Below, one piece after another: positions 1-64,000 of a stretch of 64,000 bases of DNA. The DNA lies in IMG/VR virus record IMGVR_UViG_3300044295_000252, positions 66,682 through 130,681 of that record; one strand, written 5' to 3'. The position numbers were made by a program, and so were the translations under genes. Within the stretch, counting starts at the first letter, position 1; the number at the start of each line of letters is the position of its first letter. The notes beneath the pieces are model-generated. The model was given only the letters and a program-made list of their open reading frames with translations. It did no database searches and was not told where the DNA came from. The stretch is from a virus (Duplodnaviria > Heunggongvirae > Uroviricota > Caudoviricetes).

Positions 1-2
1 AC

Positions 3-107
3 TTCAAACATCTTCGCAAGACAGCACATACACACAACCCAGTGGATGATGCTCGTGGTAATGCCGAGGCCATGTTGGCTCTAGGCACAATGGGTCTACG
101 TATCTAA
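3..107 (+). CDS. 3' end of an upstream gene (C-terminal fragment ...[15 protein letters not shown]); function unknown
   Basis: Open frame runs from the window edge to TAA at 105-107. No start inside the window. Confidence 0.3.
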
Positions 108-126
108 AGGAGAGTTTGGCAACATT

Positions 127-342
127 ATGGCAAAAGAAGAAGCCCTTAAGTTCACTGGCGAAATAGTAGAAACCTTACCCAACGCCATGTGGCGAGTAAA
201 ACTAACCAATGGTCCAGTAGTTTTGGCCTATTTGGGCGGTAAGTTACGTAAGTTTGACATCAATATTGGGCTAGGCGACCAAGTTGATCTTGAGTTCAGC
301 CCATACGATTTAACTAAGGGGCGAATCGTATATCGTAACTAA
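127..342 (+). CDS. infA: Translation initiation factor IF-1 (S1-like OB fold)
   Basis: 71 aa, [26 protein letters not shown]....GD.V..E.SPYDL.KGRIV.R. Aligns residue-for-residue with bacterial IF-1. AAGGAGAG SD 8 nt upstream. Confidence 0.9.
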
Positions 343-393
343 ATACTAAACTATGTGGCGCATAATTGATTGGTCAAAAGTGGAGGCAAGATT

Positions 394-594
394 ATGATTA
401 CGTCAGCACATGCCAAAGATAATGGTGCATATAAAGAGTATCAACAGCAACATCATACACAACAGGTATATGAACCAGCTGCATTTGATCCCAGTGATGG
501 CGAATTGACCAATCCGGAGATCTGTGCGTATGCCTTAGTTGCGGTATTTGCGTTAGTAATAGTATGGCGCTTATTTAAAGGAGACAAATCATGA
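394..594 (+). CDS. small hydrophobic/membrane protein
   Basis: GTGGAGG SD before ATG at 394 (the track ORF starts earlier at 370). C-terminal hydrophobic helix AYALVAVFALVIVWRLF. Confidence 0.4.
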   Translation: MITSAHAKDNGAYKEYQQQHHTQQVYEPAAFDPSDGELTNPEICAYALVAVFALVIVWRLFKGDKS

Positions 595-872
595 ACCGTC
601 TTGCAATTTTGGCACTGTTGATGTTTAGTAGCACCGCATTTGCACATGGTTACGGCCACGGCCATCATGGTCCACACTATAATTGGGTGGCACCAGTTAT
701 AATTGGCAGTGCCATAGGATATGGTATAGGTCGGTATTACAATCCGCCAGTAGTGGTGCAACAATCCCCCGTTTATGTAGAGACACAGCCCACCTATAAC
801 TGTACAGAGTGGCACGAAGTAATACAGCCGGATGGCAGAATCACTAGGGAAAGGACCTGTTATCAAAGATAA
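591..872 (+). CDS. secreted small protein with signal peptide, Gly/His/Tyr-rich N-terminus and Cys pair
   Basis: N-terminal MNRLAILALLMFSSTAFA signal-like sequence. ATGA overlap with the upstream ORF. Confidence 0.5.
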   Translation: MNRLAILALLMFSSTAFAHGYGHGHHGPHYNWVAPVIIGSAIGYGIGRYYNPPVVVQQSPVYVETQPTYNCTEWHEVIQPDGRITRERTCYQR

Positions 873-885
873 CTTGTAATATAGT

Positions 886-1287
886 ATGATGGAATGTGGA
901 ATTACCGAAGATCATTTTGAAAACAAACGCGATGCTATTACAGAAACGATTATACACAATTTTATAAAATTCGCGTATAAAAAACTACATATTCACGATC
1001 CGCATCCCAAAATCATATTCAGTTACGATCTTCCTACTACAAAACAGTTACACAGAACTGGCAGCTATGATCGTCATACTAATACCATTACAGTATATGC
1101 TAAAAATCGTAACCTAGTTGATATACTACGCACATTATGTCACGAAATAGCACATAAACGGCAAGCAGAAGAGGGCAGAATACATCAAAAAAGCCCTCCC
1201 GGCAGCAAATTAGAACGAGAAGCAGACGAAATAGCAGGATATCTAATTAAATTATACGCTGCAAAGCATAGAGAAATCTTTCAGTAA
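886..1287 (+). CDS. small HExxH-motif protein (putative zinc metallopeptidase-like)
   Basis: HEIAH motif at aa 86-90. 133 aa. Followed by an intrinsic terminator. Confidence 0.45.
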   Translation: MMECGITEDHFENKRDAITETIIHNFIKFAYKKLHIHDPHPKIIFSYDLPTTKQLHRTGSYDRHTNTITVYAKNRNLVDILRTLCHEIAHKRQAEEGRIHQKSPPGSKLEREADEIAGYLIKLYAAKHREIFQ

Positions 1288-1289
1288 AA

Positions 1290-1320
1290 GACCACGGTTC
1301 AACGCCGTGGTCGTTTTTTG
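1290..1320 (+). terminator. rho-independent terminator (GACCACGG..CCGTGGTC stem + TTTTTT)
   Basis: 8-bp perfect stem and a U-run directly after the stop codon at 1285-1287. Confidence 0.75.
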
Positions 1321-1349
1321 GCTAAATACCATTATTAGGGTTTTTAGCC

Positions 1350-3773
1350 ATGAGTATAAATTTAGTTAATGTTGGCGCAGCAGCCAATGACGGCACTGGC
1401 GACAATTTACGTGCCGCTTTTACCAGAGTCAATGAGAATTTTGCCAACGTTATTCTGGCTAATACCAACGCGATTTTTACCCAAGTTGCGATAACTGCAA
1501 CTACTCCCAGTATAAATCAAACAACAGGTGCAGTAACTATAGCAGGTGGTTTGGGTGTAGCTGGCAACATTTTCGCTGCTAATATAAACGTAACCGGAAC
1601 CGCTATAGTAGCTGGTACTAATTTAGCTGATTTAATCAGCACGGTTGGCGCATTCAGTGCAAACTATGTCAGTGTGCTTAATAAAACAGATTTGGTTAGT
1701 AATGCGGTAAGTGTAGTATCAGTTGCCGCGGCCTCGATTGAGACCCATGTAAACGCTGTAAGCCAAGCATTATCTAATGAAATCAGTAACAGAAGATCAG
1801 CTAGTTCGGATCTAGAAACTCACATCGATGCAGTAAGTAATGCTGTATCAGTAATAAGCAATGCAGTTTCAGTGGTGTCTGTAGCCGCAGCAAATGCTAT
1901 AAGTATTGCAAACGCAGCTAGTAACGCAGTTTCTGTGGAAATTGGCAATAGACAAAGTGCCAGCGCAGCTCTTGAAACACACGTTAATGCAGTAAGCAAT
2001 GCGGTATCCGTTGTAAGTAATGCAGTTTCAGTAGTAAGTGCTGCTCAGTTAAGTACATGGAATGCGGTTAGCAATGAAATATCAGTGAGAGCAGCAGCCA
2101 GTGCCGCGCTAGAAACACACGTTAATACTGTAAGTAATGCGGTATCTGTAGAAACAGCTAATAGAATAAGTGCTGATAATGCGGTTAGCGCAGCAGCTCA
2201 AAGCGCAATTAATACGGTTAGTAATGCAGTATCCGTAGAAACAGCCAATAGAATCAGTGCTGATAATGCAGTTAGTGCAGCAGCTCAAAGTGCAATTAAT
2301 ACGGTTAGTAATGCAGTTTCGATAGTTAGTGCTGCTCAGTTAAGTACTTGGAATGCGGTTAGCAACGAAATATCCGCACGAGCAGCAGCCAGTGCGGCTT
2401 TAGAAACTCATATTAACACAGTAAGTGCAGCAGTAAACACCGTAAGCAATACAGTTTCAAATGAGATCAGTGTAAGAGCAGCAGCCAGTGCAGCATTAGA
2501 AACTCATATCAACACAGTAAGTGCCGCAATTAATACGGTTAGCAATTCACTAAGTGTGGAGACTGCCAACCGAACAAGTGCAGATAGTTACTTAAGCAAC
2601 AGAATTGATACTATTATAGTTGGCGGTGGCGTTAGTGTGACCAGTGCTAAACTTAATACTGCCAGTGTAGCTTTGCAAAGTGCAATTAACACAGTAAGTG
2701 CAGGTCTTGTTAATGAAACCAGTAACAGGTTATCAGCTATAAACATCGTAAGTAATGCAGTGTCAATTGTGTCAGTGGCAGCGGCAAATGCAACCAGTAT
2801 TGCAAATGCGGCAAGTAATGCGGTATCAGTGGAAATTGCTAATCGCATCAGCGCAGATAACGCAGTAAGCGCCGCAGCACAATCAGCAATCAATACTGTA
2901 AGCAATGCAGTATCTATTGTATCAGTAGCAGCAGCAAATGCAACCAGTATTGCAAATGCCGCCAGTAATGCAGTATCAGTAGAAATTGCTAACAGACAAT
3001 CAGCTAGTGCCGCACTGGAAACTCATATCAATACGATTAGCAATGCGGTATCGATAGTTAGTGCAGCAGCAGCTTCGGTAGAAACTCATACCAATACTGT
3101 GAGTAATGCAGTTTCAATAGTTAGTGCCGCACAACTCAGTACTTGGAACGCGGTAAGTAATGAGATTTCTGCAAGAGCAGCAGCTAGTGCAGCATTAGAA
3201 GCACATATCAATACAGTAAGTGCATCAGCCGGAAATTTAAGTGGCAACGTATCCATAGGTGGTGCATTAACTGTAAATTCTGGCAACAGTTTGGGAAATG
3301 TTACTGCAATACTAAATGGTGGCACAAGTGGTGTAGGAAATATAGGCTCCAGTAGTAAAACCTTCAATACTGTATTTGCTGTAGCAACTACTGCTCAATA
3401 TGCTGACCTAGCTGAAAATTACCTTGCCGATTCGGCCTACGAGGTTGGTACTGTATTAGATTTTGGTGGTGATTATGAAGTAACATTATCTAATACTGCA
3501 ATGAGCAAACGTATCGCTGGTGTAGTTAGTAACAAACCTGCGTATCTTATGAATCAAGGTTTAAATGGTGGCAATGTTGTTACAGTGGCCTTAATGGGCA
3601 GAGTTCCATGTAAAGTACGAGGTTGTGTGGCCAAAGGTGATCTATTAGTTAGTGATGGCACTGGCTATGCTGTGGTCAATAATGAGCCTGTGATTGGCAG
3701 TGTAATAGGTAAATCATTAGCTGACTCTAATAACGAAACTAATGTTATAGAAGTTGTAGTGGGTGTAAGATAG
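1350..3773 (+). CDS. Tail fibre / long fibre protein with low-complexity Ser/Ala/Asn/Val repeat shaft
   Basis: 807 aa. Conserved fibre-like N-terminus (MSINLVNVGAAANDGTGDNLRAAF..). The ~500-aa shaft is built from degenerate ~29-aa repeats (VSNAVSV..ETHINTVS). Globular C-terminal domain. Confidence 0.75.
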   Translation: MSINLVNVGAAANDGTGDNLRAAFTRVNENFANVILANTNAIFTQVAITATTPSINQTTGAVTIAGGLGVAGNIFAANINVTGTAIVAGTNLADLISTVGAFSANYVSVLNKTDLVSNAVSVVSVAAASIETHVNAVSQALSNEISNRRSASSDLETHIDAVSNAVSVISNAVSVVSVAAANAISIANAASNAVSVEIGNRQSASAALETHVNAVSNAVSVVSNAVSVVSAAQLSTWNAVSNEISVRAAASAALETHVNTVSNAVSVETANRISADNAVSAAAQSAINTVSNAVSVETANRISADNAVSAAAQSAINTVSNAVSIVSAAQLSTWNAVSNEISARAAASAALETHINTVSAAVNTVSNTVSNEISVRAAASAALETHINTVSAAINTVSNSLSVETANRTSADSYLSNRIDTIIVGGGVSVTSAKLNTASVALQSAINTVSAGLVNETSNRLSAINIVSNAVSIVSVAAANATSIANAASNAVSVEIANRISADNAVSAAAQSAINTVSNAVSIVSVAAANATSIANAASNAVSVEIANRQSASAALETHINTISNAVSIVSAAAASVETHTNTVSNAVSIVSAAQLSTWNAVSNEISARAAASAALEAHINTVSASAGNLSGNVSIGGALTVNSGNSLGNVTAILNGGTSGVGNIGSSSKTFNTVFAVATTAQYADLAENYLADSAYEVGTVLDFGGDYEVTLSNTAMSKRIAGVVSNKPAYLMNQGLNGGNVVTVALMGRVPCKVRGCVAKGDLLVSDGTGYAVVNNEPVIGSVIGKSLADSNNETNVIEVVVGVR
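2131..2304 (+). repeat. near-identical 87-bp tandem duplication (x2) inside the fibre gene; part of a larger degenerate repeat field ~1690-3230
   Basis: Unit gtaagtaatgcggtatctgtagaaacagctaatagaataagtgctgataatgcggttagcgcagcagctcaaagcgcaattaatacg is repeated with only a few synonymous changes. Further diverged copies sit at ~2770-3000. Confidence 0.8.
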
Positions 3774-3803
3774 CAAATAAATACAGTATATTTGGAATAA
3801 CAT

Positions 3804-6257
3804 ATGACATATTCGGTAGCCTCAACAATTCTGCGTGACGATTACAATATTTTTGCTACAGGAGCCGCAAATGGCTCGGCTACCAATAGTGGCAATGTAA
3901 ACAATCTATGGGGTACTGGTAACAGTCAGTATGGTTGGGGGCAAAGCACTACTATAAGTGCAGTTAGTGCAGGTAATACAATAACCGCTGCTCAATGGAG
4001 CACACTATCCAGTAGAATTAACAGTATTCGCAGCCATCAAACCGGAACTGGAGTAACCTTTACTAATACAACTGGTGGTGCTACCAGTAATTTCACAGCA
4101 GGGCAAGTTGTTTATCATGTTAGTAATTTGAGTAGCGCATTAAGCACCGCTTATACCGCAGCCAATACCGCTAGTGCTACAACTGGCAGCATGGCCTGTT
4201 ACTCAACTGCACAACAGGGTTCAACAACTACATCTAGTGCATATTTGGATAATATGCAACCCACCGAACTATACATGAGTTTTACCTGGACCAGTGCTGC
4301 CGCTATGCGTTATTTTTTCAACTCTGGTGGTTATTTGGAATTTGCCTTCAACGTATTAAACGCAGGCGGATCCAGTAAGAATGCAAGCTGGGCAAATTTA
4401 GCACAGGATTTAGGAACTATAAGATTTGGTGGTCTTGCTACCGCATATACAGGATATAGTGGTACTTGGAATACCAACACTAGTTATGGTCTAAATAACG
4501 TTCCTACAACAGAAACACTGTGGTGGAAAAAATATAATGATACCGGTGTAGCTGATTATAACAACAACTATATTCAATGTACTGTATATAACAGTGGTGC
4601 TACCATTTATTTCCACGTAACTGCCGTGGATGTAGCGGCAGATGATGGCACCGCTGCTGATTACATTTACAGCAATCTTGACTGGACCGGCAAAGTTTAT
4701 GAAGCTGGACAAACTTATATCACAAAGACCTGGGGCACTGTTTCTACAAGTACGTTCCCGGCATTTACTTCGGTTACAAATAGTTTAAGATTTAGGGGAT
4801 CTGCTTCTGCTTATTTGAGCAGAACTAATGGAACACCTAGCAGTACTAAAATTTTTACTTTAAGTTTTTGGTTAAAGCGTGGGAATTTGGGAACGCGTCA
4901 ATCTTTATATACCGAAGCAGTTGTACCAACCAACAACGGCATATTAATGTACCTAACTACTTCTGATACCTTACAGTGTCAAGTCAATGTTAACGGCACT
5001 GCTTATGTGACGCAAACAAGCGCCGTTTTACGTGATCCATCTGCTTGGTATCATATAGTTTATACTCTTGATACAACTCAAACTTCGGCCACCGATAGAG
5101 TAGTTTGGTATATAAATGGCAAGGTTGCCTCACTAAAAACACTTCAATATCCTAGCCAAAATGATGATCCTAAGGTAAACGCATCTGGATATACTACTTG
5201 GATTGGAATCTATAATGACGTAGCCTCATATCTTCTTGATGGTTATCTATCAGAAGTATATATGATTGACGGACAAGCTCTGGGTCCAAATGAATTTGCT
5301 GCGATTGACTCACATGGTGTTTACAGTCCAATTAGCTATACTGGTACCTATGGTAACAATGGCTTTTATTTAAATTTTGCAGATAATTCGGCACTAACTA
5401 CCTCCTCCAATGCAGGACTAGGCAAAGATACTTCGGGCAAGGGAAATTATTGGACTACAAATAATATTTCCATCACTTCGGGCATAACATATGATAGCAT
5501 GATTGATGTTCCAGTAAATGCTGCAAGTGGAACGCGACCCAGTGGGAACTATGCGGTTTTGAATAGTGCTTATTCTAGTTACTATGGAAATCCTTCATCT
5601 GGTTCACCTAATAATGTAGAAGGAAATTTAGGAACTTATTATAAAAGGACAGTTTCAACCATAGCCTTACCTCCAATAACCGCAGGTTCAACTAAAAAAA
5701 TATATTGGGAAATTAGAAGTGCTCAAAACGAAACGCATTCAAATGGTTATAGTTCAACTGCATATCCTAGATTTGGAATTGTTGCATTAGAACAAGGGGG
5801 TGCGAATGGCAGTGAAGGTGCTGGTTTTAATTTGTATTCATATTGGGATGCTCCTCCTGCAGCAGGCAATAATGTTGTATACCAAGTATTTGGTGGGTCA
5901 CAGACAGTTCTTAGTGGGCAAACATATTATGTGGATGGCGATATCATTATGTTTGCGTATGATGCAGCAACCGGAAAATTATGGCATGGTCGCAATGGTG
6001 TTTGGTACAATTCTGGTGATCCGGTGACAGGAACTAATCCGGCTGCTACACTATCTTCGTCATATACCTACGCGCCATATATTGAGGGTACAGCTTATAA
6101 TAATGCGTCATTGGTTACTAGAATTAATTTTGGTCAACTGCCGTTTAGAGGACCATTGGTTTCTGGCTCCGGAACTACCTATACCGGTACAGGTGCCGCG
6201 CCCACCGGATACGTCGCGCTCTGTATTCCAAACTTAACAGCACCAACAATAGGATAA
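3804..6257 (+). CDS. Structural / receptor-binding protein with concanavalin-A-like (LamG_3) lectin domain
   Basis: 817 aa. Motifs LRFRGSASAYLSRT, FTLSFWLKRG, DPSAWYHIVYTLD and VWYINGK are typical of the LamG/ConA-like jelly roll. Paralogous to the next gene. Confidence 0.7.
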   Translation: MTYSVASTILRDDYNIFATGAANGSATNSGNVNNLWGTGNSQYGWGQSTTISAVSAGNTITAAQWSTLSSRINSIRSHQTGTGVTFTNTTGGATSNFTAGQVVYHVSNLSSALSTAYTAANTASATTGSMACYSTAQQGSTTTSSAYLDNMQPTELYMSFTWTSAAAMRYFFNSGGYLEFAFNVLNAGGSSKNASWANLAQDLGTIRFGGLATAYTGYSGTWNTNTSYGLNNVPTTETLWWKKYNDTGVADYNNNYIQCTVYNSGATIYFHVTAVDVAADDGTAADYIYSNLDWTGKVYEAGQTYITKTWGTVSTSTFPAFTSVTNSLRFRGSASAYLSRTNGTPSSTKIFTLSFWLKRGNLGTRQSLYTEAVVPTNNGILMYLTTSDTLQCQVNVNGTAYVTQTSAVLRDPSAWYHIVYTLDTTQTSATDRVVWYINGKVASLKTLQYPSQNDDPKVNASGYTTWIGIYNDVASYLLDGYLSEVYMIDGQALGPNEFAAIDSHGVYSPISYTGTYGNNGFYLNFADNSALTTSSNAGLGKDTSGKGNYWTTNNISITSGITYDSMIDVPVNAASGTRPSGNYAVLNSAYSSYYGNPSSGSPNNVEGNLGTYYKRTVSTIALPPITAGSTKKIYWEIRSAQNETHSNGYSSTAYPRFGIVALEQGGANGSEGAGFNLYSYWDAPPAAGNNVVYQVFGGSQTVLSGQTYYVDGDIIMFAYDAATGKLWHGRNGVWYNSGDPVTGTNPAATLSSSYTYAPYIEGTAYNNASLVTRINFGQLPFRGPLVSGSGTTYTGTGAAPTGYVALCIPNLTAPTIG

Positions 6258-6264
6258 TTTAGCA

Positions 6265-8751
6265 ATGGCATTAGCAAATACATATTTTAACACTGGAACC
6301 TATACCGCGAATGGATACTATCAGCGTATTGGTATACCAACCAAACGTGCGGCATATAATTTACAAGCGTCAAGATCACTGAGATTTCGGGCGAGTGCGT
6401 CTGCGTATTTGAATAGGACTTTTGGGACACCAACTAACGCAAATAAATGGACGTGGAGTGGCTGGGTAAAACGAGGCGTTTTTGGGTTTCAGTCATTATT
6501 TGGGGCAAACGATTTTAACGGGGGTGCGAATACTTCTACTCATCTTTTTTGGATGGGCAGTTCCTCAAGCGAAGTATTTACATTTCAATGGTATAACGGC
6601 GGGTATGTTTCAAGCGTAGCAACAGCAGCGGTTTATCGTGACCCGTCTGCTTGGTATCACCTAGTTTGTGCTTATGATTCAACACAAGCAACGGCAGCAA
6701 ATCGTGTCATTTTGTATGTAAATGGTGTGCAACAAAGTGTTACGTCTTATTCCGGCGGTGCTGCAACATATCCTAGTCAAAATACATCTAGTTTTATTGA
6801 TACCGCAACCGGCCATAGAATTGGTGGGTATTCTAATGGTTATTTCGACGGCTATCTCACCGAGATCAACTTCATTGACGGTCAAGCCCTAACTCCATCA
6901 TCATTTGGTGAATATAATTCTGATAATATTTGGGTACCAAAAACATTTTCTGGTACTTATGGTAATAATGGATTTTATCTTCCATTTAGTGACAATTCAG
7001 CATTAACAACTGCTTCAAATGCAGGACTAGGCAAAGATTTCTCAGGCAATGCAAATTATTGGGTCACAAATAACATTTCTATTACTTCGGGCAGTACATA
7101 TGACAGCATGATTGACGCACCAACTGATGCGGCAAGTGCTACTCAACCTGCTGGTAATTATGCAACTATAAATCCTATTAATTATTTAGGTATACCAGCT
7201 ACCGCAGCTAACACAGTTGTAGATGGCAACCTTAATGCTACAATGGTAGTAGGTACATATTATAACGTTTGTGCTTCTTCTATCGCTCTTCCAAGATCAG
7301 GCAAATATTATTTTGAGGTCAAGTATGCCTCAGGAGGAACAAATGGTGCTTCAGTTGGAGTATTTTCTAATTCTTATGCAGGTACGATAGCCGGAGCAGG
7401 TTGTTTTGGTGTAGATTGGAACGCTAGTGCTCAATATGTTATGCATAATGGTACAAATAGCAGCAGTGCGGATGCTAATTGTCCAAGTGCTAGCGGTCAA
7501 ACCATAGCGGTAGCAGTGGACATGACCGCAGGTCTAATATGGATAGGTTCTGATAGGGCATCGTCTGGAACTATTGCTTGGATGAACAGTGGTGCGCCGG
7601 GATCAGGCACCGGAGCACTAATTTCTATTTCGGGCGGTGGCGGACTTTATGCAGATTGGACCCTAGGTACTAGCGATTGGTATTTTGCATTTACTGGTGC
7701 TTATAGTGGTGGGCAAGTTATGCAAGCAAATTTTGGTCAAAGACCGTTCCTTAATACACCACCAACTGGTTTTTCAGCACTATGTACAGCAAACATCACT
7801 GCCCCGCCCGATGCTTCAAAATGGTTTAATGGAGCAGCACCAGATTTATTATGGATCAAGGATCGTACATCAACATATGGTCATGCAATAGTTGATAGTG
7901 TACGTGGGTTTGAAATGACTTTAAAATCTAATGCTTCTGATGCTGAAGTCAGCATTCCAGATGTATCGGATGTTAATAAATTTGGTATGACCGTAATTGG
8001 TGATACCAATTATCGAGTTAATAAATCCACTGACAAATATGTATATTGGGCTTGGAAAGGCGGCGGCACAGCAGTAACAAATAATGACGGAAACAGAACT
8101 GCATCAGTCAGCGCAAGCACAACTGCTGGTTTTAGCGTTGTAACTTACACATTTTCTACTTCTGCAACAAACACAATTGGGCACGGTCTTGGTGTTGCGC
8201 CATCCATGATTCTGATGAGAAACAGAACTCAAGCATACAACTGGGATGTTTACCATGTTTCGGTGGGGTATACGCAACGACTTATTTTGAACAGCACTAG
8301 TGCAGCAACCTCGGGTTATTGGGCTGCAACACCAACAAACACAGTATTTTCTGTAAGTGCTAGTGATGCTTTAGACAACGATAATATGGTCGCCTATTGC
8401 TTCGCCCCCATAGCCGGATATAGCGCATTTGGCAGTTACACCGGCAACGGCAGCGCAGATGGCCCGTTTGTGTATTGTGGTTTTATACCGCGTTGGATTT
8501 TAATTAAAAGAACAGACTCTACTGCTAATTGGTATTTGTATGACACATCAAGAGCACCATACAACACGACTAATGCATGGCTACAGCCAAACACAACTTC
8601 CGCTGAAAACTCAGCAACCACGTGGGAATTTGATTTGCTTTCCAGTGGATTTAAAGTTCGCAACAACGGTGCTTTTTCAAACGCATCAAGCGGAACTTAC
8701 ATTTACGCCGCATTTGCCGAAACCCCGTTTAACTACAGTCGCGCACGTTGA
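6265..8751 (+). CDS. Paralogous structural / receptor-binding protein with LamG-like domain
   Basis: 828 aa. Shares a ~250-aa block with 3804..6257 (LRFRASASAYLNRT..DPSAWYHLV..YGNNGFYLPFSDNSALTTASNAGLGKD..NYW.TNNISITSG.TYDSMID). Confidence 0.7.
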   Translation: MALANTYFNTGTYTANGYYQRIGIPTKRAAYNLQASRSLRFRASASAYLNRTFGTPTNANKWTWSGWVKRGVFGFQSLFGANDFNGGANTSTHLFWMGSSSSEVFTFQWYNGGYVSSVATAAVYRDPSAWYHLVCAYDSTQATAANRVILYVNGVQQSVTSYSGGAATYPSQNTSSFIDTATGHRIGGYSNGYFDGYLTEINFIDGQALTPSSFGEYNSDNIWVPKTFSGTYGNNGFYLPFSDNSALTTASNAGLGKDFSGNANYWVTNNISITSGSTYDSMIDAPTDAASATQPAGNYATINPINYLGIPATAANTVVDGNLNATMVVGTYYNVCASSIALPRSGKYYFEVKYASGGTNGASVGVFSNSYAGTIAGAGCFGVDWNASAQYVMHNGTNSSSADANCPSASGQTIAVAVDMTAGLIWIGSDRASSGTIAWMNSGAPGSGTGALISISGGGGLYADWTLGTSDWYFAFTGAYSGGQVMQANFGQRPFLNTPPTGFSALCTANITAPPDASKWFNGAAPDLLWIKDRTSTYGHAIVDSVRGFEMTLKSNASDAEVSIPDVSDVNKFGMTVIGDTNYRVNKSTDKYVYWAWKGGGTAVTNNDGNRTASVSASTTAGFSVVTYTFSTSATNTIGHGLGVAPSMILMRNRTQAYNWDVYHVSVGYTQRLILNSTSAATSGYWAATPTNTVFSVSASDALDNDNMVAYCFAPIAGYSAFGSYTGNGSADGPFVYCGFIPRWILIKRTDSTANWYLYDTSRAPYNTTNAWLQPNTTSAENSATTWEFDLLSSGFKVRNNGAFSNASSGTYIYAAFAETPFNYSRAR

Positions 8752-8792
8752 TAAATTTGACGCGGTATCAGTAATCGTGCTAAATTATTAGC

Positions 8793-9113
8793 ATGCGCGA
8801 TGAAGACTTAATTAAACTATCCAAACTACGGATTGATCAACAAGCCAGTAAACTGGCACTGGCCGAACGTGTTGAGCAGCAATTGTTGGTCACTCATAAT
8901 GGTGGTCTATTCAAAGCTACAACAGAATTGATCACTTTCCTCACCATTTGGACCGATCCCGTTTTATATTTGCGTGATAGCTACAATAATCCCATACGTG
9001 TTGATAGAGAACAATTGCTGATGGAATGCAAAGCCGCATATTGCGCAGCTATGAACGACTGGTATTGTGAATATGAACAAATTAAAAGTCAGCGACGACT
9101 TGGAGATCAGTAA
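8793..9113 (+). CDS. hypothetical protein
   Basis: 106-aa ORF with ATGA-type coupling to the next gene. Confidence 0.45.
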   Translation: MRDEDLIKLSKLRIDQQASKLALAERVEQQLLVTHNGGLFKATTELITFLTIWTDPVLYLRDSYNNPIRVDREQLLMECKAAYCAAMNDWYCEYEQIKSQRRLGDQ

Positions 9114-9931
9114 TGCCAACGCAGGGTGTGATTCTACATGCATTTGGCGCTGGAAGATTTGATTATTACGCCCTAGCAGATACCTGCGCACGTTTGGTGA
9201 CTAAATTTTTGTCACTGCCCATTACATTGGTAACTGACCGTGATACTCAAAACAGTCTTTATGATCGTGTTATAGTTTGTGACAGCCAGTCCAATTACCA
9301 ACGTTGGTTACGTAATAACGACGGCAACACTCAACAAACGATTAACTATACTTATCGTAATGATACTAGATCTCGCAGCCTTGAGTTCAGTCCTTACGAT
9401 CGTACAATACTGTTAGACTCTGATTATTTGGTATTGAACAGTCAATTGCTGAAATATCTACAGGTTGATGCAGCTTTGCAATGTCCATGGCGTGCTTACG
9501 ATGTCACCAACCGCAACAGTTATACTGGTTTTGCTAGGATCAAAAATACTATTGCACAGGCCTGGGCTACTGTTGTGATATTTGATAAAAGCTCAGCAGC
9601 TAAATCTATCTTTGCGCATTGGCGTATGATACAGGACAATTACGAATATTATCGCGAACTGTTGGGAACTAGGGAACATTTTAGAAATGACTATGCCCTT
9701 AGTCTAGCAGCCTACACTATGACGGGCTGCGCGCCCATTACTGAACAATTACCGCCCATGCACATGTTACCCGGTGACAGTTATATTGAAACAATTAGGC
9801 CTGACGGCACTGTCATTATCAACTGTGACGACAAGATCATAAAGTTGAGCAGGACCAATTTACATGTCATGAATAAATTGTGTTTACAAACACCCTGTAT
9901 TCTAGAGGACATCGATGCCATCACAGCGTAA
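9113..9931 (+). CDS. hypothetical protein, paralogue A (possible nucleotide-sugar transferase-like)
   Basis: 272 aa. N-terminal pattern (F.A..DY.AL....A..I......P..LV.D) is shared with the next ORF. No catalytic motif identified. Confidence 0.5.
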   Translation: MPTQGVILHAFGAGRFDYYALADTCARLVTKFLSLPITLVTDRDTQNSLYDRVIVCDSQSNYQRWLRNNDGNTQQTINYTYRNDTRSRSLEFSPYDRTILLDSDYLVLNSQLLKYLQVDAALQCPWRAYDVTNRNSYTGFARIKNTIAQAWATVVIFDKSSAAKSIFAHWRMIQDNYEYYRELLGTREHFRNDYALSLAAYTMTGCAPITEQLPPMHMLPGDSYIETIRPDGTVIINCDDKIIKLSRTNLHVMNKLCLQTPCILEDIDAITA

Positions 9932-10730
9932 GTTTACTGCACAGCGGGGTTTCTTGACCTTTGCACAAAACAGCGAAACCGTTGATTACTTGGAATTATC
10001 ACGGCAACAGGCTGCTAGTATTCGCATGTACATGAAGGACTGGCCCATAGCGTTAGTGGTAGATGAATCAACGGCTGCGCATCTAACTGATCGTGACCGT
10101 AAATTATTTGACCATATAATTACGTTGCGGCAAAATCTTGGCGTGTTTGCAAACGAAGCACAGGCATTTGCCCTAACACCATACAAAGAAACTATTAAGT
10201 TAGAATCAGATTTAGTACTGACTAGAAATATTTCACACTGGATGCCGGGATTTAGACATCACGACATACTGATGCCCAACAAAATTGTAAACTTTAGGAA
10301 TGAAGTCGTGGTGGATCAAACTTATCGTGACTTTTTCCGGCAAAACAATTTACCCAACGTCTATACCGGTATATATTATTTTAGATATAGTGCGACTGCA
10401 AGTGAATTTTTTAATTTAGTTTGTTCCATATTCCGCAACTGGGATACCTTCAAAAACCACTGGCGGCATAGCCCGGACCAAGCCAGCACTGATGTGGTAT
10501 TTGCCATCGCTGCCTTGTTATTTGGGCCAGAACGCTGTACTAATCCAGCACTAAGTTATCCCACCATGGTTCATATGAAGGGTGCAATAAATGGTCTAGC
10601 TGCGGATGCAGATTGGACTCAACATTTGTACAGCCAATTGAGCCAAACAGACTTAATTGTGGGATTTCATAAACAGTTTTACCCTTTTCATTTTTATCAA
10701 AAACATTGGAGACAAAATTATGGACAATGA
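9915..10730 (+). CDS. hypothetical protein, paralogue B of 9113..9931
   Basis: 271 aa. Same N-terminal architecture as the preceding ORF. 17-nt overlap with it. Confidence 0.5.
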   Translation: MPSQRKFTAQRGFLTFAQNSETVDYLELSRQQAASIRMYMKDWPIALVVDESTAAHLTDRDRKLFDHIITLRQNLGVFANEAQAFALTPYKETIKLESDLVLTRNISHWMPGFRHHDILMPNKIVNFRNEVVVDQTYRDFFRQNNLPNVYTGIYYFRYSATASEFFNLVCSIFRNWDTFKNHWRHSPDQASTDVVFAIAALLFGPERCTNPALSYPTMVHMKGAINGLAADADWTQHLYSQLSQTDLIVGFHKQFYPFHFYQKHWRQNYGQ

Positions 10731-11094
10731 GATCGAAGAGTTTTTACGTGGCATAGCTGACTTTGAAGCAAATAGACCCACAAATCCGCCGGTGATTAAT
10801 CGCGTACTGTATAACAAAATGACTGGTGCTCTCGTCAAAAAAATCACCGAAGCGTATGAAAATACAGACGACAAATTGGGTTTATTGGATGTGGATCAAA
10901 CCTATATTCATAATGAAAATCTCATGGATAATTTTTGTGTGAAGGCGGGCGCAATTTGTTTAAAAGAACGGCAAACATTAGACTACTCAAAAAAAGTTTT
11001 GATGTCTAGTGACACTGGCAAGTTTACTACAGCCAAAGACAATATGTTGTTTGTTGCAGCAGATGGCGATCGTTATGACCACAGAAAAAATTAA
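10720..11094 (+). CDS. hypothetical protein
   Basis: GGAGA SD before ATG at 10720 (track ORF starts at 10657). 124 aa. Confidence 0.4.
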   Translation: MDNEIEEFLRGIADFEANRPTNPPVINRVLYNKMTGALVKKITEAYENTDDKLGLLDVDQTYIHNENLMDNFCVKAGAICLKERQTLDYSKKVLMSSDTGKFTTAKDNMLFVAADGDRYDHRKN

Positions 11095-11971
11095 TTTAGC
11101 TGATCTGGATGTTATTTTCCTGACTTATGATGAGCCCAACAAAGAAGCTAATTGGATCGCTATACAAAATATGGTGCCATGGGCTAGACGTGTTGATGGC
11201 GTGAAGGGATCTGATGCTGCACATAAAGCAGCGGCGGCAGCTAGTCAAAGCAATAGGTTCATACTAATTGATGGTGATAACATTCCTGATGTGGGGTTCT
11301 TTGATCTACAACTGGAATTAGATGACCTTAATCGAGACTGTGTGTTTAGGTGGAAGGCCCGCAACGCGATCAACGGACTTATGTATGGCAATGGTGGCAT
11401 CAGTTGTTGGACCAAACACTTTGTCAATAATATGAGAACTCACGAAAACTCAGATGGCAGTGCAGAAACGCTGGTAGAATTTTGCTTCAATCCTCGATAC
11501 ATCGCTATGCATGACTGCTACAGTACCACTTATCCAAATCACAGTGCATTTCAGGCATGGCGTGCTGGATTTAGGGAGGGCGTGAAAATGTGCTTAGATC
11601 GTGGACGCAAGCCCAGTATTGAAGAATTCAACAGAGCAGTACATAAACGTAACTACGACAACCTATGTATTTGGCAAACTATTGGCGCTGACGTTGAATA
11701 TGGGCAAAATGCTATAGAAGGTGCAAGGCTGGGCACGTGGCTTACTATGTTGGGTGACTGGGATTATACCAAGGTCCAGGACTTTGATGAACTTAAAAAA
11801 ACCTGGGACTATTATAGTAACGATACTGATATTATAAAAATTACCCAGCAACTACAAACTAGGCTGGGATTGCCTATTATGGACCTAAGTGCCGAGCAAA
11901 GCAAATTTTTCAAACATCATTACAGAACACAATTCAAAAATAAAGGCATAATGACCTATGAGTCTAACTAA
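11063..11971 (+). CDS. hypothetical protein (contains DGD motif; possible transferase)
   Basis: ~300 aa. Start uncertain (11009, 11063 or 11075). FILIDGDNIPD motif. Confidence 0.45.
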   Translation: MAIVMTTEKINLADLDVIFLTYDEPNKEANWIAIQNMVPWARRVDGVKGSDAAHKAAAAASQSNRFILIDGDNIPDVGFFDLQLELDDLNRDCVFRWKARNAINGLMYGNGGISCWTKHFVNNMRTHENSDGSAETLVEFCFNPRYIAMHDCYSTTYPNHSAFQAWRAGFREGVKMCLDRGRKPSIEEFNRAVHKRNYDNLCIWQTIGADVEYGQNAIEGARLGTWLTMLGDWDYTKVQDFDELKKTWDYYSNDTDIIKITQQLQTRLGLPIMDLSAEQSKFFKHHYRTQFKNKGIMTYESN

Positions 11972-13388
11972 TCCTGGCGACGAAGCCACGGAAAAAGATG
12001 GCAAATTAACCAGCAAGTTTCTATCTGATGCTGAGCGGGCAAAGGAAATGTTAGATGCGGTTAGCCCCAGCTTTTGTTTAGCCAAATGGCAACAGGTTAG
12101 TTTACATTTACCAACAGGCATGAACAATAGTTGCTATCATCCACCTTTACACCCTATACCTCTAGAGTTATTGGATAATAATCCCAGTGCATTACATAAT
12201 ACTCCACATAAGAAACAACAGAGAACGATGATGTTGAATGGTCAGCGACCAAAGGAATGTAGCTATTGCTGGGCGATTGAAGATGCTGGTAATATAAGTG
12301 ATCGTCATTATCGCAGTGGCGAGCCCTGGGCCATCAAAGATTATGATTCCATCAAAGAATTGCATGGTCCGGAAGATGTGACGCCACGTTATGTGGAAGT
12401 AAACTTTAGCAACCTATGTAATTTGGAATGCAGCTATTGTAGCCCCCAGTTCAGTAGCAGTTGGATGACTCAAGCAGAGCAGTTTGGATCATATCCCACA
12501 GTACCAGCGCATAATGATCCCGGTTATTTTACTGGTGCTAGACGACCCATACCCATTAAAGAACATAATCCATACGTAGAAGCATTTTGGCGTTGGTGGC
12601 CTGAACTATATCCTCAGCTAGAGCATTTTAGAATGACTGGCGGCGAGCCACTCATGGATCTTAATACCTATCGTGTGTTTGATTACGTATTAGCTAATCC
12701 CAAACCTAATCTGCACTTGGACGTGACCAGTAACTTTAGCCAGGAGCCGCGTATCTTTAACAGATACATAGATTATGTTAGGCAGCTATGTGATGGCAAC
12801 AATATTGAACATTTCATGCAGTATGTGAGCTTGGATAGTTGGGGCGCCCAAGCGGAATACGGCAGAGCTGGATTAAATTTCAAGTTACTTTGGAACAATG
12901 TGCAGCGATATCTACAGCAAGTGCCCCATAAAAATAGTTTAACTTTTATTATTACCATGAATACGCTGGCCTTGCCCAGCTTGCAACAACTATTGCAGAA
13001 TATCTTGGACCTGCGATGCAAATATAGTCAGTCATATCAGCGAATATGGTTTGATACTCCATATCTGCGTCAACCCAGTTGGCAAAGTTTGAGAACCTTA
13101 CCAGGTGCATACAGCGATTACATAAATCGCAGTATAGCATATATGCAGACCAACATGGAAACAGAAGCCACAAGATTTCATGGCTTCAAAGACTATGAAG
13201 TTCAGCGGCTAACAAGAGTGCGTGATTGGATGTTGGGTGCTCCTGAGCATGATGCGGCACAGGATCGCGCAAATTTTTATAGATTTTTCAGTGAATATGA
13301 TCGTAGACATGGGATTGACTTCGTAACTTGGTTTCCGGAGTATAAAGAATTTTGGGATCAATGCAAATTTTATGCCAAGAATAAATAA
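11958..13388 (+). CDS. Radical SAM enzyme, paralogue 1 (Cys-rich N-terminal extension)
   Basis: CNLECSYC = Cx3Cx2C radical-SAM cluster motif. N-terminal CxxKW..G....CYHP and CSYCW..ED Cys motifs. 476 aa. Confidence 0.75.
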   Translation: MSLTNPGDEATEKDGKLTSKFLSDAERAKEMLDAVSPSFCLAKWQQVSLHLPTGMNNSCYHPPLHPIPLELLDNNPSALHNTPHKKQQRTMMLNGQRPKECSYCWAIEDAGNISDRHYRSGEPWAIKDYDSIKELHGPEDVTPRYVEVNFSNLCNLECSYCSPQFSSSWMTQAEQFGSYPTVPAHNDPGYFTGARRPIPIKEHNPYVEAFWRWWPELYPQLEHFRMTGGEPLMDLNTYRVFDYVLANPKPNLHLDVTSNFSQEPRIFNRYIDYVRQLCDGNNIEHFMQYVSLDSWGAQAEYGRAGLNFKLLWNNVQRYLQQVPHKNSLTFIITMNTLALPSLQQLLQNILDLRCKYSQSYQRIWFDTPYLRQPSWQSLRTLPGAYSDYINRSIAYMQTNMETEATRFHGFKDYEVQRLTRVRDWMLGAPEHDAAQDRANFYRFFSEYDRRHGIDFVTWFPEYKEFWDQCKFYAKNK

Positions 13389-14724
13389 CGAAACAGATTT
13401 AGAATACAAGCAACGAGTACTAGATACTAAGAGCAACAGTTTTTGTGCTGCAAAATGGTATAATGCTACAATTTGGTTGGGTAGCGGTATGACCACAAGT
13501 TGTCATCACCCATTGCCACACAAAATTGATTTACATGCTCTAAGCAATGATCCGTCTGCGTTACATAACACGTCACAAAAAATGGCGGAACGGGCTCTGA
13601 TGCAACGGGGATCTAGACCCAGTGGCTGTGAATACTGTTGGAAAATTGAAGATACAGGTAAAGATGTAGTAAGTGACAGGGTTTATAAAAGCCAAATTTA
13701 CAGTGATGAGGAGTTAGATCGTGCCTTTAACAGTGCGGCAACACAAAGAATTAGCCCGATTACACTCGAAATCGCATTCGACAGAACCTGTCAATTTGCC
13801 TGCTCATACTGCAACCCGGCCTTTAGTACAAGTTGGGTCAGAGACATATCACAATTGGGTCCATACCAAAACTTGCAAAGTGATGGTCGCAATCATTTTA
13901 CTCACGAGCATGCTAGCAGTCAGCTATACGATGTTAATGAAGTAAATCCCTATGTAGAAGCATTTTATGCTTGGTGGGAACGAGACCTCCAATACAGTCT
14001 GCGTGAATTACGTATAACTGGCGGTGAGCCATTAATGAGTCCGCATATCTGGCGTTTGTTAGAATGGTTTGAGTTAAATGGCAGTCATATTCAATTTGCC
14101 ATTAACACTAACTTAGGCGCCAAACGTGATATCATAAACAGATTCATAAGTCACGCGAAACAAATACATAAACTTCAGGTCTATACCAGTTGTGAAGCCA
14201 CTGGCACTATGGCCGAATACATTAGAGACGGATTGGTTTGGGAAGACTGGCAGTATAACTGTGAGCGTATTTGTGCAGAAGCTAAACCACAAGGGTTTCA
14301 TATGATGTGTACCATTAATGCTTTATGTTTATGGGATTTGCCTGACTTTTTATATTGGTGCATGAATATGAAAGAACGTTATGGCAGAGACTTCCCCACC
14401 TTCACACTTAATATTCTGAGATTCCCCAGTTTTCAAAGTCCACTTGTCCTACCCAAAGAGATTTTGCTAGAACGAGCCCATGAACTATCACAGTGGTTGC
14501 AGCAAAATCGTAATTCTACATTATTACATCAAATGGAAATTAATCATATTGAACGTTTAGTAGAATATCTACGCACGGTAGACAGTCCACATACTGGTGC
14601 TAGCAGCAAAGAGCAGTTAGCGCGGGACTTTAAGAACTTTTACACTCAATATGACTCTAGACGCGGCAAGAATATGCGTAAAGTTTGGCCACAGCAATTA
14701 TTAGACTGGGTTGACAGTATATGA
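13372..14724 (+). CDS. Radical SAM enzyme, paralogue 2
   Basis: CQFACSYC (Cx3Cx2C). Same N-terminal Cys motifs (CAAKW..SCHHP, CEYCWKIED). 450 aa. Collinear with paralogue 1. Confidence 0.75.
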   Translation: MPRINNETDLEYKQRVLDTKSNSFCAAKWYNATIWLGSGMTTSCHHPLPHKIDLHALSNDPSALHNTSQKMAERALMQRGSRPSGCEYCWKIEDTGKDVVSDRVYKSQIYSDEELDRAFNSAATQRISPITLEIAFDRTCQFACSYCNPAFSTSWVRDISQLGPYQNLQSDGRNHFTHEHASSQLYDVNEVNPYVEAFYAWWERDLQYSLRELRITGGEPLMSPHIWRLLEWFELNGSHIQFAINTNLGAKRDIINRFISHAKQIHKLQVYTSCEATGTMAEYIRDGLVWEDWQYNCERICAEAKPQGFHMMCTINALCLWDLPDFLYWCMNMKERYGRDFPTFTLNILRFPSFQSPLVLPKEILLERAHELSQWLQQNRNSTLLHQMEINHIERLVEYLRTVDSPHTGASSKEQLARDFKNFYTQYDSRRGKNMRKVWPQQLLDWVDSI

Positions 14725-15827
14725 CTAGTGAAACCTTCTGCTGTTTACCCTTTATGCATTTGGCTACGCATCCAAATGGCGCAATCAGTCTATGTTGCGA
14801 AGCCAGCACCCAAGGTAAAACACTAAGCAATAACATAGAAGCACATAGACCCTATAAGTTAGCACAAGATAAACTGGTTGATGCAGTAAATAGTGAAAAT
14901 TTTTGCCAGTATAGGCGCGAAATGATAGCTGGTCAATGGCCCAAGCCCTGTGTAACTTGTAAAAACAAAGAAGCACAGGGACAACAAAGTAAGAGGCAAC
15001 GAGAGAATCGTCGCTGGCTGCCCATATTCAGTGAGCAAGAATTAATTAACAGATCAAATGCTGATGGTAAACTAAACAAAATTAATTTTGGTTTTATAGA
15101 ATTACGTTTAGCTAACACCTGCAATAGTGCATGTATAACTTGTAATCCAATAAGTAGCAGTCGCTGGATACAGGATGCTGATGCATTACAAAAATGCTTG
15201 CCTTGGTATCAAAATTTTTATACAAGCGAAAACAATTGGACTAACAACCCTCAAATCTTTGATGAGATAGCAGAACATTGTTCTGAGCTTAAGGAAATTT
15301 ATATCAATGGTGGCGAGCCTACACTGATACCACAGCATTATGCCTTATTAGATCGATTAGTAGGTAATAATAGCAGCAAAAATATTCGTTTACATTACAG
15401 TATAAATTGCACTAGATTGCCCAGCGAATTGGTTGATTTGTGGTTAAGATTTAAACAAGTAAACGTCAGTTGCAGCATTGATGAACTTGCTGAACGCAAT
15501 AATTACATACGTTGGCCAACCGAATGGGGAACCGTTTTAAACACCATCAACAAATTGCGTCACCATGCTAATACTACTATAATTACTGGTATTACACAAA
15601 CTGTTAGTATTTTTAATCAACATAGACTAACAGAGTTTGAATCGTTTGTTAAAAATATGTGGCCCAAAATGAATATCTATAAAAATTATTTAACTGAGCC
15701 TCATTATCTACAGGCTAATTTGCAGGACAACACCAAGTTTAGGGAATTTGTCAAAGCCATGGATCAAATACGACAAACAGATTTTGTCAAGACCTTTCCT
15801 GAATTGTCACACTTGTTAGATGAATAA
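14721..15827 (+). CDS. Radical SAM enzyme, paralogue 3
   Basis: CNSACITC (Cx3Cx2C). N-terminal FCCLPFMHLATHPNG..SLCC motif. ATGA overlap with the upstream gene. Confidence 0.75.
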   Translation: MTSETFCCLPFMHLATHPNGAISLCCEASTQGKTLSNNIEAHRPYKLAQDKLVDAVNSENFCQYRREMIAGQWPKPCVTCKNKEAQGQQSKRQRENRRWLPIFSEQELINRSNADGKLNKINFGFIELRLANTCNSACITCNPISSSRWIQDADALQKCLPWYQNFYTSENNWTNNPQIFDEIAEHCSELKEIYINGGEPTLIPQHYALLDRLVGNNSSKNIRLHYSINCTRLPSELVDLWLRFKQVNVSCSIDELAERNNYIRWPTEWGTVLNTINKLRHHANTTIITGITQTVSIFNQHRLTEFESFVKNMWPKMNIYKNYLTEPHYLQANLQDNTKFREFVKAMDQIRQTDFVKTFPELSHLLDE

Positions 15828-17100
15828 ACCACCACAAAACTTCTGTATGGCACCGTGGACTCATACTTATATTAGTCCACAGCATGAACGTCGTATGTGT
15901 TGCGCTAGTCGCGAACCAGCTCGCGGATTTAAACAATATATAGATACCGCAGAAGGCGACAATACCTATAGACCACAATCACTAGAAGAACACTGGAACA
16001 GCGAACACATGCGTAGTGTACGTCGTCGTATGCTAAGTGAGGAAGAACTGCCAGAATGTGAAGTATGTAATACCAAAATACTCAATACCAGCGTATATAG
16101 AAGTTACTTTAACCAACTTTTCCTACACAAATATCAGCAGGTATTGACCAGCACCGATACAACTGGTCATACCACAATGACACCAGTCAGCTGGGACTAT
16201 AGATTCAGTAATCTATGCAACTTTAAATGCAGAATGTGTGGAGACATGTTAAGCAGTGCATGGGAAACAGAGAACCGTGAACAGGGCAAAACTGAAGCAT
16301 GGATGCAGCCCGATATTAGGCGACAGATACAGCAATTTACTGATCAAGTTGTGATAAAAGAATTTGTTGAGGCAATAGAAAACAAAACTATTGAGGAAAT
16401 TTATTGGGTCGGTGGTGAACCATTGATGTGGGATATACATTGGCATGCGATGAAACGTATTATTGAGTTGGGCTATGCTACGCGAGTCTATCCCAGGTAC
16501 AATACCAATCTCAGCAGAGTAACCTATCAAAACCATAACCTGTTTGATTTGCTTAAACACTACAGAGACTGGCAGATATGTGCCAGTATAGATGCAACTG
16601 GAGACACCGGCGAATATATTAGGACAGGTCTTAACTACCAGCAATGGTTAGAAAACTTTGAACAGGGTGTGGCCATACAAAGAAATAACAGACAAATGCG
16701 TATTGACCTAACACTTACATTGCCGGGAATGTTTGATCTCGACAATATTGTGGCATTGGCTGACCGCTTACAAGTAGAAATCTTGACTAAGGTCTGCTTT
16801 GCATTTGATTCCGATATATTAATGAGCCCTATGTGTTTGCCCAGACCCTTGCTGAACAATTTATTGGATCGTCAGTTAAGTAAATTAACAAATAGTCGTC
16901 ACAGAAGCCTAAAAGAAGTTTTGGAAAATATGTATCATCGCCCAGTCTTTGCAGAGCAGTGGCCTGAACAATATGCGGCTGCGGCACAGCGTGGTAAACA
17001 ACGATTGTTAAAGTTGGAATCAATTAGACACTGCAATACAAATATGTCCAAGATCCTATCTGCGGATGCCGAAATACTGGCATGGTGGGAGTCTATCTAA
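15820..17100 (+). CDS. Radical SAM enzyme, paralogue 4
   Basis: CNFKCRMC (Cx3Cx2C). N-terminal FCMAPWTHTYISP..RMCC motif. 426 aa. Confidence 0.75.
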   Translation: MNKPPQNFCMAPWTHTYISPQHERRMCCASREPARGFKQYIDTAEGDNTYRPQSLEEHWNSEHMRSVRRRMLSEEELPECEVCNTKILNTSVYRSYFNQLFLHKYQQVLTSTDTTGHTTMTPVSWDYRFSNLCNFKCRMCGDMLSSAWETENREQGKTEAWMQPDIRRQIQQFTDQVVIKEFVEAIENKTIEEIYWVGGEPLMWDIHWHAMKRIIELGYATRVYPRYNTNLSRVTYQNHNLFDLLKHYRDWQICASIDATGDTGEYIRTGLNYQQWLENFEQGVAIQRNNRQMRIDLTLTLPGMFDLDNIVALADRLQVEILTKVCFAFDSDILMSPMCLPRPLLNNLLDRQLSKLTNSRHRSLKEVLENMYHRPVFAEQWPEQYAAAAQRGKQRLLKLESIRHCNTNMSKILSADAEILAWWESI

Positions 17101-18407
17101 TGTATGATGTCTTTTATAAAACAATACCCACGGGATTGTTTGCCCACGAACGACCGGCTGACAATTTAGATCACGCCGCAGCACAATGCCGCACCAAGTT
17201 TTTTTGGTACTTGGATGGTGTAAATGATTACAGCGATTTTGACTGGCATTGGCAACCTGCGCCCTGGGAACAGGAATTTACTCATATATTTGGTACACAG
17301 TGGCAACGGGACGGTGGTGCTGTATTTAGAGCCAAAACTGTAAAAGAACCTATAGATCATTTTCAAACGGCATTTACAGCGCGCCGCAAACTCAGCAACA
17401 ATGTTATTGATATTGGTGTTGGCACTGGCAACTATTTTGCAGACGTGGAACGTGCTACGAGTTCAGCAGAGTCCAGTCATGTTTGGATCAAACACGATAT
17501 GATCGATTGTGATCAATTTGATTTCAGTTGGCATCCCGACCATTACCAGGACAACTTGATGCACATTTTTGGCAGTCGTGATGACGTGCCTGGCAGTTTA
17601 CTTTATTTGCCGGTTAAAGACTTTTGTGCATACACAGAGCAATGCCGTCAGCACCCCACAGATTCCGCTCCACAATTAGTAGATTTCGCACGAATTCGAC
17701 GCCATACCAGCGCAAAATTGCAGGAAAAACCCCTGGATATCATCTATATCAGCAACGGGGAACCTGATGCAGAGCAGTGGTACAGACATGCTGTAAATAT
17801 AGCTCACAGGCCCATTCATAGGGTCATGAATGTACCCGGCAGGGCGGAAGCATACAAGGCAGCAGCACGAATGAGCACTACTGACTGGTTCTTTACGGTG
17901 TTCGCCAAATTGTCAGTAAGTGCTAACTTTCCCTGGGACTGGCAACCCGATCGCACCGAGCGTGAGCAGCATTACATATTCCACGCCAAAAACCCCGTCA
18001 ATGGGCTTGAGTATGGGCACATGGCCCTGCTGGCCTATAATAAGCGCCTAGTACTTGAAACCAACGACTGGGGCTTAGACTTTACCCTGAGCAGGCCACA
18101 TTGCGTAGTGCCTATATTCAGTGGGACCGCATACTTTAACGCAGATCCTTTCATGACTTGGCGCACCGCATTTCGTGAAGTGCTGAAATTAGTTCATACT
18201 GATCGCACTGCGCCCACTATTCCCAACCTGTATAGATTGCAGACATGGCTCAATACCGCACAAGGACCCAATGCGGAATATTGTTTGGCTGGCGCCAAAG
18301 ATGCTGTAGCTTATTACGACGAAGTTGGTGGTGACCTGCCCAAGTTATTATTAAGCTTTGAATGGCCCTGGCTTAGGGCTCGGTTTGAAGAAACTTGCAA
18401 ATTTTAG
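17082..18407 (+). CDS. hypothetical protein (441 aa)
   Basis: Long ORF, last gene of the + strand arm. Its 3' end overlaps the 3' end of a convergent - strand gene by 35 nt. Confidence 0.5.
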   Translation: MVGVYLMYDVFYKTIPTGLFAHERPADNLDHAAAQCRTKFFWYLDGVNDYSDFDWHWQPAPWEQEFTHIFGTQWQRDGGAVFRAKTVKEPIDHFQTAFTARRKLSNNVIDIGVGTGNYFADVERATSSAESSHVWIKHDMIDCDQFDFSWHPDHYQDNLMHIFGSRDDVPGSLLYLPVKDFCAYTEQCRQHPTDSAPQLVDFARIRRHTSAKLQEKPLDIIYISNGEPDAEQWYRHAVNIAHRPIHRVMNVPGRAEAYKAAARMSTTDWFFTVFAKLSVSANFPWDWQPDRTEREQHYIFHAKNPVNGLEYGHMALLAYNKRLVLETNDWGLDFTLSRPHCVVPIFSGTAYFNADPFMTWRTAFREVLKLVHTDRTAPTIPNLYRLQTWLNTAQGPNAEYCLAGAKDAVAYYDEVGGDLPKLLLSFEWPWLRARFEETCKF

Positions 18408-19485
18408 AAGCCACTTCTTCTACTTCGGTATCTGTAAGTTCAGGATATATTGGTAAACTTAAACAAGTTTTGCAATGTTCATCTGCCATGGGATATTCGT
18501 GTGGTGCAGAATATACATTTAGATCGTAGGCTGGTAGTGGTATTTCATAGGTCAACTTTGTTTCAATTGAACAAGTGGCAAGGAAGTTTTGCAAGGTGTA
18601 TCTGCGAGGAGTATGTATCACATACTTACTATAAGCAGGAGTAATCCTGTTATCATATTGCATAGTTTGCACTACAGGACTTAAAATACTGTCATAATAT
18701 GCTGCAATATCCCGTCTGCGTTCCTGCCACTTTTCAAAGTAGTTATATTTGATCAGCATCTGTGCACAGTCAACTTCGCTCATCCTACTATTAGTGCCAG
18801 ATTCTATATGAGAACCTGCGATTCCATGTTTATGCATACTGCCTACATCCAGTGCTAATTCAAAGTCATCCGTAAGCACCATACCACCATTGCCATAATT
18901 ATTGAAATTTTTCGTAGGATCAAAACTTAAACAGCTGATGGTACCCAAACTGCCGCTGGGTCTATTTTTAAAACTAGCGCCAAAGCTTTGGGCAGCATCT
19001 TCTATTATGGGAATATCATTACCAAAAAACTTTGTTACCAGTTGAAGCTTTTCATAGTCTAATATATTACCATAGAGATTTACATACAGTACGATATCAA
19101 TTTGTTTAGGGTCCTGAATTTTGTCCAGATCCAACAAACCATTGGCATCAATATCGCAAAACACAGGTCTACAACCGGCTTCATATACTGCATTAAGTGT
19201 TGCTATAAAACTAACCGTAGGAACCAATACACGCGGAATGTCTACAGGCCTTCTATTCTTTAAAGCTCTTAGCGCAAATATTAGTGCTTCAGTGCCACTG
19301 TGTACCGGTATGGCATGTGACCTACCGCAATGCCACTTCATTCTGGAGACAAAACGTGGAGAACTTCCGCTGTCCATCAACATGCCGGATTTCAATACCG
19401 CGTCTGTGACCGACAATATTTCTTCGCGTATTCGACTATACTGGCGCGCTATGCCATAAAGAGGTATTTTGTAAGTACCATTCAT
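18373..19485 (-). CDS. PLP-dependent sugar aminotransferase (DegT/DnrJ/EryC1/StrS family)
   Basis: Family-typical N-terminus (IPL.....QY..I..EI..A...VL.SG). LSFDPTKNF..GNGGMVLTDD block with the active-site Lys. Start probably at MNGTYKIPL (19485; track start 19539). Confidence 0.8.
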   Translation of the reverse strand: MNGTYKIPLYGIARQYSRIREEILSVTDAVLKSGMLMDSGSSPRFVSRMKWHCGRSHAIPVHSGTEALIFALRALKNRRPVDIPRVLVPTVSFIATLNAVYEAGCRPVFCDIDANGLLDLDKIQDPKQIDIVLYVNLYGNILDYEKLQLVTKFFGNDIPIIEDAAQSFGASFKNRPSGSLGTISCLSFDPTKNFNNYGNGGMVLTDDFELALDVGSMHKHGIAGSHIESGTNSRMSEVDCAQMLIKYNYFEKWQERRRDIAAYYDSILSPVVQTMQYDNRITPAYSKYVIHTPRRYTLQNFLATCSIETKLTYEIPLPAYDLNVYSAPHEYPMADEHCKTCLSLPIYPELTDTEVEEVASKICKFLQTEP

Positions 19486-20425
19486 AGTATCGTTTAAATC
19501 CTTCTTCCACGTTGATCTGTGGATTAAATTCAAAATCACTTTTTGCTTGTTGGATATTTAAATTTCCTCTACTGGGGTAATTGCCGTCACGATCCAACAC
19601 ATGAATATTTCCGCGACCCACAATATCCACAATCAGCTTTGCCGCTGACAATAAGGTGTGCTGCCTGCAATCACTGCGAGTAATATTGTAGATCTTGCCT
19701 GCGGTATTTGTTGATAACGCAGCCTGTACTATGCCACTAGCAGTATCATCCACATGTGTAAAGTCCAATACCTCGCTGGAACCGTGTACCTTAATGGTTT
19801 CGTCGCGCAGTGCAGAAACTATGAACTTACTTACTACACGGTCTTCCACGTCATATTCACCATAGACCGCACTGGGCCTAATAATCACGTATTCCATGCC
19901 GGTTCTGCGGCTGTAATCCTTTACCAATTGCTCACCAGCATATTTGAGTATTGCATATTGACCCTGCGGTCTACAGGTGTCAGACTCGGTAACTCCACTG
20001 GTAAAGTCACCATATACCATGCTGCTACTAATATAGACAAAACGTTTTACCTTATGCCTAGCAGCGTGTTCAAGCAAGTTTATTAGTCCAGATATCATTA
20101 CTTCCGAAGCATATACAGGATTAATGGCCACAGCTCTTTGCCTAGGAAAACCTGCTAAATGTATTACGGTGTCAGCCGTGGCTCTACAGTAAGCTACATC
20201 AATCAATTTGGTATCAGTAATGTTAAATGCTATGGACTTTGAATTAGTCTTTTTTTCACGTAACTGCATTACCGCATTTAATTGATTTCTTGGCAAAATA
20301 TCGTAATCTGTCCTATTGTCCACGTCATAAACTGTATGACCCTGATCCAATAGTAATTTAACTACATTATGTCCAATAAATCCCATACCGCCTGTAGTTA
20401 AGAAATTCATGTGTCTGTACCCCAA
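19436..20425 (-). CDS. NAD-dependent sugar epimerase/dehydratase (SDR family)
   Basis: GGMGFIGHNVVKLL Rossmann motif. YAILKYAGEQ (YxxxK catalytic dyad). 329 aa. Confidence 0.85.
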   Translation of the reverse strand: MGYRHMNFLTTGGMGFIGHNVVKLLLDQGHTVYDVDNRTDYDILPRNQLNAVMQLREKKTNSKSIAFNITDTKLIDVAYCRATADTVIHLAGFPRQRAVAINPVYASEVMISGLINLLEHAARHKVKRFVYISSSMVYGDFTSGVTESDTCRPQGQYAILKYAGEQLVKDYSRRTGMEYVIIRPSAVYGEYDVEDRVVSKFIVSALRDETIKVHGSSEVLDFTHVDDTASGIVQAALSTNTAGKIYNITRSDCRQHTLLSAAKLIVDIVGRGNIHVLDRDGNYPSRGNLNIQQAKSDFEFNPQINVEEGFKRYYEWYLQNTSLWHSAPV

Positions 20426-20625
20426 CGCAATAGATAGTAAGTATAATCTTCTGCATTTAATGATCCTGTGACCGCTACGTGATTTCTATAATCATGCATT
20501 TGAAAGCATACATGAATTTTAGGTTCTCCTATCACATGCTGCATAACCCAAGTACCCTTTTCAGTTTGTTGCCATTCTGATATGGGAAATGCAGCATAGA
20601 CATAAGGATCCTCCACATCGCCCAT
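20407..20625 (-). CDS. hypothetical small protein
   Basis: Track ORF 20407..20706 overlaps thyX by 43 nt. Likely starts at internal Met (MGDVED). Confidence 0.35.
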   Translation of the reverse strand: MGDVEDPYVYAAFPISEWQQTEKGTWVMQHVIGEPKIHVCFQMHDYRNHVAVTGSLNAEDYTYYLLRWGTDT

Positions 20626-20663
20626 GGTAAATTTGTGTAAAACTATATTATCAACCTGTTGAA

Positions 20664-21332
20664 CTAAATGGTCAGCGGAAATATGCCAGCTATAACTTGA
20701 GCACATGCTTTAGCAATCTCCTGATGTTCCTTTTGCGTCCCATTAGCCTGTCGTAATTCAATATAGTGAATAAATGAGCGCAGTGTACCACTCATATACA
20801 TGCGTGATACCGTTAGACCTTCTGGCAATACTGCACGAGCTTGTTCCTTTGCAATACCTTGACTGATTGCCCAAGCATAGGTTTCACGTGCCTTAGCTAT
20901 CATGTCATGTTGTAGATCCTGCCATTTATCTGCTATTGTTTGAGCTTGTGCATCCGACAAATCCATATCAATACTATTTTGTCTATTTTTATTGTCTTGT
21001 AAACGTGCTTCACGTGTGACAAAATCCAGATCTCGTGTGGGATCTGCATAGCGTTGGCTAAACTCCTGGAAGCTGAAACTACGATGGCGCAATATTTGAC
21101 GTGCGATATCACGAGTTGTTTCTATTTCCACACATGCACTGACCATTTCCAGTGGTGACCAGTGTTTATTTTTGATCAGATAACGAATTAGTCGTTCGCT
21201 GGTTTCAGTGTTGAACTGGTTACTGGGGTTACTAACTCGCGCACAATATGCTACTAGATCCATAGCATCTAGTATGTTTTGATCACGGAATTCGGGGGTG
21301 GGTTGGCTGTAGCTTACTAGCTTTACTTTCAT
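20664..21332 (-). CDS. thyX: Flavin-dependent thymidylate synthase ThyX
   Basis: RHRSFSFQEFSQRY = ThyX signature (RHRxxSxxxxSxRY). 222 aa. Confidence 0.9.
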   Translation of the reverse strand: MKVKLVSYSQPTPEFRDQNILDAMDLVAYCARVSNPSNQFNTETSERLIRYLIKNKHWSPLEMVSACVEIETTRDIARQILRHRSFSFQEFSQRYADPTRDLDFVTREARLQDNKNRQNSIDMDLSDAQAQTIADKWQDLQHDMIAKARETYAWAISQGIAKEQARAVLPEGLTVSRMYMSGTLRSFIHYIELRQANGTQKEHQEIAKACAQVIAGIFPLTI

Positions 21333-21382
21333 AATAGTCTCCTTGGTAATATTATAGACTTTTATGTCTACAAGATCAACTT

Positions 21383-21718
21383 TTAAGGAACCTTTTTGAG
21401 CAAACGTTTTGTGGTTGGGCTCACAGTAGCTATAATCTTTTCTTTAAGTACATGGAAGTCAACGTCACTGATAACATTATTGAGACTAGTTAATCTATCA
21501 TTTAATCTAGTTTCTATTTGTTCAGGATTCATACCTTCTTCTAGCATTTCCTGAATGTTTACAGTGACTTGACTGCCATCTACAAAATTAATAATTACTG
21601 TTTCCAGTAGTTCTACTGGAATTTCTTTTTTATCAACTTCTTTAAGAATGTTGTCCCAGTCCGCAAGTACGATTGCATCAAGCCGTAGTGATCGTTTTTT
21701 CTTCTTGCGAGCTGGCAT
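21383..21718 (-). CDS. hypothetical protein
   Basis: 111-aa ORF in the - strand operon. Confidence 0.45.
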   Translation of the reverse strand: MPARKKKKRSLRLDAIVLADWDNILKEVDKKEIPVELLETVIINFVDGSQVTVNIQEMLEEGMNPEQIETRLNDRLTSLNNVISDVDFHVLKEKIIATVSPTTKRLLKKVP

Positions 21719-22388
21719 TTGACTTTGACATTTCTTGGGCTTCTTTTTCTAAACGACGAGCTTCTTCGGTCAACATCTTTGCTTCTGCTCGCATTTTCTT
21801 GGCCTGTTCTATACGTTGTTTCGCCAACTGCGTGTTGTCTAAAACATCGGTTGCTGCGGTATTGGGTTCTGGCTTAATGGTTGCTGTTTTAGCCTGTGGC
21901 TTGGTTTTATCACGCATGCCCATTTGAGAATCTAATTCTGCCAACTTCTTAACTGCTTCTTCACCTTCATTCATTTTCTTTAGAAGATTGTTTAATTCGT
22001 CCAGTCGCACATTGCTAGTGGGAGTAGGCGTAATAATAACTTGGTTTGTGGGAACCTTTTTAATCCAGCCTTCTGAATGCAGTGTAGTAAGCATATTGCG
22101 TCCATCCTTCATAAGGCTGCGATGTAGAACTTCATTTAGTTCTTTAGCAGATTGCCCCTGAGGACTTTCTAATACCATTATAAGATCGTCATGATATTGA
22201 CGCGGTAATGTTTCTGTATATGTGACTAGACACATATCGTCCACACCGGGAATAGTGGTCCATAACACAATAACCTTCTTGCTGTTATGTTTACCTACAT
22301 GTTTAACGAAGTTCATAAATTTTCCTTTATTAATTGGTTTCAGCTGGTGCTTCTGGCTGAGCAGCGGTCTCGGGTTCGTTTTTGGCAC
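21678..22388 (-). CDS. hypothetical protein with Lys/Glu-rich coiled-coil C-terminus
   Basis: 236 aa. C-terminal 80 aa strongly charged (AKQRIEQAKKMRAEAKMLTEEARRLEKEAQEM). Confidence 0.5.
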   Translation of the reverse strand: MPKTNPRPLLSQKHQLKPINKGKFMNFVKHVGKHNSKKVIVLWTTIPGVDDMCLVTYTETLPRQYHDDLIMVLESPQGQSAKELNEVLHRSLMKDGRNMLTTLHSEGWIKKVPTNQVIITPTPTSNVRLDELNNLLKKMNEGEEAVKKLAELDSQMGMRDKTKPQAKTATIKPEPNTAATDVLDNTQLAKQRIEQAKKMRAEAKMLTEEARRLEKEAQEMSKSNASSQEEKTITTA

Positions 22389-22596
22389 CGCTTTGTTTTA
22401 AGAATGCCATGGTTTTGTCATATAAAGCACCTACTCCAGCTAGTTCTTCCGCTCTGAAAGCACCACGCTGAGTACATACTTCTACGATTTGGCAGAACGC
22501 CTTGAGATCTGCAAGATTGAGACTTACAGCGTCTACTTCCGTAGTTGAAGTAGACGTAACAGTATTATTAGTTTGATCCATGTTTTTTCCTTTCAC
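22330..22596 (-). CDS. hypothetical protein
   Basis: 88-aa ORF. Confidence 0.4.
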   Translation of the reverse strand: MKGKNMDQTNNTVTSTSTTEVDAVSLNLADLKAFCQIVEVCTQRGAFRAEELAGVGALYDKTMAFLKQSGAKNEPETAAQPEAPAETN

Positions 22597-22630
22597 ATTT
22601 ATTTAATGTGATTGGCTGGATCAAAAATTT

Positions 22631-22909
22631 TTATTTTGAAAAGGTACCTAAACTCAAACCAAATAGTGTAGCTTCTTCGGCTAGTTCAAATCCTATGGTA
22701 AAACGATTACTGGTAATTGAACCTATCAAATCGCTGGCCGCAATATTTCTTTTACCACAATAGAATCTACCCTGTAGATTTTCATATATCCAATCAACAA
22801 CAGAGTCTATGTGGTCAGAGTTCAACTGAATAGTGACAAAATAAGGAGGGCAGTAAGCCACCCTCCTTAAATTGTAGGCGTTCAGCGGATTGATGTTGCT
22901 GTCTAACAT
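22631..22909 (-). CDS. hypothetical protein
   Basis: 92-aa ORF. Single-nucleotide stop/start overlap with the upstream gene. Confidence 0.45.
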   Translation of the reverse strand: MLDSNINPLNAYNLRRVAYCPPYFVTIQLNSDHIDSVVDWIYENLQGRFYCGKRNIAASDLIGSITSNRFTIGFELAEEATLFGLSLGTFSK

Positions 22910-24198
22910 TACCCTTTGAGATCGGCCGCTTGGTCGTAATGCGCAGTTTGTCCAAACGGTGCAACAATCTTGTCATTGCCATGAACGACAAAGATGGTGT
23001 CACAATAATCAGGATCTCCCCAGGAACCGCAGGGATAGCCATCAGTGAAAAAAACTAGTTTCTTGGGCTCAATGCCTTGCTCTTTCAAGTGATCCCAAAC
23101 ACACTCAAACATCGTGCCACCGCCACCATGCGGCTGATACGTGCCAATATCTTCCCCACTATCGCTGGTAAAGACCTGCGGGTTATACACAGTCGTATCA
23201 AAACTGAGAACATGCAAACGGTATTCTTCAAACTGATCCGTGATGCCTTTGATCTCAGTCAAAAAGTCACGAGCCTGTTCGCTACTAATACTACCGCTCA
23301 TGTCAATTGCAACACAGATGTCAATTTGCTCACCCGGCTTCATACCCGGCAACACTGCATCCATGTGCCAGCCCCTGCGGCTGGGACGCGCCCAGGTGAA
23401 GTCACTCTTAAGTGTAGCTTGGATCTGTTGACGAATAAGCTCACGCCAGTTCATCTTAGGATTAGTCATAGAGTCAATCATGCGTTTGACTCCTGACGGC
23501 AAGTTACCAGCACCCACAGCCTGCGCAGCCTGCAACACCGCAGCCTTCATTTCGTCCTTGATCTGCTGACGTTCTTCGGCACTAAGTTTGGGACGACCCT
23601 TGCCTTTCTTATCACCGTTGCCTTCGCTGTCACCTGAACCTTCGCCATCATCGTCATCATCCAAGTGCTCATCCAGTATCTGATCCATGAGCTGATCCAT
23701 ATCAATCTTCTCAGCATTTTCGTAGAGCAGATCATAAACTTCTTCCCAGCTCATGCCATCATATTTTGCATCATACAAAATAGGCACTTTGGTGATACGT
23801 TCGCCTACCCGCTGTTTAATCAGGTCTGCGTTAACGACATAATCCTGTGCCGCATTGCTAAGACGCGGATCGTGACGTTCGGTGCGACGACCCAAGTGGT
23901 CATAAACACAATGCAGGAGCTCATGCCCAAACAAGAATTCTACTTCTTTTTGGCTCAGCATGTTGACGAACTCAGTATTGTAATAGAAATTACGTCCATC
24001 TGTAGCCGCAGTAGGACACCATTCGTCAGCATTGACCAAAATTAAACGAGTAGCCAAGTTACCATAAAACGGTGACTTGAGCAACAGTGCGATACGCGCA
24101 GTGATCAGCTTCTCAACGACCTTAGCATCCAGTTTAGGATCTGTAGGTTTTACGCGAGCTTGCCGCGCTTGTTTAGTGGTAGTAACGCCTTGTGCCAT
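22909..24198 (-). CDS. VWA-domain protein with N-terminal HExxH metallopeptidase-like domain (MoxR partner, DUF2201-like)
   Basis: FGHELLHCVYDH zinc-binding motif. Acidic linker (DDDDGEGSGDSEGNGD). C-terminal VWA with DMSGSIS MIDAS motif. Immediately downstream of the MoxR ATPase. Confidence 0.8.
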   Translation of the reverse strand: MAQGVTTTKQARQARVKPTDPKLDAKVVEKLITARIALLLKSPFYGNLATRLILVNADEWCPTAATDGRNFYYNTEFVNMLSQKEVEFLFGHELLHCVYDHLGRRTERHDPRLSNAAQDYVVNADLIKQRVGERITKVPILYDAKYDGMSWEEVYDLLYENAEKIDMDQLMDQILDEHLDDDDDGEGSGDSEGNGDKKGKGRPKLSAEERQQIKDEMKAAVLQAAQAVGAGNLPSGVKRMIDSMTNPKMNWRELIRQQIQATLKSDFTWARPSRRGWHMDAVLPGMKPGEQIDICVAIDMSGSISSEQARDFLTEIKGITDQFEEYRLHVLSFDTTVYNPQVFTSDSGEDIGTYQPHGGGGTMFECVWDHLKEQGIEPKKLVFFTDGYPCGSWGDPDYCDTIFVVHGNDKIVAPFGQTAHYDQAADLKG

Positions 24199-24224
24199 GT
24201 GTCAGTCTCCTAGTTAATGTCGCT

Positions 24225-24253
24225 ATTATACGTTGGTTTGGACTCAAAGTCAA
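24225..24253 (-). promoter_or_regulatory. sigma70-type promoter (-35 TTGACT 24248-24253, 17-nt spacer, -10 TATAAT 24225-24230) + AGGAGA SD
   Basis: Reverse-complement reads TTGACTttgagtccaaaccaacgTATAATagcg. Member of the conserved promoter/5'UTR cassette family. Confidence 0.7.
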
Positions 24254-24300
24254 TTGAAACGTTGTCTGCAAAATCAAGCAATTATAAGTCATTGATTATT

Positions 24301-24340
24301 ACACAAAAAACACGGGGGAGTTTTTAGGCTCCCCCGCTGA
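24301..24340 (-). terminator. rho-independent terminator after the MoxR gene (GGGGGAG/CTCCCCC stem, then GUGUUUUUUGUGU)
   Basis: - strand transcript: gggggagccuaaaaacucccccguguuuuuugugu. Confidence 0.75.
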
Positions 24341-24367
24341 TAACGGAAAGTTGACTAGGACATCCCG

Positions 24368-25468
24368 TTAAACACTTGCCGCTGCTACGACGTAGCGGCC
24401 AAATCTCTTGTGAAACTCTGCAAAATTGCTCAGCTTGCCCGGAGTAATAGGCAGGTTATAGGTAGTGATTGCAGTGCGAGCACCCAGCACCACCAGCTCA
24501 GTGCTGAAGTTTGCCATCATATACTCAAAGAAATTATCCACCATTTTATGCCAAGCATCAAGCTTGCCATTAGCCTTGTCGTGCACATCTTTGAGCTCGT
24601 AGCACATGCTAATTGTCAGCGAATACATTGCGCTGATTTCTTTGATCTTGAGATCTTTAACCTTACCCTGCAGGATTTCCACCGGGTTAGGCAGTTGGCT
24701 GCTGATCTTGCGATGTGCCATGAACTTGCGAGCAAGACCTTCGCCTACTGCACCAGAGATCAGATTCATCAGCGTATCATTGTCCACGCTTTCGTCTGCA
24801 ACCAATTCGCTAACAAAACTCCAGCTTCGCGGAGTAGCGAATGAACGGCTGGAGCTCTTGGGATCAAAGTCAAACAGGTCCTGTTTAGCAAAGCCCAGGT
24901 AGCCGATAACGTCCTTGTGGATCGTGTTCAGGATTGCCCACTCTTCCCAGCTTTCGTGATCCACGCGCATTTCCAAGTGGACGAAACGGTTAGCCAAGGG
25001 GCTGGGCATGCGATACACCACACCCTTGTCGCTGTCACGATTGCCAGCAGCAACGATCACCACATTGTCAGGCAAAACATACTTGCCAACGCGACGATTA
25101 AGCACCAGCTGATAACCTGCTGCCTGAATCGCAGGCGCAGCGGAATTCATTTCGTCCAGGAACAGAACGATAATGGGATACTGCGACGCAAGTTCAGCGT
25201 CCGGCAGTTCAATGGGCGGAGCCCAGTCCATAACGCCTTTGTCTTTGTTGAAGAAGGGGATACCACGCAAGTCAGTAGGCTCCATAGTAGCCATGCGCAG
25301 GTCAATCATGTGACCGCCCATCTCGCGAGTAATTTCAGCGATCATATCGCTCTTGCCAATTCCGGGCGGACCCCAGAGGAAAACCGGGCGTTTGGATTTG
25401 AAGCAGCGAATCAGTGCCCGCTTGGCAGCGCGGCTGGTAACAGTAAGATTTTGTGAAGCAGTGCTCAT
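24368..25468 (-). CDS. MoxR-family AAA+ ATPase
   Basis: Walker A LWGPPGIGKS and Walker B VLFLDEMN. Typical MoxR length (366 aa). Confidence 0.85.
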   Translation of the reverse strand: MSTASQNLTVTSRAAKRALIRCFKSKRPVFLWGPPGIGKSDMIAEITREMGGHMIDLRMATMEPTDLRGIPFFNKDKGVMDWAPPIELPDAELASQYPIIVLFLDEMNSAAPAIQAAGYQLVLNRRVGKYVLPDNVVIVAAGNRDSDKGVVYRMPSPLANRFVHLEMRVDHESWEEWAILNTIHKDVIGYLGFAKQDLFDFDPKSSSRSFATPRSWSFVSELVADESVDNDTLMNLISGAVGEGLARKFMAHRKISSQLPNPVEILQGKVKDLKIKEISAMYSLTISMCYELKDVHDKANGKLDAWHKMVDNFFEYMMANFSTELVVLGARTAITTYNLPITPGKLSNFAEFHKRFGRYVVAAASV

Positions 25469-25553
25469 TTATTTCTCCTAGTAAGAGTTAGTTAACGTAT
25501 TACAGAAACGATTATATGCTAGTTTGCGCAGAATGTCAACCGCTTTTTTCAAA

Positions 25554-25709
25554 TTATTGAACAGTGGCGGGCATGGCATGCGTTGCGCGACGATCCATGC
25601 TAGTGAAAATTTCCAAATCTTCAGCACTAAGCACAAAAGCTTTGGTGCTTTGATCCATGAGCTCCTGCAGAGCCTCCATGAGTTCTTCCGGGAAAGCATT
25701 AGGATCCAT
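25554..25709 (-). CDS. small acidic protein (51 aa), not in the ORF track
   Basis: MDPNAFPEELMEALQELMDQSTKAFVLSAEDLEIFTSMDRRATHAMPATVQ. ATG lies 1 nt after the TAA of the upstream gene (translational coupling). Competes with overlapping track ORFs 25478..25699(-) and 25524..25733(+). Confidence 0.35.
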   Translation of the reverse strand: MDPNAFPEELMEALQELMDQSTKAFVLSAEDLEIFTSMDRRATHAMPATVQ

Positions 25710-25710
25710 G

Positions 25711-25986
25711 TTATACACGCTCCAGCATGCTAGCAGACACGCGCCAACGCCCAGTGCCCGTGTTCACGATCACGTTCTTGCGACCCACCTTTTCCACACG
25801 ACCCTGGATCACATTACCACTGCGGCTGTTGGTGAACTTAACCTGCGTACCAATTACCATGCTGCCTACGTTACGGCGCGTGATTTGTGCTCGCACGAAT
25901 TGCACGACTTGGCTAATAGTGTTGAGCTCATCGTTAGTAAAGTTACCTGCCAGGATTGCACTGCGAACATCATGAACAGTTTTCAT
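25711..25986 (-). CDS. hypothetical protein (91 aa)
   Basis: Directly downstream of a consensus promoter cassette with a CTCCTT (AAGGAG) SD. Confidence 0.55.
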   Translation of the reverse strand: MKTVHDVRSAILAGNFTNDELNTISQVVQFVRAQITRRNVGSMVIGTQVKFTNSRSGNVIQGRVEKVGRKNVIVNTGTGRWRVSASMLERV

Positions 25987-26016
25987 TTACGGCTCCTTGT
26001 TGTTAACTATACCACT

Positions 26017-26044
26017 ATTATACAGTTATTGATCAAAATGTCAA
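26017..26044 (-). promoter_or_regulatory. sigma70-type promoter cassette (-35 TTGACA 26039-26044, 16-nt spacer, -10 TATAAT 26017-26022)
   Basis: Reverse-complement reads TTGACAttttgatcaataactgTATAATagtggtatagttaacaacaaggagcc ATG. Confidence 0.75.
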
Positions 26045-26064
26045 CCAAAATGAAATCTTAAAAT

Positions 26065-26388
26065 TCAAGCACTTACCGTCACTGCATCCAGTGGCGGCAT
26101 ATAATGCGGTTGCTCTGCAGCCATGAGTTGTTCTAAAGCATTGAAATCACTGTGTTTATCGCGCACCAGGGCCAACACGCTGTCCTGATGCAGAACCGTG
26201 CAGTGCATGCCTAAAAGCGAATCGTGAGCTATTTGGAACGGGCTAGCAGACACCGCAGGATCCCAATCGCTGAATGCAGGGCCGCGAAACTCAACCCAGC
26301 TGCGCTCGCCAGAGTACCAAGCCTGTATCATACCCGCTGCACCGCCACGCGGCATGTAAAGAAGTATGGTGTTGCGATCCAGTTTCAT
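26065..26388 (-). CDS. hypothetical protein (107 aa)
   Basis: Starts exactly 7 nt downstream of a -10 box (leaderless configuration). Confidence 0.5.
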   Translation of the reverse strand: MKLDRNTILLYMPRGGAAGMIQAWYSGERSWVEFRGPAFSDWDPAVSASPFQIAHDSLLGMHCTVLHQDSVLALVRDKHSDFNALEQLMAAEQPHYMPPLDAVTVSA

Positions 26389-26394
26389 ACCGCT

Positions 26395-26423
26395 ATTATA
26401 CGACTTGGTTCACCAAATGTCAA
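26395..26423 (-). promoter_or_regulatory. sigma70-type promoter (-35 TTGACA 26418-26423, 17-nt spacer, -10 TATAAT 26395-26400), leaderless relative to ATG 26388
   Basis: Reverse-complement reads TTGACAtttggtgaaccaagtcgTATAATagcggt ATG. No SD. The predicted +1 coincides with the A of ATG. Confidence 0.65.
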
Positions 26424-26444
26424 TATCTATCCATGTAAGGTTTG

Positions 26445-26675
26445 TCATGACCATTTCAGCACAAACCAATCTCTGTCAGCGGCATCACGGAACCAAAAGT
26501 GGTGATCGTCCCACCACCAACGCATACGTAGTCCCCACCTACCGGGGCCAAATGAATCCTGACACCACTGCACCATTGCGGCTTTGTTTCCCTCACCATA
26601 CGCGAATGGCGTGACGAGGAAATAGGGTATGCCCCAGATTTCGCCAGTGTTGTTTATTAGTTCGGCACGTGGCAT
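26445..26675 (-). CDS. FxL(R/K)W small-protein family, member A1
   Basis: C-terminus ...FRDAADRDWFVLKWS. Start probably at internal Met (track ORF extends to 26810, overlapping A2). Confidence 0.5.
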   Translation of the reverse strand: MPRAELINNTGEIWGIPYFLVTPFAYGEGNKAAMVQWCQDSFGPGRWGLRMRWWWDDHHFWFRDAADRDWFVLKWS

Positions 26676-26731
26676 ATAGGGTGTAAAAATGTATGATTGC
26701 CCTGAGGTAATGGTGCCGCCATATTTTGCCG

Positions 26732-26896
26732 TTAGTTTTGCCAACGCAGCAAGTACCAAGTATAATGTGATTCCTCGCGGAAGTAAAGATGGCCGCGATG
26801 ACGCCACCATGTACCACCTTTAACCGGTAGTCCAAATGCTGTGCGACACCATTGCATCCTAGCCCAGGCCTCGGGCATTTTAGCTTTGTAAACCAT
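26732..26896 (-). CDS. FxL(R/K)W small-protein family, member A2
   Basis: C-terminus ...YFREESHYTWYLLRWQN. The track N-terminus MVCVEVAV is a frame-shadow of the upstream LRW codons; real start is at MVYKAK. Confidence 0.55.
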   Translation of the reverse strand: MVYKAKMPEAWARMQWCRTAFGLPVKGGTWWRHRGHLYFREESHYTWYLLRWQN

Positions 26897-27144
26897 CACC
26901 GCCACCTCAACACAAACCACTCAAGATCTTCTTTGCGACTGAACGCTATTTCACCAAACCGAATATTGTCGGTCCAGCGAGTCTCAGCAGTCCAGGGCCG
27001 CCAACCCGGTGCACCAAATGTATGGTAGCACCATTCACCAATCGCGTCAAGATCGGCATCCTTTAGATCCTTTAGGCCAAAGGCGGCCACATAACTCCTG
27101 GTGCGCCCTGGTATTATGGGTTCGGTATAGGTATGGATAAACAT
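26896..27144 (-). CDS. FxL(R/K)W small-protein family, member A3
   Basis: C-terminus ...FSRKEDLEWFVLRWR. Start at MFIHTY. Confidence 0.55.
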   Translation of the reverse strand: MFIHTYTEPIIPGRTRSYVAAFGLKDLKDADLDAIGEWCYHTFGAPGWRPWTAETRWTDNIRFGEIAFSRKEDLEWFVLRWR

Positions 27145-27359
27145 CACATCCACTTCAGCGCAAACCAACTGGCATCAGCAGCCAGTTCAAAGTACCAGAG
27201 ATTCCCGGCCCCGTCCCAATAAAATCTACCAGGACTCTCCTGCCATTGGCACCAATGTTTGATTTCCGGTGCGCGCCAGCGTTGTCGCGTATGTTTGGGT
27301 AGATCCACCACATGCCATGTGGCCAGGCGAGCTCGTTTGCTTTTGTTCCAGTGTTTCAT
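27144..27359 (-). CDS. FxL(R/K)W small-protein family, member A4
   Basis: C-terminus ...FELAADASWFALKWM. Confidence 0.55.
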   Translation of the reverse strand: MKHWNKSKRARLATWHVVDLPKHTRQRWRAPEIKHWCQWQESPGRFYWDGAGNLWYFELAADASWFALKWM

Positions 27360-27362
27360 GGT

Positions 27363-27575
27363 TCACATCCACCTCAGTGCAAACAGTGTAGCTAATTTTT
27401 CATCAGTAATATCGAACAAATATCCTGCATAGTCGTTGGGGTCTACGTAGTATCGGCAGGCCCAACCCTTCCCGGCCATTCCTATCCGGCTACCGGTATT
27501 ATTTATTGGCCCAACGTATTTTTCAAGCCATTCTACCATGCCTTCAATATCTTCATTTTGCGTATGTATTTTCAC
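27363..27575 (-). CDS. FxL(R/K)W small-protein family, member A5 (paralogue of B6)
   Basis: C-terminus ...DITDEKLATLFALRWM. Probable GTG start in a GTGA overlap with the upstream stop. Shares ..TQNED..GMVEWL..Y.GP.. with 42445..42666. Confidence 0.55.
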   Translation of the reverse strand: MKIHTQNEDIEGMVEWLEKYVGPINNTGSRIGMAGKGWACRYYVDPNDYAGYLFDITDEKLATLFALRWM

Positions 27576-27754
27576 ACCCACCTCAGAACAAACCAATCGT
27601 GATTGGATTTGACTTGGAACACATATCCACCAGACCCCATTTGCAGCATAAAGTATTCGACATCAGTTTGCTTCATCCACTGCTCAACTTCGACAAAATC
27701 TTGGGAGTTTGGACAATGATAGATTCCCGGAAATCGTGTACGTTTAACTTTCAT
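27572..27754 (-). CDS. FxL(R/K)W small-protein family, member A6
   Basis: C-terminus ...KSNHDWFVLRWV. ATGA overlap with the upstream gene. Confidence 0.55.
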   Translation of the reverse strand: MKVKRTRFPGIYHCPNSQDFVEVEQWMKQTDVEYFMLQMGSGGYVFQVKSNHDWFVLRWV

Positions 27755-27951
27755 AGCCATTTCAATATAAACATAGTAGCGTGGGCGCTATCCTTAAAAT
27801 AAAAATCCAGTGTTCCACGACGCTCAACTATGTTCCATTGATTATATAACAAACCTACATTTTCGGTCAACCATCCACGTATTTCATAATACTGCTGGAT
27901 ATCTGGAAAATTGATTCGGTGCGGCCAAATATCTTTTTTCAAACGTCTCAT
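27751..27951 (-). CDS. FxL(R/K)W small-protein family, member A7
   Basis: C-terminus ...FKDSAHATMFILKWL. ATGA overlap. Confidence 0.55.
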   Translation of the reverse strand: MRRLKKDIWPHRINFPDIQQYYEIRGWLTENVGLLYNQWNIVERRGTLDFYFKDSAHATMFILKWL

Positions 27952-28379
27952 GACCATCTCAGGGCAAAGAGCAAGTAATCCTGCTGATCCTTGAAAGCAA
28001 AAAACACATAGTCACCGCCACCCATCTCATCCATATGCCAACGTTGACTCCACTGATTCCATGATACTCTGTGTGATTCTGATCTGAATTTTCCCTGACA
28101 GTTTGCCCGGCACCAGTCATCAATTTCGTCGGCTCCGTACCTGACTCCACCGGGACCATAATCACTAATCAGACGGTAAGCATAGTGGTGCTGGGATTCG
28201 ATGCAGTGAACGTAGGCATAGCCTTGATACCAATTGGTGATGTCACTGGCGCGGCGTACGATGTCGGGATCATACCAACGATGATACTGCGCCCAGTTTT
28301 CGCAGTGGTGTCGTCTAAGGAAACGCTGGTCCCGCCATTCTCGATACCGTTGTCGTATCAGTTTGATGGGATTTTTCAT
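27948..28379 (-). CDS. FxL(R/K)W small-protein family, member A8 (larger, 143 aa)
   Basis: C-terminus ...FKDQQDYLLFALRWS. Start at MKNPIKL. Trp/Cys-rich N-terminal half. Confidence 0.55.
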   Translation of the reverse strand: MKNPIKLIRQRYREWRDQRFLRRHHCENWAQYHRWYDPDIVRRASDITNWYQGYAYVHCIESQHHYAYRLISDYGPGGVRYGADEIDDWCRANCQGKFRSESHRVSWNQWSQRWHMDEMGGGDYVFFAFKDQQDYLLFALRWS

Positions 28380-28570
28380 AGCCACCTCAACACAAACCAC
28401 TCAGCATCTTCACTGCGTTCAAATTTCACCGCATGTTGGAAATTGTGGATATAAAATTCCCCACCATCATGCTGGCAAAGCCATGTATATTGTTCGTCGG
28501 TCAATGATTCATTCAAACGAATATTGATCCAATGCAAACTCGGAGACGCATAGTCTCGATGATGTTTCAT
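28376..28570 (-). CDS. FxL(R/K)W small-protein family, member A9
   Basis: C-terminus ...FERSEDAEWFVLRWL. ATGA overlap. Confidence 0.55.
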   Translation of the reverse strand: MKHHRDYASPSLHWINIRLNESLTDEQYTWLCQHDGGEFYIHNFQHAVKFERSEDAEWFVLRWL

Positions 28571-28794
28571 GACCACCTCAGTGCAAACAACATGGCATCA
28601 GCGTCCGAGCGGAAAAATCCCGTGAGTTTACGGCCAACATACAGACGAATATCATATTCACCCTGGAGATTTTTCTGGCACCACGCATCATAGATGTTCT
28701 GCCCAGCTAGCCAACTAAGAGGCGCAGGAACCGTCACAGTGTGAAATCCCTGCGCCAACAGTTTCTCCCGGTTCTCAAATACGCGGATGCCCAT
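28567..28794 (-). CDS. FxL(R/K)W small-protein family, member A10
   Basis: C-terminus ...FRSDADAMLFALRWS. Start probably at MGIRVF, 5 nt after the stop of the upstream gene. Confidence 0.5.
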   Translation of the reverse strand: MGIRVFENREKLLAQGFHTVTVPAPLSWLAGQNIYDAWCQKNLQGEYDIRLYVGRKLTGFFRSDADAMLFALRWS

Positions 28795-28799
28795 GCTGT

Positions 28800-29846
28800 T
28801 TACCCATGTTTCAAGAGATACTGGTTTGAAACCGCTTTCCAATGTGCTTGGCTGTCCAGAGCCTTGAACACCAGACCCTCGCGCAGTTTGTTGTAATTCA
28901 ACTCACTATTGCCATCAGCATATTCCAGGACCTGGTCAACCGAACAATTCCCAAGTGTCGCGCAGATATTGATCACGGGCACATGTTTGAGTCCCAAATG
29001 ATCCACAAGTTCCTGGCGATCCCTGGGGCTAATATACTGACCCTTAACCACATCGTAGATGCTGTAAACATAAAAGTCCTGACCCTTTATGCCATAGTGA
29101 TTGCCCTGCACACCTTCGCCAATCAACTCACCCTGGATGGCGATGTTGTCCAGTCCCAGCGCCTGCATCCGTGCTTCAATGTCATACTTGCGAGCCTGGG
29201 CCCAAAGAGTATTACCTTCAGTTTCTTTGAGGTTGAGATTGCGGCTGCACACCAGGAACTCACCATCAATTATGGCTGCGGTCATGCTAGAACCTTCCAG
29301 CTTTTCCGTGACTTCATAGTCCAGTTCTTTGAGCTGGGGCCATTCGCTGACGAGGTTCTGGATACGTTCTTCATCAGTTTTAGGCACAGCACTGGGCCAC
29401 GCGCCCTTGACCACACCCGCTAACTGTGCGGGAACGGGCGGCTCATATTTGATGATGCCCAACCGTTCCGACACATCCATGCCAACAAAGTATTCCATGA
29501 GGCCTGCCACAGACAGTGGTAATATCAGATCCTGGCTCAGCTGTTTACGCAGACGCACAGTGCGAAGTCGTTCACCACTAATGCCTTCAAACTCGCTGGG
29601 CTCTCGGCCCTTGCTGAGGAACGGTGCCAAAGCATGGGGAATCCAGCTGTCTACTTCACAGTAGATCACTGGGTCACCCACTTTGAATTCGCCTTTCTTT
29701 ACCACCACAGTCCAACCATCCACCACCGCGCATTCAATGGCGTCAGCATCGGGGATGGCACGGATTTCTGCGATACATCTGATCGTTGCTAATTTTCTCA
29801 TGTTATTCCTCAACTTTTGTGATGCGGACTTCAACCGTGACGTCAA
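28800..29846 (-). CDS. putative RNA ligase (nucleotidyltransferase superfamily, phage Rnl-like)
   Basis: N-terminus KLATIRCIAEIRAIPDADAIE..DGWTVVVKKGEFKVGD is characteristic of the RNA_ligase family. KLEGS resembles the KxDG adenylation motif I. 348 aa. Confidence 0.5.
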   Translation of the reverse strand: MTSRLKSASQKLRNNMRKLATIRCIAEIRAIPDADAIECAVVDGWTVVVKKGEFKVGDPVIYCEVDSWIPHALAPFLSKGREPSEFEGISGERLRTVRLRKQLSQDLILPLSVAGLMEYFVGMDVSERLGIIKYEPPVPAQLAGVVKGAWPSAVPKTDEERIQNLVSEWPQLKELDYEVTEKLEGSSMTAAIIDGEFLVCSRNLNLKETEGNTLWAQARKYDIEARMQALGLDNIAIQGELIGEGVQGNHYGIKGQDFYVYSIYDVVKGQYISPRDRQELVDHLGLKHVPVINICATLGNCSVDQVLEYADGNSELNYNKLREGLVFKALDSQAHWKAVSNQYLLKHG

Positions 29847-30300
29847 AATTATCCTTTAGATCGTCCAATTCCAACAGGCCACAGCGAGTGCAGCGTGGAC
29901 CGTATTCTGCGCTGTAGAGCCCGTTGGCGACATCATGGTCTGAGCAGCTGGTTCTGCTGTGCGGCACCAACTCTAACAGTGTGTCACGATGTTTGAGCAC
30001 CAGATCAAGACGCTGTTGCCGTTCTGCCAACCTGGCCTGTCTGGCTTCTTCGGCCCTGCGCTTGAGTTCATCCTGCAATTCTTTGTCGGTTACTTTGGTG
30101 AGATCCATGTTTCTCTCCTTATCACGTTCAAACAATCCAGATTCTGGTGTGGGATATGTATACCAGGGGCCATACATGCGCTGGAACTCCTGGGCCCAAC
30201 GCCATTGTTCACGACGACCAGCTTCGTTGCGCGAAAATTGCAGCATGTGATTCCATTTGGGGAATCCATGATATCGGCCATTAAGCTTTACGTATTTCAT
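29803..30300 (-). CDS. hypothetical protein with C-terminal CxxC..CxxC zinc ribbon-like pairs
   Basis: Start taken as MKYVKLNGRY (ATG 30298-30300), 8 nt downstream of a -10 box (leaderless). The track start at 30342 would lie beyond the promoter. Confidence 0.45.
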   Translation of the reverse strand: MKYVKLNGRYHGFPKWNHMLQFSRNEAGRREQWRWAQEFQRMYGPWYTYPTPESGLFERDKERNMDLTKVTDKELQDELKRRAEEARQARLAERQQRLDLVLKHRDTLLELVPHSRTSCSDHDVANGLYSAEYGPRCTRCGLLELDDLKDNFDVTVEVRITKVEE

Positions 30301-30307
30301 ATGGCAT

Positions 30308-30336
30308 ATTATATGCAAAATACACCAAAATGTCAA
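30308..30336 (-). promoter_or_regulatory. sigma70-type promoter (-35 TTGACA 30331-30336, 17-nt spacer, -10 TATAAT 30308-30313), leaderless
   Basis: Reverse-complement reads TTGACAttttggtgtattttgcaTATAATatgccat ATG. Confidence 0.6.
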
Positions 30337-30383
30337 TATCAACTACGTATAAAGAAGCCCGTGGAATCAATAGGTTAGCAGAT

Positions 30384-30590
30384 CTAGTGCGAACATCTTA
30401 AAGCAAACATCATGGCGTCGTCTGCTGATTCAAAACACCAAACTAGCTGGTCACTGGTTACGTAATTGATCATTTCACCAGACAAATTGTCCTCGCACCA
30501 ATCCAATAGGGCAAATAGGTCATTAGTGTGGAAAAGCATTTTGGTCCTAACCTGATGCTGGGACTCAAATAAATCATTAATTTTGCTCAT
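30384..30590 (-). CDS. FxL(R/K)W small-protein family, member A11 (outlier; ends ..MMFALRCSH)
   Basis: C-terminus FESADDAMMFALRCSH. Confidence 0.5.
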   Translation of the reverse strand: MSKINDLFESQHQVRTKMLFHTNDLFALLDWCEDNLSGEMINYVTSDQLVWCFESADDAMMFALRCSH

Positions 30591-30596
30591 TGTATA

Positions 30597-30875
30597 TCAC
30601 GCCCCAAACAGCAACGTCAACATCAGGAAGCATCGTTCAGCAGAATCGCGGCTACGATAACGCCACTTACAGCCCAACGCACCACTTTTGTTACGGTCAG
30701 GATCACAAATGTCGCGAGCCTGTTCCTTCTGTTCTTTAGTTAAACTGTCGCGCAGATGGGGATAAGAGAGATTTTTGATCTCGTAGCAGGGGCGGCGTAT
30801 TCCACCGTTGCCCGGGCCGCGTCGTTTGACCTCTACCAGTTCAAAGAGTTTATTACGTTGCAGGACGCGATTCAT
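30597..30875 (-). CDS. hypothetical basic protein
   Basis: Start at MNRVLQ chosen so as not to overlap the pilin gene (track ORF extends to 30935). Confidence 0.35.
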   Translation of the reverse strand: MNRVLQRNKLFELVEVKRRGPGNGGIRRPCYEIKNLSYPHLRDSLTKEQKEQARDICDPDRNKSGALGCKWRYRSRDSAERCFLMLTLLFGA

Positions 30876-30876
30876 G

Positions 30877-31140
30877 TTAGTTACAGCGGATACCGTGACC
30901 CTGATCATCCAGGATCTGCCGCACAGAACCATCACTGCCGGCGATGAATTTGAAACCTTCCATGCAGCGTATATCAGTGTTGGACTGCTGGCTCACACTG
31001 CCCAAGCTTGACATTGGAACCATGCGACGCTCCACACTTATAGGTTGGCCAAAGATCGCGGGCAATGCGATAGCGGAAATGATGCCAACAATCGTAATTA
31101 CTATCATGAGTTCAATCAAAGTAAATCCCTGCTGTCGCAT
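30877..31140 (-). CDS. Type IV pilin / pseudopilin-like protein (prepilin N-methylation motif)
   Basis: MRQQG|FTLIELMIVITIVGIISAIALPA is a canonical class III signal with cleavage after Gly, Phe+1 and Glu+5. A C-terminal Cys pair (disulfide loop) is present. AGGAGAATAAC SD before ATG at 31138-31140. The upstream gene ends ..GGAGAATAA. Confidence 0.7.
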   Translation of the reverse strand: MRQQGFTLIELMIVITIVGIISAIALPAIFGQPISVERRMVPMSSLGSVSQQSNTDIRCMEGFKFIAGSDGSVRQILDDQGHGIRCN

Positions 31141-31141
31141 G

Positions 31142-31417
31142 TTATTCTCCTGGTTCATATTTCTTTTTGAGTTTGAGATACAATTGGTATTCGGCCTTTT
31201 CTTCCGCTTGTTTCTGCTTCAGATGATCACGTTCCATGGCCTGTTGGACATATAGCTTCAAATCACCGCCCTGCAGACCTTTTTTGCGATAACCTTCGGC
31301 GGCGTGTCTAGCTTCAGTGCTATAGCAATCCCACCGAACATCTTTGATACCGGCGCTTTCACATATTGCAGCCCACTCATCCATGTCATCATACCATCTT
31401 GAAATACCGTCACTCAT
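31142..31417 (-). CDS. hypothetical protein
   Basis: 91-aa ORF with a charged C-terminus. Confidence 0.45.
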   Translation of the reverse strand: MSDGISRWYDDMDEWAAICESAGIKDVRWDCYSTEARHAAEGYRKKGLQGGDLKLYVQQAMERDHLKQKQAEEKAEYQLYLKLKKKYEPGE

Positions 31418-31430
31418 TGTTATTCCCGTG

Positions 31431-31595
31431 TTAAACTAGGTAGAGCCACAATACAAAAACTGGAAACCCGGCAAACACCATACCCAAAAACGCTCTAAGG
31501 GCTAGCAATGCATCATTGGTTACTACCCCTGCCAATCCGGTTATGCAGCCTATTACTAAGATGCTGAATCCCAGTGCTTCCAGTATTTGTTTCAT
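31431..31595 (-). CDS. small membrane protein (54 aa, 2 predicted TM helices), not in track
   Basis: MKQILEALGFSILVIGCITGLAGVVTNDALLALRAFLGMVFAGFPVFVLWLYLV. ATG overlaps the TAA of the SPFH gene (TAATG). Confidence 0.4.
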   Translation of the reverse strand: MKQILEALGFSILVIGCITGLAGVVTNDALLALRAFLGMVFAGFPVFVLWLYLV

Positions 31596-32383
31596 TATTT
31601 GCCCATCATCAGCGCGTTGAAGTTGGCGGGAACAACAATGGTCTGCACCTTGCCGTTCTTGATACCTTCACTAATATTTAAGGCGGCCTGAGCCTGCATG
31701 AACTGGATACTTTGGCTGCTTTGATTTGCCAAGGCATTCATACGACGTGCTTCAGCTTCCGCTGTTTTTACCTCAACTTCTTTGCGTTGCAGTTCGTTTT
31801 TGGCCTTGACCAGCTCATTGGCACTGGCCACCACGGTGTCAGCAGGCAGGATGTTCTTGATCAAGACCTGGCTCACAGTTACTACACCATCCAGTTTTTC
31901 GTCACGTAGACTGTGCTGGATATGTGTTTTCACGCTTTCTTCCATGTCCTGACGATGATCATTCATGGTCAGTGCTTCATATTCACGCGCACTCTTGTAT
32001 ACTGCGTTCTTGGCCACTTGCTGGATGTAGTTATACATCAAGTAGATTTCGCCATGTTCCTGGGCATGGAAGCCGCGATTCATGGAACCATAAATTTCGC
32101 TGACCTGTTGTGGATTGATGTTGTAGACCACGACCAAGTCAAAGTCCTTCATGGTGCTGTTATCTTTGGCCACGGGATGCAGATCATCCACAGCCGCATT
32201 CACGTTCTTGACCGGGAACATGAGCACATCCCCAATCAAGGTCTGATTGAACGAACCCGGCATCAATTCGCCTGGCTGGATCTGTTTGTCCCAGCCAATA
32301 CGCACACCCACATCACCTGTTTGAACACGAGTGCAACCCGAAGCCAAAACTACCAACGCTGCCACTGCAAAAAGCTTTTTCAT
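31595..32383 (-). CDS. SPFH/band-7 (prohibitin-like) domain lipoprotein
   Basis: Lipoprotein signal MKKLFAVAALVVLASGC. SPFH-like core with a coiled-coil tail (ELQRKEVEVKTAEAEARRMNALA). Confidence 0.65.
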   Translation of the reverse strand: MKKLFAVAALVVLASGCTRVQTGDVGVRIGWDKQIQPGELMPGSFNQTLIGDVLMFPVKNVNAAVDDLHPVAKDNSTMKDFDLVVVYNINPQQVSEIYGSMNRGFHAQEHGEIYLMYNYIQQVAKNAVYKSAREYEALTMNDHRQDMEESVKTHIQHSLRDEKLDGVVTVSQVLIKNILPADTVVASANELVKAKNELQRKEVEVKTAEAEARRMNALANQSSQSIQFMQAQAALNISEGIKNGKVQTIVVPANFNALMMGK

Positions 32384-32585
32384 TTGTTGCTCCTTAGAAT
32401 AGAATTACGATTGCCATTAAAAACCCAGTTGCCAACACCGCACACAGAATACTATATGCGGCCACTTTAGTCAACCGCCATCGCTCCAACTGATTCAGTG
32501 CGCGATAACCGTTGATGCTGCAATAGAAAATCAAAAATACAATCAAAAACGACAAAAACATGCGAATCATACCGCCTCCTTTATT

Positions 32586-33038
32586 TTACCAACTCCACCA
32601 AAACACAATCCTCGATCCATCTAGATCATCAATGGGAAGATTTTCAAGGCACATCTTGCGAATAGCAGTGACCAAATGTCTGGGCCATTTCATGTCACTG
32701 TGTTCATAGGTTCCACGTTTGGCAAACTTTTCTGCCAGTTCATACAGATAATCCCATTCTTCATCGTTGTCTGGATACGGGAAATAAACTACTTGGTAAC
32801 TATCATTGTGTAGGTTTTCACCAAACAGTTCGGTATAAACGTGCCAGTAATTTCTATAGTCTCGACTTTCCAATGCTCCAACCCATTTGCCGTCTTTGAA
32901 ATAGCCACCGTGTAAATCCGTCAGTGGTTCGATACCATCCTGGATCAACAGTTTATTTAGGTTTTTCAATATGATGGGACCAACATCTTTGATCCAATCA
33001 TAGGTTGTGATTGTTTTGGATTTCATATTATTCCGCAA
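32586..33038 (-). CDS. hypothetical protein
   Basis: 150-aa ORF. Confidence 0.5.
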   Translation of the reverse strand: MRNNMKSKTITTYDWIKDVGPIILKNLNKLLIQDGIEPLTDLHGGYFKDGKWVGALESRDYRNYWHVYTELFGENLHNDSYQVVYFPYPDNDEEWDYLYELAEKFAKRGTYEHSDMKWPRHLVTAIRKMCLENLPIDDLDGSRIVFWWSW

Positions 33039-33324
33039 ACTGTTCTCTCAAAAATACTTCGGGATCATCCTCGCCAGTTTCTTCATCATACCAACTGCAC
33101 CAGTCGGCATTGCCCTCGCCGTCAAAGTTGGTATCCCACATTTCCAGTCCACCCGCATTGCAGTAATCGGGCTTGATGTTGTTGTCAAACTGGAATGCAT
33201 CATAGCGAGCTAATACCGCCATGATTTTAACGCCTTCGGCCACAGTGTCAACCCCCACGTGGAAAGGCTTGCCAGGTACTTGTGGGATCCACCATACTCG
33301 TAATCGTGTATTCATTGTGACCAT
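33028..33324 (-). CDS. hypothetical protein
   Basis: 98-aa ORF, Trp/acidic-rich. Confidence 0.45.
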   Translation of the reverse strand: MVTMNTRLRVWWIPQVPGKPFHVGVDTVAEGVKIMAVLARYDAFQFDNNIKPDYCNAGGLEMWDTNFDGEGNADWCSWYDEETGEDDPEVFLREQFAE

Positions 33325-33665
33325 TTCCTCTTCAAAAGATAAGCGGTTAGATTTGGGCCTTGGGCTCGAATCAGATTGTGTGGTGACCTAAAATCTACCT
33401 CGGGTTGGAACCGTGTATCGCGCCGGCTGTTGAATTCGCGCACCCCCACTCGCTTTGAACTGATACTGACGATCTGTCCCAGGCGTGGCACTTTGGTGCA
33501 GCAATAAACTACCCAGTCGCCCAGAGCTAGTGGGTCGCCCCAAAAATCCAGTGTTTCTTTCACGGTGCGGGCTTCTTTAGCAGATACATGGTCACTTCCT
33601 GCGCATCCACTTTCAGCACTTCGTGCCCATACTTGCGATCGGCTCTTGCTTCGCCTGTGCGCCAA
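33312..33665 (-). CDS. hypothetical protein
   Basis: 117-aa ORF. 5' end uncertain (overlaps the next ORF). Confidence 0.4.
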   Translation of the reverse strand: MAHRRSKSRSQVWARSAESGCAGSDHVSAKEARTVKETLDFWGDPLALGDWVVYCCTKVPRLGQIVSISSKRVGVREFNSRRDTRFQPEVDFRSPHNLIRAQGPNLTAYLLKRKWSQ

Positions 33666-33826
33666 TTTCGGTTGCTGTGGTCGTAACCTACGATCATGAC
33701 CTGTCTTTGGCCCAAGCGAACCACGCGCCCAACTTGGAATAGGTTGTTACGACTGTAGACCACGAAATCATCTATCGTGACATCGCGTCCAAAATAGTCC
33801 TGATGTTTGGGCAGTTCTTTGGTCAT
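33560..33826 (-). CDS. hypothetical protein
   Basis: 88-aa ORF. Confidence 0.4.
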   Translation of the reverse strand: MTKELPKHQDYFGRDVTIDDFVVYSRNNLFQVGRVVRLGQRQVMIVGYDHSNRNWRTGEARADRKYGHEVLKVDAQEVTMYLLKKPAP

Positions 33827-34230
33827 TATCGTGTTTCCTGAGTATGTTTACAAGCGCGCCGGAATGTGAATCCTGGGCAGGTGCAGCGACGTTGACCCTG
33901 TTCTTCAGTGACCGTATAAACCGCGCCCCGGCTGCCCTCTACTTGCCATACGCGCACCTGGGACTCAGTACCCTTACGAGCCGCTGCTGAGCCGTCTGCA
34001 TACTCCAGCGCAATCACACGATTCAACGCAATGACACGGGTGGGCATTTGACGATCCTGGGGCGTGAGCAGCATAAAGCTACCTTCCGGCACTGTGCGGT
34101 CCGTGCGTCCTACAGTGCCTTCATATATGGTGTCGTTCCATTCGTTCTTGGCATAATAGTTATATTCGCGAAAGCGCGTGGTCACGCGAACGGTCTTGCC
34201 CACTGTGGGCGATGTAAATTGCGTAGTCAC
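33826..34230 (-). CDS. hypothetical protein (GTG start)
   Basis: GTG at 34228-34230 preceded by a GGAGCAG SD and a consensus promoter. C-terminal CxC..C..H cluster. Confidence 0.5.
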   Translation of the reverse strand: MTTQFTSPTVGKTVRVTTRFREYNYYAKNEWNDTIYEGTVGRTDRTVPEGSFMLLTPQDRQMPTRVIALNRVIALEYADGSAAARKGTESQVRVWQVEGSRGAVYTVTEEQGQRRCTCPGFTFRRACKHTQETR

Positions 34231-34257
34231 AGTCTGCTCCTTGTTAACTATTAGCTA

Positions 34258-34285
34258 ATTATACATGAACCAGTGAAAAAGTCAA
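34258..34285 (-). promoter_or_regulatory. sigma70-type promoter (-35 TTGACT 34280-34285, 16-nt spacer, -10 TATAAT 34258-34263)
   Basis: Reverse-complement reads TTGACTttttcactggttcatgTATAATtagc. Confidence 0.65.
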
Positions 34286-34293
34286 GTAAACGG

Positions 34294-34854
34294 TTAAGGA
34301 CCAACTTGTAGAAATTCTCGCAGGTCCTGCAAGGTAGTTTGAAAGTCACCTGTATGATGAATTCCGTATCCGCCTGCAGCACGCCATTCATTAATATTAG
34401 TGATGCGATCGTCTATTAGTACTTGTCCCGGCGCGGCGCGCCGTTGTTTATCCTGGCTATAAGGACCGAACCAAACAGGAATTCCAGGAAAGTGATTATT
34501 AGCCCAGTGCACCTTGTCCTCAAACGCATAAGGAAAATCATTGCGGCGAGGTACTGCGGTTAGAAATTTCACTTCATATTGCGACACTTGAGCCAGTGCC
34601 AACACTCGTGCCACCAATTCCTGCGCATAGGGCAAGGGCTGGAGATCACGATAAATGCGTTGAATTTGTATAAGCTGTCGCCAGTCTTCGTCGGGCCAGC
34701 GTTGACCCTCCGGCAAGTCGCGTCCCACTACCGACTTGACAAAACTCTGCCAGTCCGCAACAACACCATCCATGTCTAGAAAGATTGTTTTATTCATAAG
34801 ACTGTTTGCGATGTTTGGCGTTGCGTTTGAAGTCTTTTGCGCTGCGAACAACAC
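34294..34854 (-). CDS. 5'(3')-deoxyribonucleotidase-like HAD phosphatase (NT5C family)
   Basis: IFLDMDGVVADW = HAD motif I (DxDGV). ~186 aa. Real start may be at MNKTIF (34797). Confidence 0.65.
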   Translation of the reverse strand: MLFAAQKTSNATPNIANSLMNKTIFLDMDGVVADWQSFVKSVVGRDLPEGQRWPDEDWRQLIQIQRIYRDLQPLPYAQELVARVLALAQVSQYEVKFLTAVPRRNDFPYAFEDKVHWANNHFPGIPVWFGPYSQDKQRRAAPGQVLIDDRITNINEWRAAGGYGIHHTGDFQTTLQDLREFLQVGP

Positions 34855-34904
34855 GAGCGCGATATTTGGGGGTACGCAGATCTTTCGCGACTGCGTTACG
34901 CGGC

Positions 34905-35117
34905 TTAGGCGAAGTCATAGACGTATTCACTCGTTTTACCAATTCTGGTTACCTCAACGTTGCCAAACTGGCGTTTGTGAACCAGTTTATGATAAATGCT
35001 GCGAGCTTGATCTTCGGTGATGCGATCCACAAACAGGGAACCATAGCTGAAGCCTGCAACACCATGACCGTTTAGTGCAGGCTCAATTGTTTCCAACACC
35101 CGAGTTTCAAATCCCAT
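34905..35117 (-). CDS. hypothetical protein (70 aa)
   Basis: Preceded by a promoter cassette with CTCCTT SD. Confidence 0.5.
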   Translation of the reverse strand: MGFETRVLETIEPALNGHGVAGFSYGSLFVDRITEDQARSIYHKLVHKRQFGNVEVTRIGKTSEYVYDFA

Positions 35118-35147
35118 GCTAGCTCTCCTTGTTATTAACTATACCGC

Positions 35148-35175
35148 TATTATACAGGAATCAATCAAAATGTCA
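35148..35175 (-). promoter_or_regulatory. sigma70-type promoter cassette (-35 TTGACA 35170-35175, 16-nt spacer, -10 TATAAT 35148-35153)
   Basis: Reverse-complement reads TTGACAttttgattgattcctgTATAATagcggtatagttaataacaaggagagc ATG. Confidence 0.8.
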
Positions 35176-35208
35176 ACCGAAATCTGCGTCAGCTAAGTTG
35201 TTGATTTA

Positions 35209-35475
35209 TTAGGCGAAATAAGCTACGAGATTGCGCGTCTCGGTCTGCACGTAGACGCAGTTTGCTTCCGCGTCATATTTGTGCAGAGGATTCTTCATGA
35301 TTTTATTGAAGACGATTTTCACGCTGCGATCCGAAATTTCGTCCTCGGCAACCGGATAACCCTGCTCTGCCGCAGCTTTCTCAACGTGGGCAGAGGCCAT
35401 TCGGTATTGGCCATTGCAGCCACACATGCAGCCGGGTTTACCAGTATAAACACGAGTCACGTTTTTGAGTTCCAT
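35209..35475 (-). CDS. hypothetical protein (88 aa; CMCGCNGQY motif)
   Basis: Preceded by a promoter cassette. Confidence 0.5.
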   Translation of the reverse strand: MELKNVTRVYTGKPGCMCGCNGQYRMASAHVEKAAAEQGYPVAEDEISDRSVKIVFNKIMKNPLHKYDAEANCVYVQTETRNLVAYFA

Positions 35476-35506
35476 TTCGCTGCTCCTTGTCGTTAACTAT
35501 ACCGCT

Positions 35507-35534
35507 ATTATACAGGAATCAACCAAAATGTCAA
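35507..35534 (-). promoter_or_regulatory. sigma70-type promoter cassette (-35 TTGACA 35529-35534, 16-nt spacer, -10 TATAAT 35507-35512)
   Basis: Nearly identical over ~75 nt to the cassette at 35120-35200. Confidence 0.8.
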
Positions 35535-35562
35535 CCGAAATCTGCGTCAGCTAAGTGCTTGA

Positions 35563-35796
35563 TTAGGCATATTTTTTCAAAGCGTAAAGCAAGACATCGT
35601 CACGATCCACCTTGCAGATCTCCAGCCCTTTGCGTTTAGATGGACGTGAGCTCTTGCTGGGGCTCAGCAGCTGGACTCGCACCATTTGTTTACTCTCCAC
35701 TTCCAGCACTTCATAGAGCAGGTTGTAGGACACCACATAGTCGCCCACCACAATAGGACGACCGATCATGTCCAGGGCATGTTCGATATGCTGCAT
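35563..35796 (-). CDS. hypothetical protein
   Basis: 77-aa ORF. Confidence 0.45.
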   Translation of the reverse strand: MQHIEHALDMIGRPIVVGDYVVSYNLLYEVLEVESKQMVRVQLLSPSKSSRPSKRKGLEICKVDRDDVLLYALKKYA

Positions 35797-35798
35797 TA

Positions 35799-36020
35799 TT
35801 AGATCAACCCGCCAGCTTTGAACAAGCGACGCATGATCTCATCCGGATCATCCTCTGCACCCGCCATCATTTTGTCCCAGTCTTTTTTGGACTGGATCAT
35901 TTCATGATTGTATTGGTTCCAGGCTTGAGTATCCACTTGCAATTGGCCCGGGGCGATTTCGGTCACCATGTCCTGGGGCGGATTTGGGATAGTGAACGTA
36001 GGTTGTTTACGCTTTGCCAT
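35799..36020 (-). CDS. hypothetical protein
   Basis: 73-aa ORF. Confidence 0.45.
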   Translation of the reverse strand: MAKRKQPTFTIPNPPQDMVTEIAPGQLQVDTQAWNQYNHEMIQSKKDWDKMMAGAEDDPDEIMRRLFKAGGLI

Positions 36021-36046
36021 GCTGTTGCTCCTTGGGGTTAAGTTTA

Positions 36047-36349
36047 TTAATCACCGCTGTCAATATCATATACGTCATCGCAGTGAACACAGGTATATCG
36101 CGTGAGACAGTTTCCTGCCTTTGCACCACGATAATCATGCACACAGGGCTGACCATCTCGATTCAGGGGCACACGACCCTTGGGCGAAGAAAACATATAC
36201 TGAGCACCGCAGTTGGTGCAGTCCACAGTGTCATCTTCTGCACGATAACCGTACCAACCATGCTTGACACCATACTCACGAAGATTGTCCGGGCAGGGCC
36301 GGTGACCAGTTCCTTTACAAACAGGGCAAACACCTTTAACTCGTTCCAT
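36047..36349 (-). CDS. Cys-rich zinc-ribbon protein
   Basis: CPVCKGTGHRPC .. CTNCGAQY .. CVHCDDVYDIDSGD (multiple CxxC pairs). Preceded by a promoter cassette. Confidence 0.5.
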   Translation of the reverse strand: MERVKGVCPVCKGTGHRPCPDNLREYGVKHGWYGYRAEDDTVDCTNCGAQYMFSSPKGRVPLNRDGQPCVHDYRGAKAGNCLTRYTCVHCDDVYDIDSGD

Positions 36350-36378
36350 TTCTAACTCCTAGTATTAACGATGCAGCT

Positions 36379-36406
36379 ATTATACATGAATGGTCCGGAA
36401 TGTCAA
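36379..36406 (-). promoter_or_regulatory. sigma70-type promoter (-35 TTGACA 36401-36406, 16-nt spacer, -10 TATAAT 36379-36384)
   Basis: Reverse-complement reads TTGACAttccggaccattcatgTATAATagctgcatcgttaatactaggagttag ATG. Confidence 0.75.
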
Positions 36407-36407
36407 G

Positions 36408-36450
36408 CCAAAGAAAAAGCCCGCCAGCAGCGAGCTTTTTTCTTTTGATT
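36408..36450 (-). terminator. probable intrinsic terminator for the outer-membrane-protein gene (hairpin flanked by A- and T-runs)
   Basis: - strand transcript: aaaaaagcucgcugcuggcgggcuuuuucuuugg. Imperfect stem. Confidence 0.5.
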
Positions 36451-36458
36451 TCAATTAC

Positions 36459-37172
36459 TTAGAATGCTTTAGCTACAGAAAACACTATTGCATTTTTGTA
36501 AAGTTTTTCACCAGCTACTGTATCTGCTGCCTTGGCTGCTGCACTTAGGCCTAGGTTCTTGTAAACATGAGCACCAACGTCAAGACCTGCAATGTTGTAG
36601 GTTGCGCCTACTTTGACGTCATTGTAAGCAAGATCTTTGTGACTTGAAACAATAGTGCGACCAATATGTGCATTAGCAGTTAGTTTGGCTGCGATGGGCA
36701 TATTCAAATCAGCTTGAACATATTTGCTGTTCTTGCTGTTACTTGCGCCAAAGTAATCGCCCAGTGACTGACTATATTTCACACTTACTGGACCAGTGGC
36801 AACACCAGCATAGACTTCGTGTGTATTACTTGCGCTGTTAAATTTATTACCAGCGCGGCTATAAAAATAGTTATAGCTACCAACATCAACAGTTACGCCC
36901 TTAATAACTTCTTTGCGGAAGCCTGCATAAAGGTCGTTTTCCATGCCAATGCTGTCAGTATAAAGCTGATTGCTTACACTGCTGTTCCAGTTACCAATAT
37001 AGAAGCCACTTTTATCTGCATAGTCAACACCACCCTGCAGAGCTTGTGAATTCTGTGTTTGGCTAATACCACGGAAACGGTAATCGGTAGTTACGCTTAC
37101 ATTACCGGTCACTTGAGCTTGTGCTACTGTGGCCACAAGCAAAGCCATTGCTGCAAAAAACATGTTTTTCAT
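36459..37172 (-). CDS. outer-membrane beta-barrel protein (porin-like; TorF/Gcw_chp-like)
   Basis: Signal peptide MKNMFFAAMALLVATVAQA. VTTDYRFRGISQT motif. Alternating amphipathic beta-strands. C-terminal ...VAKAF with terminal Phe (OMP beta-signal). Confidence 0.65.
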   Translation of the reverse strand: MKNMFFAAMALLVATVAQAQVTGNVSVTTDYRFRGISQTQNSQALQGGVDYADKSGFYIGNWNSSVSNQLYTDSIGMENDLYAGFRKEVIKGVTVDVGSYNYFYSRAGNKFNSASNTHEVYAGVATGPVSVKYSQSLGDYFGASNSKNSKYVQADLNMPIAAKLTANAHIGRTIVSSHKDLAYNDVKVGATYNIAGLDVGAHVYKNLGLSAAAKAADTVAGEKLYKNAIVFSVAKAF

Positions 37173-37376
37173 ATCTATTTCCTTTAATTAAAGTTAATAC
37201 CTTAAACCAATATTTAGTGTATAACAACTGCTGAGAAAAGTAAACAGTTAATTATGCCAAAACAATGGCACATCGAAATGTGCCACTGTGGTAGTTGGGT
37301 AACAAGGCCTATTTCCCGCCCCGTGAGGTTTACGCCGCTAGGCGAAGATCCTCAGAATAAACGTTGTCATTTGCGT

Positions 37377-37574
37377 TTATAGTTTTGCTTCATTAACGAC
37401 GATCGCCTGTCGTGCTGTCTGTTCCGTTACTCCTTGCCCTGTCGAAACCTTGTCACCCCCATCAGAAAGAATCTCTTTCATAACCTCAACTCGTCCATCT
37501 ATGTGTTCGTAAATACCATATTGTATGTTATCACAAACAAATAAGATTCTTCTAAGTTTTGGTTTAGCCTGCAT
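37377..37574 (-). CDS. hypothetical small protein (66 aa; MQAKPKLRRILFV..)
   Basis: Weak. Lies in a ~500-nt mostly noncoding, structured region. Start abuts the tRNA-like 3' element. Confidence 0.25.
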   Translation of the reverse strand: MQAKPKLRRILFVCDNIQYGIYEHIDGRVEVMKEILSDGGDKVSTGQGVTEQTARQAIVVNEAKL

Positions 37575-37587
37575 AAAAAATCCCTTT

Positions 37588-37615
37588 TGGTGGAGGTGAG
37601 GAGAATCGAACTCCT
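37588..37615 (-). ncRNA. tRNA 3'-half-like element (T-arm AGGAG-TTCGATT-CTCCT + CACCTCC-A-CCA); no complete cloverleaf
   Basis: Reverse-complement of 37588-37615 is aggagttcgattctcctcacctccacca. No matching 5' acceptor strand (GGAGGTG) within 500 nt. Confidence 0.3.
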
Positions 37616-37699
37616 GTCCAGAACACATTTTACTTCACTTCATACAGCAATAGACTACAGTATATATTTATTTTTAACCAAGGTCAAATTAAAGTCATT

Positions 37700-38008
37700 T
37701 TATGATTGCGGCTGAAGTTGTTTTTTTAAGTCGTCAACCGTCTTTACTATATCTAATTCCTGTGGTTTGGAATGCGGATTTAATGGTAATGGTAATTGTT
37801 GCCATTCTGATTCTGATACTGAACTCACCAGCGCAAGTTCATAAGCATGACCATCGGAGCCATAAAACTCCACAGTATCAAAACCAACTAAACTGTGCGC
37901 GGCCCGTTCTGCTACACGAGATAATTCCTGCAATGCAGCTGGTTCTGCCACAATATATGCTCTGGTTTTGGGCCCTGAATGCGAATATAAATGTAGTCTT
38001 GCTTTCAT
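37700..38008 (-). CDS. hypothetical protein (102 aa)
   Basis: ATGA overlap with the DnaE-like gene. Confidence 0.45.
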   Translation of the reverse strand: MKARLHLYSHSGPKTRAYIVAEPAALQELSRVAERAAHSLVGFDTVEFYGSDGHAYELALVSSVSESEWQQLPLPLNPHSKPQELDIVKTVDDLKKQLQPQS

Positions 38009-39681
38009 GTTATATGTGCTATGTCTTTTAGGTTAAGTTTTTTACTTTTATATACGGTAACATATTCGCTATTGTTTTTATAGCCTAGTTTGCCCATTCC
38101 CCATAATATAGGCTGTTCATGGAAACTGGCAGCATGTGGCAACACTACGTCCAAATACCTGCCATTGCCAGTACCCAACGTGGCAAAGGTAATATATTCC
38201 TTTGGTCCACTTTTGAAGACTCTATAATTAGCAATAAGACCACAAAACTCAATTTGCCCTGGGCGTCTTACTTCCTGACACACAGGTATAAATCTGTGAC
38301 TATGCCAGCGTCCATTCGCCATAAGATCGTTTATTTCATTACCTTCCATAATAGCGGGCACTGCGCCAGCTAGTTTGGCCTCCTGATAATATACCCAATG
38401 AGCATATGATCCCTGACAGTGTTTTAATGTGGCACGCCAAAACTTTTCAGGATTGTGTGCCTTTTGATAAGCTAGAGCCCAGATTAATCTTCCCAAATTA
38501 GTGGCATGTGCTCTACATAGACCAAAATGACTTAGCTCACGCAGTGCTAATAATACCTCATCACGTCTGGGATTATCACCCACCATTTGCATAAACTCAA
38601 ATATTTTTTCCTCGTTCTTTTTTGCGAATGCTCTGCGCCACATATCTGCTTCATATTGATTACAGCCCAATATCTCACCAATTAGCATTATGGCATCATC
38701 CTCAAACACAATATGATCGTTGAAACTATCCTGACTCCAGTCCTGGAAACTATTTGCGCGACGACGACCCATAGTAGCTACTGGTCTAATCAGGGCGGTA
38801 GCTAAAACACAATCCGAACGTGTGCGGGTTTTTAAGGCTCTGAACAATCTTTTCATAGCTGGACTTTCGCCTTGAGTAACACCTAACGTATTACCAGTCA
38901 TCAATAATTGAGCAGTATCATAGTCTTCTTCTGGATATGATAAAAGATCTCGTTGTTCTATCTCCCACAATTGACTTAATCCACGATTAGCTAAAATGTC
39001 TATTTTAAAATGTTCTAAATCCTCAATCTCATATTTGTCTAATAAAATTTGATTTTTTGCATTGATTAGGCTTTTTGGTACACTACGGTCAAAAATCAAT
39101 ATTCCACCACAGTGTTTACTGATGGCTCTTTTTTTGCCCTGCAACTTGTTGGCAAGACGTTCTGCTTCTGCAACGTATTGTTCTTCTACGACATCAGCAA
39201 GTTTAAAATTCCTTTTCAGCTTACCTTTTGCGCCATAGCGTTTTGCAGCTTCGCGTATTGCACTCTTTTCTTTATAGGTAACATAATTGCTTACTCGTGC
39301 ACTTTGCCCAGGCCAACGTTTGAATATTCTATTCATTACAGTTTCCTGTTGCCAATGTGGGAAATCTAGATCAATGTCTGGCAAGTCATCACGTTTTGGA
39401 TTCATAAAACGTGATAATGGAATTCTTTCCTGCACAGGATCTACATCGCTTATACCGAGAAGATAGCAGACAAGACTACTGCCTGCAGATCCGCGTGTGA
39501 TGTGTGGTATATCTTTTGTGAGATCTAATATTTCGCGAACACGAAGAAAATGTTTCGCAAATCCTAACTTTGCAATGATTTCTAATTCTTCTTCTAGTCT
39601 TTTTGAATATTCTTCTGTATTAGATAATTGTCTTGTGAATAGAGATATAAGTTTTTCAAGTTCATCAAATCTGTCGCCCAT
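38005..39681 (-). CDS. DNA polymerase III alpha (DnaE, C-family)-like catalytic protein lacking the PHP domain
   Basis: ELEIIAKLGFAKHFLRV, TRGSAGSSLVCYLLGISDVDP and RFMNPKRDDLPDIDLDF match the DnaE palm with catalytic Asp residues. C-terminal OB-like segment. Only 558 aa. Confidence 0.75.
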   Translation of the reverse strand: MGDRFDELEKLISLFTRQLSNTEEYSKRLEEELEIIAKLGFAKHFLRVREILDLTKDIPHITRGSAGSSLVCYLLGISDVDPVQERIPLSRFMNPKRDDLPDIDLDFPHWQQETVMNRIFKRWPGQSARVSNYVTYKEKSAIREAAKRYGAKGKLKRNFKLADVVEEQYVAEAERLANKLQGKKRAISKHCGGILIFDRSVPKSLINAKNQILLDKYEIEDLEHFKIDILANRGLSQLWEIEQRDLLSYPEEDYDTAQLLMTGNTLGVTQGESPAMKRLFRALKTRTRSDCVLATALIRPVATMGRRRANSFQDWSQDSFNDHIVFEDDAIMLIGEILGCNQYEADMWRRAFAKKNEEKIFEFMQMVGDNPRRDEVLLALRELSHFGLCRAHATNLGRLIWALAYQKAHNPEKFWRATLKHCQGSYAHWVYYQEAKLAGAVPAIMEGNEINDLMANGRWHSHRFIPVCQEVRRPGQIEFCGLIANYRVFKSGPKEYITFATLGTGNGRYLDVVLPHAASFHEQPILWGMGKLGYKNNSEYVTVYKSKKLNLKDIAHIT

Positions 39682-39751
39682 AGAATGCCTTTAAGTGCCA
39701 TAATATAGGATATTTATTTAGATGATCTGTTGAAATGTATTTTCTTTCACA

Positions 39752-39985
39752 TCAACGTTTATGAACACGCGGTCTAAATCGTTGATTGTATCGTACCTTT
39801 TTACGGCGGTTTCGACCCAGTGAACTTACACCAGTGACTCCACGAATACTTCTAAAACAATCACACCAATACATTCTATTACGACGATCCGCAGCATGAT
39901 AATTTCTACGATTCTGAAATAGCATGCGAATACCCACCATGCTTTGCCCCGGTCCCCAGTGTAGCATTTCTAGTGTTGTAATCAT
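39752..39985 (-). CDS. small highly basic protein (77 aa)
   Basis: Arg/Lys-rich (RRNRMYWCD...GRNRRKKVRYNQRFRPRVHKR). Uncertain. Confidence 0.3.
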   Translation of the reverse strand: MITTLEMLHWGPGQSMVGIRMLFQNRRNYHAADRRNRMYWCDCFRSIRGVTGVSSLGRNRRKKVRYNQRFRPRVHKR

Positions 39986-40174
39986 AGCAAAAAGTTGAGC
40001 AGTAGTTTGTATAGCCTTAACCTGGGTCCGGATACTCCTGGTAGTGCTATTTTTGTCGCTGCTCCAGCTGCCGTCCTCTAAAGACGCAGTGCCCGTTGAT
40101 CGAAATCAAACGAGGTTAGTGTTCCTTGTATTTACACAGCCTACGCTAATTATAGTTCAAAGTCAACCTATATA

Positions 40175-41065
40175 TTACCAAACGATATATCCGCGACAAT
40201 AACCATAGGGACGATTTGCAGCATCAGTAAATGCCTGCTGCCAATTACTACGCTGATACCCCTGTGTCCAAAAATGATCAACATTAAGATCACCACTGCT
40301 GATCCAGCGTTGGGCCATACGCATACAGCTGATGAACTGTGGATTGCGCGGGCTTGGAAACATAACAGTAGCAGCCCGCCACAACAAATATTCATATGTG
40401 GTTGTAACCGCAGGATGTTTTGATGCAGCCTGTATCAACAGTCCATTTTCTTTTAAATTACTATGCTCGGTATCATTACCTAGATCAATTACTACATCAT
40501 AATCCTGACTGGTTCCCATTAGCAAACGATCGCCCCATAATTCCAAATTATGACTACCCAGTACATCAATACAGTTAAATTCCACGTGGTTCTGTAGCAG
40601 TGTGTGATATGCTACCCAGCTTAAAAATCCAGATCCTTTAATTAGTATACTGCGTTCTGGTCCACTACGTTCAGCAATTTCCCTAATACATTGCATAATA
40701 ACGTTCACACCACAGGCCACTGGTTCCAGTATGTAACGCTGATGCGGTTCTGGTACCGCGACATAAGTGCCGTAACGAGCATTATAATAATCTGCATAAG
40801 CAGGCTCGCCTCTAGTAGCCACATAATCACCCACACCCACATCAATAATATTTGATCCCACTGCTGTTACTTGGCCCAGTCCTTCGTGCCCCTGCATGTG
40901 TATGGGCAGCGGACCAAAACGACCCTGCATCATGTCTATGTCGCTGCGGCACACTCCAGTCATTACCGCACGAACTTCGATTTCATCTTTGCCAATATCA
41001 GGTTTATCCCAAGCGGTTTCAGTGAATTCGCCAGTACCGGCGGTCTGCAGAATCTTAACCTTCAT
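40175..41065 (-). CDS. Zn-dependent alcohol dehydrogenase-like (MDR superfamily) oxidoreductase
   Basis: GVCRSD catalytic-zinc motif, GHEG, Rossmann region (IKGSGFLSW). 296 aa. Confidence 0.7.
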   Translation of the reverse strand: MKVKILQTAGTGEFTETAWDKPDIGKDEIEVRAVMTGVCRSDIDMMQGRFGPLPIHMQGHEGLGQVTAVGSNIIDVGVGDYVATRGEPAYADYYNARYGTYVAVPEPHQRYILEPVACGVNVIMQCIREIAERSGPERSILIKGSGFLSWVAYHTLLQNHVEFNCIDVLGSHNLELWGDRLLMGTSQDYDVVIDLGNDTEHSNLKENGLLIQAASKHPAVTTTYEYLLWRAATVMFPSPRNPQFISCMRMAQRWISSGDLNVDHFWTQGYQRSNWQQAFTDAANRPYGYCRGYIVW

Positions 41066-41315
41066 TGTATTGCTCTCCTAAGTATTTCAATATAAAAAAT
41101 GTCTTCATAGATTCATCATAAAAATCCAAGCAAAAAACTACCCTATACTGATAGTCAATTAAATTAGCGTTCCAATAGGTTCCACTATGCCGTCTTACTG
41201 TGCAGCCCAATTCACGTCGCATCACATAAGTGATATTAATGCGTGGACCATATTCGGCCGATAATCGAGTGTATAGTGCAGCCCACTGCTCTGGAGTGAA
41301 TTCTAAGGGTTTCAT
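41055..41315 (-). CDS. hypothetical protein
   Basis: 86-aa ORF. Confidence 0.45.
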   Translation of the reverse strand: MKPLEFTPEQWAALYTRLSAEYGPRINITYVMRRELGCTVRRHSGTYWNANLIDYQYRVVFCLDFYDESMKTFFILKYLGEQYNEG

Positions 41316-41545
41316 TCTGTGAATTGATTACGACCCAACATAAAGAAGTCAACTTCGGCTTCACTGCTAAAGGCAAAACCAAAAGGATCGCCTCGCCAAC
41401 CGCGCACCACTCGAACGTCTAGTCCGCGCTCACGCGCCCAGGCCAGTGTTTCGGCTACGAAATCGTCACTAAATATTTTGCCTTCTTCCTCAGTAACCAT
41501 CAGTGGAAATTCTGTGATTGGATGTGGTCTGACTTTAAGTTTCAT
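41312..41545 (-). CDS. small protein, divergent member B1 of the second array
   Basis: ..FGFAFSSEAEVDFFML.. resembles the family motif but is not terminal. Confidence 0.4.
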   Translation of the reverse strand: MKLKVRPHPITEFPLMVTEEEGKIFSDDFVAETLAWARERGLDVRVVRGWRGDPFGFAFSSEAEVDFFMLGRNQFTE

Positions 41546-41546
41546 A

Positions 41547-41762
41547 TTAAGCGTATTTCAATAAAAATAGTGTGCGATCTTCGTTGGTATCAAAACAAAG
41601 GTCCACAGTTCTTGGTTGTCCTTGACCCCACTCAAGATGATAATTGCCGGGATGCACCTCTTTGAATACTGTTTCCATTTCTTTAAGAGTTACATCATCC
41701 GCAGGCTCATGAGCAAATGTTTCTTGTAGATGCCACATTGATTCTTCATATCGCATTGGCAT
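41547..41762 (-). CDS. FxL(R/K)W small-protein family, member B2
   Basis: C-terminus ...FDTNEDRTLFLLKYA. Confidence 0.5.
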   Translation of the reverse strand: MPMRYEESMWHLQETFAHEPADDVTLKEMETVFKEVHPGNYHLEWGQGQPRTVDLCFDTNEDRTLFLLKYA

Positions 41763-41793
41763 ATAATAAACAATTTTCCTATCTCAGTCAAGC

Positions 41794-42006
41794 TCACTGC
41801 CAACGTAAGATGAAAAGTGTAGCATCCTCTTCTCGGTCAAATCTTATATAAGGATCCCAACGACTAGTCTGTGCATTATACTCACGGTAAACCCAATCGT
41901 CAAAGTCAACAAAAGGATCAACACTATCTGATCTTGAAACCCAAACGTTATCGTAAAAATAATCAACTAACTTTTCAGAATATAATGTTTTAAGTATCTT
42001 AGTCAT
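41794..42006 (-). CDS. FxL(R/K)W small-protein family, member B3
   Basis: C-terminus ...FDREEDATLFILRWQ. Confidence 0.55.
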   Translation of the reverse strand: MTKILKTLYSEKLVDYFYDNVWVSRSDSVDPFVDFDDWVYREYNAQTSRWDPYIRFDREEDATLFILRWQ

Positions 42007-42226
42007 ATTGCTGTGCTAATATTTCAAATAATGTTGCATATTCGCTAAAGGGTTCGATGTGGAAACTGAACGTCCCACGCCAAACTATTCGTTTATAGCA
42101 CTGTTCCATCCAGACCCAACGATTACCAATGGTGCGATGTGGCAGTAGGGCAAAGGTCTTGTACCAGTTGATCTCTACGTTGACTATGGGATCACGCTCT
42201 AACACGAATTGGTATTTTCCTTTCAT
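41999..42226 (-). CDS. small protein, member B4 (divergent C-terminus ..ATLFEILAQQYD)
   Basis: Start at MKGKYQF. The track N-terminus MVRTEVA is the frame-shadow artefact. Confidence 0.45.
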   Translation of the reverse strand: MKGKYQFVLERDPIVNVEINWYKTFALLPHRTIGNRWVWMEQCYKRIVWRGTFSFHIEPFSEYATLFEILAQQYD

Positions 42227-42441
42227 AGCCACCTCAGTGCGAACCATACCTGTTGTTCTTTGGTCCTAAAGTACCAGGGCTTTTCAAAAACCGCATTGAT
42301 AAAAACATCATCTTCTCCCCAACCCTGTTGTCTACACCATTCACGCATTAGATTCCAATGTCGAAATTGTTCATGGGGGATGTCACTGGGGAATCTTGGC
42401 GTCACTCCGGGCCCACAGGCTTGAAATTTACGTTCGTCCAT
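42223..42441 (-). CDS. FxL(R/K)W small-protein family, member B5
   Basis: C-terminus ...FRTKEQQVWFALRWL. ATGA overlap. Confidence 0.55.
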   Translation of the reverse strand: MDERKFQACGPGVTPRFPSDIPHEQFRHWNLMREWCRQQGWGEDDVFINAVFEKPWYFRTKEQQVWFALRWL

Positions 42442-42444
42442 AGT

Positions 42445-42666
42445 TCACACCCACCTCAGGGTAAATAATGTTGCTAATTTTTCATCAGGAATATCCACTG
42501 TACAAATTATATCTATACCGTCTATGCCATGGGCTAAACCATATCGCAAAGACCAATCCTGCCCGGACAGGCCTCTAGCGGTATCGGCAGCGGTCACTGG
42601 CCCAATGTATTTTATGAGCCAGTCTACCATGCCGTCCCAGTCCTCATTTTGCGTGGAGATTTTCAT
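42445..42666 (-). CDS. FxL(R/K)W small-protein family, member B6 (paralogue of A5)
   Basis: C-terminus ...DIPDEKLATLFTLRWV. Start at MKISTQNED. ATGA overlap. Confidence 0.55.
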   Translation of the reverse strand: MKISTQNEDWDGMVDWLIKYIGPVTAADTARGLSGQDWSLRYGLAHGIDGIDIICTVDIPDEKLATLFTLRWV

Positions 42667-43046
42667 GCCCATTTCATCGCTGTTATTGTGGCCCATTTGC
42701 CTTTGCCCCAAATAAATTTAACTTCCAGCCCGGTAAATTTATGCTGCAAATTCCAAGCGCGACCACGACGGCCAACATTGGCTTCTAACCATGTGAGTAG
42801 AGCAGATAAATTATCCGGATACTTTAGTGTGATCACCGTGCCGGGAACCCAATCCCAATATTTGTTACTGCACCAACGTTGGAATCTTCGCCAACGTGAT
42901 ATACGACCCATAGTAAACATTTGACCTGCAGACCCTGTCATTGGTTGTGTGTTTATTAGTTCATTAGCTATTAGATTGGGCAGAACCTTGCGTATCATGG
43001 GTAAAATTACTTTCTGTATTTCCTTTATTTCTTTATCTTCACTCAT
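42663..43046 (-). CDS. FxL(R/K)W-related small protein, member B7 (ends ..ITAMKWA)
   Basis: 127 aa. C-terminus ...KWATITAMKWA. Confidence 0.5.
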   Translation of the reverse strand: MSEDKEIKEIQKVILPMIRKVLPNLIANELINTQPMTGSAGQMFTMGRISRWRRFQRWCSNKYWDWVPGTVITLKYPDNLSALLTWLEANVGRRGRAWNLQHKFTGLEVKFIWGKGKWATITAMKWA

Positions 43047-43279
43047 TGTGGCCACCTCAATAATGTCATGGTCAATTGCTCATCGGTGATCAATGCTCTG
43101 CAATCTTCTTTGCCGACACCGTTTATACAATAGACCATATCGTCGTCATCACCAAACGTGTTCCTGATCCAGCGTAAAATTTCACTGCCTCGACGGCCGT
43201 AAAATACACATTCCCAGCGACCATGATAGTAGCTGCTGGGATGAAAGTCCGCGTCACGAATATAAACAGATGGTTTCAT
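43043..43279 (-). CDS. FxL(R/K)W small-protein family, member B8
   Basis: C-terminus ...ITDEQLTMTLLRWPQ. Confidence 0.5.
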   Translation of the reverse strand: MKPSVYIRDADFHPSSYYHGRWECVFYGRRGSEILRWIRNTFGDDDDMVYCINGVGKEDCRALITDEQLTMTLLRWPQ

Positions 43280-43282
43280 TCT

Positions 43283-43579
43283 CTACGACCATTTCAACAC
43301 AAACAACGTCATATCCGACTCATTGAAAAATTCCAAGTGGCACCTGCCATCAACTTTTGTCAACACCGCACCTTGGTCAAATAACCAATCACCAAACTTA
43401 CGATACCGTATACTGTCCCACAAATGCACATTTGGTTTTGGTGGTGGCACCATATAATTTTGATACTGTGCAACGTACCCCGAGTCCGTCAGAAACTGTT
43501 GTGCAGCATTGCGTAAACAAGCCTCAGATTCCAGTTTGGCCAATTTCATGTCACTTATGTCCAGCGCAATACGAACCAA
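43283..43579 (-). CDS. FxL(R/K)W small-protein family, member B9
   Basis: C-terminus ...FNESDMTLFVLKWS. 5' end uncertain. Confidence 0.5.
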   Translation of the reverse strand: MVRIALDISDMKLAKLESEACLRNAAQQFLTDSGYVAQYQNYMVPPPKPNVHLWDSIRYRKFGDWLFDQGAVLTKVDGRCHLEFFNESDMTLFVLKWS

Positions 43580-43740
43580 GTTTCCTGCTGCGGGGTATCA
43601 AACAACAATCCACCAAAGCCATCGGGATAACCACCATATTCCTGTTCGATGAAATCCAAGACCTGGGTAATGTCTGCATGCCCGCGTTCTCGCAGAAGAT
43701 GCAACATTACCTTATGTTTGTAATCGTCAAAGTTGATCAC
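43555..43740 (-). CDS. FxL(R/K)W small-protein family, member B10
   Basis: C-terminus ...FDTPQQETWFVLRWT. ATGA overlap. Confidence 0.55.
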   Translation of the reverse strand: MINFDDYKHKVMLHLLRERGHADITQVLDFIEQEYGGYPDGFGGLLFDTPQQETWFVLRWT

Positions 43741-43961
43741 GAGAACTTCAATGCAAACATTATAGCATCTTGCTCGCGAGCAAAACTGTATATTAGTTCT
43801 TTGGCAGTATGCTCCACATGCCAGGGTCTGGATTCGTCAACCAAGTCTCGAAATTTAGCATAGGTTCCCACATTATCTACCATCCAAGCATTTATAGGAC
43901 TTTCGTTTATATAACGATTTGGCTTGTTAGGCTGCCGTAACACTATTCTAGCTGCAATCAT
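43737..43961 (-). CDS. FxL(R/K)W small-protein family, member B11
   Basis: C-terminus ...FAREQDAIMFALKFS. ATGA overlap. Confidence 0.55.
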   Translation of the reverse strand: MIAARIVLRQPNKPNRYINESPINAWMVDNVGTYAKFRDLVDESRPWHVEHTAKELIYSFAREQDAIMFALKFS

Positions 43962-44167
43962 GACCACCTCAACAAAAATAACGCCACATCCTCTTCTTTG
44001 GCAAACTTTATCCAGCCACCGTGATAATCCCAGCGACGGTCATTGGCGGGATTGCCAAATGTAGCAAAACACCAACCAAGCACATAAGGTGATGCAATAC
44101 TTCCCGGGGTCCAATAGGTTTCCCAGGCAAATTCACGGTCAGGTCTATGTCGAAAATCCCAGTTCAT
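43958..44167 (-). CDS. FxL(R/K)W small-protein family, member B12
   Basis: C-terminus ...FAKEEDVALFLLRWS. Confidence 0.55.
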   Translation of the reverse strand: MNWDFRHRPDREFAWETYWTPGSIASPYVLGWCFATFGNPANDRRWDYHGGWIKFAKEEDVALFLLRWS

Positions 44168-44168
44168 A

Positions 44169-44399
44169 TTAACCAACAGGTATACTAGACAATTTTACCC
44201 AAAAGAATTCCCGGTCATCAAAATGGTTTTGATCCTGTCGATCTTTGATGACCCGCACCGTACCATCATTGGACTCGGCCCAGGCCTTTTCGGCCATCGC
44301 CAATACCCGCATGGGCATGTTTAGATCATTTACTTCGCCCACATGTATTAGATAATGCGGCGGTGGCAAATGTTTTGGCAGTTTAAAATAATAGTTCAT
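44169..44399 (-). CDS. small protein B13 (no terminal motif)
   Basis: 77 aa, embedded in the array. ATGA overlap with the upstream member. Confidence 0.45.
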   Translation of the reverse strand: MNYYFKLPKHLPPPHYLIHVGEVNDLNMPMRVLAMAEKAWAESNDGTVRVIKDRQDQNHFDDREFFWVKLSSIPVG

Positions 44400-44770
44400 T
44401 GCCATTTAAGATGGAACAAAGTGAGTTCTTCGTCGCTTTGCAAATAAATGGTGCTATGGTAACGTGGCCCGCGTGGTTTGGTGCGAGTATCAAAAGACCA
44501 TTTTGTCCAGCTACGTTTCCTACCATGTTCATTCCACCACTGATATTCCACGGCCGGCCCCCAAGTGGCATAACACCACTCTCTTACGCCAAGAAACTCT
44601 TCAACTTCCATTCTAATCTGCCATTTGAAATAGCCAAACAGATCGTTTCTGGCGTCAATCTTACGTATAAGAAAAGATTTCACTGGTGCTGTTCCCATAT
44701 AAGCCTGTAGGATAGGATGTATCTTATATGCGGCCTGTTTGCCAATACGATACCACTTATTTGAGTTCAT
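44396..44770 (-). CDS. FxL(R/K)W small-protein family, member B14 (124 aa)
   Basis: C-terminus ...LQSDEELTLFHLKWQ. Start probably at MNSNKW. Confidence 0.5.
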   Translation of the reverse strand: MNSNKWYRIGKQAAYKIHPILQAYMGTAPVKSFLIRKIDARNDLFGYFKWQIRMEVEEFLGVREWCYATWGPAVEYQWWNEHGRKRSWTKWSFDTRTKPRGPRYHSTIYLQSDEELTLFHLKWQ

Positions 44771-45644
44771 CAATGATTTTGTGGATCCACAGATCACATT
44801 GTTGTTGACGATACCAAAAGTCATCATCGGCTAAATGATCCACGCAGTCCTTGATCATGTTGCCATACACATAATCAGGGCAAAGTCCAAGATCAAACCG
44901 CGATATGATGCCAGCGGTATAGAAGCTAACTTGCACATTGTCATCATCCAAACTGCGCCAGTCTGCAGTGATATCAATGTTGTAGTCAGGCCGCTCAAAG
45001 GCAACATGAACAAAGTCATCAACATCATACACGCCCTGGGGATTTATAGTGCCATAATCAGTACTGGTCAAATCACTGAGCCGCCAGTTTTGGCTACGCA
45101 TACTGCCGCTGGGCATCAAGGACTCATAGTCAGGTACGACGGCAGCTACAATACTCAGCAGGTGCGGCAATAGGTCACGGCTCACTCCGCCCCACGCATA
45201 TTGCCTCTGAGTAAACCAACTACCGGGACTGGGCACACGATCGTGATTGATCCAGTTCAGACGTATCAGTCGAGTTACCGGCAACATCGCTTGCCACTCA
45301 GCTATCCAGGGTCGCCACTGATTATTTTTGACCATTGTGATACGCTTATAGGGAAACGTATTGATCAAATTACGCCACCGTTGTTCAGTTTGCAGACCGG
45401 GCTTTTCCACGAATACGATGTTGCTGCGCTCAGCTACGCGATATGCAAGCTCTTCGTGAGTAAAATTGGGTGTACAAATATGCGCGACATCATAGTTCTG
45501 TGTCAGCGCAGAGTCAAGGTTGAGATATGTTGCATACTTATTGGTATCTGGATCTACGGTTACAACGTCATAGCCCAGAATCTCTAGCTGTTGTTTATAC
45601 AGTTTACCAATGCCCATACCTACTACCAATGCCTGTCTATTCAT
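44757..45644 (-). CDS. Gfo/Idh/MocA-family NAD(P)-dependent oxidoreductase
   Basis: N-terminal Rossmann fold VVGMGIGKLY. Conserved EKP motif (VFVEKP). 295 aa. Confidence 0.65.
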   Translation of the reverse strand: MNRQALVVGMGIGKLYKQQLEILGYDVVTVDPDTNKYATYLNLDSALTQNYDVAHICTPNFTHEELAYRVAERSNIVFVEKPGLQTEQRWRNLINTFPYKRITMVKNNQWRPWIAEWQAMLPVTRLIRLNWINHDRVPSPGSWFTQRQYAWGGVSRDLLPHLLSIVAAVVPDYESLMPSGSMRSQNWRLSDLTSTDYGTINPQGVYDVDDFVHVAFERPDYNIDITADWRSLDDDNVQVSFYTAGIISRFDLGLCPDYVYGNMIKDCVDHLADDDFWYRQQQCDLWIHKIIDELK

Positions 45645-45661
45645 AATAGTCTCCTGCGGTT

Positions 45662-45690
45662 ATTATAGCAAGTATGCGGTCGAATGTCAA
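45662..45690 (-). promoter_or_regulatory. sigma70-type promoter (-35 TTGACA 45685-45690, 17-nt spacer, -10 TATAAT 45662-45667) + CAGGAG SD
   Basis: Reverse-complement reads TTGACAttcgaccgcatacttgcTATAATaaccgcaggagactatt ATG. Confidence 0.7.
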
Positions 45691-45704
45691 TTGCTGATGT
45701 GAGT

Positions 45705-45726
45705 GGGGGCGGTATTGCACCGCCCC
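45705..45726 (-). other. strong GC hairpin (GGGGGCGG-tattgca-CCGCCCC) between two - strand genes; possible terminator or processing site without a U-tract
   Basis: 8-bp GC stem. Lies between the stop of 45747..46055 and the next promoter. Confidence 0.35.
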
Positions 45727-45746
45727 TGTTTTACGCTGCGCAGTGA

Positions 45747-46055
45747 TTAGGCAGCTTGAGTGGTTTTGGTCTTAGCTTTAGCTTTGACCTTGACATTGAC
45801 ACCACTGACTTTAACGGTCTTAGCACCGTTATACTTCTCGTTCGCTGCTTCGATAGCTTCGCGAGCTTCGCCAGTGAACTGGGTTTGTTCCATAAGAAAC
45901 TTGACCGCATCGCCCTTGCTCATTGCTTTGGGCAGTTCAATCAAGTTAACGTCGGTCTGTCCGTTTTTGACCATGAGCTTGACGCGCAACATGTCATTAG
46001 CGAAACGAACCTTAGTCTTGCCATTGCTTTTGCTTGTACCAGTTACTTTGAACAT
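45747..46055 (-). CDS. hypothetical protein with Lys-rich C-terminal tail
   Basis: ..VKVSGVNVKVKAKAKTKTTQAA. CTCCTT SD. Preceded by a promoter with a TACAAT -10. Confidence 0.5.
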   Translation of the reverse strand: MFKVTGTSKSNGKTKVRFANDMLRVKLMVKNGQTDVNLIELPKAMSKGDAVKFLMEQTQFTGEAREAIEAANEKYNGAKTVKVSGVNVKVKAKAKTKTTQAA

Positions 46056-46100
46056 CAGTTTCTCCTTAGAGTTGAATTAACAAAAATTACTACTGCACAC

Positions 46101-46129
46101 ATTGTAACAAATCGGTATCCTAGTGTCAA
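46101..46129 (-). promoter_or_regulatory. sigma70-type promoter (-35 TTGACA 46124-46129, 17-nt spacer, -10 TACAAT 46101-46106)
   Basis: Reverse-complement reads TTGACActaggataccgatttgtTACAATgtgtgcag. Confidence 0.55.
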
Positions 46130-46147
46130 CCATTTGTTGCAATTATT

Positions 46148-46276
46148 TTGACCAAAATTAACCAAGACTAAACAGGGCCAGTATAAACATATAAAGCCCC
46201 AGCAAGCTGATTAGCGCAGGTACTACAATATCTACAGACAGATAAGGAAGTATGCTTTGGATGCTGTTTTGGATCA
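46148..46276 (-). CDS. micro-ORF, 42-aa hydrophobic peptide (not in track)
   Basis: GGGAGAA SD. MKQMIQNSIQSILPYLSVDIVVPALISLLGLYMFILALFSLG. Confidence 0.3.
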
Positions 46277-46478
46277 TTTGTTTCATAGGTTCTCCCGGTA
46301 AATTTAGCTTTAGGCTCGCTTTGCGTCCACAAAAGATTCCACCATAGTTTCCAGGGTGCGATTCAGTTGGTCTGCGGCAATATTAGCAGCGAATTCGGTC
46401 TTGAAAGAAGCCACCAGTTCACTGCCAAAAAACACGTTGTGGTGCTCGCCCATGGTAAAAACACGAAAATTTTTCATA

Positions 46479-46664
46479 TCAGTCCTCTTTGTTGTTCAGA
46501 ATGGTCAGGATTTCGCGGGCCAATTCGATACGGCCGTCAAACTTGCCACAGCCATATTCATAATCCCCAGGTTCGAAATTCGCCACGCGATCCTGCACAG
46601 TCTTTTGGGCTGCATAGTATTCCACATACTGGCGAATCTCTTTGAGCTTTTGCTTTTGGTCCAT
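46479..46664 (-). CDS. hypothetical small protein (61 aa)
   Basis: Start at MDQKQKL (the track ORF starts further upstream at 46742, overlapping the micro-ORF 46667..46786). Confidence 0.4.
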   Translation of the reverse strand: MDQKQKLKEIRQYVEYYAAQKTVQDRVANFEPGDYEYGCGKFDGRIELAREILTILNNKED

Positions 46665-46666
46665 GA

Positions 46667-46786
46667 CTAGAGCATCCCGCCAATTCGCATGATCACCAAC
46701 ACAAGACCAGCACCTGCGAAAATTCCAGTGATGATGCCCCAAACAAAAGCTTCATCCAACGACATTTTACCTCGGAGGAACAACAT
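46667..46786 (-). CDS. micro-ORF, 39-aa membrane peptide (not in track)
   Basis: AAGGAGAATCGC SD. MLFLRGKMSLDEAFVWGIITGIFAGAGLVLVIMRIGGML. Confidence 0.35.
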   Translation of the reverse strand: MLFLRGKMSLDEAFVWGIITGIFAGAGLVLVIMRIGGML

Positions 46787-46797
46787 GCGATTCTCCT

Positions 46798-46980
46798 TTA
46801 TTTGCCATTCACAGTGATTTCACCACGGATAACCCCTGCCAGGATAATCACAGCGATCCACTCATTCAAGCCGTAACCAATATTGAGCGCGGGAAACAAG
46901 GTATTCAGTGCCCAGATCGTAGCCAACGGACCAAGGATGATCAGGGCCACAACCAGTAACAGCACAAAAAAGTATTTCAT
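46798..46980 (-). CDS. small membrane protein (60 aa, 2 TM)
   Basis: AAGGAG SD. Strongly hydrophobic sequence. Confidence 0.5.
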   Translation of the reverse strand: MKYFFVLLLVVALIILGPLATIWALNTLFPALNIGYGLNEWIAVIILAGVIRGEITVNGK

Positions 46981-46990
46981 TGAAATCTCC

Positions 46991-47326
46991 TTAGACAGTG
47001 TAACGATGACCGGTCAGCACATTGACCATAGTGGTGCCAGCGCCAAACTCTGCCCGGGCCTCGGCGCGTTCTTCGGCACTGGGGCCTTTGTAGTTAGCGC
47101 GGTATTCTGCCAGAAAAGCCGCAGTGTCAGCATCACGCGCCCCAGCACTGTTTTCACGTTCTTGCAGCGTAATCCAGCCCAGGGACTGAAAGCATTCCAG
47201 CATGTCGTCGAAAGGAACACGATCATTGCTGTTCCAACGCACATGCGGGCCAAACTCTGCGCTGGTGAAATCGATGTAGAACGCGTCTTTGTGTTTCTTT
47301 GCGCTAGCCAGTGTCCATGCATCCAT
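46991..47326 (-). CDS. hypothetical protein (111 aa)
   Basis: Start reassigned to MDAWTLAS (47324-47326), 7 nt downstream of a CTCCTT SD and a promoter cassette. The track start (47377) would lie inside the promoter. Confidence 0.55.
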   Translation of the reverse strand: MDAWTLASAKKHKDAFYIDFTSAEFGPHVRWNSNDRVPFDDMLECFQSLGWITLQERENSAGARDADTAAFLAEYRANYKGPSAEERAEARAEFGAGTTMVNVLTGHRYTV

Positions 47327-47356
47327 CGTCTGCTCCTTGTTATTAACTATACCGCT

Positions 47357-47384
47357 ATTATACAGGTTTTGACCCAAATGTCAA
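47357..47384 (-). promoter_or_regulatory. sigma70-type promoter cassette (-35 TTGACA 47379-47384, 16-nt spacer, -10 TATAAT 47357-47362)
   Basis: Reverse-complement reads TTGACAtttgggtcaaaacctgTATAATagcggtatagttaataacaaggagcagacg ATG. Confidence 0.8.
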
Positions 47385-47425
47385 CCGAAATAGTGGCATA
47401 GTTAATTATCAATTGAATCAAGCAG

Positions 47426-48556
47426 TTAAAACACATTCCATTCTTCTTCGGGCTCAACGGGCGAATCTTCACCGGTTGTTTGCGAGTAAGCTAACAGAAT
47501 GCCATCACGTATCACAACCCTTAGGGAATTACTATAACCAGAATGCCCATCCATATATTTGGAAGTTAAACGTTTTACCAACAAGTTGGCGCTGTCTTCT
47601 CCGTAACTACACAAAACGGGACCTAGCTTGTCGTCCCAATCCAGAGGAATAGGCTTGTCAGACATTAATGCCGACTCATAAATACTACCCATAGCAACCA
47701 ACAGATAAGAATTTACAGGTTGGTCAGGCCAGTATTTTGTAATAAATTTTAGAGAGCGATCAAGAATTACTCCTGGTTGTACCGATTTTCTTGCAGTTTT
47801 GTTAAAGACCTCGTATGCAGAATCAATATGTCCCAAATTGCGCGGCTTTTTGAAAGTTTTATTTTTAACAGGAATAACTCCATATTTGTCAAAAATTGCC
47901 TGCACTGCACATTCAAATTCAAAGCCCGTATCTACCATGATTAGGTGTGAATCATAAGTATCAATTTTCTTTTTACCTGACCCGTTGGTGATTTTAAAAC
48001 AAAGTGCAGCCTTTTTAAGCAATTCCTTCAAAATTACTTTGGGATCACGCTTGTCTTCTGGATCAGCCTGAATGTAACTAATCTTCAGATGCGTATAGCC
48101 TTGGCGCAGGCAAAGCATACTGGTATGGTTGCCGTCCCAAATAATATATCTGCCTGTAACGGGGCACTTAATGCAATAAATTGTTGCCACTGCCATATCT
48201 ATGAAAATGCGTTCATGTTTGGCGATATGCCGTGGAATTATGTTGCGATTGCAACTGACAAGAACCATCATATCTTTTGACTCAACCCATGCAGTAGTAG
48301 GTATGTCATATTTGCCTACACAGTCCTGCACCGTGGGATTTACCCAACCCCGTGGCCGTGGGTCAAAGGTATTTCTAACTTTGGGTGCAGTGCCCAAAAT
48401 TGCATTCACTGCTCGCAAAATATCTTCGGTTGGAATCGCTTCGTCCGGATAATTACGACGCATCTCCCTAAAATTAATTGTATCCATATTGATGGTGAAT
48501 GGATACGCCCAGTTAGCAACAAATGCGTTCAACTTTCTTTTCAATGAAAAATGCAT
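47426..48556 (-). CDS. hypothetical protein (376 aa; possible ParB/Srx-like N-terminal region)
   Basis: DGNHT motif in a region that loosely resembles the ParB/sulfiredoxin fold. Not conclusive. Confidence 0.45.
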   Translation of the reverse strand: MHFSLKRKLNAFVANWAYPFTINMDTINFREMRRNYPDEAIPTEDILRAVNAILGTAPKVRNTFDPRPRGWVNPTVQDCVGKYDIPTTAWVESKDMMVLVSCNRNIIPRHIAKHERIFIDMAVATIYCIKCPVTGRYIIWDGNHTSMLCLRQGYTHLKISYIQADPEDKRDPKVILKELLKKAALCFKITNGSGKKKIDTYDSHLIMVDTGFEFECAVQAIFDKYGVIPVKNKTFKKPRNLGHIDSAYEVFNKTARKSVQPGVILDRSLKFITKYWPDQPVNSYLLVAMGSIYESALMSDKPIPLDWDDKLGPVLCSYGEDSANLLVKRLTSKYMDGHSGYSNSLRVVIRDGILLAYSQTTGEDSPVEPEEEWNVF

Positions 48557-48565
48557 GATATGTCC

Positions 48566-49060
48566 TTATTTTGTGATTGGGTTAAGTAGTGGGATAGATC
48601 CCGAAAGATTGATACATTTTTCTAGCAAAAACTTTTCTAGTGCTTTGTGGAAAGTGGCCCTAAATATCCTTTCTCGGCCGCCAATTATAACCGTTTTTTC
48701 TGTTATTTCACATTGTCTTGCCCAGATGCTAACATCTTTGAAGTCTTTTAATGCTTCTCGAACAAATAACATACCTTTGCCACGCCTATATCCTCCCAAT
48801 CTGCAACTGCTATTGGGCGCGGGCTGGTTTAATTCTCCTGAATACCTTATGCCCAAGGGCAGTCCAGATTCTCCAATTCTTACCACGGTTTTACCTTGCG
48901 TGATCAAATACACATTGCTATCATGCGGAGAAAATAATAGATCCAAATTTGCTCTGCAAAAAGACCATTCTAGGTTAGGATGACATACTACATCTGCAAC
49001 ATGTTGAAACCCGTCGCAAATATAATTGTCAATGTTGAAAACTGGATGTATATCAGTCAT
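48566..49060 (-). CDS. hypothetical protein
   Basis: 164-aa ORF. ATGA overlap with the FkbM gene. Confidence 0.45.
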   Translation of the reverse strand: MTDIHPVFNIDNYICDGFQHVADVVCHPNLEWSFCRANLDLLFSPHDSNVYLITQGKTVVRIGESGLPLGIRYSGELNQPAPNSSCRLGGYRRGKGMLFVREALKDFKDVSIWARQCEITEKTVIIGGRERIFRATFHKALEKFLLEKCINLSGSIPLLNPITK

Positions 49061-49851
49061 TCTAACACGCGAACTGTCTTGGGAACCTCAGCGGCCACTG
49101 CAATACTTTTATGTACAAAAAATCGTTCAATACATTTAGGCACACGAGTGTATTCAGTGCCCTCGGCGGTAATTTTACGACTCTTGACATAATATGCAGC
49201 AAAGTCACGCTGAATCATCCAGTCGTAAATGTCTTTGATATCACGCCTAGCACGTTTTAGCGCAGGTTCATAGACCTCCAGTTGCATGATGGGTTTATCA
49301 CGCAGAATGGTCTGCTCTGCACCACGCAACACATCCAGCTCATAGCCCTCGACGTCGATTTTCATGATGTCAACGTCCACTAGGTTCAGCGCGTCCAGTG
49401 GAACGATCGTCATGGTTTCAGTTTTACTGCGAGTTTTGCTGACGTCAGATACCCTAGCGTTGGCGCCGCAGGTATTGCTACTCAGCGTAATCAGTGCCGT
49501 TTCATGCTGCGCGCCAATACCTTGGTTATATGCAGTGACGTTTTTCAAATCGTTTTGTTCAATGTTCTTTTCCAACAGTTTGAACGTATCAGTCACAGGT
49601 TCAAATGCGTGGATATGTTGGCAAAAGTGGCTTAGTGCCCAGGTAATCTCGCCAATATTTGCGCCAATGTCGCAAGCGGTTCTTGCGGTAGGCTTCATGA
49701 ACTTGAGGAAGTTATTGTAGCCTTTGTTCTTGGCTCCGCGAATCACAGTATTTTGCACGTAATCACCGCGTGGTACCCAATAACCAGGTCCATAAGGTGT
49801 GGCAACAAAAATGTGATTGGGATCGTTGTTTAGATGTGCTAGTGGTGTCAT
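49057..49851 (-). CDS. FkbM-family SAM-dependent methyltransferase
   Basis: DIGANIGEITWAL (SAM-binding motif I) and MKIDVEGYELDVLRGAE (FkbM-family signature). 264 aa. Confidence 0.7.
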   Translation of the reverse strand: MTPLAHLNNDPNHIFVATPYGPGYWVPRGDYVQNTVIRGAKNKGYNNFLKFMKPTARTACDIGANIGEITWALSHFCQHIHAFEPVTDTFKLLEKNIEQNDLKNVTAYNQGIGAQHETALITLSSNTCGANARVSDVSKTRSKTETMTIVPLDALNLVDVDIMKIDVEGYELDVLRGAEQTILRDKPIMQLEVYEPALKRARRDIKDIYDWMIQRDFAAYYVKSRKITAEGTEYTRVPKCIERFFVHKSIAVAAEVPKTVRVLE

Positions 49852-49888
49852 TGATTTCTCCGGTATTCCATATATAGTGCTGGTGCGA

Positions 49889-50227
49889 TCATTGTTTATT
49901 TTTGTTGCTCAAATAGCTGCGCAACAGTCGTTCAATGTTGGCACCACCCACTATATTAGCACTATGCACAGCAAAGTCAAATTCACTGGGCAACACCGCA
50001 TGATCCAGATCCTGCTCTACGATCCAGCGAGCAAAATCCATGCCCGTGGCAACATCAGCGCCGAGATCGTGATCAAAGCTGATGAACTGAGGCCAGCCCT
50101 GTTCTGCAATAATAGTCTGCGCTTCCGCTACACTGCGAGCAATGGTCCACAAGGGCAAGTAACCCTGAGGAAATCGCTCGTCGTCCAGGAACAGAATATA
50201 AGCGTCAGATTTTTTCCTGCGCGGCAT
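49889..50227 (-). CDS. hypothetical protein (possible receiver/CheY-like fold)
   Basis: Start at MPRRKK to abut the upstream gene. ILFLDDE .. SFDHDLG pattern. Confidence 0.35.
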   Translation of the reverse strand: MPRRKKSDAYILFLDDERFPQGYLPLWTIARSVAEAQTIIAEQGWPQFISFDHDLGADVATGMDFARWIVEQDLDHAVLPSEFDFAVHSANIVGGANIERLLRSYLSNKNKQ

Positions 50228-50228
50228 A

Positions 50229-50918
50229 TTAGCTACGCTCCATACGCATACGAGCCAAAAACTTGTTATGCTCGTCGGTTTCAGTTTGTTCGCGATCCGC
50301 CGCAGCTTCCCGACGCTGCATCGCTCGTTCCGCCTGTTCAACTTGTTGCTTAACTGCGACGTCAATCAAGTCCATTTGCACTTTGACGGGACCATAAAGC
50401 GTTTCGTCGTCGCTTTCCAACAGATCATAATACTGCTCTTCTAGCACCATTCGCTGTTCCAGCAAGTTACCCACGTCCTGGCCCAGGTAGGGATTGGCTT
50501 TAGCCGGACCTGTGGGTTCAGCTTCCAGTTCTTCGCGAGTCTTGTCATACCGGGCCCACGCGCCGGCCCAAGCTTTACCGCACTGTTCAGTGGGCATCTG
50601 CGGTTTGGGTTGCGCTGCCTTAGCCTGTGCCACCAGCAGCAATTGCCCAGCGTAGATTTCAATGCGCATCTTGCCTGTGCGATCCAGCATGCGCCAGTAG
50701 GCGATTTGTTTAGTAGTCAAGTAGCCACGGCTCTGATAGAACTTGGCCATGGACGAACCCATACGGGCGTGACAGGGTCTGAATCCCTCGCCATTGCGAT
50801 AGCGAGTTTCTTCAGTGGCTTGCTCGCTGTCAGTTTGACGGTTGTTCAGCGCAACAATAGCACGAGCAACAGCCTTATCATTCTTTTTCAACAGTTCAAC
50901 GATATCTTGTTTGTTCAC
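50229..50918 (-). CDS. hypothetical protein (GTG start)
   Basis: GTG at 50916-50918 with an AGGAGC SD and a promoter cassette. 229 aa. Confidence 0.5.
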   Translation of the reverse strand: MNKQDIVELLKKNDKAVARAIVALNNRQTDSEQATEETRYRNGEGFRPCHARMGSSMAKFYQSRGYLTTKQIAYWRMLDRTGKMRIEIYAGQLLLVAQAKAAQPKPQMPTEQCGKAWAGAWARYDKTREELEAEPTGPAKANPYLGQDVGNLLEQRMVLEEQYYDLLESDDETLYGPVKVQMDLIDVAVKQQVEQAERAMQRREAAADREQTETDEHNKFLARMRMERS

Positions 50919-50947
50919 GCTAGCTCCTATTCGTTAACTATACCGCT

Positions 50948-50975
50948 ATTATACGCGTCTTAACCAGAATGTCAA
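50948..50975 (-). promoter_or_regulatory. sigma70-type promoter cassette (-35 TTGACA 50970-50975, 16-nt spacer, -10 TATAAT 50948-50953)
   Basis: Reverse-complement reads TTGACAttctggttaagacgcgTATAATagcggtatagttaacgaataggagctagc GTG. Confidence 0.8.
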
Positions 50976-50993
50976 CCGAAATTTTAAGTGTTG

Positions 50994-51527
50994 CTAGTCC
51001 TTGAATAGATTGGGGAATTTTTCACCAACAAAATCATGCACTTGCTCTTGGGTCATGTCGCCGAGATCCTTGCCGCCCTGCACTGTCACGGCCCTTGAGC
51101 AGAGTTTCGCCAGTTTCGCACCCGCTACATCGTCATCACAGACCGCCACAGTGACACGCCCCAGTGACCCCATCCAGGGCCGCAATTGCCGGGGATCGTT
51201 GCCCAGAACCGCCACCGCAGGCAAGCCCAGGTTATGCAGCTTACACGCATCAAACACACCTTGGGTCACGAACAATACATCACTGCGAAAGTGCCAAGTC
51301 TCCAAGCCCCAGACCGCCAGCTTGTTTTTGGCCCAGGTAAAGTAGCGACCTTCTCGCGGATCATTGCGACATGTTTTGGGCGCAAAGGGGCGATACTGCT
51401 GATAGCCAGCCCACTGCCCCGACAGATTCCACAGGGCAAAACAAGCGGTCTCATCGTCCCAGCTCACAGTGTAGAGGCTGGGATCAAGTCCGCGTTCCAG
51501 TAGATGTGTCTTAACGTCCATGGCCAT
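50994..51527 (-). CDS. Toprim-domain protein (DnaG-primase-like Toprim only)
   Basis: VTQGVFDACKLHNLGLPAVAVLGNDP ... VCDDDVAGAKLA matches the Toprim E/DxD layout (Glu replaced by Gln). No primase catalytic core. Confidence 0.4.
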   Translation of the reverse strand: MAMDVKTHLLERGLDPSLYTVSWDDETACFALWNLSGQWAGYQQYRPFAPKTCRNDPREGRYFTWAKNKLAVWGLETWHFRSDVLFVTQGVFDACKLHNLGLPAVAVLGNDPRQLRPWMGSLGRVTVAVCDDDVAGAKLAKLCSRAVTVQGGKDLGDMTQEQVHDFVGEKFPNLFKD

Positions 51528-51528
51528 A

Positions 51529-51556
51529 TACTAGCAAATGGATGGCCAAAAGTCAA
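51529..51556 (-). promoter_or_regulatory. possible promoter (-35 TTGACT 51551-51556, 16-nt spacer, -10 TAGTAT 51529-51534)
   Basis: Weaker -10. Would give a leaderless transcript starting at Met3 of the Toprim ORF. Confidence 0.35.
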
Positions 51557-51562
51557 CCAAAA

Positions 51563-52459
51563 TTAGTTACGTATAACCATATGATTTTTTATAATCTTAC
51601 CGTAAAATTCCATTTGTTCGCTGTGCCATAGGTTAAATTGATTGATATTTAACAAATTCATTATTAGCCCAGCACGTTCAGTATCTGCGGCAAAATCCTC
51701 GTCCTTGGATATACGATTAATAAAATTGACCCAGTAAGACTTTTCAACTTGGGACATATTTTTAGGTATAGCAAACAAAGCATAGGCAGTCGTTTTCATT
51801 TCCCTACCAAATGTTTCTTTAAAAGTTGGCACCCCCTGCAGTTGGGCGAATTTATGTTGACTGTTAACAGCCAAAATCTTTACGTTTTTATTGTTTAATA
51901 AGGGACTTATACCTGTCAAATTTGTCATTGAAAAATCAGTTTGTTTAGATAATACACTTAAAACAGACTGCGCGCCGCCGTTATAGGGGATAGGGCGTGC
52001 ACGGACGGATGCAGTTTCTAAAAATTCCAAAATTCCAATATGATTGAAAGACCCAGATGTAGAATACAACAGCTCTTTCCCTTGCATTATTTTTATGAGC
52101 TCATGCACAGTTTTAATTTCCAAAAAACTATGTGCAAACAAAATATTAGGTGAACTGCCTAATACCATTAAATCAAAACGTTCAGAAAAATTAAATGATT
52201 TTTCATCTGAGTAAAGTAAAGGGTCAGTTATGGCGAAACTCATGCCCATAGATATTAAATATCTTTTTTTTACTGCTTGGTCAAATTGTTGAATGGATCT
52301 TCCTTGATTTTGATTGATCACAATAGAATTTTTTTCATATTTTGATATGAGCCTAGCTATGGTATCACTCCAACCACCAGCCGCATATGGCACATAGATT
52401 ACATTTTGAGCGTGGGATATTTGGATAGAAAGCAAGAATAGGAATATAAGTAGCTTCAT
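51563..52459 (-). CDS. TctC/Bug-family periplasmic solute-binding protein-like (signal peptide)
   Basis: Signal peptide MKLLIFLFLLSIQISHA. IYVPYAAGGWSDTIARLISK matches the Bug/TctC N-terminal signature. The gene opens an AT-rich island. Confidence 0.5.
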   Translation of the reverse strand: MKLLIFLFLLSIQISHAQNVIYVPYAAGGWSDTIARLISKYEKNSIVINQNQGRSIQQFDQAVKKRYLISMGMSFAITDPLLYSDEKSFNFSERFDLMVLGSSPNILFAHSFLEIKTVHELIKIMQGKELLYSTSGSFNHIGILEFLETASVRARPIPYNGGAQSVLSVLSKQTDFSMTNLTGISPLLNNKNVKILAVNSQHKFAQLQGVPTFKETFGREMKTTAYALFAIPKNMSQVEKSYWVNFINRISKDEDFAADTERAGLIMNLLNINQFNLWHSEQMEFYGKIIKNHMVIRN

Positions 52460-53331
52460 AATGTTAAATCATTAATTATTTCTTTTACAGACTTAATGGA
52501 ATAAATGTAATCAATCGCGGTTCCAGCCAAAATATGACCTTGAGAGCCGCTGTTTAACCCTGTATATAAACTCTCAGTATGATTCATTTCTTCAGATTCA
52601 ACGTGCGATAAAATTAAGGCATTTTGTTTGTTGTATTTTCCAACCATTTCCTTCACATCTTTACTAAAACTGCTGACAACTTTTAGTTTTGCTTCCTCTG
52701 AAACTTTGCTTTCCTTGGAAAAAGCAAATAATGTTCCAATCCCAACTGCACACGCACCAATTTCCATCAACTGTAATATTTGAGATTTTGAATGTATACC
52801 GCCCGAGGGGATTAAACATTTTTCCGGAAACTTTTGTTTATAATCTATCAGCATAACATCTAAGGAATCTGTTGTGTTGCCTATTCTACCAGCAGCTTTA
52901 GAAGATTTAAAAATTAACCCATCATAAAAATCAAGATTATCTAAATACGATGTACTTTTCAAAAGCACTTTACATCCCAAATTTTTAATTTTTTCAAAAT
53001 TATTTTTCCTTTGTGTTGTGGTGATTTCGGCTCTATGTAATAGTTCACAATGACTAACCATTTTCAAAGCTTCAAGAACGTCATGGGAATTTAAGTTATC
53101 TTCGGGTACACTGAATAATAAATTTTTACCTTTTGATATCTTTTGAAATAAACTTAAATCGTTAACTAGCAAGTTATAATTTATTTTTCCGTTGTTCCTA
53201 TATGAGGACAAGGATAAACTGGGGAATGCTCCGGCTTTGAATACACTCAGAGCCAATTTTAAATCTGAAACACCATTCATGGGTAGACATATGATAGGAT
53301 GTTTACAATCAAAAAAATTTTCACAACTCAT
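52456..53331 (-). CDS. NMO/FabK-like FMN-dependent TIM-barrel oxidoreductase
   Basis: IICLPMNGVSDLKLALSVFKAGAF and GACAVGIGTLFAFSKES resemble the nitronate monooxygenase/enoyl-ACP reductase II family. Confidence 0.5.
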   Translation of the reverse strand: MSCENFFDCKHPIICLPMNGVSDLKLALSVFKAGAFPSLSLSSYRNNGKINYNLLVNDLSLFQKISKGKNLLFSVPEDNLNSHDVLEALKMVSHCELLHRAEITTTQRKNNFEKIKNLGCKVLLKSTSYLDNLDFYDGLIFKSSKAAGRIGNTTDSLDVMLIDYKQKFPEKCLIPSGGIHSKSQILQLMEIGACAVGIGTLFAFSKESKVSEEAKLKVVSSFSKDVKEMVGKYNKQNALILSHVESEEMNHTESLYTGLNSGSQGHILAGTAIDYIYSIKSVKEIINDLTL

Positions 53332-54532
53332 AAAGCTTAGATCTTATTTTAAAAATTGATTTGGGGTACAAGACGTTTTGATAGGAAAAATAATCCTCAA
53401 TCCAATTTGGTTGAATAGTATTACTTAAGTATTTTAAGCCATCTAAAAATATTTTTACTTGAGGTTCGTTACCTTTAGTCCAAAACCATGAATCCCTTGA
53501 ACTAAGGAAATTGCCCGTAATTGATTTAGTTATAAGCCTATTTGATATATCCCAGTAGGGATAAATCAATGTTTTAAAATTGTCTATTTCTAATAATTTT
53601 CTGCCCTGCCACAAAACAAACGCATTCTCGTCTTTTATTGATTGATTTTTCAATGAGTTTCTAATATTATCATTATTTGACAAGAAGTTTTTTATTATAT
53701 GCGCTTGTTTGATAATGATTTTAGCAGAAGCTGAAGTCGGTCCCCAGTAAAACAATTCATTTGATATAGAATTGTGATTTGAAGTTTGTTGTGGTCTTAA
53801 TGAAAAAATCCCATCTATCACATCAAGGAAATAGAAGAAAAATTTGCCATTTTTTATAGTCAATTTAGGCTTTTCTCCGCCCCACAGCAAACACACCCTC
53901 TTGCCGGATTCGGTTATTCTTTGCCATTCCGGAACAAGATTTTCTAATTCACCTTTAGCTTGGCAATATGCGCTGCCATAATTATTGATCCAATGTATGA
54001 AGTCTAATTGCGTATTTTTATTGTAAAATTTTAAGGTTTGTTCGGTGATGTCCAACAACCTTATTTTAGTTTTCAGTTTATATTGTTCAATCAAATTTTC
54101 TATTTTTGGCTTGCCTACGTTAAATACTTCAAAATTATGGAAACTATTTTGATTTCTAGACCCATTCATATTCGTTAAACAACATACTTCATCTAAATAA
54201 ATATTATTTCTAACAAAAGTCTCAAGTATATTGCCCGAATCTGCACCACCACCGTACATCAAAATTATGTAATCAAACCTATGTCTTAATTCTAATGCTT
54301 TGTCAATATAACATGCTTCTAAAGATACGCTGGGTTCCTGTTTCCAATCAAACGAACTAAAAAAATCGTCGTGGTAATGCCAACTTACATCTCGAGGATC
54401 ATTGGTTAAAAGCATTAGATCATACTTATTATTAAATTTTAAGTTTTGAAAAAGATAATAACCATAATAGTCAGTATCTGGCGAAAGAATAGATGTCATT
54501 TTACTAAAATAGTTATTTTGTTCTTGCTTCAT
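53321..54532 (-). CDS. hypothetical protein (403 aa), AT-rich
   Basis: Long ORF. No recognised motifs. Confidence 0.5.
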   Translation of the reverse strand: MKQEQNNYFSKMTSILSPDTDYYGYYLFQNLKFNNKYDLMLLTNDPRDVSWHYHDDFFSSFDWKQEPSVSLEACYIDKALELRHRFDYIILMYGGGADSGNILETFVRNNIYLDEVCCLTNMNGSRNQNSFHNFEVFNVGKPKIENLIEQYKLKTKIRLLDITEQTLKFYNKNTQLDFIHWINNYGSAYCQAKGELENLVPEWQRITESGKRVCLLWGGEKPKLTIKNGKFFFYFLDVIDGIFSLRPQQTSNHNSISNELFYWGPTSASAKIIIKQAHIIKNFLSNNDNIRNSLKNQSIKDENAFVLWQGRKLLEIDNFKTLIYPYWDISNRLITKSITGNFLSSRDSWFWTKGNEPQVKIFLDGLKYLSNTIQPNWIEDYFSYQNVLYPKSIFKIRSKLYEL

Positions 54533-55643
54533 ATTTCTTTATCATAGATTCGTAATGTTTAAAACTTTTTGCTTTAGGTGCACAGACGCCGCAGAAACAA
54601 GTAGGTTTGCGACACTGAATAACGGGTAACGTGTCAGCACTTAGTTGAGTTCGCAATCGATCCAATATAGCATCAGGGTCAGACAAATTACCAATGGGGC
54701 TTACTGTACCATCAAAATTCATTTTACAATCTTTATTGACATAAACATCACCATATACTTGTTTAACGAAAAGAAAGAACCAGTTCACACTGCAATACCA
54801 ACCACTGAACTTATTTTGAACGAAGAAGTCACGTTTTTTGAAGTTTTGATCCATGCAAACTTGTCTACCACCGCAACAGGCTCTGCCCACTTGGGTTAAG
54901 TCAGTTTGCGACTGTTGTGGTGTAATCTCTATGGATGTTTTGTAGCTGTGATCCTTATATAATTGATTAAACCACGCTATCTGCTGCTCATTATATGTGA
55001 AATGTTGCCAATGTGGTGGATGATCCAGTTGTCGCGGCAATGATGCAACATTGTGCTCACGTAACCAAGCCAACATCTGCTGCGCATCAGCAAATAATTC
55101 AGGTTCTGTATGCATTAACACGATACATTTCAATGAACGTCCACTATCGCGCAACATCAGCAAATTATCTCGGAATTGTTGCTTTTGTTTGGCTGAATTC
55201 TCTGTGTGGTAGCTAACCGTAAAGTGGTCAATCAGTGGGATAATGGCACTTAGTTTCTTCTTGGATACAATTGCATTAGTGGTGTTGGCAATACTAAGTG
55301 ACCAACGATCCTGATACTGCTGATGTTTGCTTTTTGCAGCTTGTAATATTTCCACAATGTGAGGATGTGCTAGTGCTTCACCTCCATATACATTTAGGTT
55401 GGCACTTCGCAGTGAAGGCAGTTTATACTGCATGTATAAGTCTGCATATTGATACATAAAGTCCAGACCCTGCAAACATTTCTCTAATGGCGGATGTTGT
55501 GTAGTGTTATCATGTCCACCATTATAACCAGTGCCGCAATAGGTACAGTCCAAATTACACTTTTGGGTTAATTCCCAGTCTAATAAGAATCCCATTTTGT
55601 TATTGGGATCTGGGAATGGTTCAAGGACAGAGAATGATTGCAT
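54513..55643 (-). CDS. Radical SAM enzyme, paralogue 5
   Basis: CNLDCTYC (Cx3Cx2C) near the N-terminus. C-terminal Cys-rich region (CCGGRQVC .. CRKPTCFCGVC) is SPASM/twitch-like. Confidence 0.7.
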   Translation of the reverse strand: MQSFSVLEPFPDPNNKMGFLLDWELTQKCNLDCTYCGTGYNGGHDNTTQHPPLEKCLQGLDFMYQYADLYMQYKLPSLRSANLNVYGGEALAHPHIVEILQAAKSKHQQYQDRWSLSIANTTNAIVSKKKLSAIIPLIDHFTVSYHTENSAKQKQQFRDNLLMLRDSGRSLKCIVLMHTEPELFADAQQMLAWLREHNVASLPRQLDHPPHWQHFTYNEQQIAWFNQLYKDHSYKTSIEITPQQSQTDLTQVGRACCGGRQVCMDQNFKKRDFFVQNKFSGWYCSVNWFFLFVKQVYGDVYVNKDCKMNFDGTVSPIGNLSDPDAILDRLRTQLSADTLPVIQCRKPTCFCGVCAPKAKSFKHYESMIKKYEARTK

Positions 55644-55719
55644 ACTGTAGTTTATAATGTACCACTTGTTAAGTCAAACACATTTATTTAAGTGTTTGTC
55701 TGCTTCTATAAGTAAAAAC

Positions 55720-57024
55720 ATGCCGGATAAAAAGATCTTTTGTAATGTGCCCTGGACCAATACTCATATATACTGGGATGGCGGTTTTGGTGCATGCTGT
55801 AGTGAGAAAACCAAACCCTACACGGAGGCTCAATCACAACAATATAACATAAAGAACATGAATATAGTTCAGTGGTATAATTCAGATGCCATGAAACAAA
55901 TGCGAAACCAAATCAAAAGTTCTGACAAGTTACCTCAGTGCCGTGGCTGTTATCACGAAGAACAGCATGGCTATGAAAGCCGACGTATCAAAGAGAATTT
56001 CAAAAGTGTTATCTTTACTGAGCATAACTTTGATCGCAGTTATCAACAAAGTCCTGGCTATGTTGCATTTGAACATGATGGTGACGCTGAAATGCCTGTG
56101 GATTGGCATGTGGATCTAGGCAATGAATGTAATTTGGCCTGTAAGATGTGCAACCCTAACGCCAGCAGCATCGTAGCAACTCAATACAAACGATGGCAAC
56201 TGTGGGATGCCCCTGTTAATGTAACGTGGACCAGAGACGATGCAGCTTGGAACCGATTCCTGACTGATATAGTGGCAATTGAAAAACTGAACCGTGTGCA
56301 TTTTATGGGCGGCGAACCCGCAATATCCAAACGATTTGTGGAATTTCTCCAATACATGATAGATCACGATAGAACTGATGTTAGCATCAGCTTTGTTACT
56401 AACGGAACCATCATTAACGATAACCTACTTGACTTGTTGCAGCGTTTCAGAACCTTTGACATTGAGGTTAGTATTGAAGCCATGTCAGTTAACAATCACT
56501 ACATTAGGCAGGGCAGCGATACTGAGCAGGTTAAGTCTAATATTCTATATCTAAAAGGTCTACAAAGCGACAAGTTTCATTTGATATTACGCTCGGTGCC
56601 ACAATTGTTAAACGTCAATAACTATGACCAATATATACGCTGGGCCTGGGATCAGCAATTGCCTGTATCTGGAATACCGTTGACAAGGCCAGCACACTAC
56701 GCTATCGCAGTTCTTCCCAGTGATTTACGTGAACGTTTCATACCACAATATCAGGCTTTGACGGCATTTTTACGGACTCAAATAACTGACGCAAATAGAT
56801 TGTATACTGGGCGCAGTGTTAGTGGGCTAGCATCGCAGTTGATACGCGAAGCTGAATCCGTAATTGCTATGTTGCGTTCACCGGAACCCAGCGATGTGGA
56901 ACAATTACGACATGAATTGACTGCAGATATGATGCGTTGGGACACTGTTTACAAATTAAATGCGCTGGATTTTTATCCAGAATACCGAGATTTCTTTTTG
57001 AAATATGGCTACATACCTCACTGA
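55720..57024 (+). CDS. Radical SAM enzyme, paralogue 6 (same family as 14721 and 15820 proteins)
   Basis: N-terminal FCNVPWTNTHIYWDGG..ACC motif. CNLACKMC (Cx3Cx2C). Start placed at MPDKK (track ORF starts at 55657). Divergently oriented to paralogue 5. Confidence 0.7.
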   Translation: MPDKKIFCNVPWTNTHIYWDGGFGACCSEKTKPYTEAQSQQYNIKNMNIVQWYNSDAMKQMRNQIKSSDKLPQCRGCYHEEQHGYESRRIKENFKSVIFTEHNFDRSYQQSPGYVAFEHDGDAEMPVDWHVDLGNECNLACKMCNPNASSIVATQYKRWQLWDAPVNVTWTRDDAAWNRFLTDIVAIEKLNRVHFMGGEPAISKRFVEFLQYMIDHDRTDVSISFVTNGTIINDNLLDLLQRFRTFDIEVSIEAMSVNNHYIRQGSDTEQVKSNILYLKGLQSDKFHLILRSVPQLLNVNNYDQYIRWAWDQQLPVSGIPLTRPAHYAIAVLPSDLRERFIPQYQALTAFLRTQITDANRLYTGRSVSGLASQLIREAESVIAMLRSPEPSDVEQLRHELTADMMRWDTVYKLNALDFYPEYRDFFLKYGYIPH

Positions 57025-57481
57025 CTTTGCCATTACTATAGAACCCATATATGACAACCTGCCGCCAAAGGTACAGGTGGGAATGGATCATGAACTGTCC
57101 ACACTTGAACTGTTAACGACGCATACCTTCATCTATAGTTTAGATTTAGCCGAAGGTTTGCATAGTATATCTGTATCATTAGTAGACAAGCTTAATAATG
57201 ATCGCACTCAAGCGGTTAAGATCACTCGCATAGAATTTGAGGGGATCAGTACCAGCAACATGCACTATGCGGGGCGATATTATCCCAAATACCCACAGCC
57301 CTGGCTAAGTCAGCAAAGGGTTCAACCATCAGCTTGTTTACAGGGCTGTGACTATTTGGGATGGAATGGCACGTGGCAGTTAGAATTTACTGTGCCAATT
57401 TTTACGTGGATACACAAATTGGAACATTTGGGCTGGATATATCACACAGCACCACTTAAATTGCCGTCGCTGGCGTCTTGA
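57005..57481 (+). CDS. hypothetical protein (158 aa)
   Basis: Only + strand ORF in this stretch, downstream of the + strand radical-SAM gene. Overlaps the 3' end of a - strand gene by 26 nt. Confidence 0.4.
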   Translation: MATYLTDFAITIEPIYDNLPPKVQVGMDHELSTLELLTTHTFIYSLDLAEGLHSISVSLVDKLNNDRTQAVKITRIEFEGISTSNMHYAGRYYPKYPQPWLSQQRVQPSACLQGCDYLGWNGTWQLEFTVPIFTWIHKLEHLGWIYHTAPLKLPSLAS

Positions 57482-58154
57482 GAATCTGCCACATGAGTTC
57501 TTTTTCACGATAGCGGGTAAGCCCGGGCCAATCTGCGGCAAAGATTTGAACGCTGTAGCCAAAACTTTGATGACCATCCTTATAATGACCACCACCACCG
57601 GTACCAGAATAGATGCGGCAACGACGACCTTTGAACAGGTCACTGCCTAGGTAGGTACCATCCCACTCCTCGGGCCACTTGACGCGCCATTTGGCATAAC
57701 CAGTCCAGCCTGGATAGCCGCGTGGTGCCGGAGTACCATCAGGAAGTTTCTCCCTACCTCCCCAGTTGGTAACGCCATTGTGCGGGCAGGAGTGAGTGTT
57801 GCTGACCTCGGGGTGCCAGCGCATATTGAATTCAGTAAACTCCACCAGTTCGGGAACCGGGCAAACTACACCTTTATGTCGTTTACCAACTTCTTTCCAA
57901 TCCCATTCGTTACGTGCGGCTTCGGCCCAAAAATGTTTTTGGTTCTCAATGATGAACTGGGGCAAGTCAGCGATGCTCATTTCACGATTCTGGGCCGCAG
58001 TCCACCAAGACTGAGCTATGTCGTTTTCAATTTGGATCTTACGCTGCTCGCGACGCTGACGCGCCAGCTTGTTGAGATGGCTCTTATACTTTTTCTCATC
58101 TTCAAACAGTTTACCAGTTAAGTCGCACTTCCAGACTAAAACACGAGACATCAC
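57456..58154 (-). CDS. hypothetical protein (232 aa), Trp-rich
   Basis: GGAG SD. No recognised motifs. Confidence 0.5.
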   Translation of the reverse strand: MMSRVLVWKCDLTGKLFEDEKKYKSHLNKLARQRREQRKIQIENDIAQSWWTAAQNREMSIADLPQFIIENQKHFWAEAARNEWDWKEVGKRHKGVVCPVPELVEFTEFNMRWHPEVSNTHSCPHNGVTNWGGREKLPDGTPAPRGYPGWTGYAKWRVKWPEEWDGTYLGSDLFKGRRCRIYSGTGGGGHYKDGHQSFGYSVQIFAADWPGLTRYREKELMWQILKTPATAI

Positions 58155-58194
58155 ATGCTCCAGTTATAGATTATGCCTAGTATAACACTGTTGG

Positions 58195-58228
58195 CGGAAA
58201 AAAGCAAGAGCCGGTGTCACCGGCCCCT
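58195..58228 (-). terminator. rho-independent terminator after nadV (GCCGGTG-a-CACCGGC stem then UCUUGCUUUUUU)
   Basis: - strand transcript: ggccggugacaccggcucuugcuuuuuucc. Confidence 0.7.
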
Positions 58229-58234
58229 GCCATC

Positions 58235-59614
58235 TTAGCCCTGCGCTGCGCGATCGCGGACGGCTTGGAACGTGGTTTGATTCACCAGTTCACCATTGCG
58301 ATAAACCACTTGCAGGAGATCCTTGCTGACTTGGCTGTCGCTGTAACTTACCGTTTGGAAATCACCGCCCGGTTCGCGGATCAGTTGCAGACGACCACGC
58401 TTGCTGCGTTTACCCGAATCCGTAACCGGATCCTTGTAAACATCAACCCAAGCACCGTTGATGTATGCAGACGAACACTTCATAGCAAATTTCAGTGAGT
58501 CGCGATTGATCTGTTGTAGCAAAGCACCACCCTGACCAAAGGCCACGTTGTCTGCACTGTATCCAGCCATTTGCAGGCTCAGCAGGATACCACGGATCGA
58601 AACATCGTCGATGCCATCGCCCTGGATGATACGCACGTTGTTGAGGACGCGATAGCCCTTGCTGTTTACAGTGTGACCAAAATGTTGATCAAGGATACGC
58701 GCACACTTAGTGACCACTTCTGCAGGGTTACCACTGTCAGGACGAATCACGACCATTGCACCACTATCGATCACTTCCTGCTTGAGTTCCGTTCCCCACA
58801 GTTTACAGGCATTGTAAATGTCGTAACTGTCACTGACACAGGCCAGCAATGCACCGGGTTTAGCATACCGGTTCAGCATGTTGCGATATGCATCAACTTC
58901 GTTCTCACGACCCCAGCTGGTAACCGTTGAGTGTTCCATGGCCGGGATACTGAAACCACACACTTCAGCATCGTAGTATTCCATGGCAGCAAGGATACCG
59001 GCCATGGTATCAGTGCCCATGAAGTTCACCAAGTGAGCCGCACCACCCAGGGCCGCGCTTTCCTGGCTGCTGACACCACGCGCACCAAAGTCATGCAGCT
59101 TGAAGTTGATCAGTGCGGGATCACCAGTTTCTTCCAGGCCACGCAGGATGATTTGCCGACTCATGTAGCTGTTGGTGGCCACAGTGGTGGGATACCACAC
59201 TGCGCGAAGCAGGGCAGTTTCCAAGTAGCTGGTGAGCCAGTAACATTTGGGATCGGTGTTGACGATCGTGACCAGCACGTTTTGGGTTTCGATCACGGTA
59301 CCTTCCCGCACTGCGCGGATCTCCACCGGCAGTCGACCGTTGTGTTGTTTGACGATGTATTCCCAGCCCTCGCGATTGAAGGGCTCGCCGTGTGCAGTGA
59401 TAATTTTTTCTGCGATGTCGATGTCCGCCATCGTGACCGGGGTAGTGAGATATTCACGCAGGAAAGCCTGCAGGCCAAAAAACACAGTGCGATCCCAGCG
59501 TCCACCACGCGACTCGATGTAGCTGTAGATGTATTCGGTTCCGGGCGGCATTTGGTTGAATTGCGAACACTTATAGGAATCTGTGTTCAACAGGATATTT
59601 TTTGCTAGTTTCAT
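58235..59614 (-). CDS. nadV: Nicotinamide phosphoribosyltransferase (NAMPT/NadV)
   Basis: N-terminus ..LNTDSYKCSQFNQ.. and overall ~460-aa NAPRTase-family architecture. Paired with the NadM-Nudix gene. Confidence 0.85.
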   Translation of the reverse strand: MKLAKNILLNTDSYKCSQFNQMPPGTEYIYSYIESRGGRWDRTVFFGLQAFLREYLTTPVTMADIDIAEKIITAHGEPFNREGWEYIVKQHNGRLPVEIRAVREGTVIETQNVLVTIVNTDPKCYWLTSYLETALLRAVWYPTTVATNSYMSRQIILRGLEETGDPALINFKLHDFGARGVSSQESAALGGAAHLVNFMGTDTMAGILAAMEYYDAEVCGFSIPAMEHSTVTSWGRENEVDAYRNMLNRYAKPGALLACVSDSYDIYNACKLWGTELKQEVIDSGAMVVIRPDSGNPAEVVTKCARILDQHFGHTVNSKGYRVLNNVRIIQGDGIDDVSIRGILLSLQMAGYSADNVAFGQGGALLQQINRDSLKFAMKCSSAYINGAWVDVYKDPVTDSGKRSKRGRLQLIREPGGDFQTVSYSDSQVSKDLLQVVYRNGELVNQTTFQAVRDRAAQG

Positions 59615-59678
59615 TTTGATAAACTCCTTATCAGTTATGCCCAGCTCTATTGCCAGGACTTTTTGCTACTGTAACAAT

Positions 59679-59707
59679 ATTATAGCACCATTGCCATAAT
59701 ATGTCAA
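59679..59707 (-). promoter_or_regulatory. sigma70-type promoter (-35 TTGACA 59702-59707, 17-nt spacer, -10 TATAAT 59679-59684)
   Basis: Reverse-complement reads TTGACAtattatggcaatggtgcTATAATattgttacag. ~65-nt 5'UTR to nadV. Confidence 0.65.
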
Positions 59708-59869
59708 CCTACTTGATTTCACGTGAGATTTCTGCAAGATACAAAAACGGATGACCAGACTGTTCACGCCGATATTCGTTGACTGCATCCGCATCCTCAA
59801 ACTCTTTTGTGAAGGCACTTTCAACTACATCGGTGTCATCGTACCTAACCTCGAATGTTACTTGCATGG

Positions 59870-60268
59870 TCATTTCAGCAACCATTTTTTCAATGCTGCC
59901 AATTCTTCCCGGCTGATCTTTTGCATTGCAGATTCAGCCAGGGCACGTTGGCGAGCCTGTTCCTGCTCTTTGGCTTCACGTTTGCGGTCTGCCTCTTCAT
60001 GCTCATCCCACCAGTCAGCCAAATCACGCGAAGTGGCGTCACGCCCATTGTAAACAATGGTGTTGAGTTGATCCTCGGTCATCCCGCGTATGGTTTTGCA
60101 CAACACCGGCACATAGTCATCAGTGCAATAACTATTCTTTGCGGCTTCCCTAAGTTTTTGGGATACCGGAATATCCAGTTGTTGGTTAACGAACATCAGC
60201 AATCGTGCGGTTCGTTGCAGTTGGATCTCTTTATTGGTCGGATCCATGTAATCGCTGCGGCAGGGCAT
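59870..60268 (-). CDS. hypothetical protein (133 aa)
   Basis: Start at MPCRSDYM with an AAGGAGA SD (track start 60370 overlaps the upstream gene by 100 nt). Confidence 0.45.
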   Translation of the reverse strand: MPCRSDYMDPTNKEIQLQRTARLLMFVNQQLDIPVSQKLREAAKNSYCTDDYVPVLCKTIRGMTEDQLNTIVYNGRDATSRDLADWWDEHEEADRKREAKEQEQARQRALAESAMQKISREELAALKKWLLK

Positions 60269-60269
60269 G

Positions 60270-60479
60270 TTATTCTCCTTTGGCAAAAGTGATGTGAACA
60301 CCATCAAAATACGTGACTTTTTCCTCACAGGGGCCATAGCCTTCATAGCGTGTGCCAATTTTGAATTCAACTTTGGCTACTTTGCGCCTGGTATCAGCTT
60401 CAACAGCTTCGCGGATCAGCGTTTCCAATTCTTTCTTGCCGATATCCGCTGTGGCCAAAATGTCTATTGTGGTTTTCAT
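60270..60479 (-). CDS. hypothetical protein (69 aa)
   Basis: Tightly packed in the operon. Confidence 0.45.
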   Translation of the reverse strand: MKTTIDILATADIGKKELETLIREAVEADTRRKVAKVEFKIGTRYEGYGPCEEKVTYFDGVHITFAKGE

Positions 60480-60787
60480 TCTAGTTCTCCTAAATTTCGT
60501 TCAGTTACTCGTCCCACACCCTGTTGCCGTGCTACCATTTCAGCAGGTACTCGATGTTGTGGATATTGTTCACGCTCCACGCGATATGCACCACGACCAT
60601 TTTTGCCACGCCACATTTCCCAGACCACACAAACCAGTTCACCTGGAAAGGCACAGCGATCTCGGGGAAAGTAACGGTCCCTGGTGCTATTTTGCCAACG
60701 CATGCGGACCCGATAGTTCTTGGCACCGGTGCTGAGCAGTTCGCCCAATTCCCAGTCATAATCCCAGAGATAGTAGATTGGTGTCAT
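60476..60787 (-). CDS. hypothetical protein (103 aa), Trp/Arg-rich
   Basis: ATGA overlap with the downstream gene. Confidence 0.45.
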   Translation of the reverse strand: MTPIYYLWDYDWELGELLSTGAKNYRVRMRWQNSTRDRYFPRDRCAFPGELVCVVWEMWRGKNGRGAYRVEREQYPQHRVPAEMVARQQGVGRVTERNLGELE

Positions 60788-60796
60788 GCTGTCTCC

Positions 60797-61003
60797 TTAA
60801 AATTTGATTCCAAGTTCTACTGCTTCTTTTTCATAGCCCGTCGGTATATGATCCAGTTCAACTTCTGCAACACTGCTGAGACCCGCAATCAGTGCAACCT
60901 TTCTTGCTACTTCGGCGTCAGTATATGTGCCAACAACACGGCTACGACTGTTGTCTTCACGAGCATAGCCACCCGTTGATTGATGCACCACGTAAATTTT
61001 CAT
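60797..61003 (-). CDS. hypothetical protein (68 aa)
   Basis: One-nucleotide spacing from the NadM stop. Confidence 0.45.
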   Translation of the reverse strand: MKIYVVHQSTGGYAREDNSRSRVVGTYTDAEVARKVALIAGLSSVAEVELDHIPTGYEKEAVELGIKF

Positions 61004-61004
61004 G

Positions 61005-62045
61005 TTATTTCCCCAGGAAGAATTGAATGATATCGTAGTGGTCTTCGAAGATCTCTTCGCTGTTCAGCGCACTGATGGGAATCCACCGAGCACATTCTGC
61101 ATCATCCGAGCCCTTTACTTTAGGCAGGTTCCATTCGCCATCATCCAAGCTAATATGAATCGCATGCGTAATGGTTCTGCCACGTTGGCTGCGTCCCGGC
61201 GCATCAAACACGCGATTGCCCACGATGCTGCCACGCAGGACCTTTTCCGGCACTTTGATGCCAGTTTCCTCACGGAGCTCACGCAGGGCTGCATCTTCCA
61301 TGGTGCGATCCGCCACGGCATCCACAAAGCCGCCAGGCAGGGCCCAGAGTCCATTGCCGGGATCAGCACCACGCCGCACCATGAGCACGTGACCCGCTTG
61401 CATGACTACAGCATCGGCAGTGACAAAGATAATGGGATAGGGATATGCAGCCTGTTGCTTCTTGTATTTTTCCAGAAACTCACGCTCACGCACCACTTGA
61501 TTGTATTCAGGGCTGTCCTTGAACCAACGCAGGTATGCCAGGGTAGTTTCCGGTACCACGCCACGGAACCAATTGAGATTGCACAGTTCGGGTGTGAAGT
61601 AAATTTTGCGGATCTCAGTGGCGTTGAGATTTTCAATCAAGTCCTGTTGCACGAAAGTCCACTGCGGGAACATGTTGAGATAGTAGCTGCTGTCGTCTTT
61701 CTTGTGGCCAAACAGTGCCACACTGTCACCATCCTGTGTGTGTCGAGCCACCAATTCCTGCACACGCACCACCCAGGCCGCATCATTATACATGGTGTCA
61801 ATGTTGTGCTCAATGTGGAACCGGGCACCAGTTGATTGTTCAATCTTAGCCAAAGCTTCGATTAGCATGGCGCTGCGTTCACGGCTGAGCCAGGGATTTT
61901 TAAAGGTGCGCGGACGACAGGCGCTGCCCACGATCACTACCACTGTATCAGCTTGTTCGCCAGCACGTCGCAGCATCTCCACGTGGGCGTTGTGGACAGG
62001 TTGGAAACGTCCCACACACACCGCAACATCATATTTCTTATTCAT
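61005..62045 (-). CDS. Bifunctional NMN adenylyltransferase / Nudix ADP-ribose pyrophosphatase (NadM-Nudix, NatV-like)
   Basis: VCVGRFQPVHNAH (HxGH nucleotidyltransferase motif). Nudix box GGFVDAVADRTMEDAALRELREETGI. 346 aa. Confidence 0.85.
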   Translation of the reverse strand: MNKKYDVAVCVGRFQPVHNAHVEMLRRAGEQADTVVVIVGSACRPRTFKNPWLSRERSAMLIEALAKIEQSTGARFHIEHNIDTMYNDAAWVVRVQELVARHTQDGDSVALFGHKKDDSSYYLNMFPQWTFVQQDLIENLNATEIRKIYFTPELCNLNWFRGVVPETTLAYLRWFKDSPEYNQVVREREFLEKYKKQQAAYPYPIIFVTADAVVMQAGHVLMVRRGADPGNGLWALPGGFVDAVADRTMEDAALRELREETGIKVPEKVLRGSIVGNRVFDAPGRSQRGRTITHAIHISLDDGEWNLPKVKGSDDAECARWIPISALNSEEIFEDHYDIIQFFLGK

Positions 62046-62106
62046 GATAGCATAACTCCTATGCTGTTAATGCGAAGCGGGTCTATCCCACCTGCATGTT
62101 TATTTA

Positions 62107-62134
62107 TGTGCTAATTATACACGCTGACGATTAT
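62107..62134 (-). promoter_or_regulatory. sigma70-type promoter (-35 TTGACA 62129-62134, 16-nt spacer, -10 TATAAT 62107-62112)
   Basis: Reverse-complement reads TTGACAaataatcgtcagcgtgTATAATtagcac. ~60 nt upstream of the NadM-Nudix start. Confidence 0.65.
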
Positions 62135-62400
62135 TTGTCAACTTCTTTTTTCCGTGCGTAGAACACTGGGTCATAGTCACGATCCACAGTCCAGTCGCCC
62201 AGGACCACACCGTTCTCGTCCCAGATCCTTAGGGTCAGTGGCCACTGACTTTCCCATCCGTCGTGATTGCTGTGATAGTCGTTGGCACAATCCTCCACTA
62301 ACCACTCAGAGGATTCAATATCCCACTGTGATTTAAATTCAATCGCATGTTCAAATGCGATGTCAGGACTATATTCAACTGGATAATAACGTACCAACAT
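62131..62400 (-). CDS. hypothetical protein (89 aa), acidic/Trp-rich
   Basis: First gene downstream of the tRNA. Confidence 0.5.
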   Translation of the reverse strand: MLVRYYPVEYSPDIAFEHAIEFKSQWDIESSEWLVEDCANDYHSNHDGWESQWPLTLRIWDENGVVLGDWTVDRDYDPVFYARKKEVDK

Positions 62401-62418
62401 CCTATTACTCCCTGTATT

Positions 62419-62685
62419 TGGTGGGCCCTGTAGGATTCGAACCTACGACCAAGCGATTCTGGTTTGTGTGAGTTTCCTCACTCCCTGGACTTTGCCTTCA
62501 CCATTGCTTGCGCTTTAGGTGGGTGCCGTCAAGTCTCTACACGTTCCTATCTCTAGGCTTCGCTCGGCGTTGCCATATGTTACCACTTAGGTTTCACCGA
62601 ATTTGACACCATTCACTCGGGCAGTTTCCTGATCCGGTGCACGATTCCATGAGTCGCCTGCTCTAACCAACTGAGCTAAGAGCCC
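62419..62685 (-). tRNA. tRNA-Ile2 (anticodon CAU, lysidine-type) gene interrupted by a group I intron. Exon 1 is 62649-62685, exon 2 is 62419-62458, CCA encoded
   Basis: Spliced product GGGCTCTTAGCTCAGTTGGTTAGAGCAGGCGACTCAT|AATCGCTTGGTCGTAGGTTCGAATCCTACAGGGCCCACCA folds as a canonical cloverleaf. Its D- and anticodon-arms match E. coli ileX as recalled. Confidence 0.85.
62459..62648 (-). other. Group I self-splicing intron (subgroup IC3, Azoarcus/cyanobacterial tRNA-intron type), 190 nt, inserted after anticodon position 36
   Basis: The 5' exon ends in U and the intron ends in G (omega-G). Core blocks AUGGUGUCAAAUUCGGUGAAACCUAAG, UAUGGCAACGCCGAGCGAAGC and GUGUAGAGACUUGACGGCACCCACCUAAAGC match the Azoarcus pre-tRNA-Ile ribozyme core. 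Confidence 0.8.
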
Positions 62686-62694
62686 TTAATGTCT

Positions 62695-62723
62695 ATTGTA
62701 TGACTATTAACCGCATTTGTCAA
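62695..62723 (-). promoter_or_regulatory. sigma70-type promoter for the tRNA (-35 TTGACA 62718-62723, 17-nt spacer, -10 TACAAT 62695-62700)
   Basis: Predicted +1 is ~3 nt upstream of tRNA position 1. Divergent from the + strand gene starting at 62741. Confidence 0.6.
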
Positions 62724-62740
62724 TACCCCGCAAGCTAAAT

Positions 62741-63310
62741 ATGTTTATGAGATTACAGGAATTTGAGAAATCATATCACCAAACACTGCGCGAAAACATT
62801 GAACGCGACAATGACACTGAGTTCAATACCTGCGATTTAATGTTGATCATAGAATCACATGCTAACAACCGTTGGTCAGCACCACAGAACTACGAAGGAA
62901 TATTAGCTGAAGCATTTGATAGGCCATCTGTAGCTGTTGACACCAACCAAGTTGTTTTCCGTAGAGCAGATCCACTGTATTTTGAAACTAAGGCAAAACT
63001 TATTGACCGTAACGAATCTTTGAGAAACGGGTTACATAAGTTTATGCATCAAAAACGCTCAAACCCACTGGCACATATCAATCCCAGTGATAGAATGTTT
63101 TCACCGCAGGGGTTCTTTAGTAAATTAGTACCGGGACTTAGACATGTTCACATGCCTGGCGGTGATATAAGTTTAGTCTATAGGGTTGAAGGCAACGTCG
63201 TTTACCTATATGGATTTTTCTCTCACAAAGATTTAGGTACCGCAATGCCAGCCAATATACGTACTCAACAGAATATGGCCATTAGGTTGAAAAACTCAAC
63301 GTTTAAGTAA
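62741..63310 (+). CDS. hypothetical protein (189 aa)
   Basis: Start at MFMRLQEF. Only + strand gene in the right-hand 45 kb apart from radical-SAM paralogue 6 and its neighbour. Confidence 0.45.
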   Translation: MFMRLQEFEKSYHQTLRENIERDNDTEFNTCDLMLIIESHANNRWSAPQNYEGILAEAFDRPSVAVDTNQVVFRRADPLYFETKAKLIDRNESLRNGLHKFMHQKRSNPLAHINPSDRMFSPQGFFSKLVPGLRHVHMPGGDISLVYRVEGNVVYLYGFFSHKDLGTAMPANIRTQQNMAIRLKNSTFK

Positions 63311-63724
63311 TATCAGCTCAACACCGGCTTCTGCAAACATCTTTTCTGTTAATCGAAAACTATCTTGCCAGCGTGGATTGTCATTAAGCAAAGTGACTAC
63401 GGTTTTGATGCCGCTTTGTATCACTATACCAGCGCAGCGGCTACAGGGCATAAAGGGCCACGTGTAAAGAGTGCAGCCCTGCAAGTTTTGATTGGCAAAT
63501 ACAATGGCATTGATTTCACCATGCACTATCATTTCATATTTGATTTCACGCTGCTGAAGACGCAGATCAGAATCCTCAACACCACGTGGAAATCCATTAT
63601 ACCCGGTACTGACGATACGACGCGAATCGTCAACAATTACTGCACCTACTTTAGTGCTGGGATCTTTACTCCAGTTTGCGATATGTTCAGCTAATTTGAG
63701 AAAACGGTCATTCCAGTCAGTCAT
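63296..63724 (-). CDS. dCMP deaminase (cytidine/deoxycytidylate deaminase family)
   Basis: HGEINAI (zinc His/Glu) and PCSRCA (zinc Cys pair). 142 aa. Confidence 0.85.
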   Translation of the reverse strand: MTDWNDRFLKLAEHIANWSKDPSTKVGAVIVDDSRRIVSTGYNGFPRGVEDSDLRLQQREIKYEMIVHGEINAIVFANQNLQGCTLYTWPFMPCSRCAGIVIQSGIKTVVTLLNDNPRWQDSFRLTEKMFAEAGVELILLKR

Positions 63725-63727
63725 AGA

Positions 63728-64000
63728 TTAAATTATAGTTGCTAGGAACAAATAAGTCAACATATGAGCTGCTTGATCTACACCGAACCAACGCCAAAAA
63801 TGTGGGTGCGATTGGTTTTTTGGACCGTATTTGCTCTTAATATAGTCTATATGGTAGTGAGCTATGCCGTCAATTAAAGCCAATTGCAAGCTCAGTGACC
63901 AGCTGCCGGTTACACTTAATGCTACCAGCAATGTACCTATAGTATGATGTAAGCTATGTACTACGCCGCCCCACGCACCATAAATGCCCTTATTTTGAAT
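63728..64000 (-). CDS. membrane protein, partial (5' end beyond window)
   Basis: His-rich motifs HYHIDYIKSKYG..HFWRWF resemble fatty-acid hydroxylase/desaturase-type di-iron membrane enzymes. The ORF probably continues past position 64000. Confidence 0.35.
   Translation of the reverse strand: MQNKGIYGAWGGVVHSLHHTIGTLLVALSVTGSWSLSLQLALIDGIAHYHIDYIKSKYGPKNQSHPHFWRWFGVDQAAHMLTYLFLATII
63732..63760 (-). promoter_or_regulatory. sigma70-type promoter (-35 TTGACT 63755-63760, 17-nt spacer, -10 TATAAT 63732-63737) immediately upstream of dCMP deaminase
   Basis: Reverse-complement reads TTGACTtatttgttcctagcaacTATAATttaatctATG. Lies within the 3' end of the upstream ORF. Confidence 0.55.

Follow-up and report, generated by a model that had tools for sequence, protein, structure and literature searches.

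Two arrays of small genes

The window, a 64,000-nt stretch of DNA from a tailed phage (Caudoviricetes), carries a family of small proteins in two gene arrays, A and B, located where an earlier note had placed them (26445-44827). Every member is encoded on the minus strand of the window, as are the promoters, the junction repeat, and the other array genes described below. Two profile HMMs were used: a seed HMM made from window members and a non-circular HMM made mostly from database proteins, with only six window members in its training set.

A perfect sigma-70 promoter (TTGACA-N17-TATAAT, 30308..30336, 12/12 match) heads an operon consisting of a small ORF, an RNA ligase gene, and array A. A1 (28567..28794, 75 aa, non-circular HMM E = 1.7e-7) starts 5 nt past the RNA ligase stop, and its orthologue in strain L005 is 96% identical with a dN/dS of 0.11. 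It has an ATGA overlap with A2 (28376..28570, 64 aa, seed HMM), the 3' end of which is the breakpoint of a two-gene indel relative to strain L005. A3 (27948..28379, 143 aa, HMM E = 1.2e-9) has a long N-terminal extension, an orthologue (P0082), and a related 'GGGDYIFFACQD...' copy in L007. This is followed by A4 (27751..27951, 66 aa, HMM E = 5.3e-13; orthologues P0001, P0003, P0080, and P0027) and A5 (27572..27754, 60 aa, HMM E = 2e-5), orthologues of which with the pattern '...SGGY.FQV..NH.WFVLRW' occur in L007, L011, and L013. A6 (27363..27575, 70 aa) has a GTG start. A7 (27144..27359, 71 aa), recovered by both the seed and non-circular HMMs, has related copies in L007 and L013. The AlphaFold2 model of A8 (26896..27144, 82 aa, alternative start GTG 27147) has a pLDDT of 81.5, and the gene has orthologues P0005, P0008, P0009, P0139, P0107, and P0081. 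Both HMMs also recovered A9 (26732..26896, 54 aa, alternative start GTG 26899; orthologues P0070, P0112, and P0122). With ATG 26810 as its start, which is served by an AAGGTGG Shine-Dalgarno site, A10 (26445..26810, HMM E = 1.4e-12) is 121 aa long; it could also start at TTG 26759. One isolated member, A11 (30384..30590, 68 aa, HMM E = 1.3e-7), lies upstream of the array A operon, ends in ...FALRCSH, and has an orthologue in L005 with a dN/dS of 0.25.

The second operon, made up of an oxidoreductase-like gene, array B, and an ADH-like gene, is headed by a perfect sigma-70 promoter with an extended -10 TG (45662..45690, 12/12 match). The start of B1 (44396..44770, 124 aa, HMM E = 1.5e-6) is uncertain and may lie as far upstream as 44827. 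B3 (43958..44167, 69 aa) is closest to the family consensus (HMM E = 1e-17, with B3 among the training sequences). B4 (43737..43961, 74 aa, HMM E = 1.2e-8; orthologues P0004 and P0097) ends in ...FALKFS and is followed by B5 (43555..43740, 61 aa, GTG start), with E = 1e-3 to the HMM and 1.1e-11 to the window seed profile, and by B6 (43283..43549, 88 aa, HMM E = 1.7e-5). Two divergent members come next. B7 (43043..43279, 78 aa, HMM E = 0.009, deeper profile 0.0016) ends in ...TLLRWPQ and has a clear orthologue in L007 ('FGEDDDMIY...DEQLTLMIIKWT'), and B8 (42663..43046, 127 aa, family domain E = 0.0038) has a capsid-like N-terminus. B9 (42445..42666, 73 aa) was identified by HMM and by its full-length alignment with A6, B10 (42223..42441, 72 aa) by HMM (E = 2.4e-5), and B12 (41794..42006, 70 aa) by the seed and non-circular HMMs. 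B13 (41547..41762, 71 aa, HMM E = 1.1e-4) ends in ...FLLKYA. The LRW ending is lost in the divergent B14 (41312..41545, 77 aa, ...FFMLGRNQFTE; HHalign probability 83%, E = 9e-6, 46 columns), the orthologues of which (P0013 and P0014) are picked up by the family profile. B15 (41055..41315, 86 aa, ...FFILKYLGEQYNEG) is a probable degenerate member; its HHalign alignment (E = 8e-4, probability only 24%) covers only the C-terminal 22 columns.

Family membership

The seed HMM recovered 20 ORFs in the window (E ≤ 6.5e-6), all on the minus strand. B7, B8, and B14 are also supported as members by a deeper profile and HHalign. This gives 23 supported members and one probable member (B15), in good agreement with the 'about 24' paralogues originally claimed. 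Membership of two further array genes is unsupported: HHalign gave no meaningful family match for B2 (44169..44399, 76 aa, compared with A5; the MAFFT alignment showed only a loose resemblance) or for B11 (41999..42226, 75 aa). As a chance control, a strict regular expression for the C-terminal motif matched 19 of 308 minus-strand ORFs versus 1 of 345 on the plus strand, the latter a weak hit. The non-circular HMM recovered window members on which it had not been trained at E values from 5e-13 to 1e-3. The C-terminal similarity is thus above chance.

A6 and B9, described previously as orthologous along their whole length, do show full-length similarity (50% identity, E = 3e-23). However, because both are in one genome, they are paralogues rather than orthologues. 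Paralogues in the arrays are mutually 25-50% identical. Tryptophan makes up 5.9% of residues in database members, and W, F, and Y together 10-23% of each window member. The pI of members ranges from 4.4 to 10.3, with approximately half being acidic and one third basic; this range and the varied N-terminal extensions, one of which is capsid-derived, fit a diversified surface. Two possible distant members lie outside the arrays, at 22631..22972 (deeper-profile HMM E = 7.8e-4) and at 20407..20709 (...YTYYLLRWGTDT; non-circular HMM E = 0.0066).

A conserved domain

The earlier note took the C-terminal block to be the only strongly conserved feature. Instead, we found that a whole core of approximately 50 aa is conserved, with the pattern h..h..W[CL]....G, a loop with (R)W, h.F, and then [DE].DA..F.L[RK]W. 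Conserved columns include W32 (99%), C33 (77%), G38 (87%), W46 (98%), F55 (93%), D60 (84%), F64 (96%), L66 (98%), R/K67 (99%), and W68 (96%). The only charged positions that are conserved are an Asp, an Arg/Lys, and, to a moderate degree, a Glu; no basic patch is conserved. The AlphaFold2 model of B3 (pLDDT 91.2, pTM 0.78) predicts that the core is a compact two-layer alpha/beta domain with the order beta-beta-alpha-beta-beta-alpha. We judged core versus surface from residue type and position relative to the predicted secondary-structure elements; by this measure the conserved W, W, F, F, L, and W appear to form a hydrophobic-core pattern. The ending ...DA..F.L[RK]W-x-COOH is modelled as the C-terminal helix of the domain. 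The model and the column conservation argue against the suggestion that FxLRW is a docking peptide and for a helix with a buried pattern in a small globular domain.

The family is described by no curated library that we searched, which bears out the view that it has no described domain: Pfam, PHROGs, NCBIfam, PADLOC, PDB sequences, and PDB and BFVD folds gave no description. In sequence and fold searches, no member matched a characterized anti-defence, anti-CRISPR, or takeover protein, and the shared domain matched no virion protein. All fold matches were weak and generic (5-18% identity). Among them is the DCoH or pterin-4a-carbinolamine dehydratase fold (PDB 2ebb and 1uso; acRAF 4low), which is 5-8% identical to the family with no Pfam hit. 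Unlike this fold, the family has no His column as conserved as the ten positions above, and its N-terminal strands vary or, in the shortest members, are missing. The likeness to DCoH is one of fold only.

Promoters and signals for translational coupling

The perfect promoters upstream of the arrays (TTGACA-N16/17-TATAAT, at 45690 and 30336) belong to a set of 12 in the window that all lie on the minus strand; by our calculation approximately 0.02 would be expected by chance. Strong promoters on the same strand as the array also occur in L009 and L011. The earlier observation that the arrays are near early promoters is therefore correct in that a perfect sigma-70 consensus promoter stands at the head of the operon of each array. 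Polycistronic arrays behind perfect host-type promoters suggest that unmodified host RNA polymerase transcribes them early. The RNA ligase gene is directly upstream of array A, NAMPT is encoded within the window, and NMNAT/NUDIX and NAMPT genes adjoin the array of L011. RNA ligase and NAD salvage are linked to counter-defence, and these neighbours are consistent with an accessory or counter-defence context.

Most junctions between array genes are ATGA or GTGA overlaps, in which the next ATG or GTG overlaps the stop codon, and -4 is the commonest spacing. The L-R-W codons CTG AGG TGG provide a GAGGTG Shine-Dalgarno site that lies 5 nt ahead of the next ATG or GTG. AGG is used at 9 of 14 motif Arg positions versus a background of 8.4% (Fisher p = 5e-7). 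Unrelated phages have the same design: L007 has AGG at 12 of 15 positions and ATGA at 20 of 25 junctions, and L009 has AGG at 10 of 14 positions. In the phage Phosso, the Arg of the L-R-W/F ending is coded by CGC or CGT as well as AGG. The signals expected of translational coupling are thus present, as the earlier note had argued from the sequence, and the conserved L-R-W codons would couple translation of each gene to the next. The note was also right that the motif is conserved at the nucleotide level, given the AGG enrichment and the junction repeats, and that the 'MVCxEV' N-termini are artefacts, which arise when the frame of the next gene is read across the conserved codons from a GTG or TTG farther upstream.

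Recombination at gene junctions

A repeat search identified a junction repeat of approximately 28 nt that spans array A (26891..28589) in eight copies spaced a gene length apart. Its coding-strand sequence, GGTTTG..CTGAGGTGG..ATGA, contains the codons for W-F-x-L-R-W together with the Shine-Dalgarno site and the overlap of stop and start. The window and strain L005 differ by gain or loss of two genes, with the breakpoint within the L-R-W/ATGA motif. The A2|A3 junction of the window is a chimera of the L005 A2 3' end and the L005 X2|A3 junction; the two cross over within TTGAGGTGG. Copy number varies between strains. These data show that the conserved 3' motif is in addition a homologous-recombination site at which whole gene cassettes are gained or lost between strains.

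Distribution in other phages and selection

An exhaustive profile search returned 1,994 protein clusters at E ≤ 1e-3, and contigs of unrelated large phages have 11-25 copies within 11-23 kb. Arrays contain 13 members in L006 (Phosso), 25 in L007, 24-25 in L009 and L010, 11 in L011, and 13 in L013; the multiplied family is thus also present in a cultured phage, the 469-kb Sinorhizobium phage Phosso. The clusters and the similar arrays rule out that the family is peculiar to the genome of the window, which is that of a very divergent huge phage.

The N-terminal halves had been called hypervariable. In the sense of fast evolution this does not hold: they are specific to sub-lineages, which are recognizably kept in unrelated phages of 34-49% GC, and strain-level dN/dS is 0.11-0.47, close to that of neighbouring genes. 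By these sequence comparisons the family is an old one that occurs widely among large and huge phages, with sub-lineages individually conserved under purifying selection. Because of this selection and the deep conservation of sub-lineages, a fast arms race is disfavoured. The same two features fit housekeeping in the phage's own cycle equally well.

A capsid segment in B8

Residues 8-46 of B8 match positions 2-40 of Pfam Gp23 (E = 2e-9, 37.8 bits versus a cutoff of 24.4), and residues 7-46 are homologous to residues 88-127 of T4 gp23 (E = 7e-9). We take gp23 residues 93-122 to define Gol. At its N-terminus B8 thus has a copied Gol-region segment, a conserved part of the T4-type major capsid protein. 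Only one of the approximately 24 window members has this segment, and a Gol segment joined to the family domain is also found in the database, in 12 or more members that are divergent. For members built like B8, the capsid-derived N-terminus could instead indicate a role in morphogenesis or translation.

Possible functions of the arrays

The explanation that we favour, without going so far as to call it probable, combines one old domain family, early coupled operons, cassette recombination, and a repertoire of early binders. The domain would be a stable scaffold, and differences in surface, charge, and N-terminal extension would direct each sub-lineage to a target of its own. These targets would be macromolecules bound early in infection, and the arrays would be a repertoire of host-takeover or counter-defence binders. 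Such a role is consistent with the genomic context.

The members might instead be small nucleic-acid-binding modules, RRM-like or dsRBD-like, with exposed aromatics on a beta-sheet face, and the paralogues would then regulate phage or host RNA or DNA through translation, mRNA stability, or transcription. The modelled two-layer sandwich with one sheet face free, the unusually high aromatic content, and the basic third of members are in line with this. Yet half of the members are acidic (the lowest pI is 4.4), the conserved charges form no basic patch, and the fold matches are weak and generic, and we think this unlikely. Slightly less likely again are late functions for the phage itself, for example in aiding or regulating the translation, folding, or assembly of capsid protein, with the B8-type N-terminus engaging the partner of the gp23 Gol region (EF-Tu in T4). 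The gp23 matches of B8, the recurrence of its architecture, and a selection regime suited to housekeeping speak for such functions. However, all but one of the window members lack the segment, the shared domain matches no virion protein, the arrays lie behind host-type promoters amid accessory genes and not in a structural module, and close strains differ in the copies they carry, as would be unusual for assembly factors.

The genes could also be largely selfish or near-neutral cassettes of little use in infection, spread by a 3' motif that is both recombination site and ribosome-binding site. The breakpoint within the motif, the junction repeats, the variable copy number, and the analogy with PeSL-mediated ORFan shuffling in T4-type phages (PMC2839356) suggest this, but dN/dS of 0.11-0.47, sub-lineages recognizable across phages of differing GC, a confidently predicted and conserved fold, and the retention of the protein motif by different codons in Phosso make it decidedly improbable. 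The junction repeats and the strong AGG bias might even mean that the C-terminal similarity is an artefact, a translated ribosome-binding or junction signal with no protein family behind it. This is effectively refuted by conservation of the whole domain, the CGC and CGT codons of Phosso, the 1,994 clusters, the pLDDT of 91, and purifying selection.

Comparison with known systems

The arrays have partial counterparts in known systems. T4 has small early 'takeover' proteins (Dmd, Arn, Stp, AsiA, Alc, and Ndd; NC_000866) that are of similar size, likewise lie in early regions, and are mostly non-essential accessories, but these are unrelated single-copy genes, and T4 is without a family member (HMM E > 0.09 over approximately 150 kb, all early regions included). 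The Gol region of T4 gp23, a segment of the capsid, binds EF-Tu and is the trigger of the Lit protease (PMC3014915). B8 carries the same segment, which heads a recurrent sub-family of the domain, but, unlike gp23, is a 127-aa protein of a putative early operon without a capsid body.

The 'genomic accordions' and other multigene-family expansions of large DNA viruses such as poxviruses and giant viruses (reviewed in PMC13359090) share the tandem multiplication of one scaffold, variable copy number, and a large accessory repertoire. Accordions are recent amplifications, whereas the paralogues here are ancient (25-50% identical) and under purifying selection. [quoted passage not shown] By contrast, PeSLs are intergenic, each a promoter plus stem-loop, and flank unrelated ORFans. 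In the arrays described here the motif is inside the coding sequence, where it comprises the L-R-W codons, Shine-Dalgarno site, and ATGA, the genes form coupled operons with zero intergenic space, and the cassettes are paralogues of one domain family.

Size of the family and its shared domain

The earlier note had read about 24 small Trp-rich paralogues from the sequence alone, in array A (26445-28842, with one more copy at 30384-30590) and array B (41312-44827). A strict regular expression for the C-terminal F-x-L-[RK]-W motif matched 19 stop-to-stop open reading frames (ORFs) on the minus strand versus one weak match on the plus strand. A seed HMM covering the final 34 residues retrieved 20 ORFs at E <= 6.5e-6, all of them on the minus strand and within these same coordinates. 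For validation, a profile was built mainly from independent database members. The 14 window members outside the training alignment scored between E = 5e-13 and 1e-3 with this profile and B7 (43043-43279) scored E = 0.009. Deeper profile and HHalign comparisons supported the membership of B7 and of B8 (42663-43046), HHalign supported B14 (41312-41545) at 83%, and B15 (41055-41315) is only a probable member. B2 (44169-44399) and B11 (41999-42226) failed HHalign and were rejected. Two candidate distant copies outside the arrays, at 20407-20709 and 22631-22972, are possible members. From the profiles and HHalign, 23 paralogues are supported and one more is probable, which agrees well with the original estimate.

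The inter-array pair A6 (27363-27575) and B9 (42445-42666), noted before as alike along the full length, has 50% identity. All other pairs are 25-47% identical over partial lengths, which indicates that the duplications are old. The C-terminal block had been taken for the only strongly conserved feature, but alignments of full-length and core sequences show that the whole core of about 50 aa is conserved. The core reads h..h..W[CL]....G, next a loop containing (R)W and an h.F strand, and lastly [DE].DA..F.L[RK]W, after which a single residue precedes the stop codon. In an alignment of 103 sequences the conserved columns are W32 (99%), C33 (77%), G38 (87%), W46 (98%), F55 (93%), D60 (84%), F64 (96%), L66 (98%), R/K67 (99%), and W68 (96%). 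Net charge is highly variable among members (pI 4.4 to 10.3).

AlphaFold2 models were obtained for A8 from paralogues only (pLDDT 81.5) and for B3 from a deep alignment (pLDDT 91.2, pTM 0.78). Both have a beta-beta-alpha-beta-beta-alpha topology in which the FxLRW block is the C-terminal helix. Because the block takes this place in both models, it is predicted to be a core structural element and not the common docking peptide suggested earlier. A dsRBD-like alpha-beta-beta-beta-alpha reading of the core was dropped, as neither structure search returned a dsRBD. Three database proteins of the family (P0037, P0125, and P0041) have two domain copies per polypeptide, so the module may act in pairs.

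Comparison with described families and folds

Scans of up to 103 members against Pfam, PHROGs, NCBIfam, and PADLOC gave no family-level match; the hits of phrog_2218 and phrog_24569, to one member each at E of about 0.004-0.007, were too marginal to keep. Searching PDB sequences with a profile returned only the mTOR FRB domain at chance level (E about 0.5), and the best Foldseek match in PDB had an E value of only 1.8. In BFVD the only matches are named 'Uncharacterized protein [uncultured Caudovirales phage]' (probability about 1.0, 20-33% identity), and they are members of the same family. Characterised anti-defence and anti-CRISPR proteins did not match the family in sequence or structure, and no description of it was found in literature searches. 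The shared domain also has no confident sequence or fold match to a known virion structural protein, a match that the earlier note had named as evidence against its reading.

The topology is that of PCD/DCoH (pterin-4a-carbinolamine dehydratase). Proteins of the PCD/DCoH family have conserved catalytic histidines. The Pfam pterin dehydratase model matched none of the members scanned (10 + 38 + 9), even at E <= 0.1 to 1, and conserved histidines of this type are absent from the 103-sequence alignment, where the commonest His reaches only 8%, at position 60. The conserved columns of the family are instead W, C, G, W, F, D, F, L, R/K, and W. Small DUF7205 (Pfam) proteins occur inside or beside arrays on three other contigs (L011 412-654; L012 2912-3154; L013 20120-20252, at the 3' end of the locus). 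They have a C-terminus (...SDMTWFMLK...) similar to the last helix of the family, so a distant kinship is possible.

Operons and coupling signals

Twelve perfect TTGACA-N16/17-TATAAT sites are present in the window, at 25539, 26044, 26423, 30336, 35176, 35534, 36406, 45690, 47384, 50975, 59707, and 62141. All are on the minus strand, and by our own arithmetic about 0.02 would be expected by chance. The site at 45690 (minus) is ahead of an oxidoreductase-like gene and array B, and the site at 30336 (minus) is ahead of an RNA ligase gene and array A. Many of the 12 begin with TTGACATTT, and several have TG right before the -10 hexamer.

Neighbouring array genes overlap by 1-14 nt, usually by the 4 nt of ATGA or GTGA, or lie 1-5 nt apart. 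Overlaps of 8, 11, and 14 nt each occur once, and so does a gap of 31 nt. The Arg of the C-terminal L-R-W is encoded by AGG in nine of 14 cases versus 8.4% elsewhere (p = 5e-7). As a result of this codon in CTG AGG TGG, the sequence GAGGTG falls five bases upstream of the next start. These stop/start overlaps with a Shine-Dalgarno site inside the upstream gene are the signals expected of the translational coupling proposed earlier, and the design recurs on two other contigs, L007 (AGG in 12 of 15, ATGA at 20 of 25 junctions) and L009 (AGG in 10 of 14). Sinorhizobium phage Phosso uses CGC or CGT besides AGG, so the motif is conserved at the protein level whatever the codon. The recurring 'MVCxEV' N-termini are artefacts, as had been stated; they are GTG- or TTG-extended readings of the next gene's frame over the conserved codons.

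Strain differences and recombination

A related strain (L005, 85-96% nucleotide identity) has three family members that are absent from the window. For a two-gene indel between the two strains, the crossover lies inside TTGAGGTGG, which is the coding motif: at the window's A2|A3 junction, the upstream side is that of A2 in L005 and the downstream side that of the X2|A3 junction in L005. Array A has an eight-copy junction repeat with a spacing equal to gene length. Orthologues are under purifying selection, with dN/dS of 0.11-0.47 versus 0.24-0.27 in neighbouring genes.

The strains differ elsewhere too. Comparison of 29803-30342 (minus) with L005 2138-2735 shows that about 415 nt are absent from the window. 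At 2403-2735 of L005, this stretch has a clear family member (HMM E = 1.3e-6); the small gene upstream of that member, which has a family-like look, reaches into the stretch with its 3' part. The 179-aa ORF at 29803-30342 looks like a fusion remnant, in which the N-terminal part of the upstream gene runs in frame into the next gene (MDLTKVTDKEL...). Another stretch of about 1.9 kb just upstream of the RNA ligase gene (L005 3052-4937) is also absent from the window and holds two small genes and, on the opposite strand, a GIY-YIG (LEM-3-type) homing endonuclease gene. The N-terminus of the RNA ligase differs between the strains.

Distribution in other phages

A word-indexed protein search returned orthologues from the window's own phage lineage only. 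With exhaustive HMMER searching, 1,994 representative clusters came up at E <= 1e-3; with these clusters and with arrays on unrelated contigs, the family cannot be regarded as a peculiarity of this genome. Among the 150 clusters listed, nearly all proteins are 52-157 aa long and have the domain in C-terminal position, and ten database members that we looked up had no name or were called 'hypothetical'. The unrelated contigs have the same architecture of small genes arrayed on one strand: 25 members in 20 kb of a 356-kb contig (L007), 24-25 members in 20 kb of each of two contigs of about 105 kb (L009 and L010), 11 members in 10.9 kb of a 12-kb NCBI contig (L011), and 13 members in 20 kb of a 24-kb ENA contig (L013). 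The first 23 kb of cultured phage Phosso (469 kb) has 13 members, all annotated as hypothetical. Nine window members (A3, A4, A5, A7, A8, A9, B3, B4, and B7) have recognisable orthologues in other phages.

Among 50,697 phage records the window has no nucleotide relative, and neither array gave a match there. In tblastn searches of cultured phages, A3 and the database proteins P0016 and P0108 gave no match and P0021 matched Phosso only. No family member was found in T4, and the housekeeping genes of L009 had no match in distant blastn. One cluster at 90% identity (P0020) groups a 56-aa phage member with a 1,069-aa fungal protein (KAJ4291966.1, Kalmusia sp.), which is probably phage contamination or a gene-model artefact of the fungal assembly.

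The window (43.6% GC) has gene content of the huge-phage type, with a DnaE-type Pol III alpha fragment, RNA ligase, MoxR-AAA and VWA metallopeptidase, a Band-7 protein, NT5C, radical-SAM/SPASM enzymes, and NAMPT (58235-59614, minus). At the protein level, the Pol III fragment has its best relative in a 484-kb uncultured phage (37% identity), and JGI metagenome contigs of up to 137 kb encode identical or near-identical proteins. The Pol III gene (38005-39681, minus) encodes 558 aa with NTPase and finger domains alone, which suggests that it is split or truncated. A phage-encoded tmRNA is at 37263-37701 (minus; Rfam beta_tmRNA 117.7 bits, tmRNA_permuted 144.7 bits), with ANDNVYSEDLRLAA as the tag peptide predicted by ARAGORN; its type may hint at a betaproteobacterial host. 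A Group I catalytic intron is at 62466-62660 (minus; RF00028, 55.9 bits versus a gathering score of 50). A small protein encoded at 30877-31158 (minus) has a type IV pilin-like N-terminus (GFTLIELMIVITIVGI...), and its L005 orthologue has the Pfam N_methyl domain. The 807-aa protein at 1350-3773 (plus), with many repeats like VSNAVSIVSAAQLSTWNAVSNEISARAAASAALETHINTV, is probably a fibre. The three genes of about 810 aa at 1350-8751 were considered as paralogues, a reading rejected because the pair compared (1350-3773 and 3804-6257, 817 aa) is dissimilar. On L011, an NMNAT/NUDIX gene and a NAMPT gene (4706-7162) come right after a family array; NAD-salvage genes are known counter-defence genes.

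A capsid-derived segment in B8

Residues 8-46 of B8 (42663-43046, minus) match positions 2-40 of Pfam Gp23 (PF07068; E = 2e-9, 37.8 bits, above the 24.4 cutoff). By BLASTP, residues 7-46 align with residues 88-127 of T4 gp23 (E = 7e-9), a stretch that covers the Gol region (residues 93-122). The body of the capsid model (376 positions) was unmatched, the similarity being limited to positions 2-40 and to the N-terminal extension of B8 and of members of the P0046 type. The segment's pattern, ..P.LIA.....VQPM..P.G..F.., is present in one of about 24 window members. The order of capsid segment, KYKFSRAKWY element, and family domain recurs in at least 12 divergent database members. In a review, the Gol region is described as the most conserved part of gp23 and as binding EF-Tu (PMC3014915).

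Possible roles of the arrays

With the family and its fold, the early-type operons, the coupling signals, the recombination at the motif, the wide distribution, and the purifying selection established, the arrays are best explained, as to their inferred function, as a set of early binders that would serve in host takeover or counter-defence. This is based on a core that is conserved while surface, charge, and N-terminal extensions vary, on the early operons, on the accessory-gene neighbours, and on the variable copy content. Rival readings are that the proteins are nucleic-acid-binding regulators, that they help in capsid translation or assembly, or that the genes are semi-selfish cassettes.

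A more far-reaching version of the early-binder reading, which we consider unlikely as a whole, joins a viral binder scaffold repertoire with a Gol-segment mimic and a plug-and-play coding junction. Large phages would keep dozens of versions of the scaffold and express them early against host immunity and physiology, functionally like the expanded immunomodulator families of poxviruses. The sub-family with the Gol segment would be an early mimic that blunts or pre-empts capsid-recognising sensors (Lit-like or CapRel-like) or occupies the EF-Tu binding site of the capsid protein. The embedded Shine-Dalgarno/ATGA motif would be a built-in junction, so that a recombined cassette would be expressed at once.

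One small domain, which is not described in any curated library searched, takes up about 10% of this 64-kb window and dense regions of comparable length in other large and huge phages. The family comprises about 2,000 sequence clusters, its fold is predicted with confidence, and its sub-lineages are clear. If the proteins are early binders of host targets, anti-defence or takeover proteins could be drawn from them in large numbers, and this source would be untapped so far. Phosso is a cultured carrier, so the family is open to experiment. Function aside, the conserved protein C-terminus also provides the next gene with its ribosome-binding site and is where recombination adds and removes cassettes.

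Of the phenomena described before, the arrays come closest to the PeSL-mediated shuffling of cassettes in the hyperplastic regions of T4-type phages (PMC2839356) and to the accordion-like dynamics of gene families in large viruses (PMC13359090). The promoter at 36406, directly after a 12-bp stem terminator (36440-36414), is a PeSL-like arrangement in the window. PeSL cassettes are each flanked by an intergenic sigma-70 promoter and a stem-loop terminator, whereas the genes within the arrays overlap or nearly abut, so there is no room for intergenic elements, and the perfect promoters are at operon heads only. In both systems, indels between close strains are bounded by a repeated motif, but in the window this motif is coding.

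Follow-up and report, generated by a model that had tools for sequence, protein, structure and literature searches.

Within a 64,000-nucleotide stretch of phage DNA (hereafter the window), I identified a gene encoding a 558-residue protein that is an intact DnaE-type catalytic core, neither a truncation nor an artefact, and that represents an unsplit, fuller variant of an already described minimal Pol III alpha. As judged from its sequence and a structural model, it is probably a catalytically competent, minimal C-family enzyme. I also consider it fairly likely that it serves as a second, clamp-independent, non-proofreading accessory enzyme, for synthesis linked to repair or recombination.

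The phage and its polymerase gene

By its gene content, the window comes from a PA5oct/Atu_ph07-type ("group 2.2") jumbo phage. Its best phage matches are Phosso, PA5oct, Atu_ph07 and Rak2-like phages, with 13 window ORFs matching PA5oct, and it includes an N-terminal fragment of a gp23-type capsid protein. Both members of the group 2.2 hallmark pair, listed below, are present, and are 53% (MoxR) and 46% (vWA-metallopeptidase) identical to the PA5oct proteins. The host is probably a betaproteobacterium.

22909..24198: DUF2201 peptidase-vWA (vWA-metallopeptidase), member of the group 2.2 hallmark pair
24368..25468: MoxR AAA, member of the group 2.2 hallmark pair
38005..39681, minus strand: DnaE-type DNA polymerase gene (C-family, PHP-less), 558 aa, ATG start

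The stop-to-stop frame of the polymerase gene (38008..39690) holds only three codons beyond the ATG on the upstream side. With a stop codon located three codons before the ATG, no in-frame N-terminal extension is possible, and the next gene is just 484 nt away from this stop. Identical or nearly identical ORFs of 554–558 aa were found in many independent assemblies. Close relatives, at 79–100% identity, form more than 120 clusters, every one of them 554–584 aa in length, and in the family alignment the N-terminus is kept from Met1 onward. The family profile gave a single full-length match in the window, and likewise one in LR756508.1, indicating that the core is complete. Purifying selection on the gene is strong, with a pN of 0.10–0.16 versus a pS of 0.82–0.85. 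A promoter and terminator scan around it gave counts no better than in shuffled sequence.

The protein is roughly half as long as cellular DnaE, and lies far below the cut-offs of all 12 NCBIfam DnaE models, the best scores being 168.8 bits for NF004225 (DnaE2; cut-off 939) and 150.5 bits for TIGR00594 (cut-off 434). Both observations would fit an artefact of assembly, a frameshift or an intein, or else a full-length dnaE reduced to a decaying or non-catalytic remnant. Such an origin is hardly tenable in view of the recurrence of the ORF across assemblies, the upstream stop and the short distance to the next gene, the strong selection, the invariance of all catalytic and dNTP-binding residues, the confident and compact predicted fold, and the result of a Pfam search, which detected no PHP, HHH, Hint or intein domain in the protein. 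A longer ORF interrupted by a frameshift or an intein, the outcome that had been named as fatal to the original prediction, is ruled out by the upstream stop, the lack of a Hint domain, the lack of PHP in any frame and the conserved length.

Domain organization and active site

Two Pfam domains, and only two, were identified in the protein: DNA_pol3_alpha (PF07733) at residues 20–231 (152.8 bits, E = 1.8e-44, cut-off 23.9) and DNA_pol3_finger (PF17657) at residues 244–364 (45 bits, cut-off 22). A phmmer search against the PDB aligned residues 27–420 with residues 385–845 of Taq Pol III alpha, and residues 17–419 with residues 313–787 of the E. coli protein. The alignment to palm, fingers and OB part of Pol III alpha proposed from the DNA letters is thus confirmed by this search and by the structural model. 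In the alignment the chain begins at the equivalent of approximately E. coli residue 297. It had been said to start exactly where the PHP domain would end, which is about right, but the start in fact lies some 25–40 residues past that end. The identified elements are as follows, all on the minus strand:

39478..39495, minus strand: RGSAGS nucleotide-binding ("GS") motif, residues 63–68; aligns with Taq R424-G425-S426; R63, G64 and S65 invariant in 56 family members
39364..39381, minus strand: PDIDLD motif, residues 101–106, with catalytic D102 and D104 (plus D106); aligns with Taq P462-D463-I464-D465; P101, D102, D104 and D106 invariant
39139..39273, minus strand: shortened thumb-like helical region, residues ∼137–181, boundaries approximate; model helices 138–148, 161–164 and 167–180; ∼25 Taq residues skipped in the alignment
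38998..39006, minus strand: K226-I227-D228, with the third catalytic aspartate D228; aligns with Taq K616-M617-D618; K226 and D228 invariant
38407..38961, minus strand: fingers domain, residues ∼241–425 (PF17657), aligned up to Taq 845/E. coli 787; R299, P300, R349 and H392 invariant
38278..38406, minus strand: linker of ∼43 residues with two short helices (model secondary structure), at the place of the (HhH)2 beta-binding domain and internal clamp motif of cellular alpha
38035..38277, minus strand: C-terminal OB fold, residues 469–549

The two motifs on which the original prediction relied are both present, GSAGSSLVCYLLGI at residues 64–77 and PDIDLDF at residues 101–107. The catalytic aspartates D102, D104 and D228 correspond to D463, D465 and D618 in Taq, and to D401, D403 and D555 in E. 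coli. The alignment with the Taq aspartates, GS motif and R452 holds residue by residue, and the catalytic residues, the GS motif and the R452 equivalent are invariant across 56 family members spanning 29–87% identity. The linker is variable and rich in indels across the family alignment. A structure prediction, which had been suggested as a check, yielded a confident, compact fold with a Pol-beta-like palm carrying the three catalytic aspartates. With these palm aspartates and Pfam scores, the protein is a C-family (Pol III alpha/DnaE-type) catalytic core; its Pfam content, catalytic residues, predicted fold and conserved length all bear out its description as a PHP-less DnaE-type polymerase.

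In such an enzyme, the palm would hold a full two-metal active site next to a short thumb, the fingers would bind the incoming dNTP and the template, and the OB fold should hold single-stranded template.

Elements absent from the core

A profile built from 29 DnaE PHP domains found no PHP domain in a six-frame search of the window (best E-value 1.4), in agreement with the earlier statement that no separate PHP ORF is nearby. The same profile detected the PHP of two phage DnaE proteins used as positive controls (E = 3e-12 and 8e-9), and found no DnaE-type PHP domain in the complete 484-kb genome LR756508.1 or in the complete PA5oct genome. No (HhH)2 beta-binding domain is present, with only ∼43 residues between the fingers and the OB fold. 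A motif search for a QL[SD]LF-like clamp motif was negative anywhere in the protein and in 120 close relatives, and positive in 4 of 59 distant family members; its absence is negative evidence only, T4-type clamp-binding tails being poorly defined. Since the chain stops nine residues past the OB fold, there is no tau-binding domain either, and the predicted lack of a beta-clamp- or tau-binding tail is upheld.

These absences bear on function. Without a PHP domain, the enzyme would possess neither intrinsic proofreading nor an epsilon docking site; as neither a beta-binding domain nor a clamp motif is present, a processivity clamp is not obvious; and without the tau-binding tail, it lacks a tether to the bacterial clamp loader.

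The C-family polymerases studied so far are all at least 1000 aa long, and the PHP domain, the clamp contacts and the tau tether are regarded as integral to how they fold, copy accurately and stay processive. The 558-residue form, abundant, strongly conserved and with a complete active site, therefore shows, as a naturally occurring example, what a minimal functional core consists of, and its small size makes it easy to study biochemically and structurally.

Family size and distribution

A polymerase of this half-size form had been expected to be rare. It is commoner than thought: the family comprises at least 575 loci in IMG/VR, and the half-size form makes up dozens of clusters at 50% identity. 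Relatives at 33–56% identity include dozens of cluster representatives of 540–630 aa, aligned from their own N-terminus. The only complete genome carrying an ortholog is LR756508.1 (574 aa, 37% identity). No close relative was found in GTDB genomes, for which the alignment was too divergent for a scan. The family is large and virus-only. No conserved gene neighbourhood was found across it.

Comparison with known C-family polymerases

Bacterial Pol III alpha (DnaE1; Taq 2HPI, E. coli 2HNH/5FKU, M. tuberculosis 7PU7) is 1160–1220 aa in length, compared to 558 aa for the phage enzyme, which lacks the PHP domain and the tau-binding C-terminal domain, has a shorter thumb, and carries the ∼43-residue linker in place of the (HhH)2 beta-binding domain and clamp motif.

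Full-length phage DnaE proteins (Pbunavirus gp57, Nickievirus; Streptomyces, Mycobacterium and Gordonia phages) share the same core at 25–38% identity, but are 930–1350 aa long and possess an N-terminal PHP domain matched by the PHP profile; their genes are found in replication modules beside exonuclease and helicase genes.

DnaE2/ImuC is the best NCBIfam match by E-value (NF004225), and some sources label close relatives of the phage protein "error-prone DNA polymerase". Both would be non-proofreading C-family enzymes beside a main replicase. However, DnaE2 keeps an inactive PHP and the C-terminal domains and works with ImuA/ImuB, none of which applies to the phage case, and an imuA-imuB-dnaE2 context is not present around the gene.

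A close parallel is the minimal Pol III alpha in split form (Iyer et al., 2021, PMC7824862), which is likewise phage-specific, PHP-less and devoid of bacterial accessory domains, is encoded by T4-related jumbo phages of the same type (MoxR + vWA-peptidase, gp23-type capsid), and has recognisable RGS, DxDxD, KxD, RP and K.HA motifs. In PA5oct I identified this form as EST35_0288 (169 aa) and EST35_0220 (200 aa), cut exactly between the RF(L/M) and PDxD motifs, with 43 kb between the two genes. Thumb and OB fold are missing from this form, as is most of the fingers domain, whereas the enzyme described here is one chain with full fingers and an OB fold. The PA5oct units are only remotely similar to the family (HMM E-values of 3.8e-10 and 5e-4), while the window protein is strongly DnaE-like (Pfam E-value of 2e-44). 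The graded series of 1160 aa, 558 aa and 169 + 200 aa bears on the assembly or reduction of Pol III alpha.

The existence of split C-family polymerases in phages, as in PA5oct, lends some plausibility to the idea that the window protein is itself one subunit of a split Pol III alpha, with a PHP or exonuclease half elsewhere in the genome. PHROG families 13169 and 7513, which look like N-terminal fragments ending just before the PDxD motif, point the same way. This is nevertheless very unlikely: the PHP profile, with its two positive controls, was negative in the window, LR756508.1 and PA5oct, the family profile matched once and at full length in the window and in LR756508.1, and the N-terminus is conserved from Met1. 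A split polymerase with its partner outside the window had been one of the two options in the original prediction, and is disfavored; the other, a specialised replicase or repair enzyme, is the one favored by the evidence. The partner search itself returned no PHP, but did reveal the end of an exonuclease gene at the window edge (see below).

Candidate partners at the window edge

The polymerase gene is surrounded by an ADH-like gene, a 102-aa ORF and a tmRNA gene, and no helicase gene lies next to it in the window. At the left edge of the window is a truncated gene:

3..107, plus strand: 3′ end of a DEDDh RNase_T-type 3′–5′ exonuclease gene (174 aa), cut by the window edge; translates to the C-terminus of the L176 exonuclease

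The full gene is found at positions 8234–8758 of L176, with PF00929 and the D-x-E, DNNGFD and H-x4-D motifs. The exonuclease is a candidate proofreader in trans for the polymerase; ∼38 kb separate the two genes, with no linkage visible. An ATP-dependent DNA ligase is encoded at or just past the left edge. Together, exonuclease and ligase are compatible with a self-contained replication module, and were counted against an accessory role for the polymerase.

Accessory enzyme or main replicase

According to Iyer et al. (2021, PMC7824862), group 2.2 phages possess PolB plus a minimal Pol III alpha, and the latter is suggested to cooperate either on one strand or during repair. PA5oct has a PolB in addition to its split units. 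In LR756508.1, a PolB with exonuclease and polymerase domains is encoded alongside the polymerase ortholog. As the only complete genome with an ortholog thus also has a proofreading PolB, an accessory role is the most likely. The SF2-helicase fusions described below, the closest longer relatives, were also counted toward this role. I therefore infer that the minimal polymerase is an accessory enzyme rather than the main replicase, with low processivity and fidelity. The main replicase in such phages is a T4-like, proofreading family B polymerase, and the minimal enzyme would perform short-patch or recombination- and repair-linked synthesis, or serve a special template. If it does stand beside a family B replicase, it provides a tractable phage case of the division of labour between bacterial-type and archaeo-eukaryotic-type polymerases.

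No PolB or other polymerase was found in the window or in the ∼8 kb beyond each edge. Among the best 120 homologs of the PA5oct PolB, there was no cluster whose longest contig matches the contigs of the polymerase clade. An abundant clade of 983-aa PolBs showed no overlap between its IMG/VR contigs and those of the polymerase clade, and clustering of these PolBs singled out no candidate.

The minimal alpha might instead be the main replicative polymerase, replacing the family B enzyme and working with separate partners, namely the DEDDh RNase_T exonuclease as proofreader, the nearby ligase, and a clamp or helicase of the phage to make it processive. The exonuclease and ligase genes at or just beyond the left edge, the lack of another polymerase in the 64 kb and its ∼16 kb of flanks, and the abundance and very strong conservation of the gene would all suit this, as would the report that PF07733 is the one gene shared by over half of the marine jumbo phages of PGC_A (PMC9123017). 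I consider it unlikely, however. The related complete genome has a proofreading PolB too, and the phage is PA5oct-like, PA5oct and other group 2.2 phages replicating with PolB. Moreover, the enzyme lacks both a clamp-binding motif and the PHP surface that serves epsilon as its docking site in E. coli, and the exonuclease gene, 38 kb distant, is unlinked. An accessory role remains the preferred reading.

Helicase fusions and evolutionary implications

The closest longer relatives, at 37–40% identity, are SF2-helicase-DnaE fusions from metagenomes (P0149, P0153, P0158, P0161, P0176, P0179 and P0185). Their PHP-less core and the C-terminal region behind it are the same, but an N-terminal ResIII/DEAD + Helicase_C module of ∼380–480 aa precedes them. 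The fused helicase had no informative match in the PDB, and only a generic "DNA helicase" match in PHROG. The fusions suggest a testable functional partner for the minimal polymerase, and an SF2 helicase may work with it.

An earlier report described C-family polymerases as restricted to bacteriophages (Kazlauskas et al., 2016, PMC4889955). At least one helicase-DnaE fusion lies on a contig with genes resembling those of eukaryotic viruses (RING, eIF-1a, viral rhodopsin, aquaporin and CRAL_TRIO); further fusion contigs proved too short to yield an informative gene context.

A more speculative proposal, which I regard as rather doubtful, is that the PHP-less DnaE proteins of 540–630 aa and the SF2-helicase fusions form one virus-specific, self-sufficient C-family lineage, spanning huge phages and, going by that one contig, eukaryotic giant viruses. 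It would be either a new type of helicase-coupled strand-displacement replicase, or a near-ancestral form of Pol III alpha from before the PHP, clamp-binding and tau-binding modules.

A conserved neighbouring ORF

37700..38008, minus strand: conserved 102-aa ORF, possible clade-specific companion; overlaps the polymerase stop codon by 4 nt (ATGA)

The product of this ORF gave no family or fold match. It has 13 homologs, all within the close clade, with invariant RLHLY.H, GSDGH.YEL and E.EWQ..P.P motifs. It is possibly a clade-specific companion of the polymerase, and the arrangement of the two genes is repeated in L002–L006.

A PHP-less DnaE-type polymerase core

The polymerase gene and its immediate neighbors are as follows:

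38005..39681 (-): polymerase ORF, 558 amino acids, ATG start (ORF call)
40175..41065: ADH-like protein gene, next upstream of the polymerase, at a distance of 494 nt
37700..38008 (-): 102-amino acid ORF, overlapping the polymerase stop codon by ATGA

The gene almost certainly encodes a DnaE-type polymerase. Pfam reports only DNA_pol3_alpha (residues 20–231, 152.8 bits, E 1.8e-44) and DNA_pol3_finger (residues 244–364, 45 bits), with no PHP, HHH or Hint domain, and phmmer against the PDB aligned residues 27–420 to residues 385–845 of Taq Pol III alpha, and residues 17–419 to residues 313–787 of E. coli alpha. Counting along the Taq alignment, the GS motif R63-G64-S65 corresponds to R424-G425-S426, R91-F92 to R452-F453, P101-D102-I103-D104 to P462-D463-I464-D465, and K226-I227-D228 to K616-M617-D618. 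Residues D463, D465 and D618 form the catalytic triad of Taq, known from the Taq and E. coli alpha structures published in 2006. The two polymerase motifs named in the original prediction, including PDIDLDF, are both present, and by this alignment are the functional ones.

A structural model was generated with AlphaFold2, using an alignment of 56 family members (29–87% identity to the query), and has a mean pLDDT of 90.3 and a pTM of 0.89. Cellular alpha, as established for E. coli, has a (HhH)2 beta-binding domain and an internal clamp motif after the fingers, then the OB fold, and lastly a tau-binding domain. The window polymerase possesses neither the beta-binding nor the tau-binding domain, bearing out the proposed lack of a clamp- and tau-binding tail. 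Motifs of the QL[SD]LF-like or PIP-like kind are absent from the whole protein, and from the tails of 120 close relatives; among 59 distant family members, 4 have one (e.g. KQLNLFDYK).

The 102-amino acid ORF is found at the same position in the close clade, with invariant motifs in 13 homologs, and is fast-evolving (39% identity in a pair of phages with 81% identity between their polymerases). It is absent beside the polymerases of more distant family members, and matches no known family or fold.

The gene is intact and widespread

A search of 5.8 billion proteins with the polymerase gave 1705 matches, the best 120 of which show 79–100% identity and are 554–584 amino acids long; their source assemblies are numerous and independent. 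When representatives clustered at 50% identity were searched exhaustively with HMMER, 590 proteins reached E 1e-30 or better, of which the top matches (33–56% identity) are mostly 540–630 amino acids, and align from their own N-terminus. The catalytic and dNTP-binding residues are all invariant across the family alignment. Between the polymerase and six relatives, pN is only 0.10–0.30 while synonymous sites are saturated (pS 0.73–0.85), which indicates strong purifying selection. A longer ORF, interrupted or carrying an intein, was considered and rejected: the frame, stop to stop, spans 38008..39690 and leaves just three codons upstream of the ATG, there is no Hint domain, and length is conserved within 554–584 amino acids.

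A PHP HMM, built from 29 DnaE PHP domains, recovers this domain in two phage DnaE controls (E 3e-12 and 8e-9). The HMM gave no match among window ORFs read in all six frames (best E 1.4), in agreement with the earlier claim that no separate PHP ORF lies nearby, nor in LR756508.1, a complete 484-kb uncultured phage genome encoding an ortholog (best E 0.085), nor in the genome of the Pseudomonas jumbo phage PA5oct. The family HMM has a single full-length match in the window and a single one in LR756508.1, and therefore no piece of the core has been split off. Together these results speak against the suggestion that the protein is a subunit of a split polymerase.

Relationship to known viral polymerases

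The window polymerase scores far below every NCBIfam cut-off for DnaE1, DnaE2, DnaE3 and PolC. The closer sequence matches in cultured phages, the DnaEs of Pbunavirus, Nickievirus and actinophages, are all full-length with a PHP domain, in contrast to the window protein. PF07733 is the only gene that over half of the PGC_A marine jumbo phages share (Weinheimer & Aylward, 2022, PMC9123017).

The group 2.2 jumbo phages, to which PA5oct belongs, encode a classic family B polymerase (PolB), and it has been suggested that their minimal Pol III alpha cooperates with PolB in making one of the strands or in repair (Iyer et al., 2021, PMC7824862). Using the family HMM of the window polymerase, I located the split units of PA5oct (MK797984.1):

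187516-188025: EST35_0288, 169 amino acids, N-terminal unit with the RGS motif (E 3.8e-10)
143938-144540: EST35_0220, 200 amino acids, C-terminal unit (E 5e-4)

These are 43 kb apart, each annotated 'hypothetical protein'. The split falls exactly before the PDxD position, at the end of EST35_0288; EST35_0220 begins with DVDIDV and contains KIDLL, IRPS and KKAHA. The split form is without thumb and OB fold and has hardly any fingers, whereas the window polymerase keeps the full fingers and the OB fold in one chain, far closer to cellular DnaE. No published description of this unsplit form was found. The reading of the gene as a minimal PHP-less DnaE-type polymerase is confirmed as an observation and supported as an identification: it is a new, unsplit, fuller variant of the phage 'minimal Pol III alpha' idea already described, within a large, uncharacterised, virus-only family.

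In the closest longer relatives (37–40% identity), the same PHP-less core follows an N-terminal SF2 helicase (ResIII/DEAD and Helicase_C), and this fusion, a clue to a partner, suggests helicase-coupled synthesis. One such protein, P0153 (984 amino acids, 40% identical to the window protein; 10001-12955 of loci L024 / L025), is found on contigs JGI Ga0102945_1000059 (41 kb) and ENA ERZ27257077 k141_135343 (76.7 kb). Its neighbors are RING finger, eIF-1a, rhodopsin, aquaporin, CRAL_TRIO and DUF2828 genes, a gene content suggestive of a giant virus infecting eukaryotes. C-family polymerases have been reported as confined to phages (PMC4889955), and a literature search for DNA polymerase III in Nucleocytoviricota returned nothing relevant. 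The enzyme would be of greater interest should it turn out to be self-sufficient, or should giant viruses of eukaryotes be confirmed to carry the helicase-fused relatives.

The phage and its host

The window is part of a jumbo phage genome. The features that bear on its identity and host are:

22909..25468 (-): MoxR AAA+ ATPase adjoining a DUF2201 metallopeptidase-vWA protein
36459..37172 (-): Gcw_chp outer-membrane protein, host-like auxiliary, typical of Betaproteobacteria
37263..37701 (-): two-piece (permuted) tmRNA of betaproteobacterial type (Rfam beta_tmRNA 117.7 bits, tmRNA_permuted 144.7 bits)
51563..52459 (-): TctC/Bug periplasmic receptor, host-like auxiliary, typical of Betaproteobacteria
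58235..62045 (-): NAD salvage pair NAMPT and NMNAT-Nudix, host-like auxiliary

The MoxR and vWA-peptidase chaperone pair is a mark of group 2.2 jumbo phages (Iyer et al., 2021, PMC7824862). Identity to the PA5oct counterparts is 53% for the window MoxR and 46% for the vWA protein, and the best phage matches of the vWA protein are Sinorhizobium phage Phosso and PA5oct, then Atu_ph07 and Rak2-like phages. PA5oct has homologs of thirteen window ORFs, MoxR and baseplate-region proteins among them, versus only five in LR756508.1. IMG/VR contains 69 close polymerase loci (57–89% identity, 56 of them at ≥74%), on contigs of up to 337,119 and 320,541 bp, and a 337,032-bp ENA contig carries a gene 81% identical; the genome is therefore probably ∼0.33 Mb. 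The tmRNA, directly downstream of the polymerase and the 102-amino acid ORF, has an ARAGORN-predicted tag of ANDNVYSEDLRLAA. Its type, along with the Gcw_chp and TctC/Bug proteins, points to a probable betaproteobacterial host. Genes for ThyX and an RNA ligase are also found in the window, together with many radical-SAM genes.

A probable second polymerase, possibly the replicase

Since an intact two-metal active site, dNTP-binding residues, fingers and OB fold are all under selection, the enzyme should polymerise DNA, extending a primed single-stranded template. The lack of PHP would deprive it of intrinsic proofreading, and of the surface where epsilon docks in E. coli. Lacking a beta-binding domain, clamp motif and tau tail, it would not plug into the host replisome, and is probably distributive.

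Among complete genomes, LR756508.1 alone has an ortholog (574 amino acids, 37% identity), and it encodes a DnaQ-like exonuclease and a PolB:

LR756508.1 259348-262413 (14348-17413 of locus L018): family B polymerase, exonuclease and polymerase domains, interrupted by a Hint/intein module after motif A

An EF-G gene follows ∼500 nt downstream of the ortholog, and a 94-amino acid ORF lies between them. PolB also replicates PA5oct and other group 2.2 phages. I therefore regard it as reasonably likely that the window gene supplies an additional, specialised polymerase that fills gaps, carries out recombination-dependent synthesis or repair, or copies damaged templates. That it is the phage replicase itself seems unlikely against these PolB genes; for it speak a search for a PolB of the polymerase's own clade that found none in the window, in ∼8 kb on either side, among the top 120 homologs of PA5oct PolB or on IMG/VR contigs of one abundant PolB clade, and a DEDDh RNase_T exonuclease gene straddling the left window edge, with an ATP-dependent ligase ∼6 kb beyond:

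3..107 (+): 3' end of a 174-amino acid DEDDh RNase_T-type exonuclease gene, cut by the left window edge

Other features of the window

Locus L176 spans that edge; its positions 1551-2972 and 8234-8993 take in the exonuclease gene and, just outside the window, an eIF-1a/IF1-like ORF and the ATP-dependent DNA ligase. A tandem array at 41055..44827 (-) comprises at least 12 small paralogous ORFs (61–143 amino acids), none with a Pfam family, all ending in an acidic residue and a hydrophobic ..LFxL(R/K)(W/Y) tail (e.g. DATLFILRWQ, MTLFVLKWS, VALFLLRWS). In one 130-amino acid member (42663..43055, -), the first ∼40 residues match the T4 Gp23 N-terminal propeptide (PF07068, 37.7 bits), and a stretch of 48 amino acids shows 48% identity with the PA5oct head precursor; the protein may be a capsid-targeted internal protein.

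A group I intron (62466..62660, -; Rfam RF00028, 55.9 bits) separates an 89-amino acid ORF from a dCMP deaminase gene (63296..63724), with a 197-amino acid ORF beside it on the opposite strand (62717..63310). Six radical-SAM genes form two clusters, 11958..17100 (+) and 54513..57024, several with N-terminal SPASM domains; their products may modify peptides or nucleotides. A low-GC island at 52001..56000 (0.32–0.37 vs 0.42–0.50 elsewhere), with an NMO-like gene, a 403-amino acid ORF and a radical-SAM gene, adjoins the TctC/Bug-type receptor gene and may be a recent acquisition.

Follow-up and report, generated by a model that had tools for sequence, protein, structure and literature searches.

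A low-GC phage cassette joining a PP-loop enzyme and a FabK-fold flavoenzyme to a TctC-type binding protein with a predicted signal peptide

Three minus-strand genes for a PP-loop ATP pyrophosphatase, a FabK/NMO-like flavoenzyme, and a TctC/Bug-type solute-binding protein occupy an AT-rich segment (51563..54700, no strand assigned, GC about 0.32) of the 64-kb stretch of phage DNA analyzed here, called the window. They are joined to each other and to an upstream radical-SAM gene by stop/start codon overlaps of 20, 11, and 4 nt (radical-SAM/PP-loop/NMO-like/TctC-like). From the folds and motifs of the proteins, the coupling and distribution of the genes, and their composition, the block is tentatively read, with confidence somewhat short of even, as an accessory phage operon of three translationally coupled genes, an "import-and-convert" cassette. 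Judged by its predicted chemistry, such a cassette would probably serve the phage in taking up and transforming a carboxylic acid. The PP-loop gene together with an uptake component forms a widespread, previously undescribed module that recurs in hundreds of uncultured phages. The AT-rich trio is read as a cassette exchanged from phage to phage, the direction of transfer being presumed, and neither as a bacterial import nor as part of a radical-SAM duplication.

The sharp GC drop placed at about 51.5 to 54.6 kb by the preliminary description was borne out. The GC content of 51563-54532 was 0.323 compared to 0.442 for the remainder of the window, the minimum among all sliding windows of equal size in the 64 kb and about 3.9 SD under 19 non-overlapping windows (z about -3.9). 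In 1-kb windows, GC was 0.320-0.334 from 52 to 55 kb and 0.46-0.52 on both sides; in 300-bp windows, the fall began at about 51.55 kb, right past the stop codon of the TctC-like gene, and GC recovered to about 0.40 by about 54.85 kb. The right edge of the segment coincides exactly with that stop, and the left edge is gradual, within the 3' end of the minus-strand radical-SAM gene (about 54.5-54.85 kb). The AT-rich run cited earlier, TTATTTTAAAAATTGATTTGG, was found at 53344-53364. The contrast also held at third codon positions (GC3), with GC/GC3 of 0.344/0.314 for the TctC-like, 0.321/0.267 for the NMO-like, and 0.308/0.295 for the PP-loop gene, compared to 0.558/0.624 and 0.508/0.515 for the flanking genes, so that island GC3 lies 0.17-0.22 (17-22 points) under that of the neighbors. 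Because the anomaly reaches synonymous sites, a foreign origin of 51.56-54.5 kb is reasonable. The low-GC block, however, comprises three genes and not the 5.5 kb first proposed, as the two radical-SAM genes have a GC of 0.40-0.41.

These two are resident genes with a composition ordinary for the window. The minus-strand gene (54513..55643, 376 aa, GC 0.40), first in the operon, scored 28.6 bits against Radical_SAM, just below the 29.5 cut-off, matched phrog_1802 (E 7e-10), and encodes a CX3CX2C motif (residues 29-36) as well as a C-terminal region that is rich in Cys and SPASM/twitch-like. Homologues (52-57%) were present in loci L103-L105, followed in L103 by TctC and PP-loop genes. The plus-strand gene (55720..57024, 434 aa) encodes a radical-SAM protein whose N-terminal part carries a twitch domain, with a SPASM-like match ahead of the radical-SAM core; the NF033640 profile starts at residue 26 of the long open reading frame (ORF), making 55720 the likely start. 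With this start, a 76-bp AT-rich divergent intergenic region (55644..55719, no strand assigned) separates the two genes, in which promoter-like matches occur no more often than expected by chance. A 158-aa ORF (57005..57481, plus strand) shares its first 20 nt with the 3' end of the twitch radical-SAM gene and had no Pfam, NCBIfam, or PHROG match and no homologue in the fetched loci. The FkbM methyltransferase noted nearby was found at 49057-49851 (PF05050, 73.6 bits).

Of the earlier view that these are two further radical-SAM paralogues in head-to-head orientation, the orientation and the radical-SAM calls stand, but the minus-strand protein is another kind of radical-SAM enzyme (22% identity, core only, E 1.6e-4), and a paralogous pair was therefore rejected. 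The genes at 11958, 14721, and 15820 in the left arm also fall into NF033640, and the plus-strand protein is distantly related to the products of the four genes that lie there at 11958-17100. It had been called a clear homologue of paralogues 3 and 4 (14721 and 15820); the family is shared, but identity is just 23% (E 4e-18 and 2e-20), so that a duplication between the two distant loci holds only as an old divergence within NF033640.

The TctC-like gene (51563..52459, minus strand) encodes a 298-aa solute-binding protein of the tripartite tricarboxylate transporter (TTT) type (PF03401, 54.5 bits compared to a cut-off of 27), whose start overlaps the stop of the NMO-like gene by 4 nt. It matched solved TTT binding proteins for adipate and terephthalate, BugD, and Bug27 (E 4e-11 to 5e-5), and inspection and a hydropathy scan predicted a Sec-type signal peptide, MKLLIFLFLLSIQISHA/QN, which agrees with the initial family and export calls. 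Such a protein had been considered unusual in a phage. This is true of isolates, whose 50,697 records gave a single weak match, but it recurs in uncultured phages, and signal peptides were found in 42/42 phage TctC-like proteins.

The FMN enzyme call was likewise upheld for the 291-aa NMO-like protein (52456..53331, minus strand; Pfam NMO PF03060, 47.5 bits compared to a cut-off of 28). Its AF2 model (pLDDT 93.6) had FabK 2z6i as the best Foldseek match (E 8.5e-17, TM 0.80). The 403-aa product of the third gene (53321..54532, minus strand), which had been left as an unknown, falls into no Pfam family and carries a PP-loop motif and an asparagine-synthetase-B-like synthetase fold without a glutaminase domain; translation may start at Met12 (54499). 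It belongs to a large, essentially phage-restricted family that is covered by no profile library.

Among 84 phage loci, 39 of 42 TctC-like genes immediately adjoin a PP-loop gene, compared to 8.4 expected by chance, and 34 of these 39 pairs are co-oriented, mostly with 4-nt overlaps; identity among the proteins is just 15-45%. Other uptake components also stand beside PP-loop genes: a TctA permease in L062 and L080 (PF01970, 122 and 80 bits), an NMT1-type ABC binding protein with permease in L072, L087, and L089, and a DctP-like protein in nine loci. Since the signal peptide is missing in 16/16 DctP-like partners, an uptake role does not fit them. L106 and L107, both reached from the NMO-like protein, carry the trio in identical order, and rearranged versions occur in L010, L015, L016, and L095. 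As a background, 1.08 Mb of phage loci selected by nicotinamide phosphoribosyltransferase (NAMPT) contained no PP-loop, TctC-like, or NMO-like gene. A separate group of phage TctC-like genes adjoins large structural genes away from any PP-loop gene, so TctC does not require the enzyme. Such solitary genes could be expected if the three were unlinked morons, independent genes co-traveling in a recombination hot spot, with the PP-loop protein serving, for example, nucleic acid or tRNA modification like TilS, ThiI, or QueC. The region is indeed a mosaic in which patches of GC 0.32, 0.40-0.44, and 0.50-0.56 abut, and the genes next to NAMPT and to the primase-like gene are wholly different from one relative to another. 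We nevertheless consider this improbable, because adjacency in 39/42 cases with overlapping codons, among proteins of <30% identity and across three transporter classes, makes hitch-hiking alone unlikely, and the trio order is kept in L106 and L107.

PP-loop genes also neighbor twitch radical-SAM, 2OG-oxygenase-like, halogenase-like, and SDR genes, a pattern that looks more like a tailoring pathway. In that case, the amidoligase and the flavoenzyme, along with both radical-SAM enzymes, would synthesize or modify a glycan, lipid, or small molecule, with the binding protein dealing with a precursor or product instead of supplying general metabolism. The left-arm twitch radical-SAM cluster might act jointly with them, as might the DegT aminotransferase and the 4,6-dehydratase/epimerase, left-arm sugar genes whose presence was confirmed. 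An NF033640-family gene reaches the PP-loop gene via DUF2061 in L076 and L081/82/85; in L102, a PP-loop gene is found together with a radical-SAM gene of 558 aa, four 2OG-oxygenase-like paralogues, an NMO-like gene, and an SDR; in L067-69, two PP-loop genes flank a Trp-halogenase-like gene; and NMO-like homologues occur near genes for acyl carrier proteins, fatty-acid desaturases, Rieske proteins, and Asp/Arg-hydroxylases. Transporter parts, not tailoring enzymes, are however by far the commonest PP-loop partners, most trio loci (L106, L107, L010, L015, and L016) have no radical-SAM genes, the composition of those in the window is unlike that of the trio, and co-location of accessory genes is weak evidence because the regions are hyperplastic. 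Tailoring is accordingly judged unlikely, though less so than chance co-travel.

Under the import-and-convert reading, the operon would run from the PP-loop amidoligase through the FabK-fold flavoenzyme to the TctC-type protein, together with the upstream radical-SAM gene. The TctC-like protein would be secreted into the host periplasm, capture a carboxylate, and deliver it to a permease of the TTT class. The 64-kb window encodes neither tctA nor tctB, so import needs a compatible host permease; the permease would be the host's own here and phage-encoded in a few other phages. In the cytoplasm, the PP-loop enzyme, a putative new type of ATP-using amide-forming enzyme, would adenylate the carboxyl group with ATP and yield an amide, trapping or transforming the solute, and the flavoenzyme would contribute a redox step. 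A betaproteobacterial host had been guessed, and independent support came from the phage tmRNA in the window, which scores as the Betaproteobacteria model (117.7 bits compared to 84), and from the sole match in species genomes, a contig binned to Polynucleobacter.

The flanks of the segment are landmarks shared with other phages. To the right lies a Toprim/primase-like gene (50994..51527, minus strand, 177 aa, GC 0.56; phrog_849 DNA primase, E 1.5e-42), a conserved neighbor of PP-loop/TctC modules in relatives, and to the left a nicotinamide phosphoribosyltransferase (NAMPT) gene (58235..59614, minus strand, GC 0.525; NAPRTase, 199.9 bits, and NAMPT_N). With an NMNAT-Nudix gene (61005-62045), NAMPT lies 4-8 kb from the trio, and L106 carries the trio immediately upstream of NAMPT, in the order PP-loop, NMO, TctC, NAMPT. 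The cassette could thus extend a NAMPT and NMNAT pathway for salvage of NAD precursors, the TctC-like protein importing nicotinate, quinolinate, or another pyridine carboxylate and the PP-loop enzyme amidating the nicotinate moiety in a NadE/NMN-synthetase role. Bordetella Bug27, one of the PDB matches above, and Bug69 are described as binding quinolinate in PMC11452294. We regard this as very unlikely. NAMPT occurs within about 6 kb in none of the other 84 PP-loop loci, and 61 NAMPT loci are without a PP-loop or TctC gene. The presence of several divergent pairs of PP-loop and binding-protein genes in one genome (35/84 loci) ill suits a single cofactor role, AsnB-type enzymes outscore NadE for the PP-loop protein, and the flavoenzyme would be left without a task.

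Relatives at both landmarks fit an exchange of the cassette. In L094, the primase-like gene has 96% DNA identity and similarity ends at the island edge, the island being missing, as it is in L108 (NAMPT 90%). In L099, PP-loop and TctC genes stand directly upstream of the same primase-like gene, and in L106, NAMPT is 88% identical over the 240 residues present on the contig, while its trio shares just 48-54% identity with that of the window. L016 and L017 are syntenic and differ by the presence of NMO and TctC. For each of the three island genes, the nearest IMG/VR relatives lie on contigs with GC of 0.30-0.33, at 44-54% identity; no donor closer than 54% was found, and a search for flanking repeats, a tRNA, or an integrase at the island was negative. 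Recent horizontal acquisition had been proposed: the foreign composition stands, but nothing in these relatives, or in the phage-restricted PP-loop family, points to a bacterial donor or to recency. Positions are in part conserved among related phages, and the trio beside NAMPT in L106 could reflect old residence with fast divergence. Cassette replacement in a hypervariable phage region fits better than a one-off import; the cassette would have arrived by inter-phage exchange, probably from a low-GC phage gene pool, and would have inserted in the hypervariable part of the genome close to NAMPT and the primase-like gene.

Among known systems, the closest relatives of the PP-loop protein are the synthetase domain of asparagine synthetase B, beta-lactam synthetase, CarA (carbapenam synthetase), and TsnB9. 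Compared to asparagine synthetase B, the family is phage-restricted, lacks the N-terminal glutaminase domain, has its own conserved N-terminal segment (D55, D62-W63, and E66-P67) and the C-terminal motifs IKQxHxxK and RDxWF, and shows no detectable PF00733 profile similarity in 60 members. The flavoenzyme is an atypical phage subfamily of the FabK/NMO fold: it shares the FMN TIM barrel and retains the FMN-binding motifs PIIxxPMxxVS and GGI...GIGT, but it is shorter, has GAGR in place of the canonical GGH and thus lacks the catalytic histidine, carries a separate conserved GHIFAG motif, and scores far under the FabK equivalog (38.6 compared to a cut-off of 453). The plus-strand radical-SAM protein matches NF033640 over its full length (258 bits compared to 170) and its gene adjoins the cassette outside the AT-rich block; to our knowledge, no member of this family, defined by an N-terminal auxiliary-cluster domain, has a defined reaction. 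The TctC-like protein exceeds the Pfam threshold and shares the PxxGG N-terminal motif and the signal peptide with BugD, Bug27, the adipate-binding 5oei, and the terephthalate-binding TBP, but the phage members are highly divergent (15-32% mutual identity), and the gene here is virus-encoded with no permease genes alongside. Cyanophage PstS, a phage-encoded periplasmic phosphate-binding protein, works with the host PstCAB permease. The TctC-like protein resembles it as a phage-encoded binding protein with a signal peptide and without its own permease, presumed to use a host transporter. It differs in belonging to the TTT and not the ABC class, in its ligand, probably a carboxylate, and in the tight coupling of its gene to those of a flavoenzyme and an ATP-dependent enzyme of the cytoplasm, whereas PstS is uncoupled.

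The AT-rich segment of the window (about 51.56 to 54.5 kb) is occupied by members of a run of four overlapping minus-strand genes with successive stop/start overlaps of 20, 11 and 4 nt. In order, the run encodes a 376-aa probable radical-SAM enzyme (54513-55643) with a CX3CX2C motif and a Cys-rich C-terminus (phrog_1802, E 7e-10), a 403-aa protein (53321-54532) that the preliminary description left as an unknown and that carries an SGGxDS motif, a 291-aa NMO/FabK-like flavoenzyme (52456-53331), and a 298-aa TctC-like binding protein with a signal peptide (51563-52459). Divergently, the plus strand encodes a radical-SAM protein whose N-terminal domain is of the twitch type (55720-57024; NF033640, 258.2 bits versus 170), and an FkbM methyltransferase gene lies at 49057-49851. 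The TctC/Bug-like, FabK/NMO-like, radical-SAM and FkbM gene calls made in the preliminary description were all borne out.

Motif and fold together place the 403-aa protein as a predicted member of the PP-loop ATP pyrophosphatase superfamily. The motif reads YGGGADS at residues 93-99; across 10 homologues G95, G96, D98 and S99 do not vary, across 60 the same holds for G96 and D98, and in the homologues the PP-loop (SGGxDS) follows the predicted first beta-strand. An AlphaFold model built from nine sequences (pLDDT 76.8, pTM 0.80) has a Rossmann-like alpha/beta fold, as in AsnB, NadE and GuaA. No class II glutamine amidotransferase domain was found in the protein, in which the PP-loop comes already at residue 93, and the N-terminal segment is family-specific. 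The protein matched nothing in Pfam, NCBIfam or PHROGs. PF00733 (Asn_synthase) did not match the window protein, nor did it match a single one of 60 family members at E ≤ 0.1; a Pfam scan of these 60 returned just spurious single hits, and family profiles gave nothing meaningful against PDB sequences.

The family to which the protein belongs comprises 1,736 representatives of 50%-identity clusters at E ≤ 1e-3, or 791 at E ≤ 1e-30, with 289 relatives in IMG/VR. All matching BFVD structures are labelled "uncharacterized protein, uncultured Caudovirales phage". No match was obtained by tblastn against 50,697 GenBank phage records, and among 185,579 species genomes the single match was a phage-like contig binned to Polynucleobacter. 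Judged from these searches, the family is large, viral, apparently restricted to phages and covered by no profile library.

The TctC-like protein matched PF03401 with 54.5 bits (gathering score 27) and 11 PDB sequences at E ≤ 0.005, including solved binding proteins of tripartite tricarboxylate transporters (TTT). Its N-terminus is a classical signal peptide, MKLLIFLFLLSIQISHA/QN, with a maximum 10-residue hydropathy of 3.28, and the same feature was present in 42/42 phage TctC-like homologues, as judged by inspection and a hydropathy scan. No multi-transmembrane permease ORF suitable as TctA or TctB, the membrane subunits, was found in the window.

The flavoenzyme scored 47.5 bits with Pfam NMO (gathering score 28) and was modelled with a pLDDT of 93.6. 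The best Foldseek match of the model was FabK (2z6i, E 8.5e-17, TM 0.80), followed by the NADH:quinone reductase PA1024, nitronate monooxygenases and FabX, and the FMN-binding motifs are retained. Where FabK and NMO enzymes have GGH with the catalytic His, however, the window protein has AAGR and the consensus of 25 members of its phage subfamily GAGR; a separate GHIFAG motif is conserved in the subfamily. With the FabK equivalog TIGR03151 the protein reached 38.6 bits versus a cut-off of 453, and it was filed as a FabK/NMO-fold enzyme (FMN TIM-barrel), not FabK.

The gene neighbourhoods of the PP-loop family were analyzed by calling ORFs in 84 loci that carry it and clustering the neighbours. 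The commonest neighbour was a TctC-like gene, directly adjacent in 39 of 42 cases versus 8.4 expected from random placement within loci. These adjacent pairs were co-oriented in 34 cases, most with 4-nt overlaps, and the PP-loop and TctC-like proteins concerned are highly divergent (15-45% identity). Other transporter parts recur as well: DctP-like genes were adjacent to PP-loop genes in 9 loci, L062 and L080 have a TctA permease gene next to the PP-loop gene, and in L072, L087 and L089 genes for an NMT1-type ABC binding protein and permease run into it. None of the 16 DctP-like (TRAP-type) phage binding proteins encoded close to PP-loop genes has a signal peptide. The DctP-like loci include L004, L028, L040, L048, L054, L055, L064 and L067, several of them with a small DUF2061 membrane protein preceding. 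Further recurrent partners were the FabK-like flavoenzyme, a second smaller PP-loop protein, DUF2061 and twitch radical-SAM genes, and at least two PP-loop paralogues were present in 35/84 loci. In L067-L069, a flavin-dependent Trp-halogenase-like gene (PF04820, 178.6 bits; approximately 7206-8816 in L068) stands between two PP-loop paralogues; the contig is that of a large phage.

With the flavoenzyme as the starting query, the same trio of PP-loop, flavoenzyme and TctC-like genes was recovered in the same order in L106 and L107. Phage TctC genes sampled by a degenerate DNA pattern fell into two groups, one adjacent to PP-loop genes and one beside large structural genes. The second group (L169, L171, L172, L174, L176, L177, L179, L182, L183 and L185) has signal peptides, and its TctC-like genes lie directly downstream of a structural-looking protein of about 1,550 aa. 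No PP-loop gene was found nearby in the four loci examined closely (L171, L176, L183 and the high-GC L178). Some phage TctC-like genes thus have no PP-loop neighbour, which shows that the binding protein may occur on its own. That the genes of the trio are unlinked morons is unlikely.

We read the trio as a candidate "import and convert" cassette, the best supported of the readings considered, which is plausible but falls somewhat short of probable; it starts from the folds, motifs and gene coupling, from which we infer export, ligand and chemistry. An exported TTT-type receptor would capture a carboxylate, carboxylates being the ligand class of TTT-type and TRAP receptors. The ligand would then be imported by a TTT permease, the host's own in the present case and a phage-encoded one in L062 and L080. 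The PP-loop enzyme might adenylate the carboxylate with amidation, and the flavoenzyme would contribute a redox step. More broadly, and with considerable doubt, the PP-loop genes and their binding-protein partners may represent an unrecognised phage-specific class of metabolic hijack, in which a secreted high-affinity periplasmic receptor is combined with an ATP-dependent amidoligase and sometimes a flavoenzyme, with several paralogous pairs per genome exchanged as cassettes among large freshwater phages that infect Betaproteobacteria. If so, what the system yields could be a particular metabolite required in replication or counter-defence, not bulk nutrition.

The radical-SAM genes were compared with those of the left-arm cluster (about 11-17 kb). 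The product of 55720-57024 has the cluster motif CX3CX2C as CNLACKMC and belongs to NF033640, as do the left-arm genes at 11958, 14721 and 15820, with which it shares only 23% identity (E 1e-18 to 1e-20). The minus-strand product of 54513-55643 has the motif CNLDCTYC and 11 Cys in its C-terminal third; it scored 28.6 bits with Pfam Radical_SAM, just below the 29.5 cut-off, and matched no SPASM profile. It aligned with the 55720-57024 product over the core only (22%, E 1.6e-4) and is, on its sequence, of a different kind from the twitch radical-SAM gene. A family shared with the left arm, as proposed in the preliminary description, was thus upheld, but a paralogue pair and a duplication between the two loci overstate relationships of 22-23% identity. 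In the left arm (11009-20425), four NF033640 twitch radical-SAM genes lie between two unknowns (11009-11971 and 17082-18407) that are 26% identical to each other, and beyond the cluster follow a DegT aminotransferase and then an NDP-sugar dehydratase/epimerase. Across the phage loci, radical-SAM, oxygenase-like, halogenase-like and SDR genes, and acyl-carrier genes too, abound in the neighbourhoods, which speaks for a tailoring pathway in which the trio is joined with radical-SAM enzymes; we regard this alternative as rather unlikely.

The sharp drop in GC content noted in the preliminary description was confirmed. In 1-kb windows, GC was 0.320-0.334 at 52-55 kb versus 0.46-0.52 around it; in 300-bp windows, it dropped at about 51.55 kb, precisely at the end of the gene at 51563, from 0.53-0.58 to 0.36, and recovered to about 0.40-0.43 from about 54.85 kb, so that the edge is sharp on one side only. 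The segment 51563-54532 has a GC of 0.323 versus 0.442 in the remaining window, the lowest of all sliding windows of the same length and approximately 3.9 SD under 19 non-overlapping windows, in a sequence whose GC is a mosaic of patches. The run quoted in the preliminary description is located within it at 53344-53364. All codon positions are low in the trio, synonymous sites included, with GC3 of 0.27-0.31 versus 0.52-0.62 in the flanking genes.

Across the whole family, PP-loop genes have a higher AT content than the DNA around them, with codon positions 1 and 2 shifted by -0.05 and -0.04 and GC3 by only -0.006 (p = 0.19), which is an amino-acid effect. Such AT-richness at positions 1 and 2 can be mistaken for an island, and a GC3 check is therefore required. 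The low GC as a mere family trait was partly rejected, the family shift lying at positions 1 and 2 and not at position 3. Because GC3 in the island is 0.17-0.22 under that of its neighbours (0.19 lower at position 3 for the window PP-loop copy) versus -0.006 family-wide, the local anomaly is genuine.

Within the IMG/VR loci, all three trio genes have their nearest relatives on contigs with GC 0.30-0.33; in one of the related loci, L016, the genes are 44%, 40% and 32% identical to those of the window. The closest locus overall is L106 (GC 0.40; 54%, 48% and 51%), where the trio stands directly upstream of a nicotinamide phosphoribosyltransferase (NAMPT) gene that is 88% identical to that of the window over the 240 residues the contig holds. 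The order PP-loop, TctC, primase-like is the same in L099 as in the window, with a primase-like gene of about 79% identity and a PP-loop gene of only 33%. In L094, the primase-like gene has 96% DNA identity, but this similarity breaks off at the edge of the island, whose genes are not found within 9 kb. The loci L108 and L109 (NAMPT 90% and 79% identical) have wholly different neighbours, the island being absent near the L108 NAMPT, and the syntenic L016 and L017 differ by the NMO and TctC genes. No trio donor above 54% identity was found, no close bacterial relatives of the TctC-like and NMO-like proteins appeared in word-indexed searches, the only candidate cellular donor in the 185,579 species genomes was the phage-like Polynucleobacter-binned contig, and a near-identity DNA search of window positions 49-60 kb against the 50,697 GenBank phages gave no match. 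Flanking repeats at the island were just short, chance-level ones; no tRNA gene was found, nor an integrase among the annotated ORFs, and promoter and terminator scans gave nothing beyond chance.

Taken together, these locus comparisons and the absence of insertion signatures fit an event in which one cassette allele was exchanged for a different one drawn from the gene pool of phages, in a hypervariable region. The recent import from a bacterium postulated in the preliminary description is not supported; the comparisons fit an exchange in which other phages are the donor pool. In itself, the AT-rich island is an instance of the mosaicism usual in phages. An island splitting a primase gene was also considered and rejected, the 177-aa primase-like gene being 175-179 aa long in 8/8 relatives. 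This Toprim/primase-like gene (50994-51527, minus strand) covers only positions 147-334 of the primase profile and is 72-79% identical in six further contigs with unrelated neighbours; its conservation is unusual, and it looks mobile.

On the other side of the island, the minus-strand NAMPT gene (58235-59614) and an NMNAT-Nudix fusion (61005-62045) form a phage NAD salvage pair with GC 0.52-0.53. Both are 85-90% identical to genes of L108 (contig GC 0.536), and this block, too, may be of foreign origin. Just past NAMPT, at 58231-58203 on the minus strand, there is a strong terminator-like hairpin. The proximity of these genes, and of NAMPT to the trio in L106, would suit a role of the trio in salvage of an NAD precursor, but the link to NAMPT is missing in all other loci, and such a role is very unlikely. 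None of the PP-loop, TctC-like and NMO-like families occurred in 61 phage loci selected by NAMPT (1.08 Mb). The DctP-like partners without a signal peptide are left unexplained by import and conversion and by all three alternatives.

A betaproteobacterial host, as suggested in the preliminary description, is a reasonable inference from the tmRNA type, the NAMPT matches and the Polynucleobacter bin. The tmRNA gene (37263-37701, minus strand; Rfam beta_tmRNA, 117.7 bits versus 84; tmRNA_permuted, 144.7 bits), also detected by ARAGORN with the tag peptide ANDNVYSEDLRLAA, scores as the Betaproteobacteria two-piece type, and the best isolate-phage NAMPT matches include Ralstonia and Acidovorax phages. 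Over 150 nt of the tmRNA (37319-37469), identity to two low-GC T4-like contigs, L012 and L015, is 85-86%, and these contigs likewise hold PP-loop and NMO-like genes. A group I intron was located at 62466-62660 on the minus strand (RF00028, 55.9 bits versus 50). The minus-strand ORF 49889-50365 has a cREC_REC domain (PF20274, cyclic-phosphate-processing receiver, 77 bits); its product may act on cyclic-nucleotide signals and is a candidate for anti-defence. A Gcw_chp family protein (36459-37172, minus strand; PF09694, 160 bits) has a 57%-identical counterpart in the related contig L004; such proteins are normally of bacterial outer-membrane type. An inverted repeat at 57282-57362 (22-nt arms, 91% complementary, 37-nt spacer) falls in the 3' end of a 158-aa ORF, 94 nt before the end (57456) of a convergent 232-aa gene.

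The PP-loop family amounts to at least 1,700 sequence clusters that Pfam, NCBIfam and PHROGs all miss and that isolate phages lack, and its nearly constant company of transporter parts offers a testable handle on viral "dark matter". The pairing also hints at what large freshwater phages draw from their surroundings during infection. No description of the module was found in the searchable literature on phage TctC, tricarboxylate auxiliary metabolic genes and phage twitch radical-SAM genes, where the only related items were a tctA domain match from SUP05 phages and tallies of radical-SAM genes for environmental T4-like genomes. What is new is the recognition of a large, unmodelled, phage-restricted PP-loop family and of how tightly it pairs with TctC-type receptors, predicted to be exported, and with further components of transporters. 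Few phage auxiliary genes reach the host periplasm, the cyanophage PstS being the textbook case. The known frame is that of a phage auxiliary uptake gene, to which the present module adds a dedicated enzyme.
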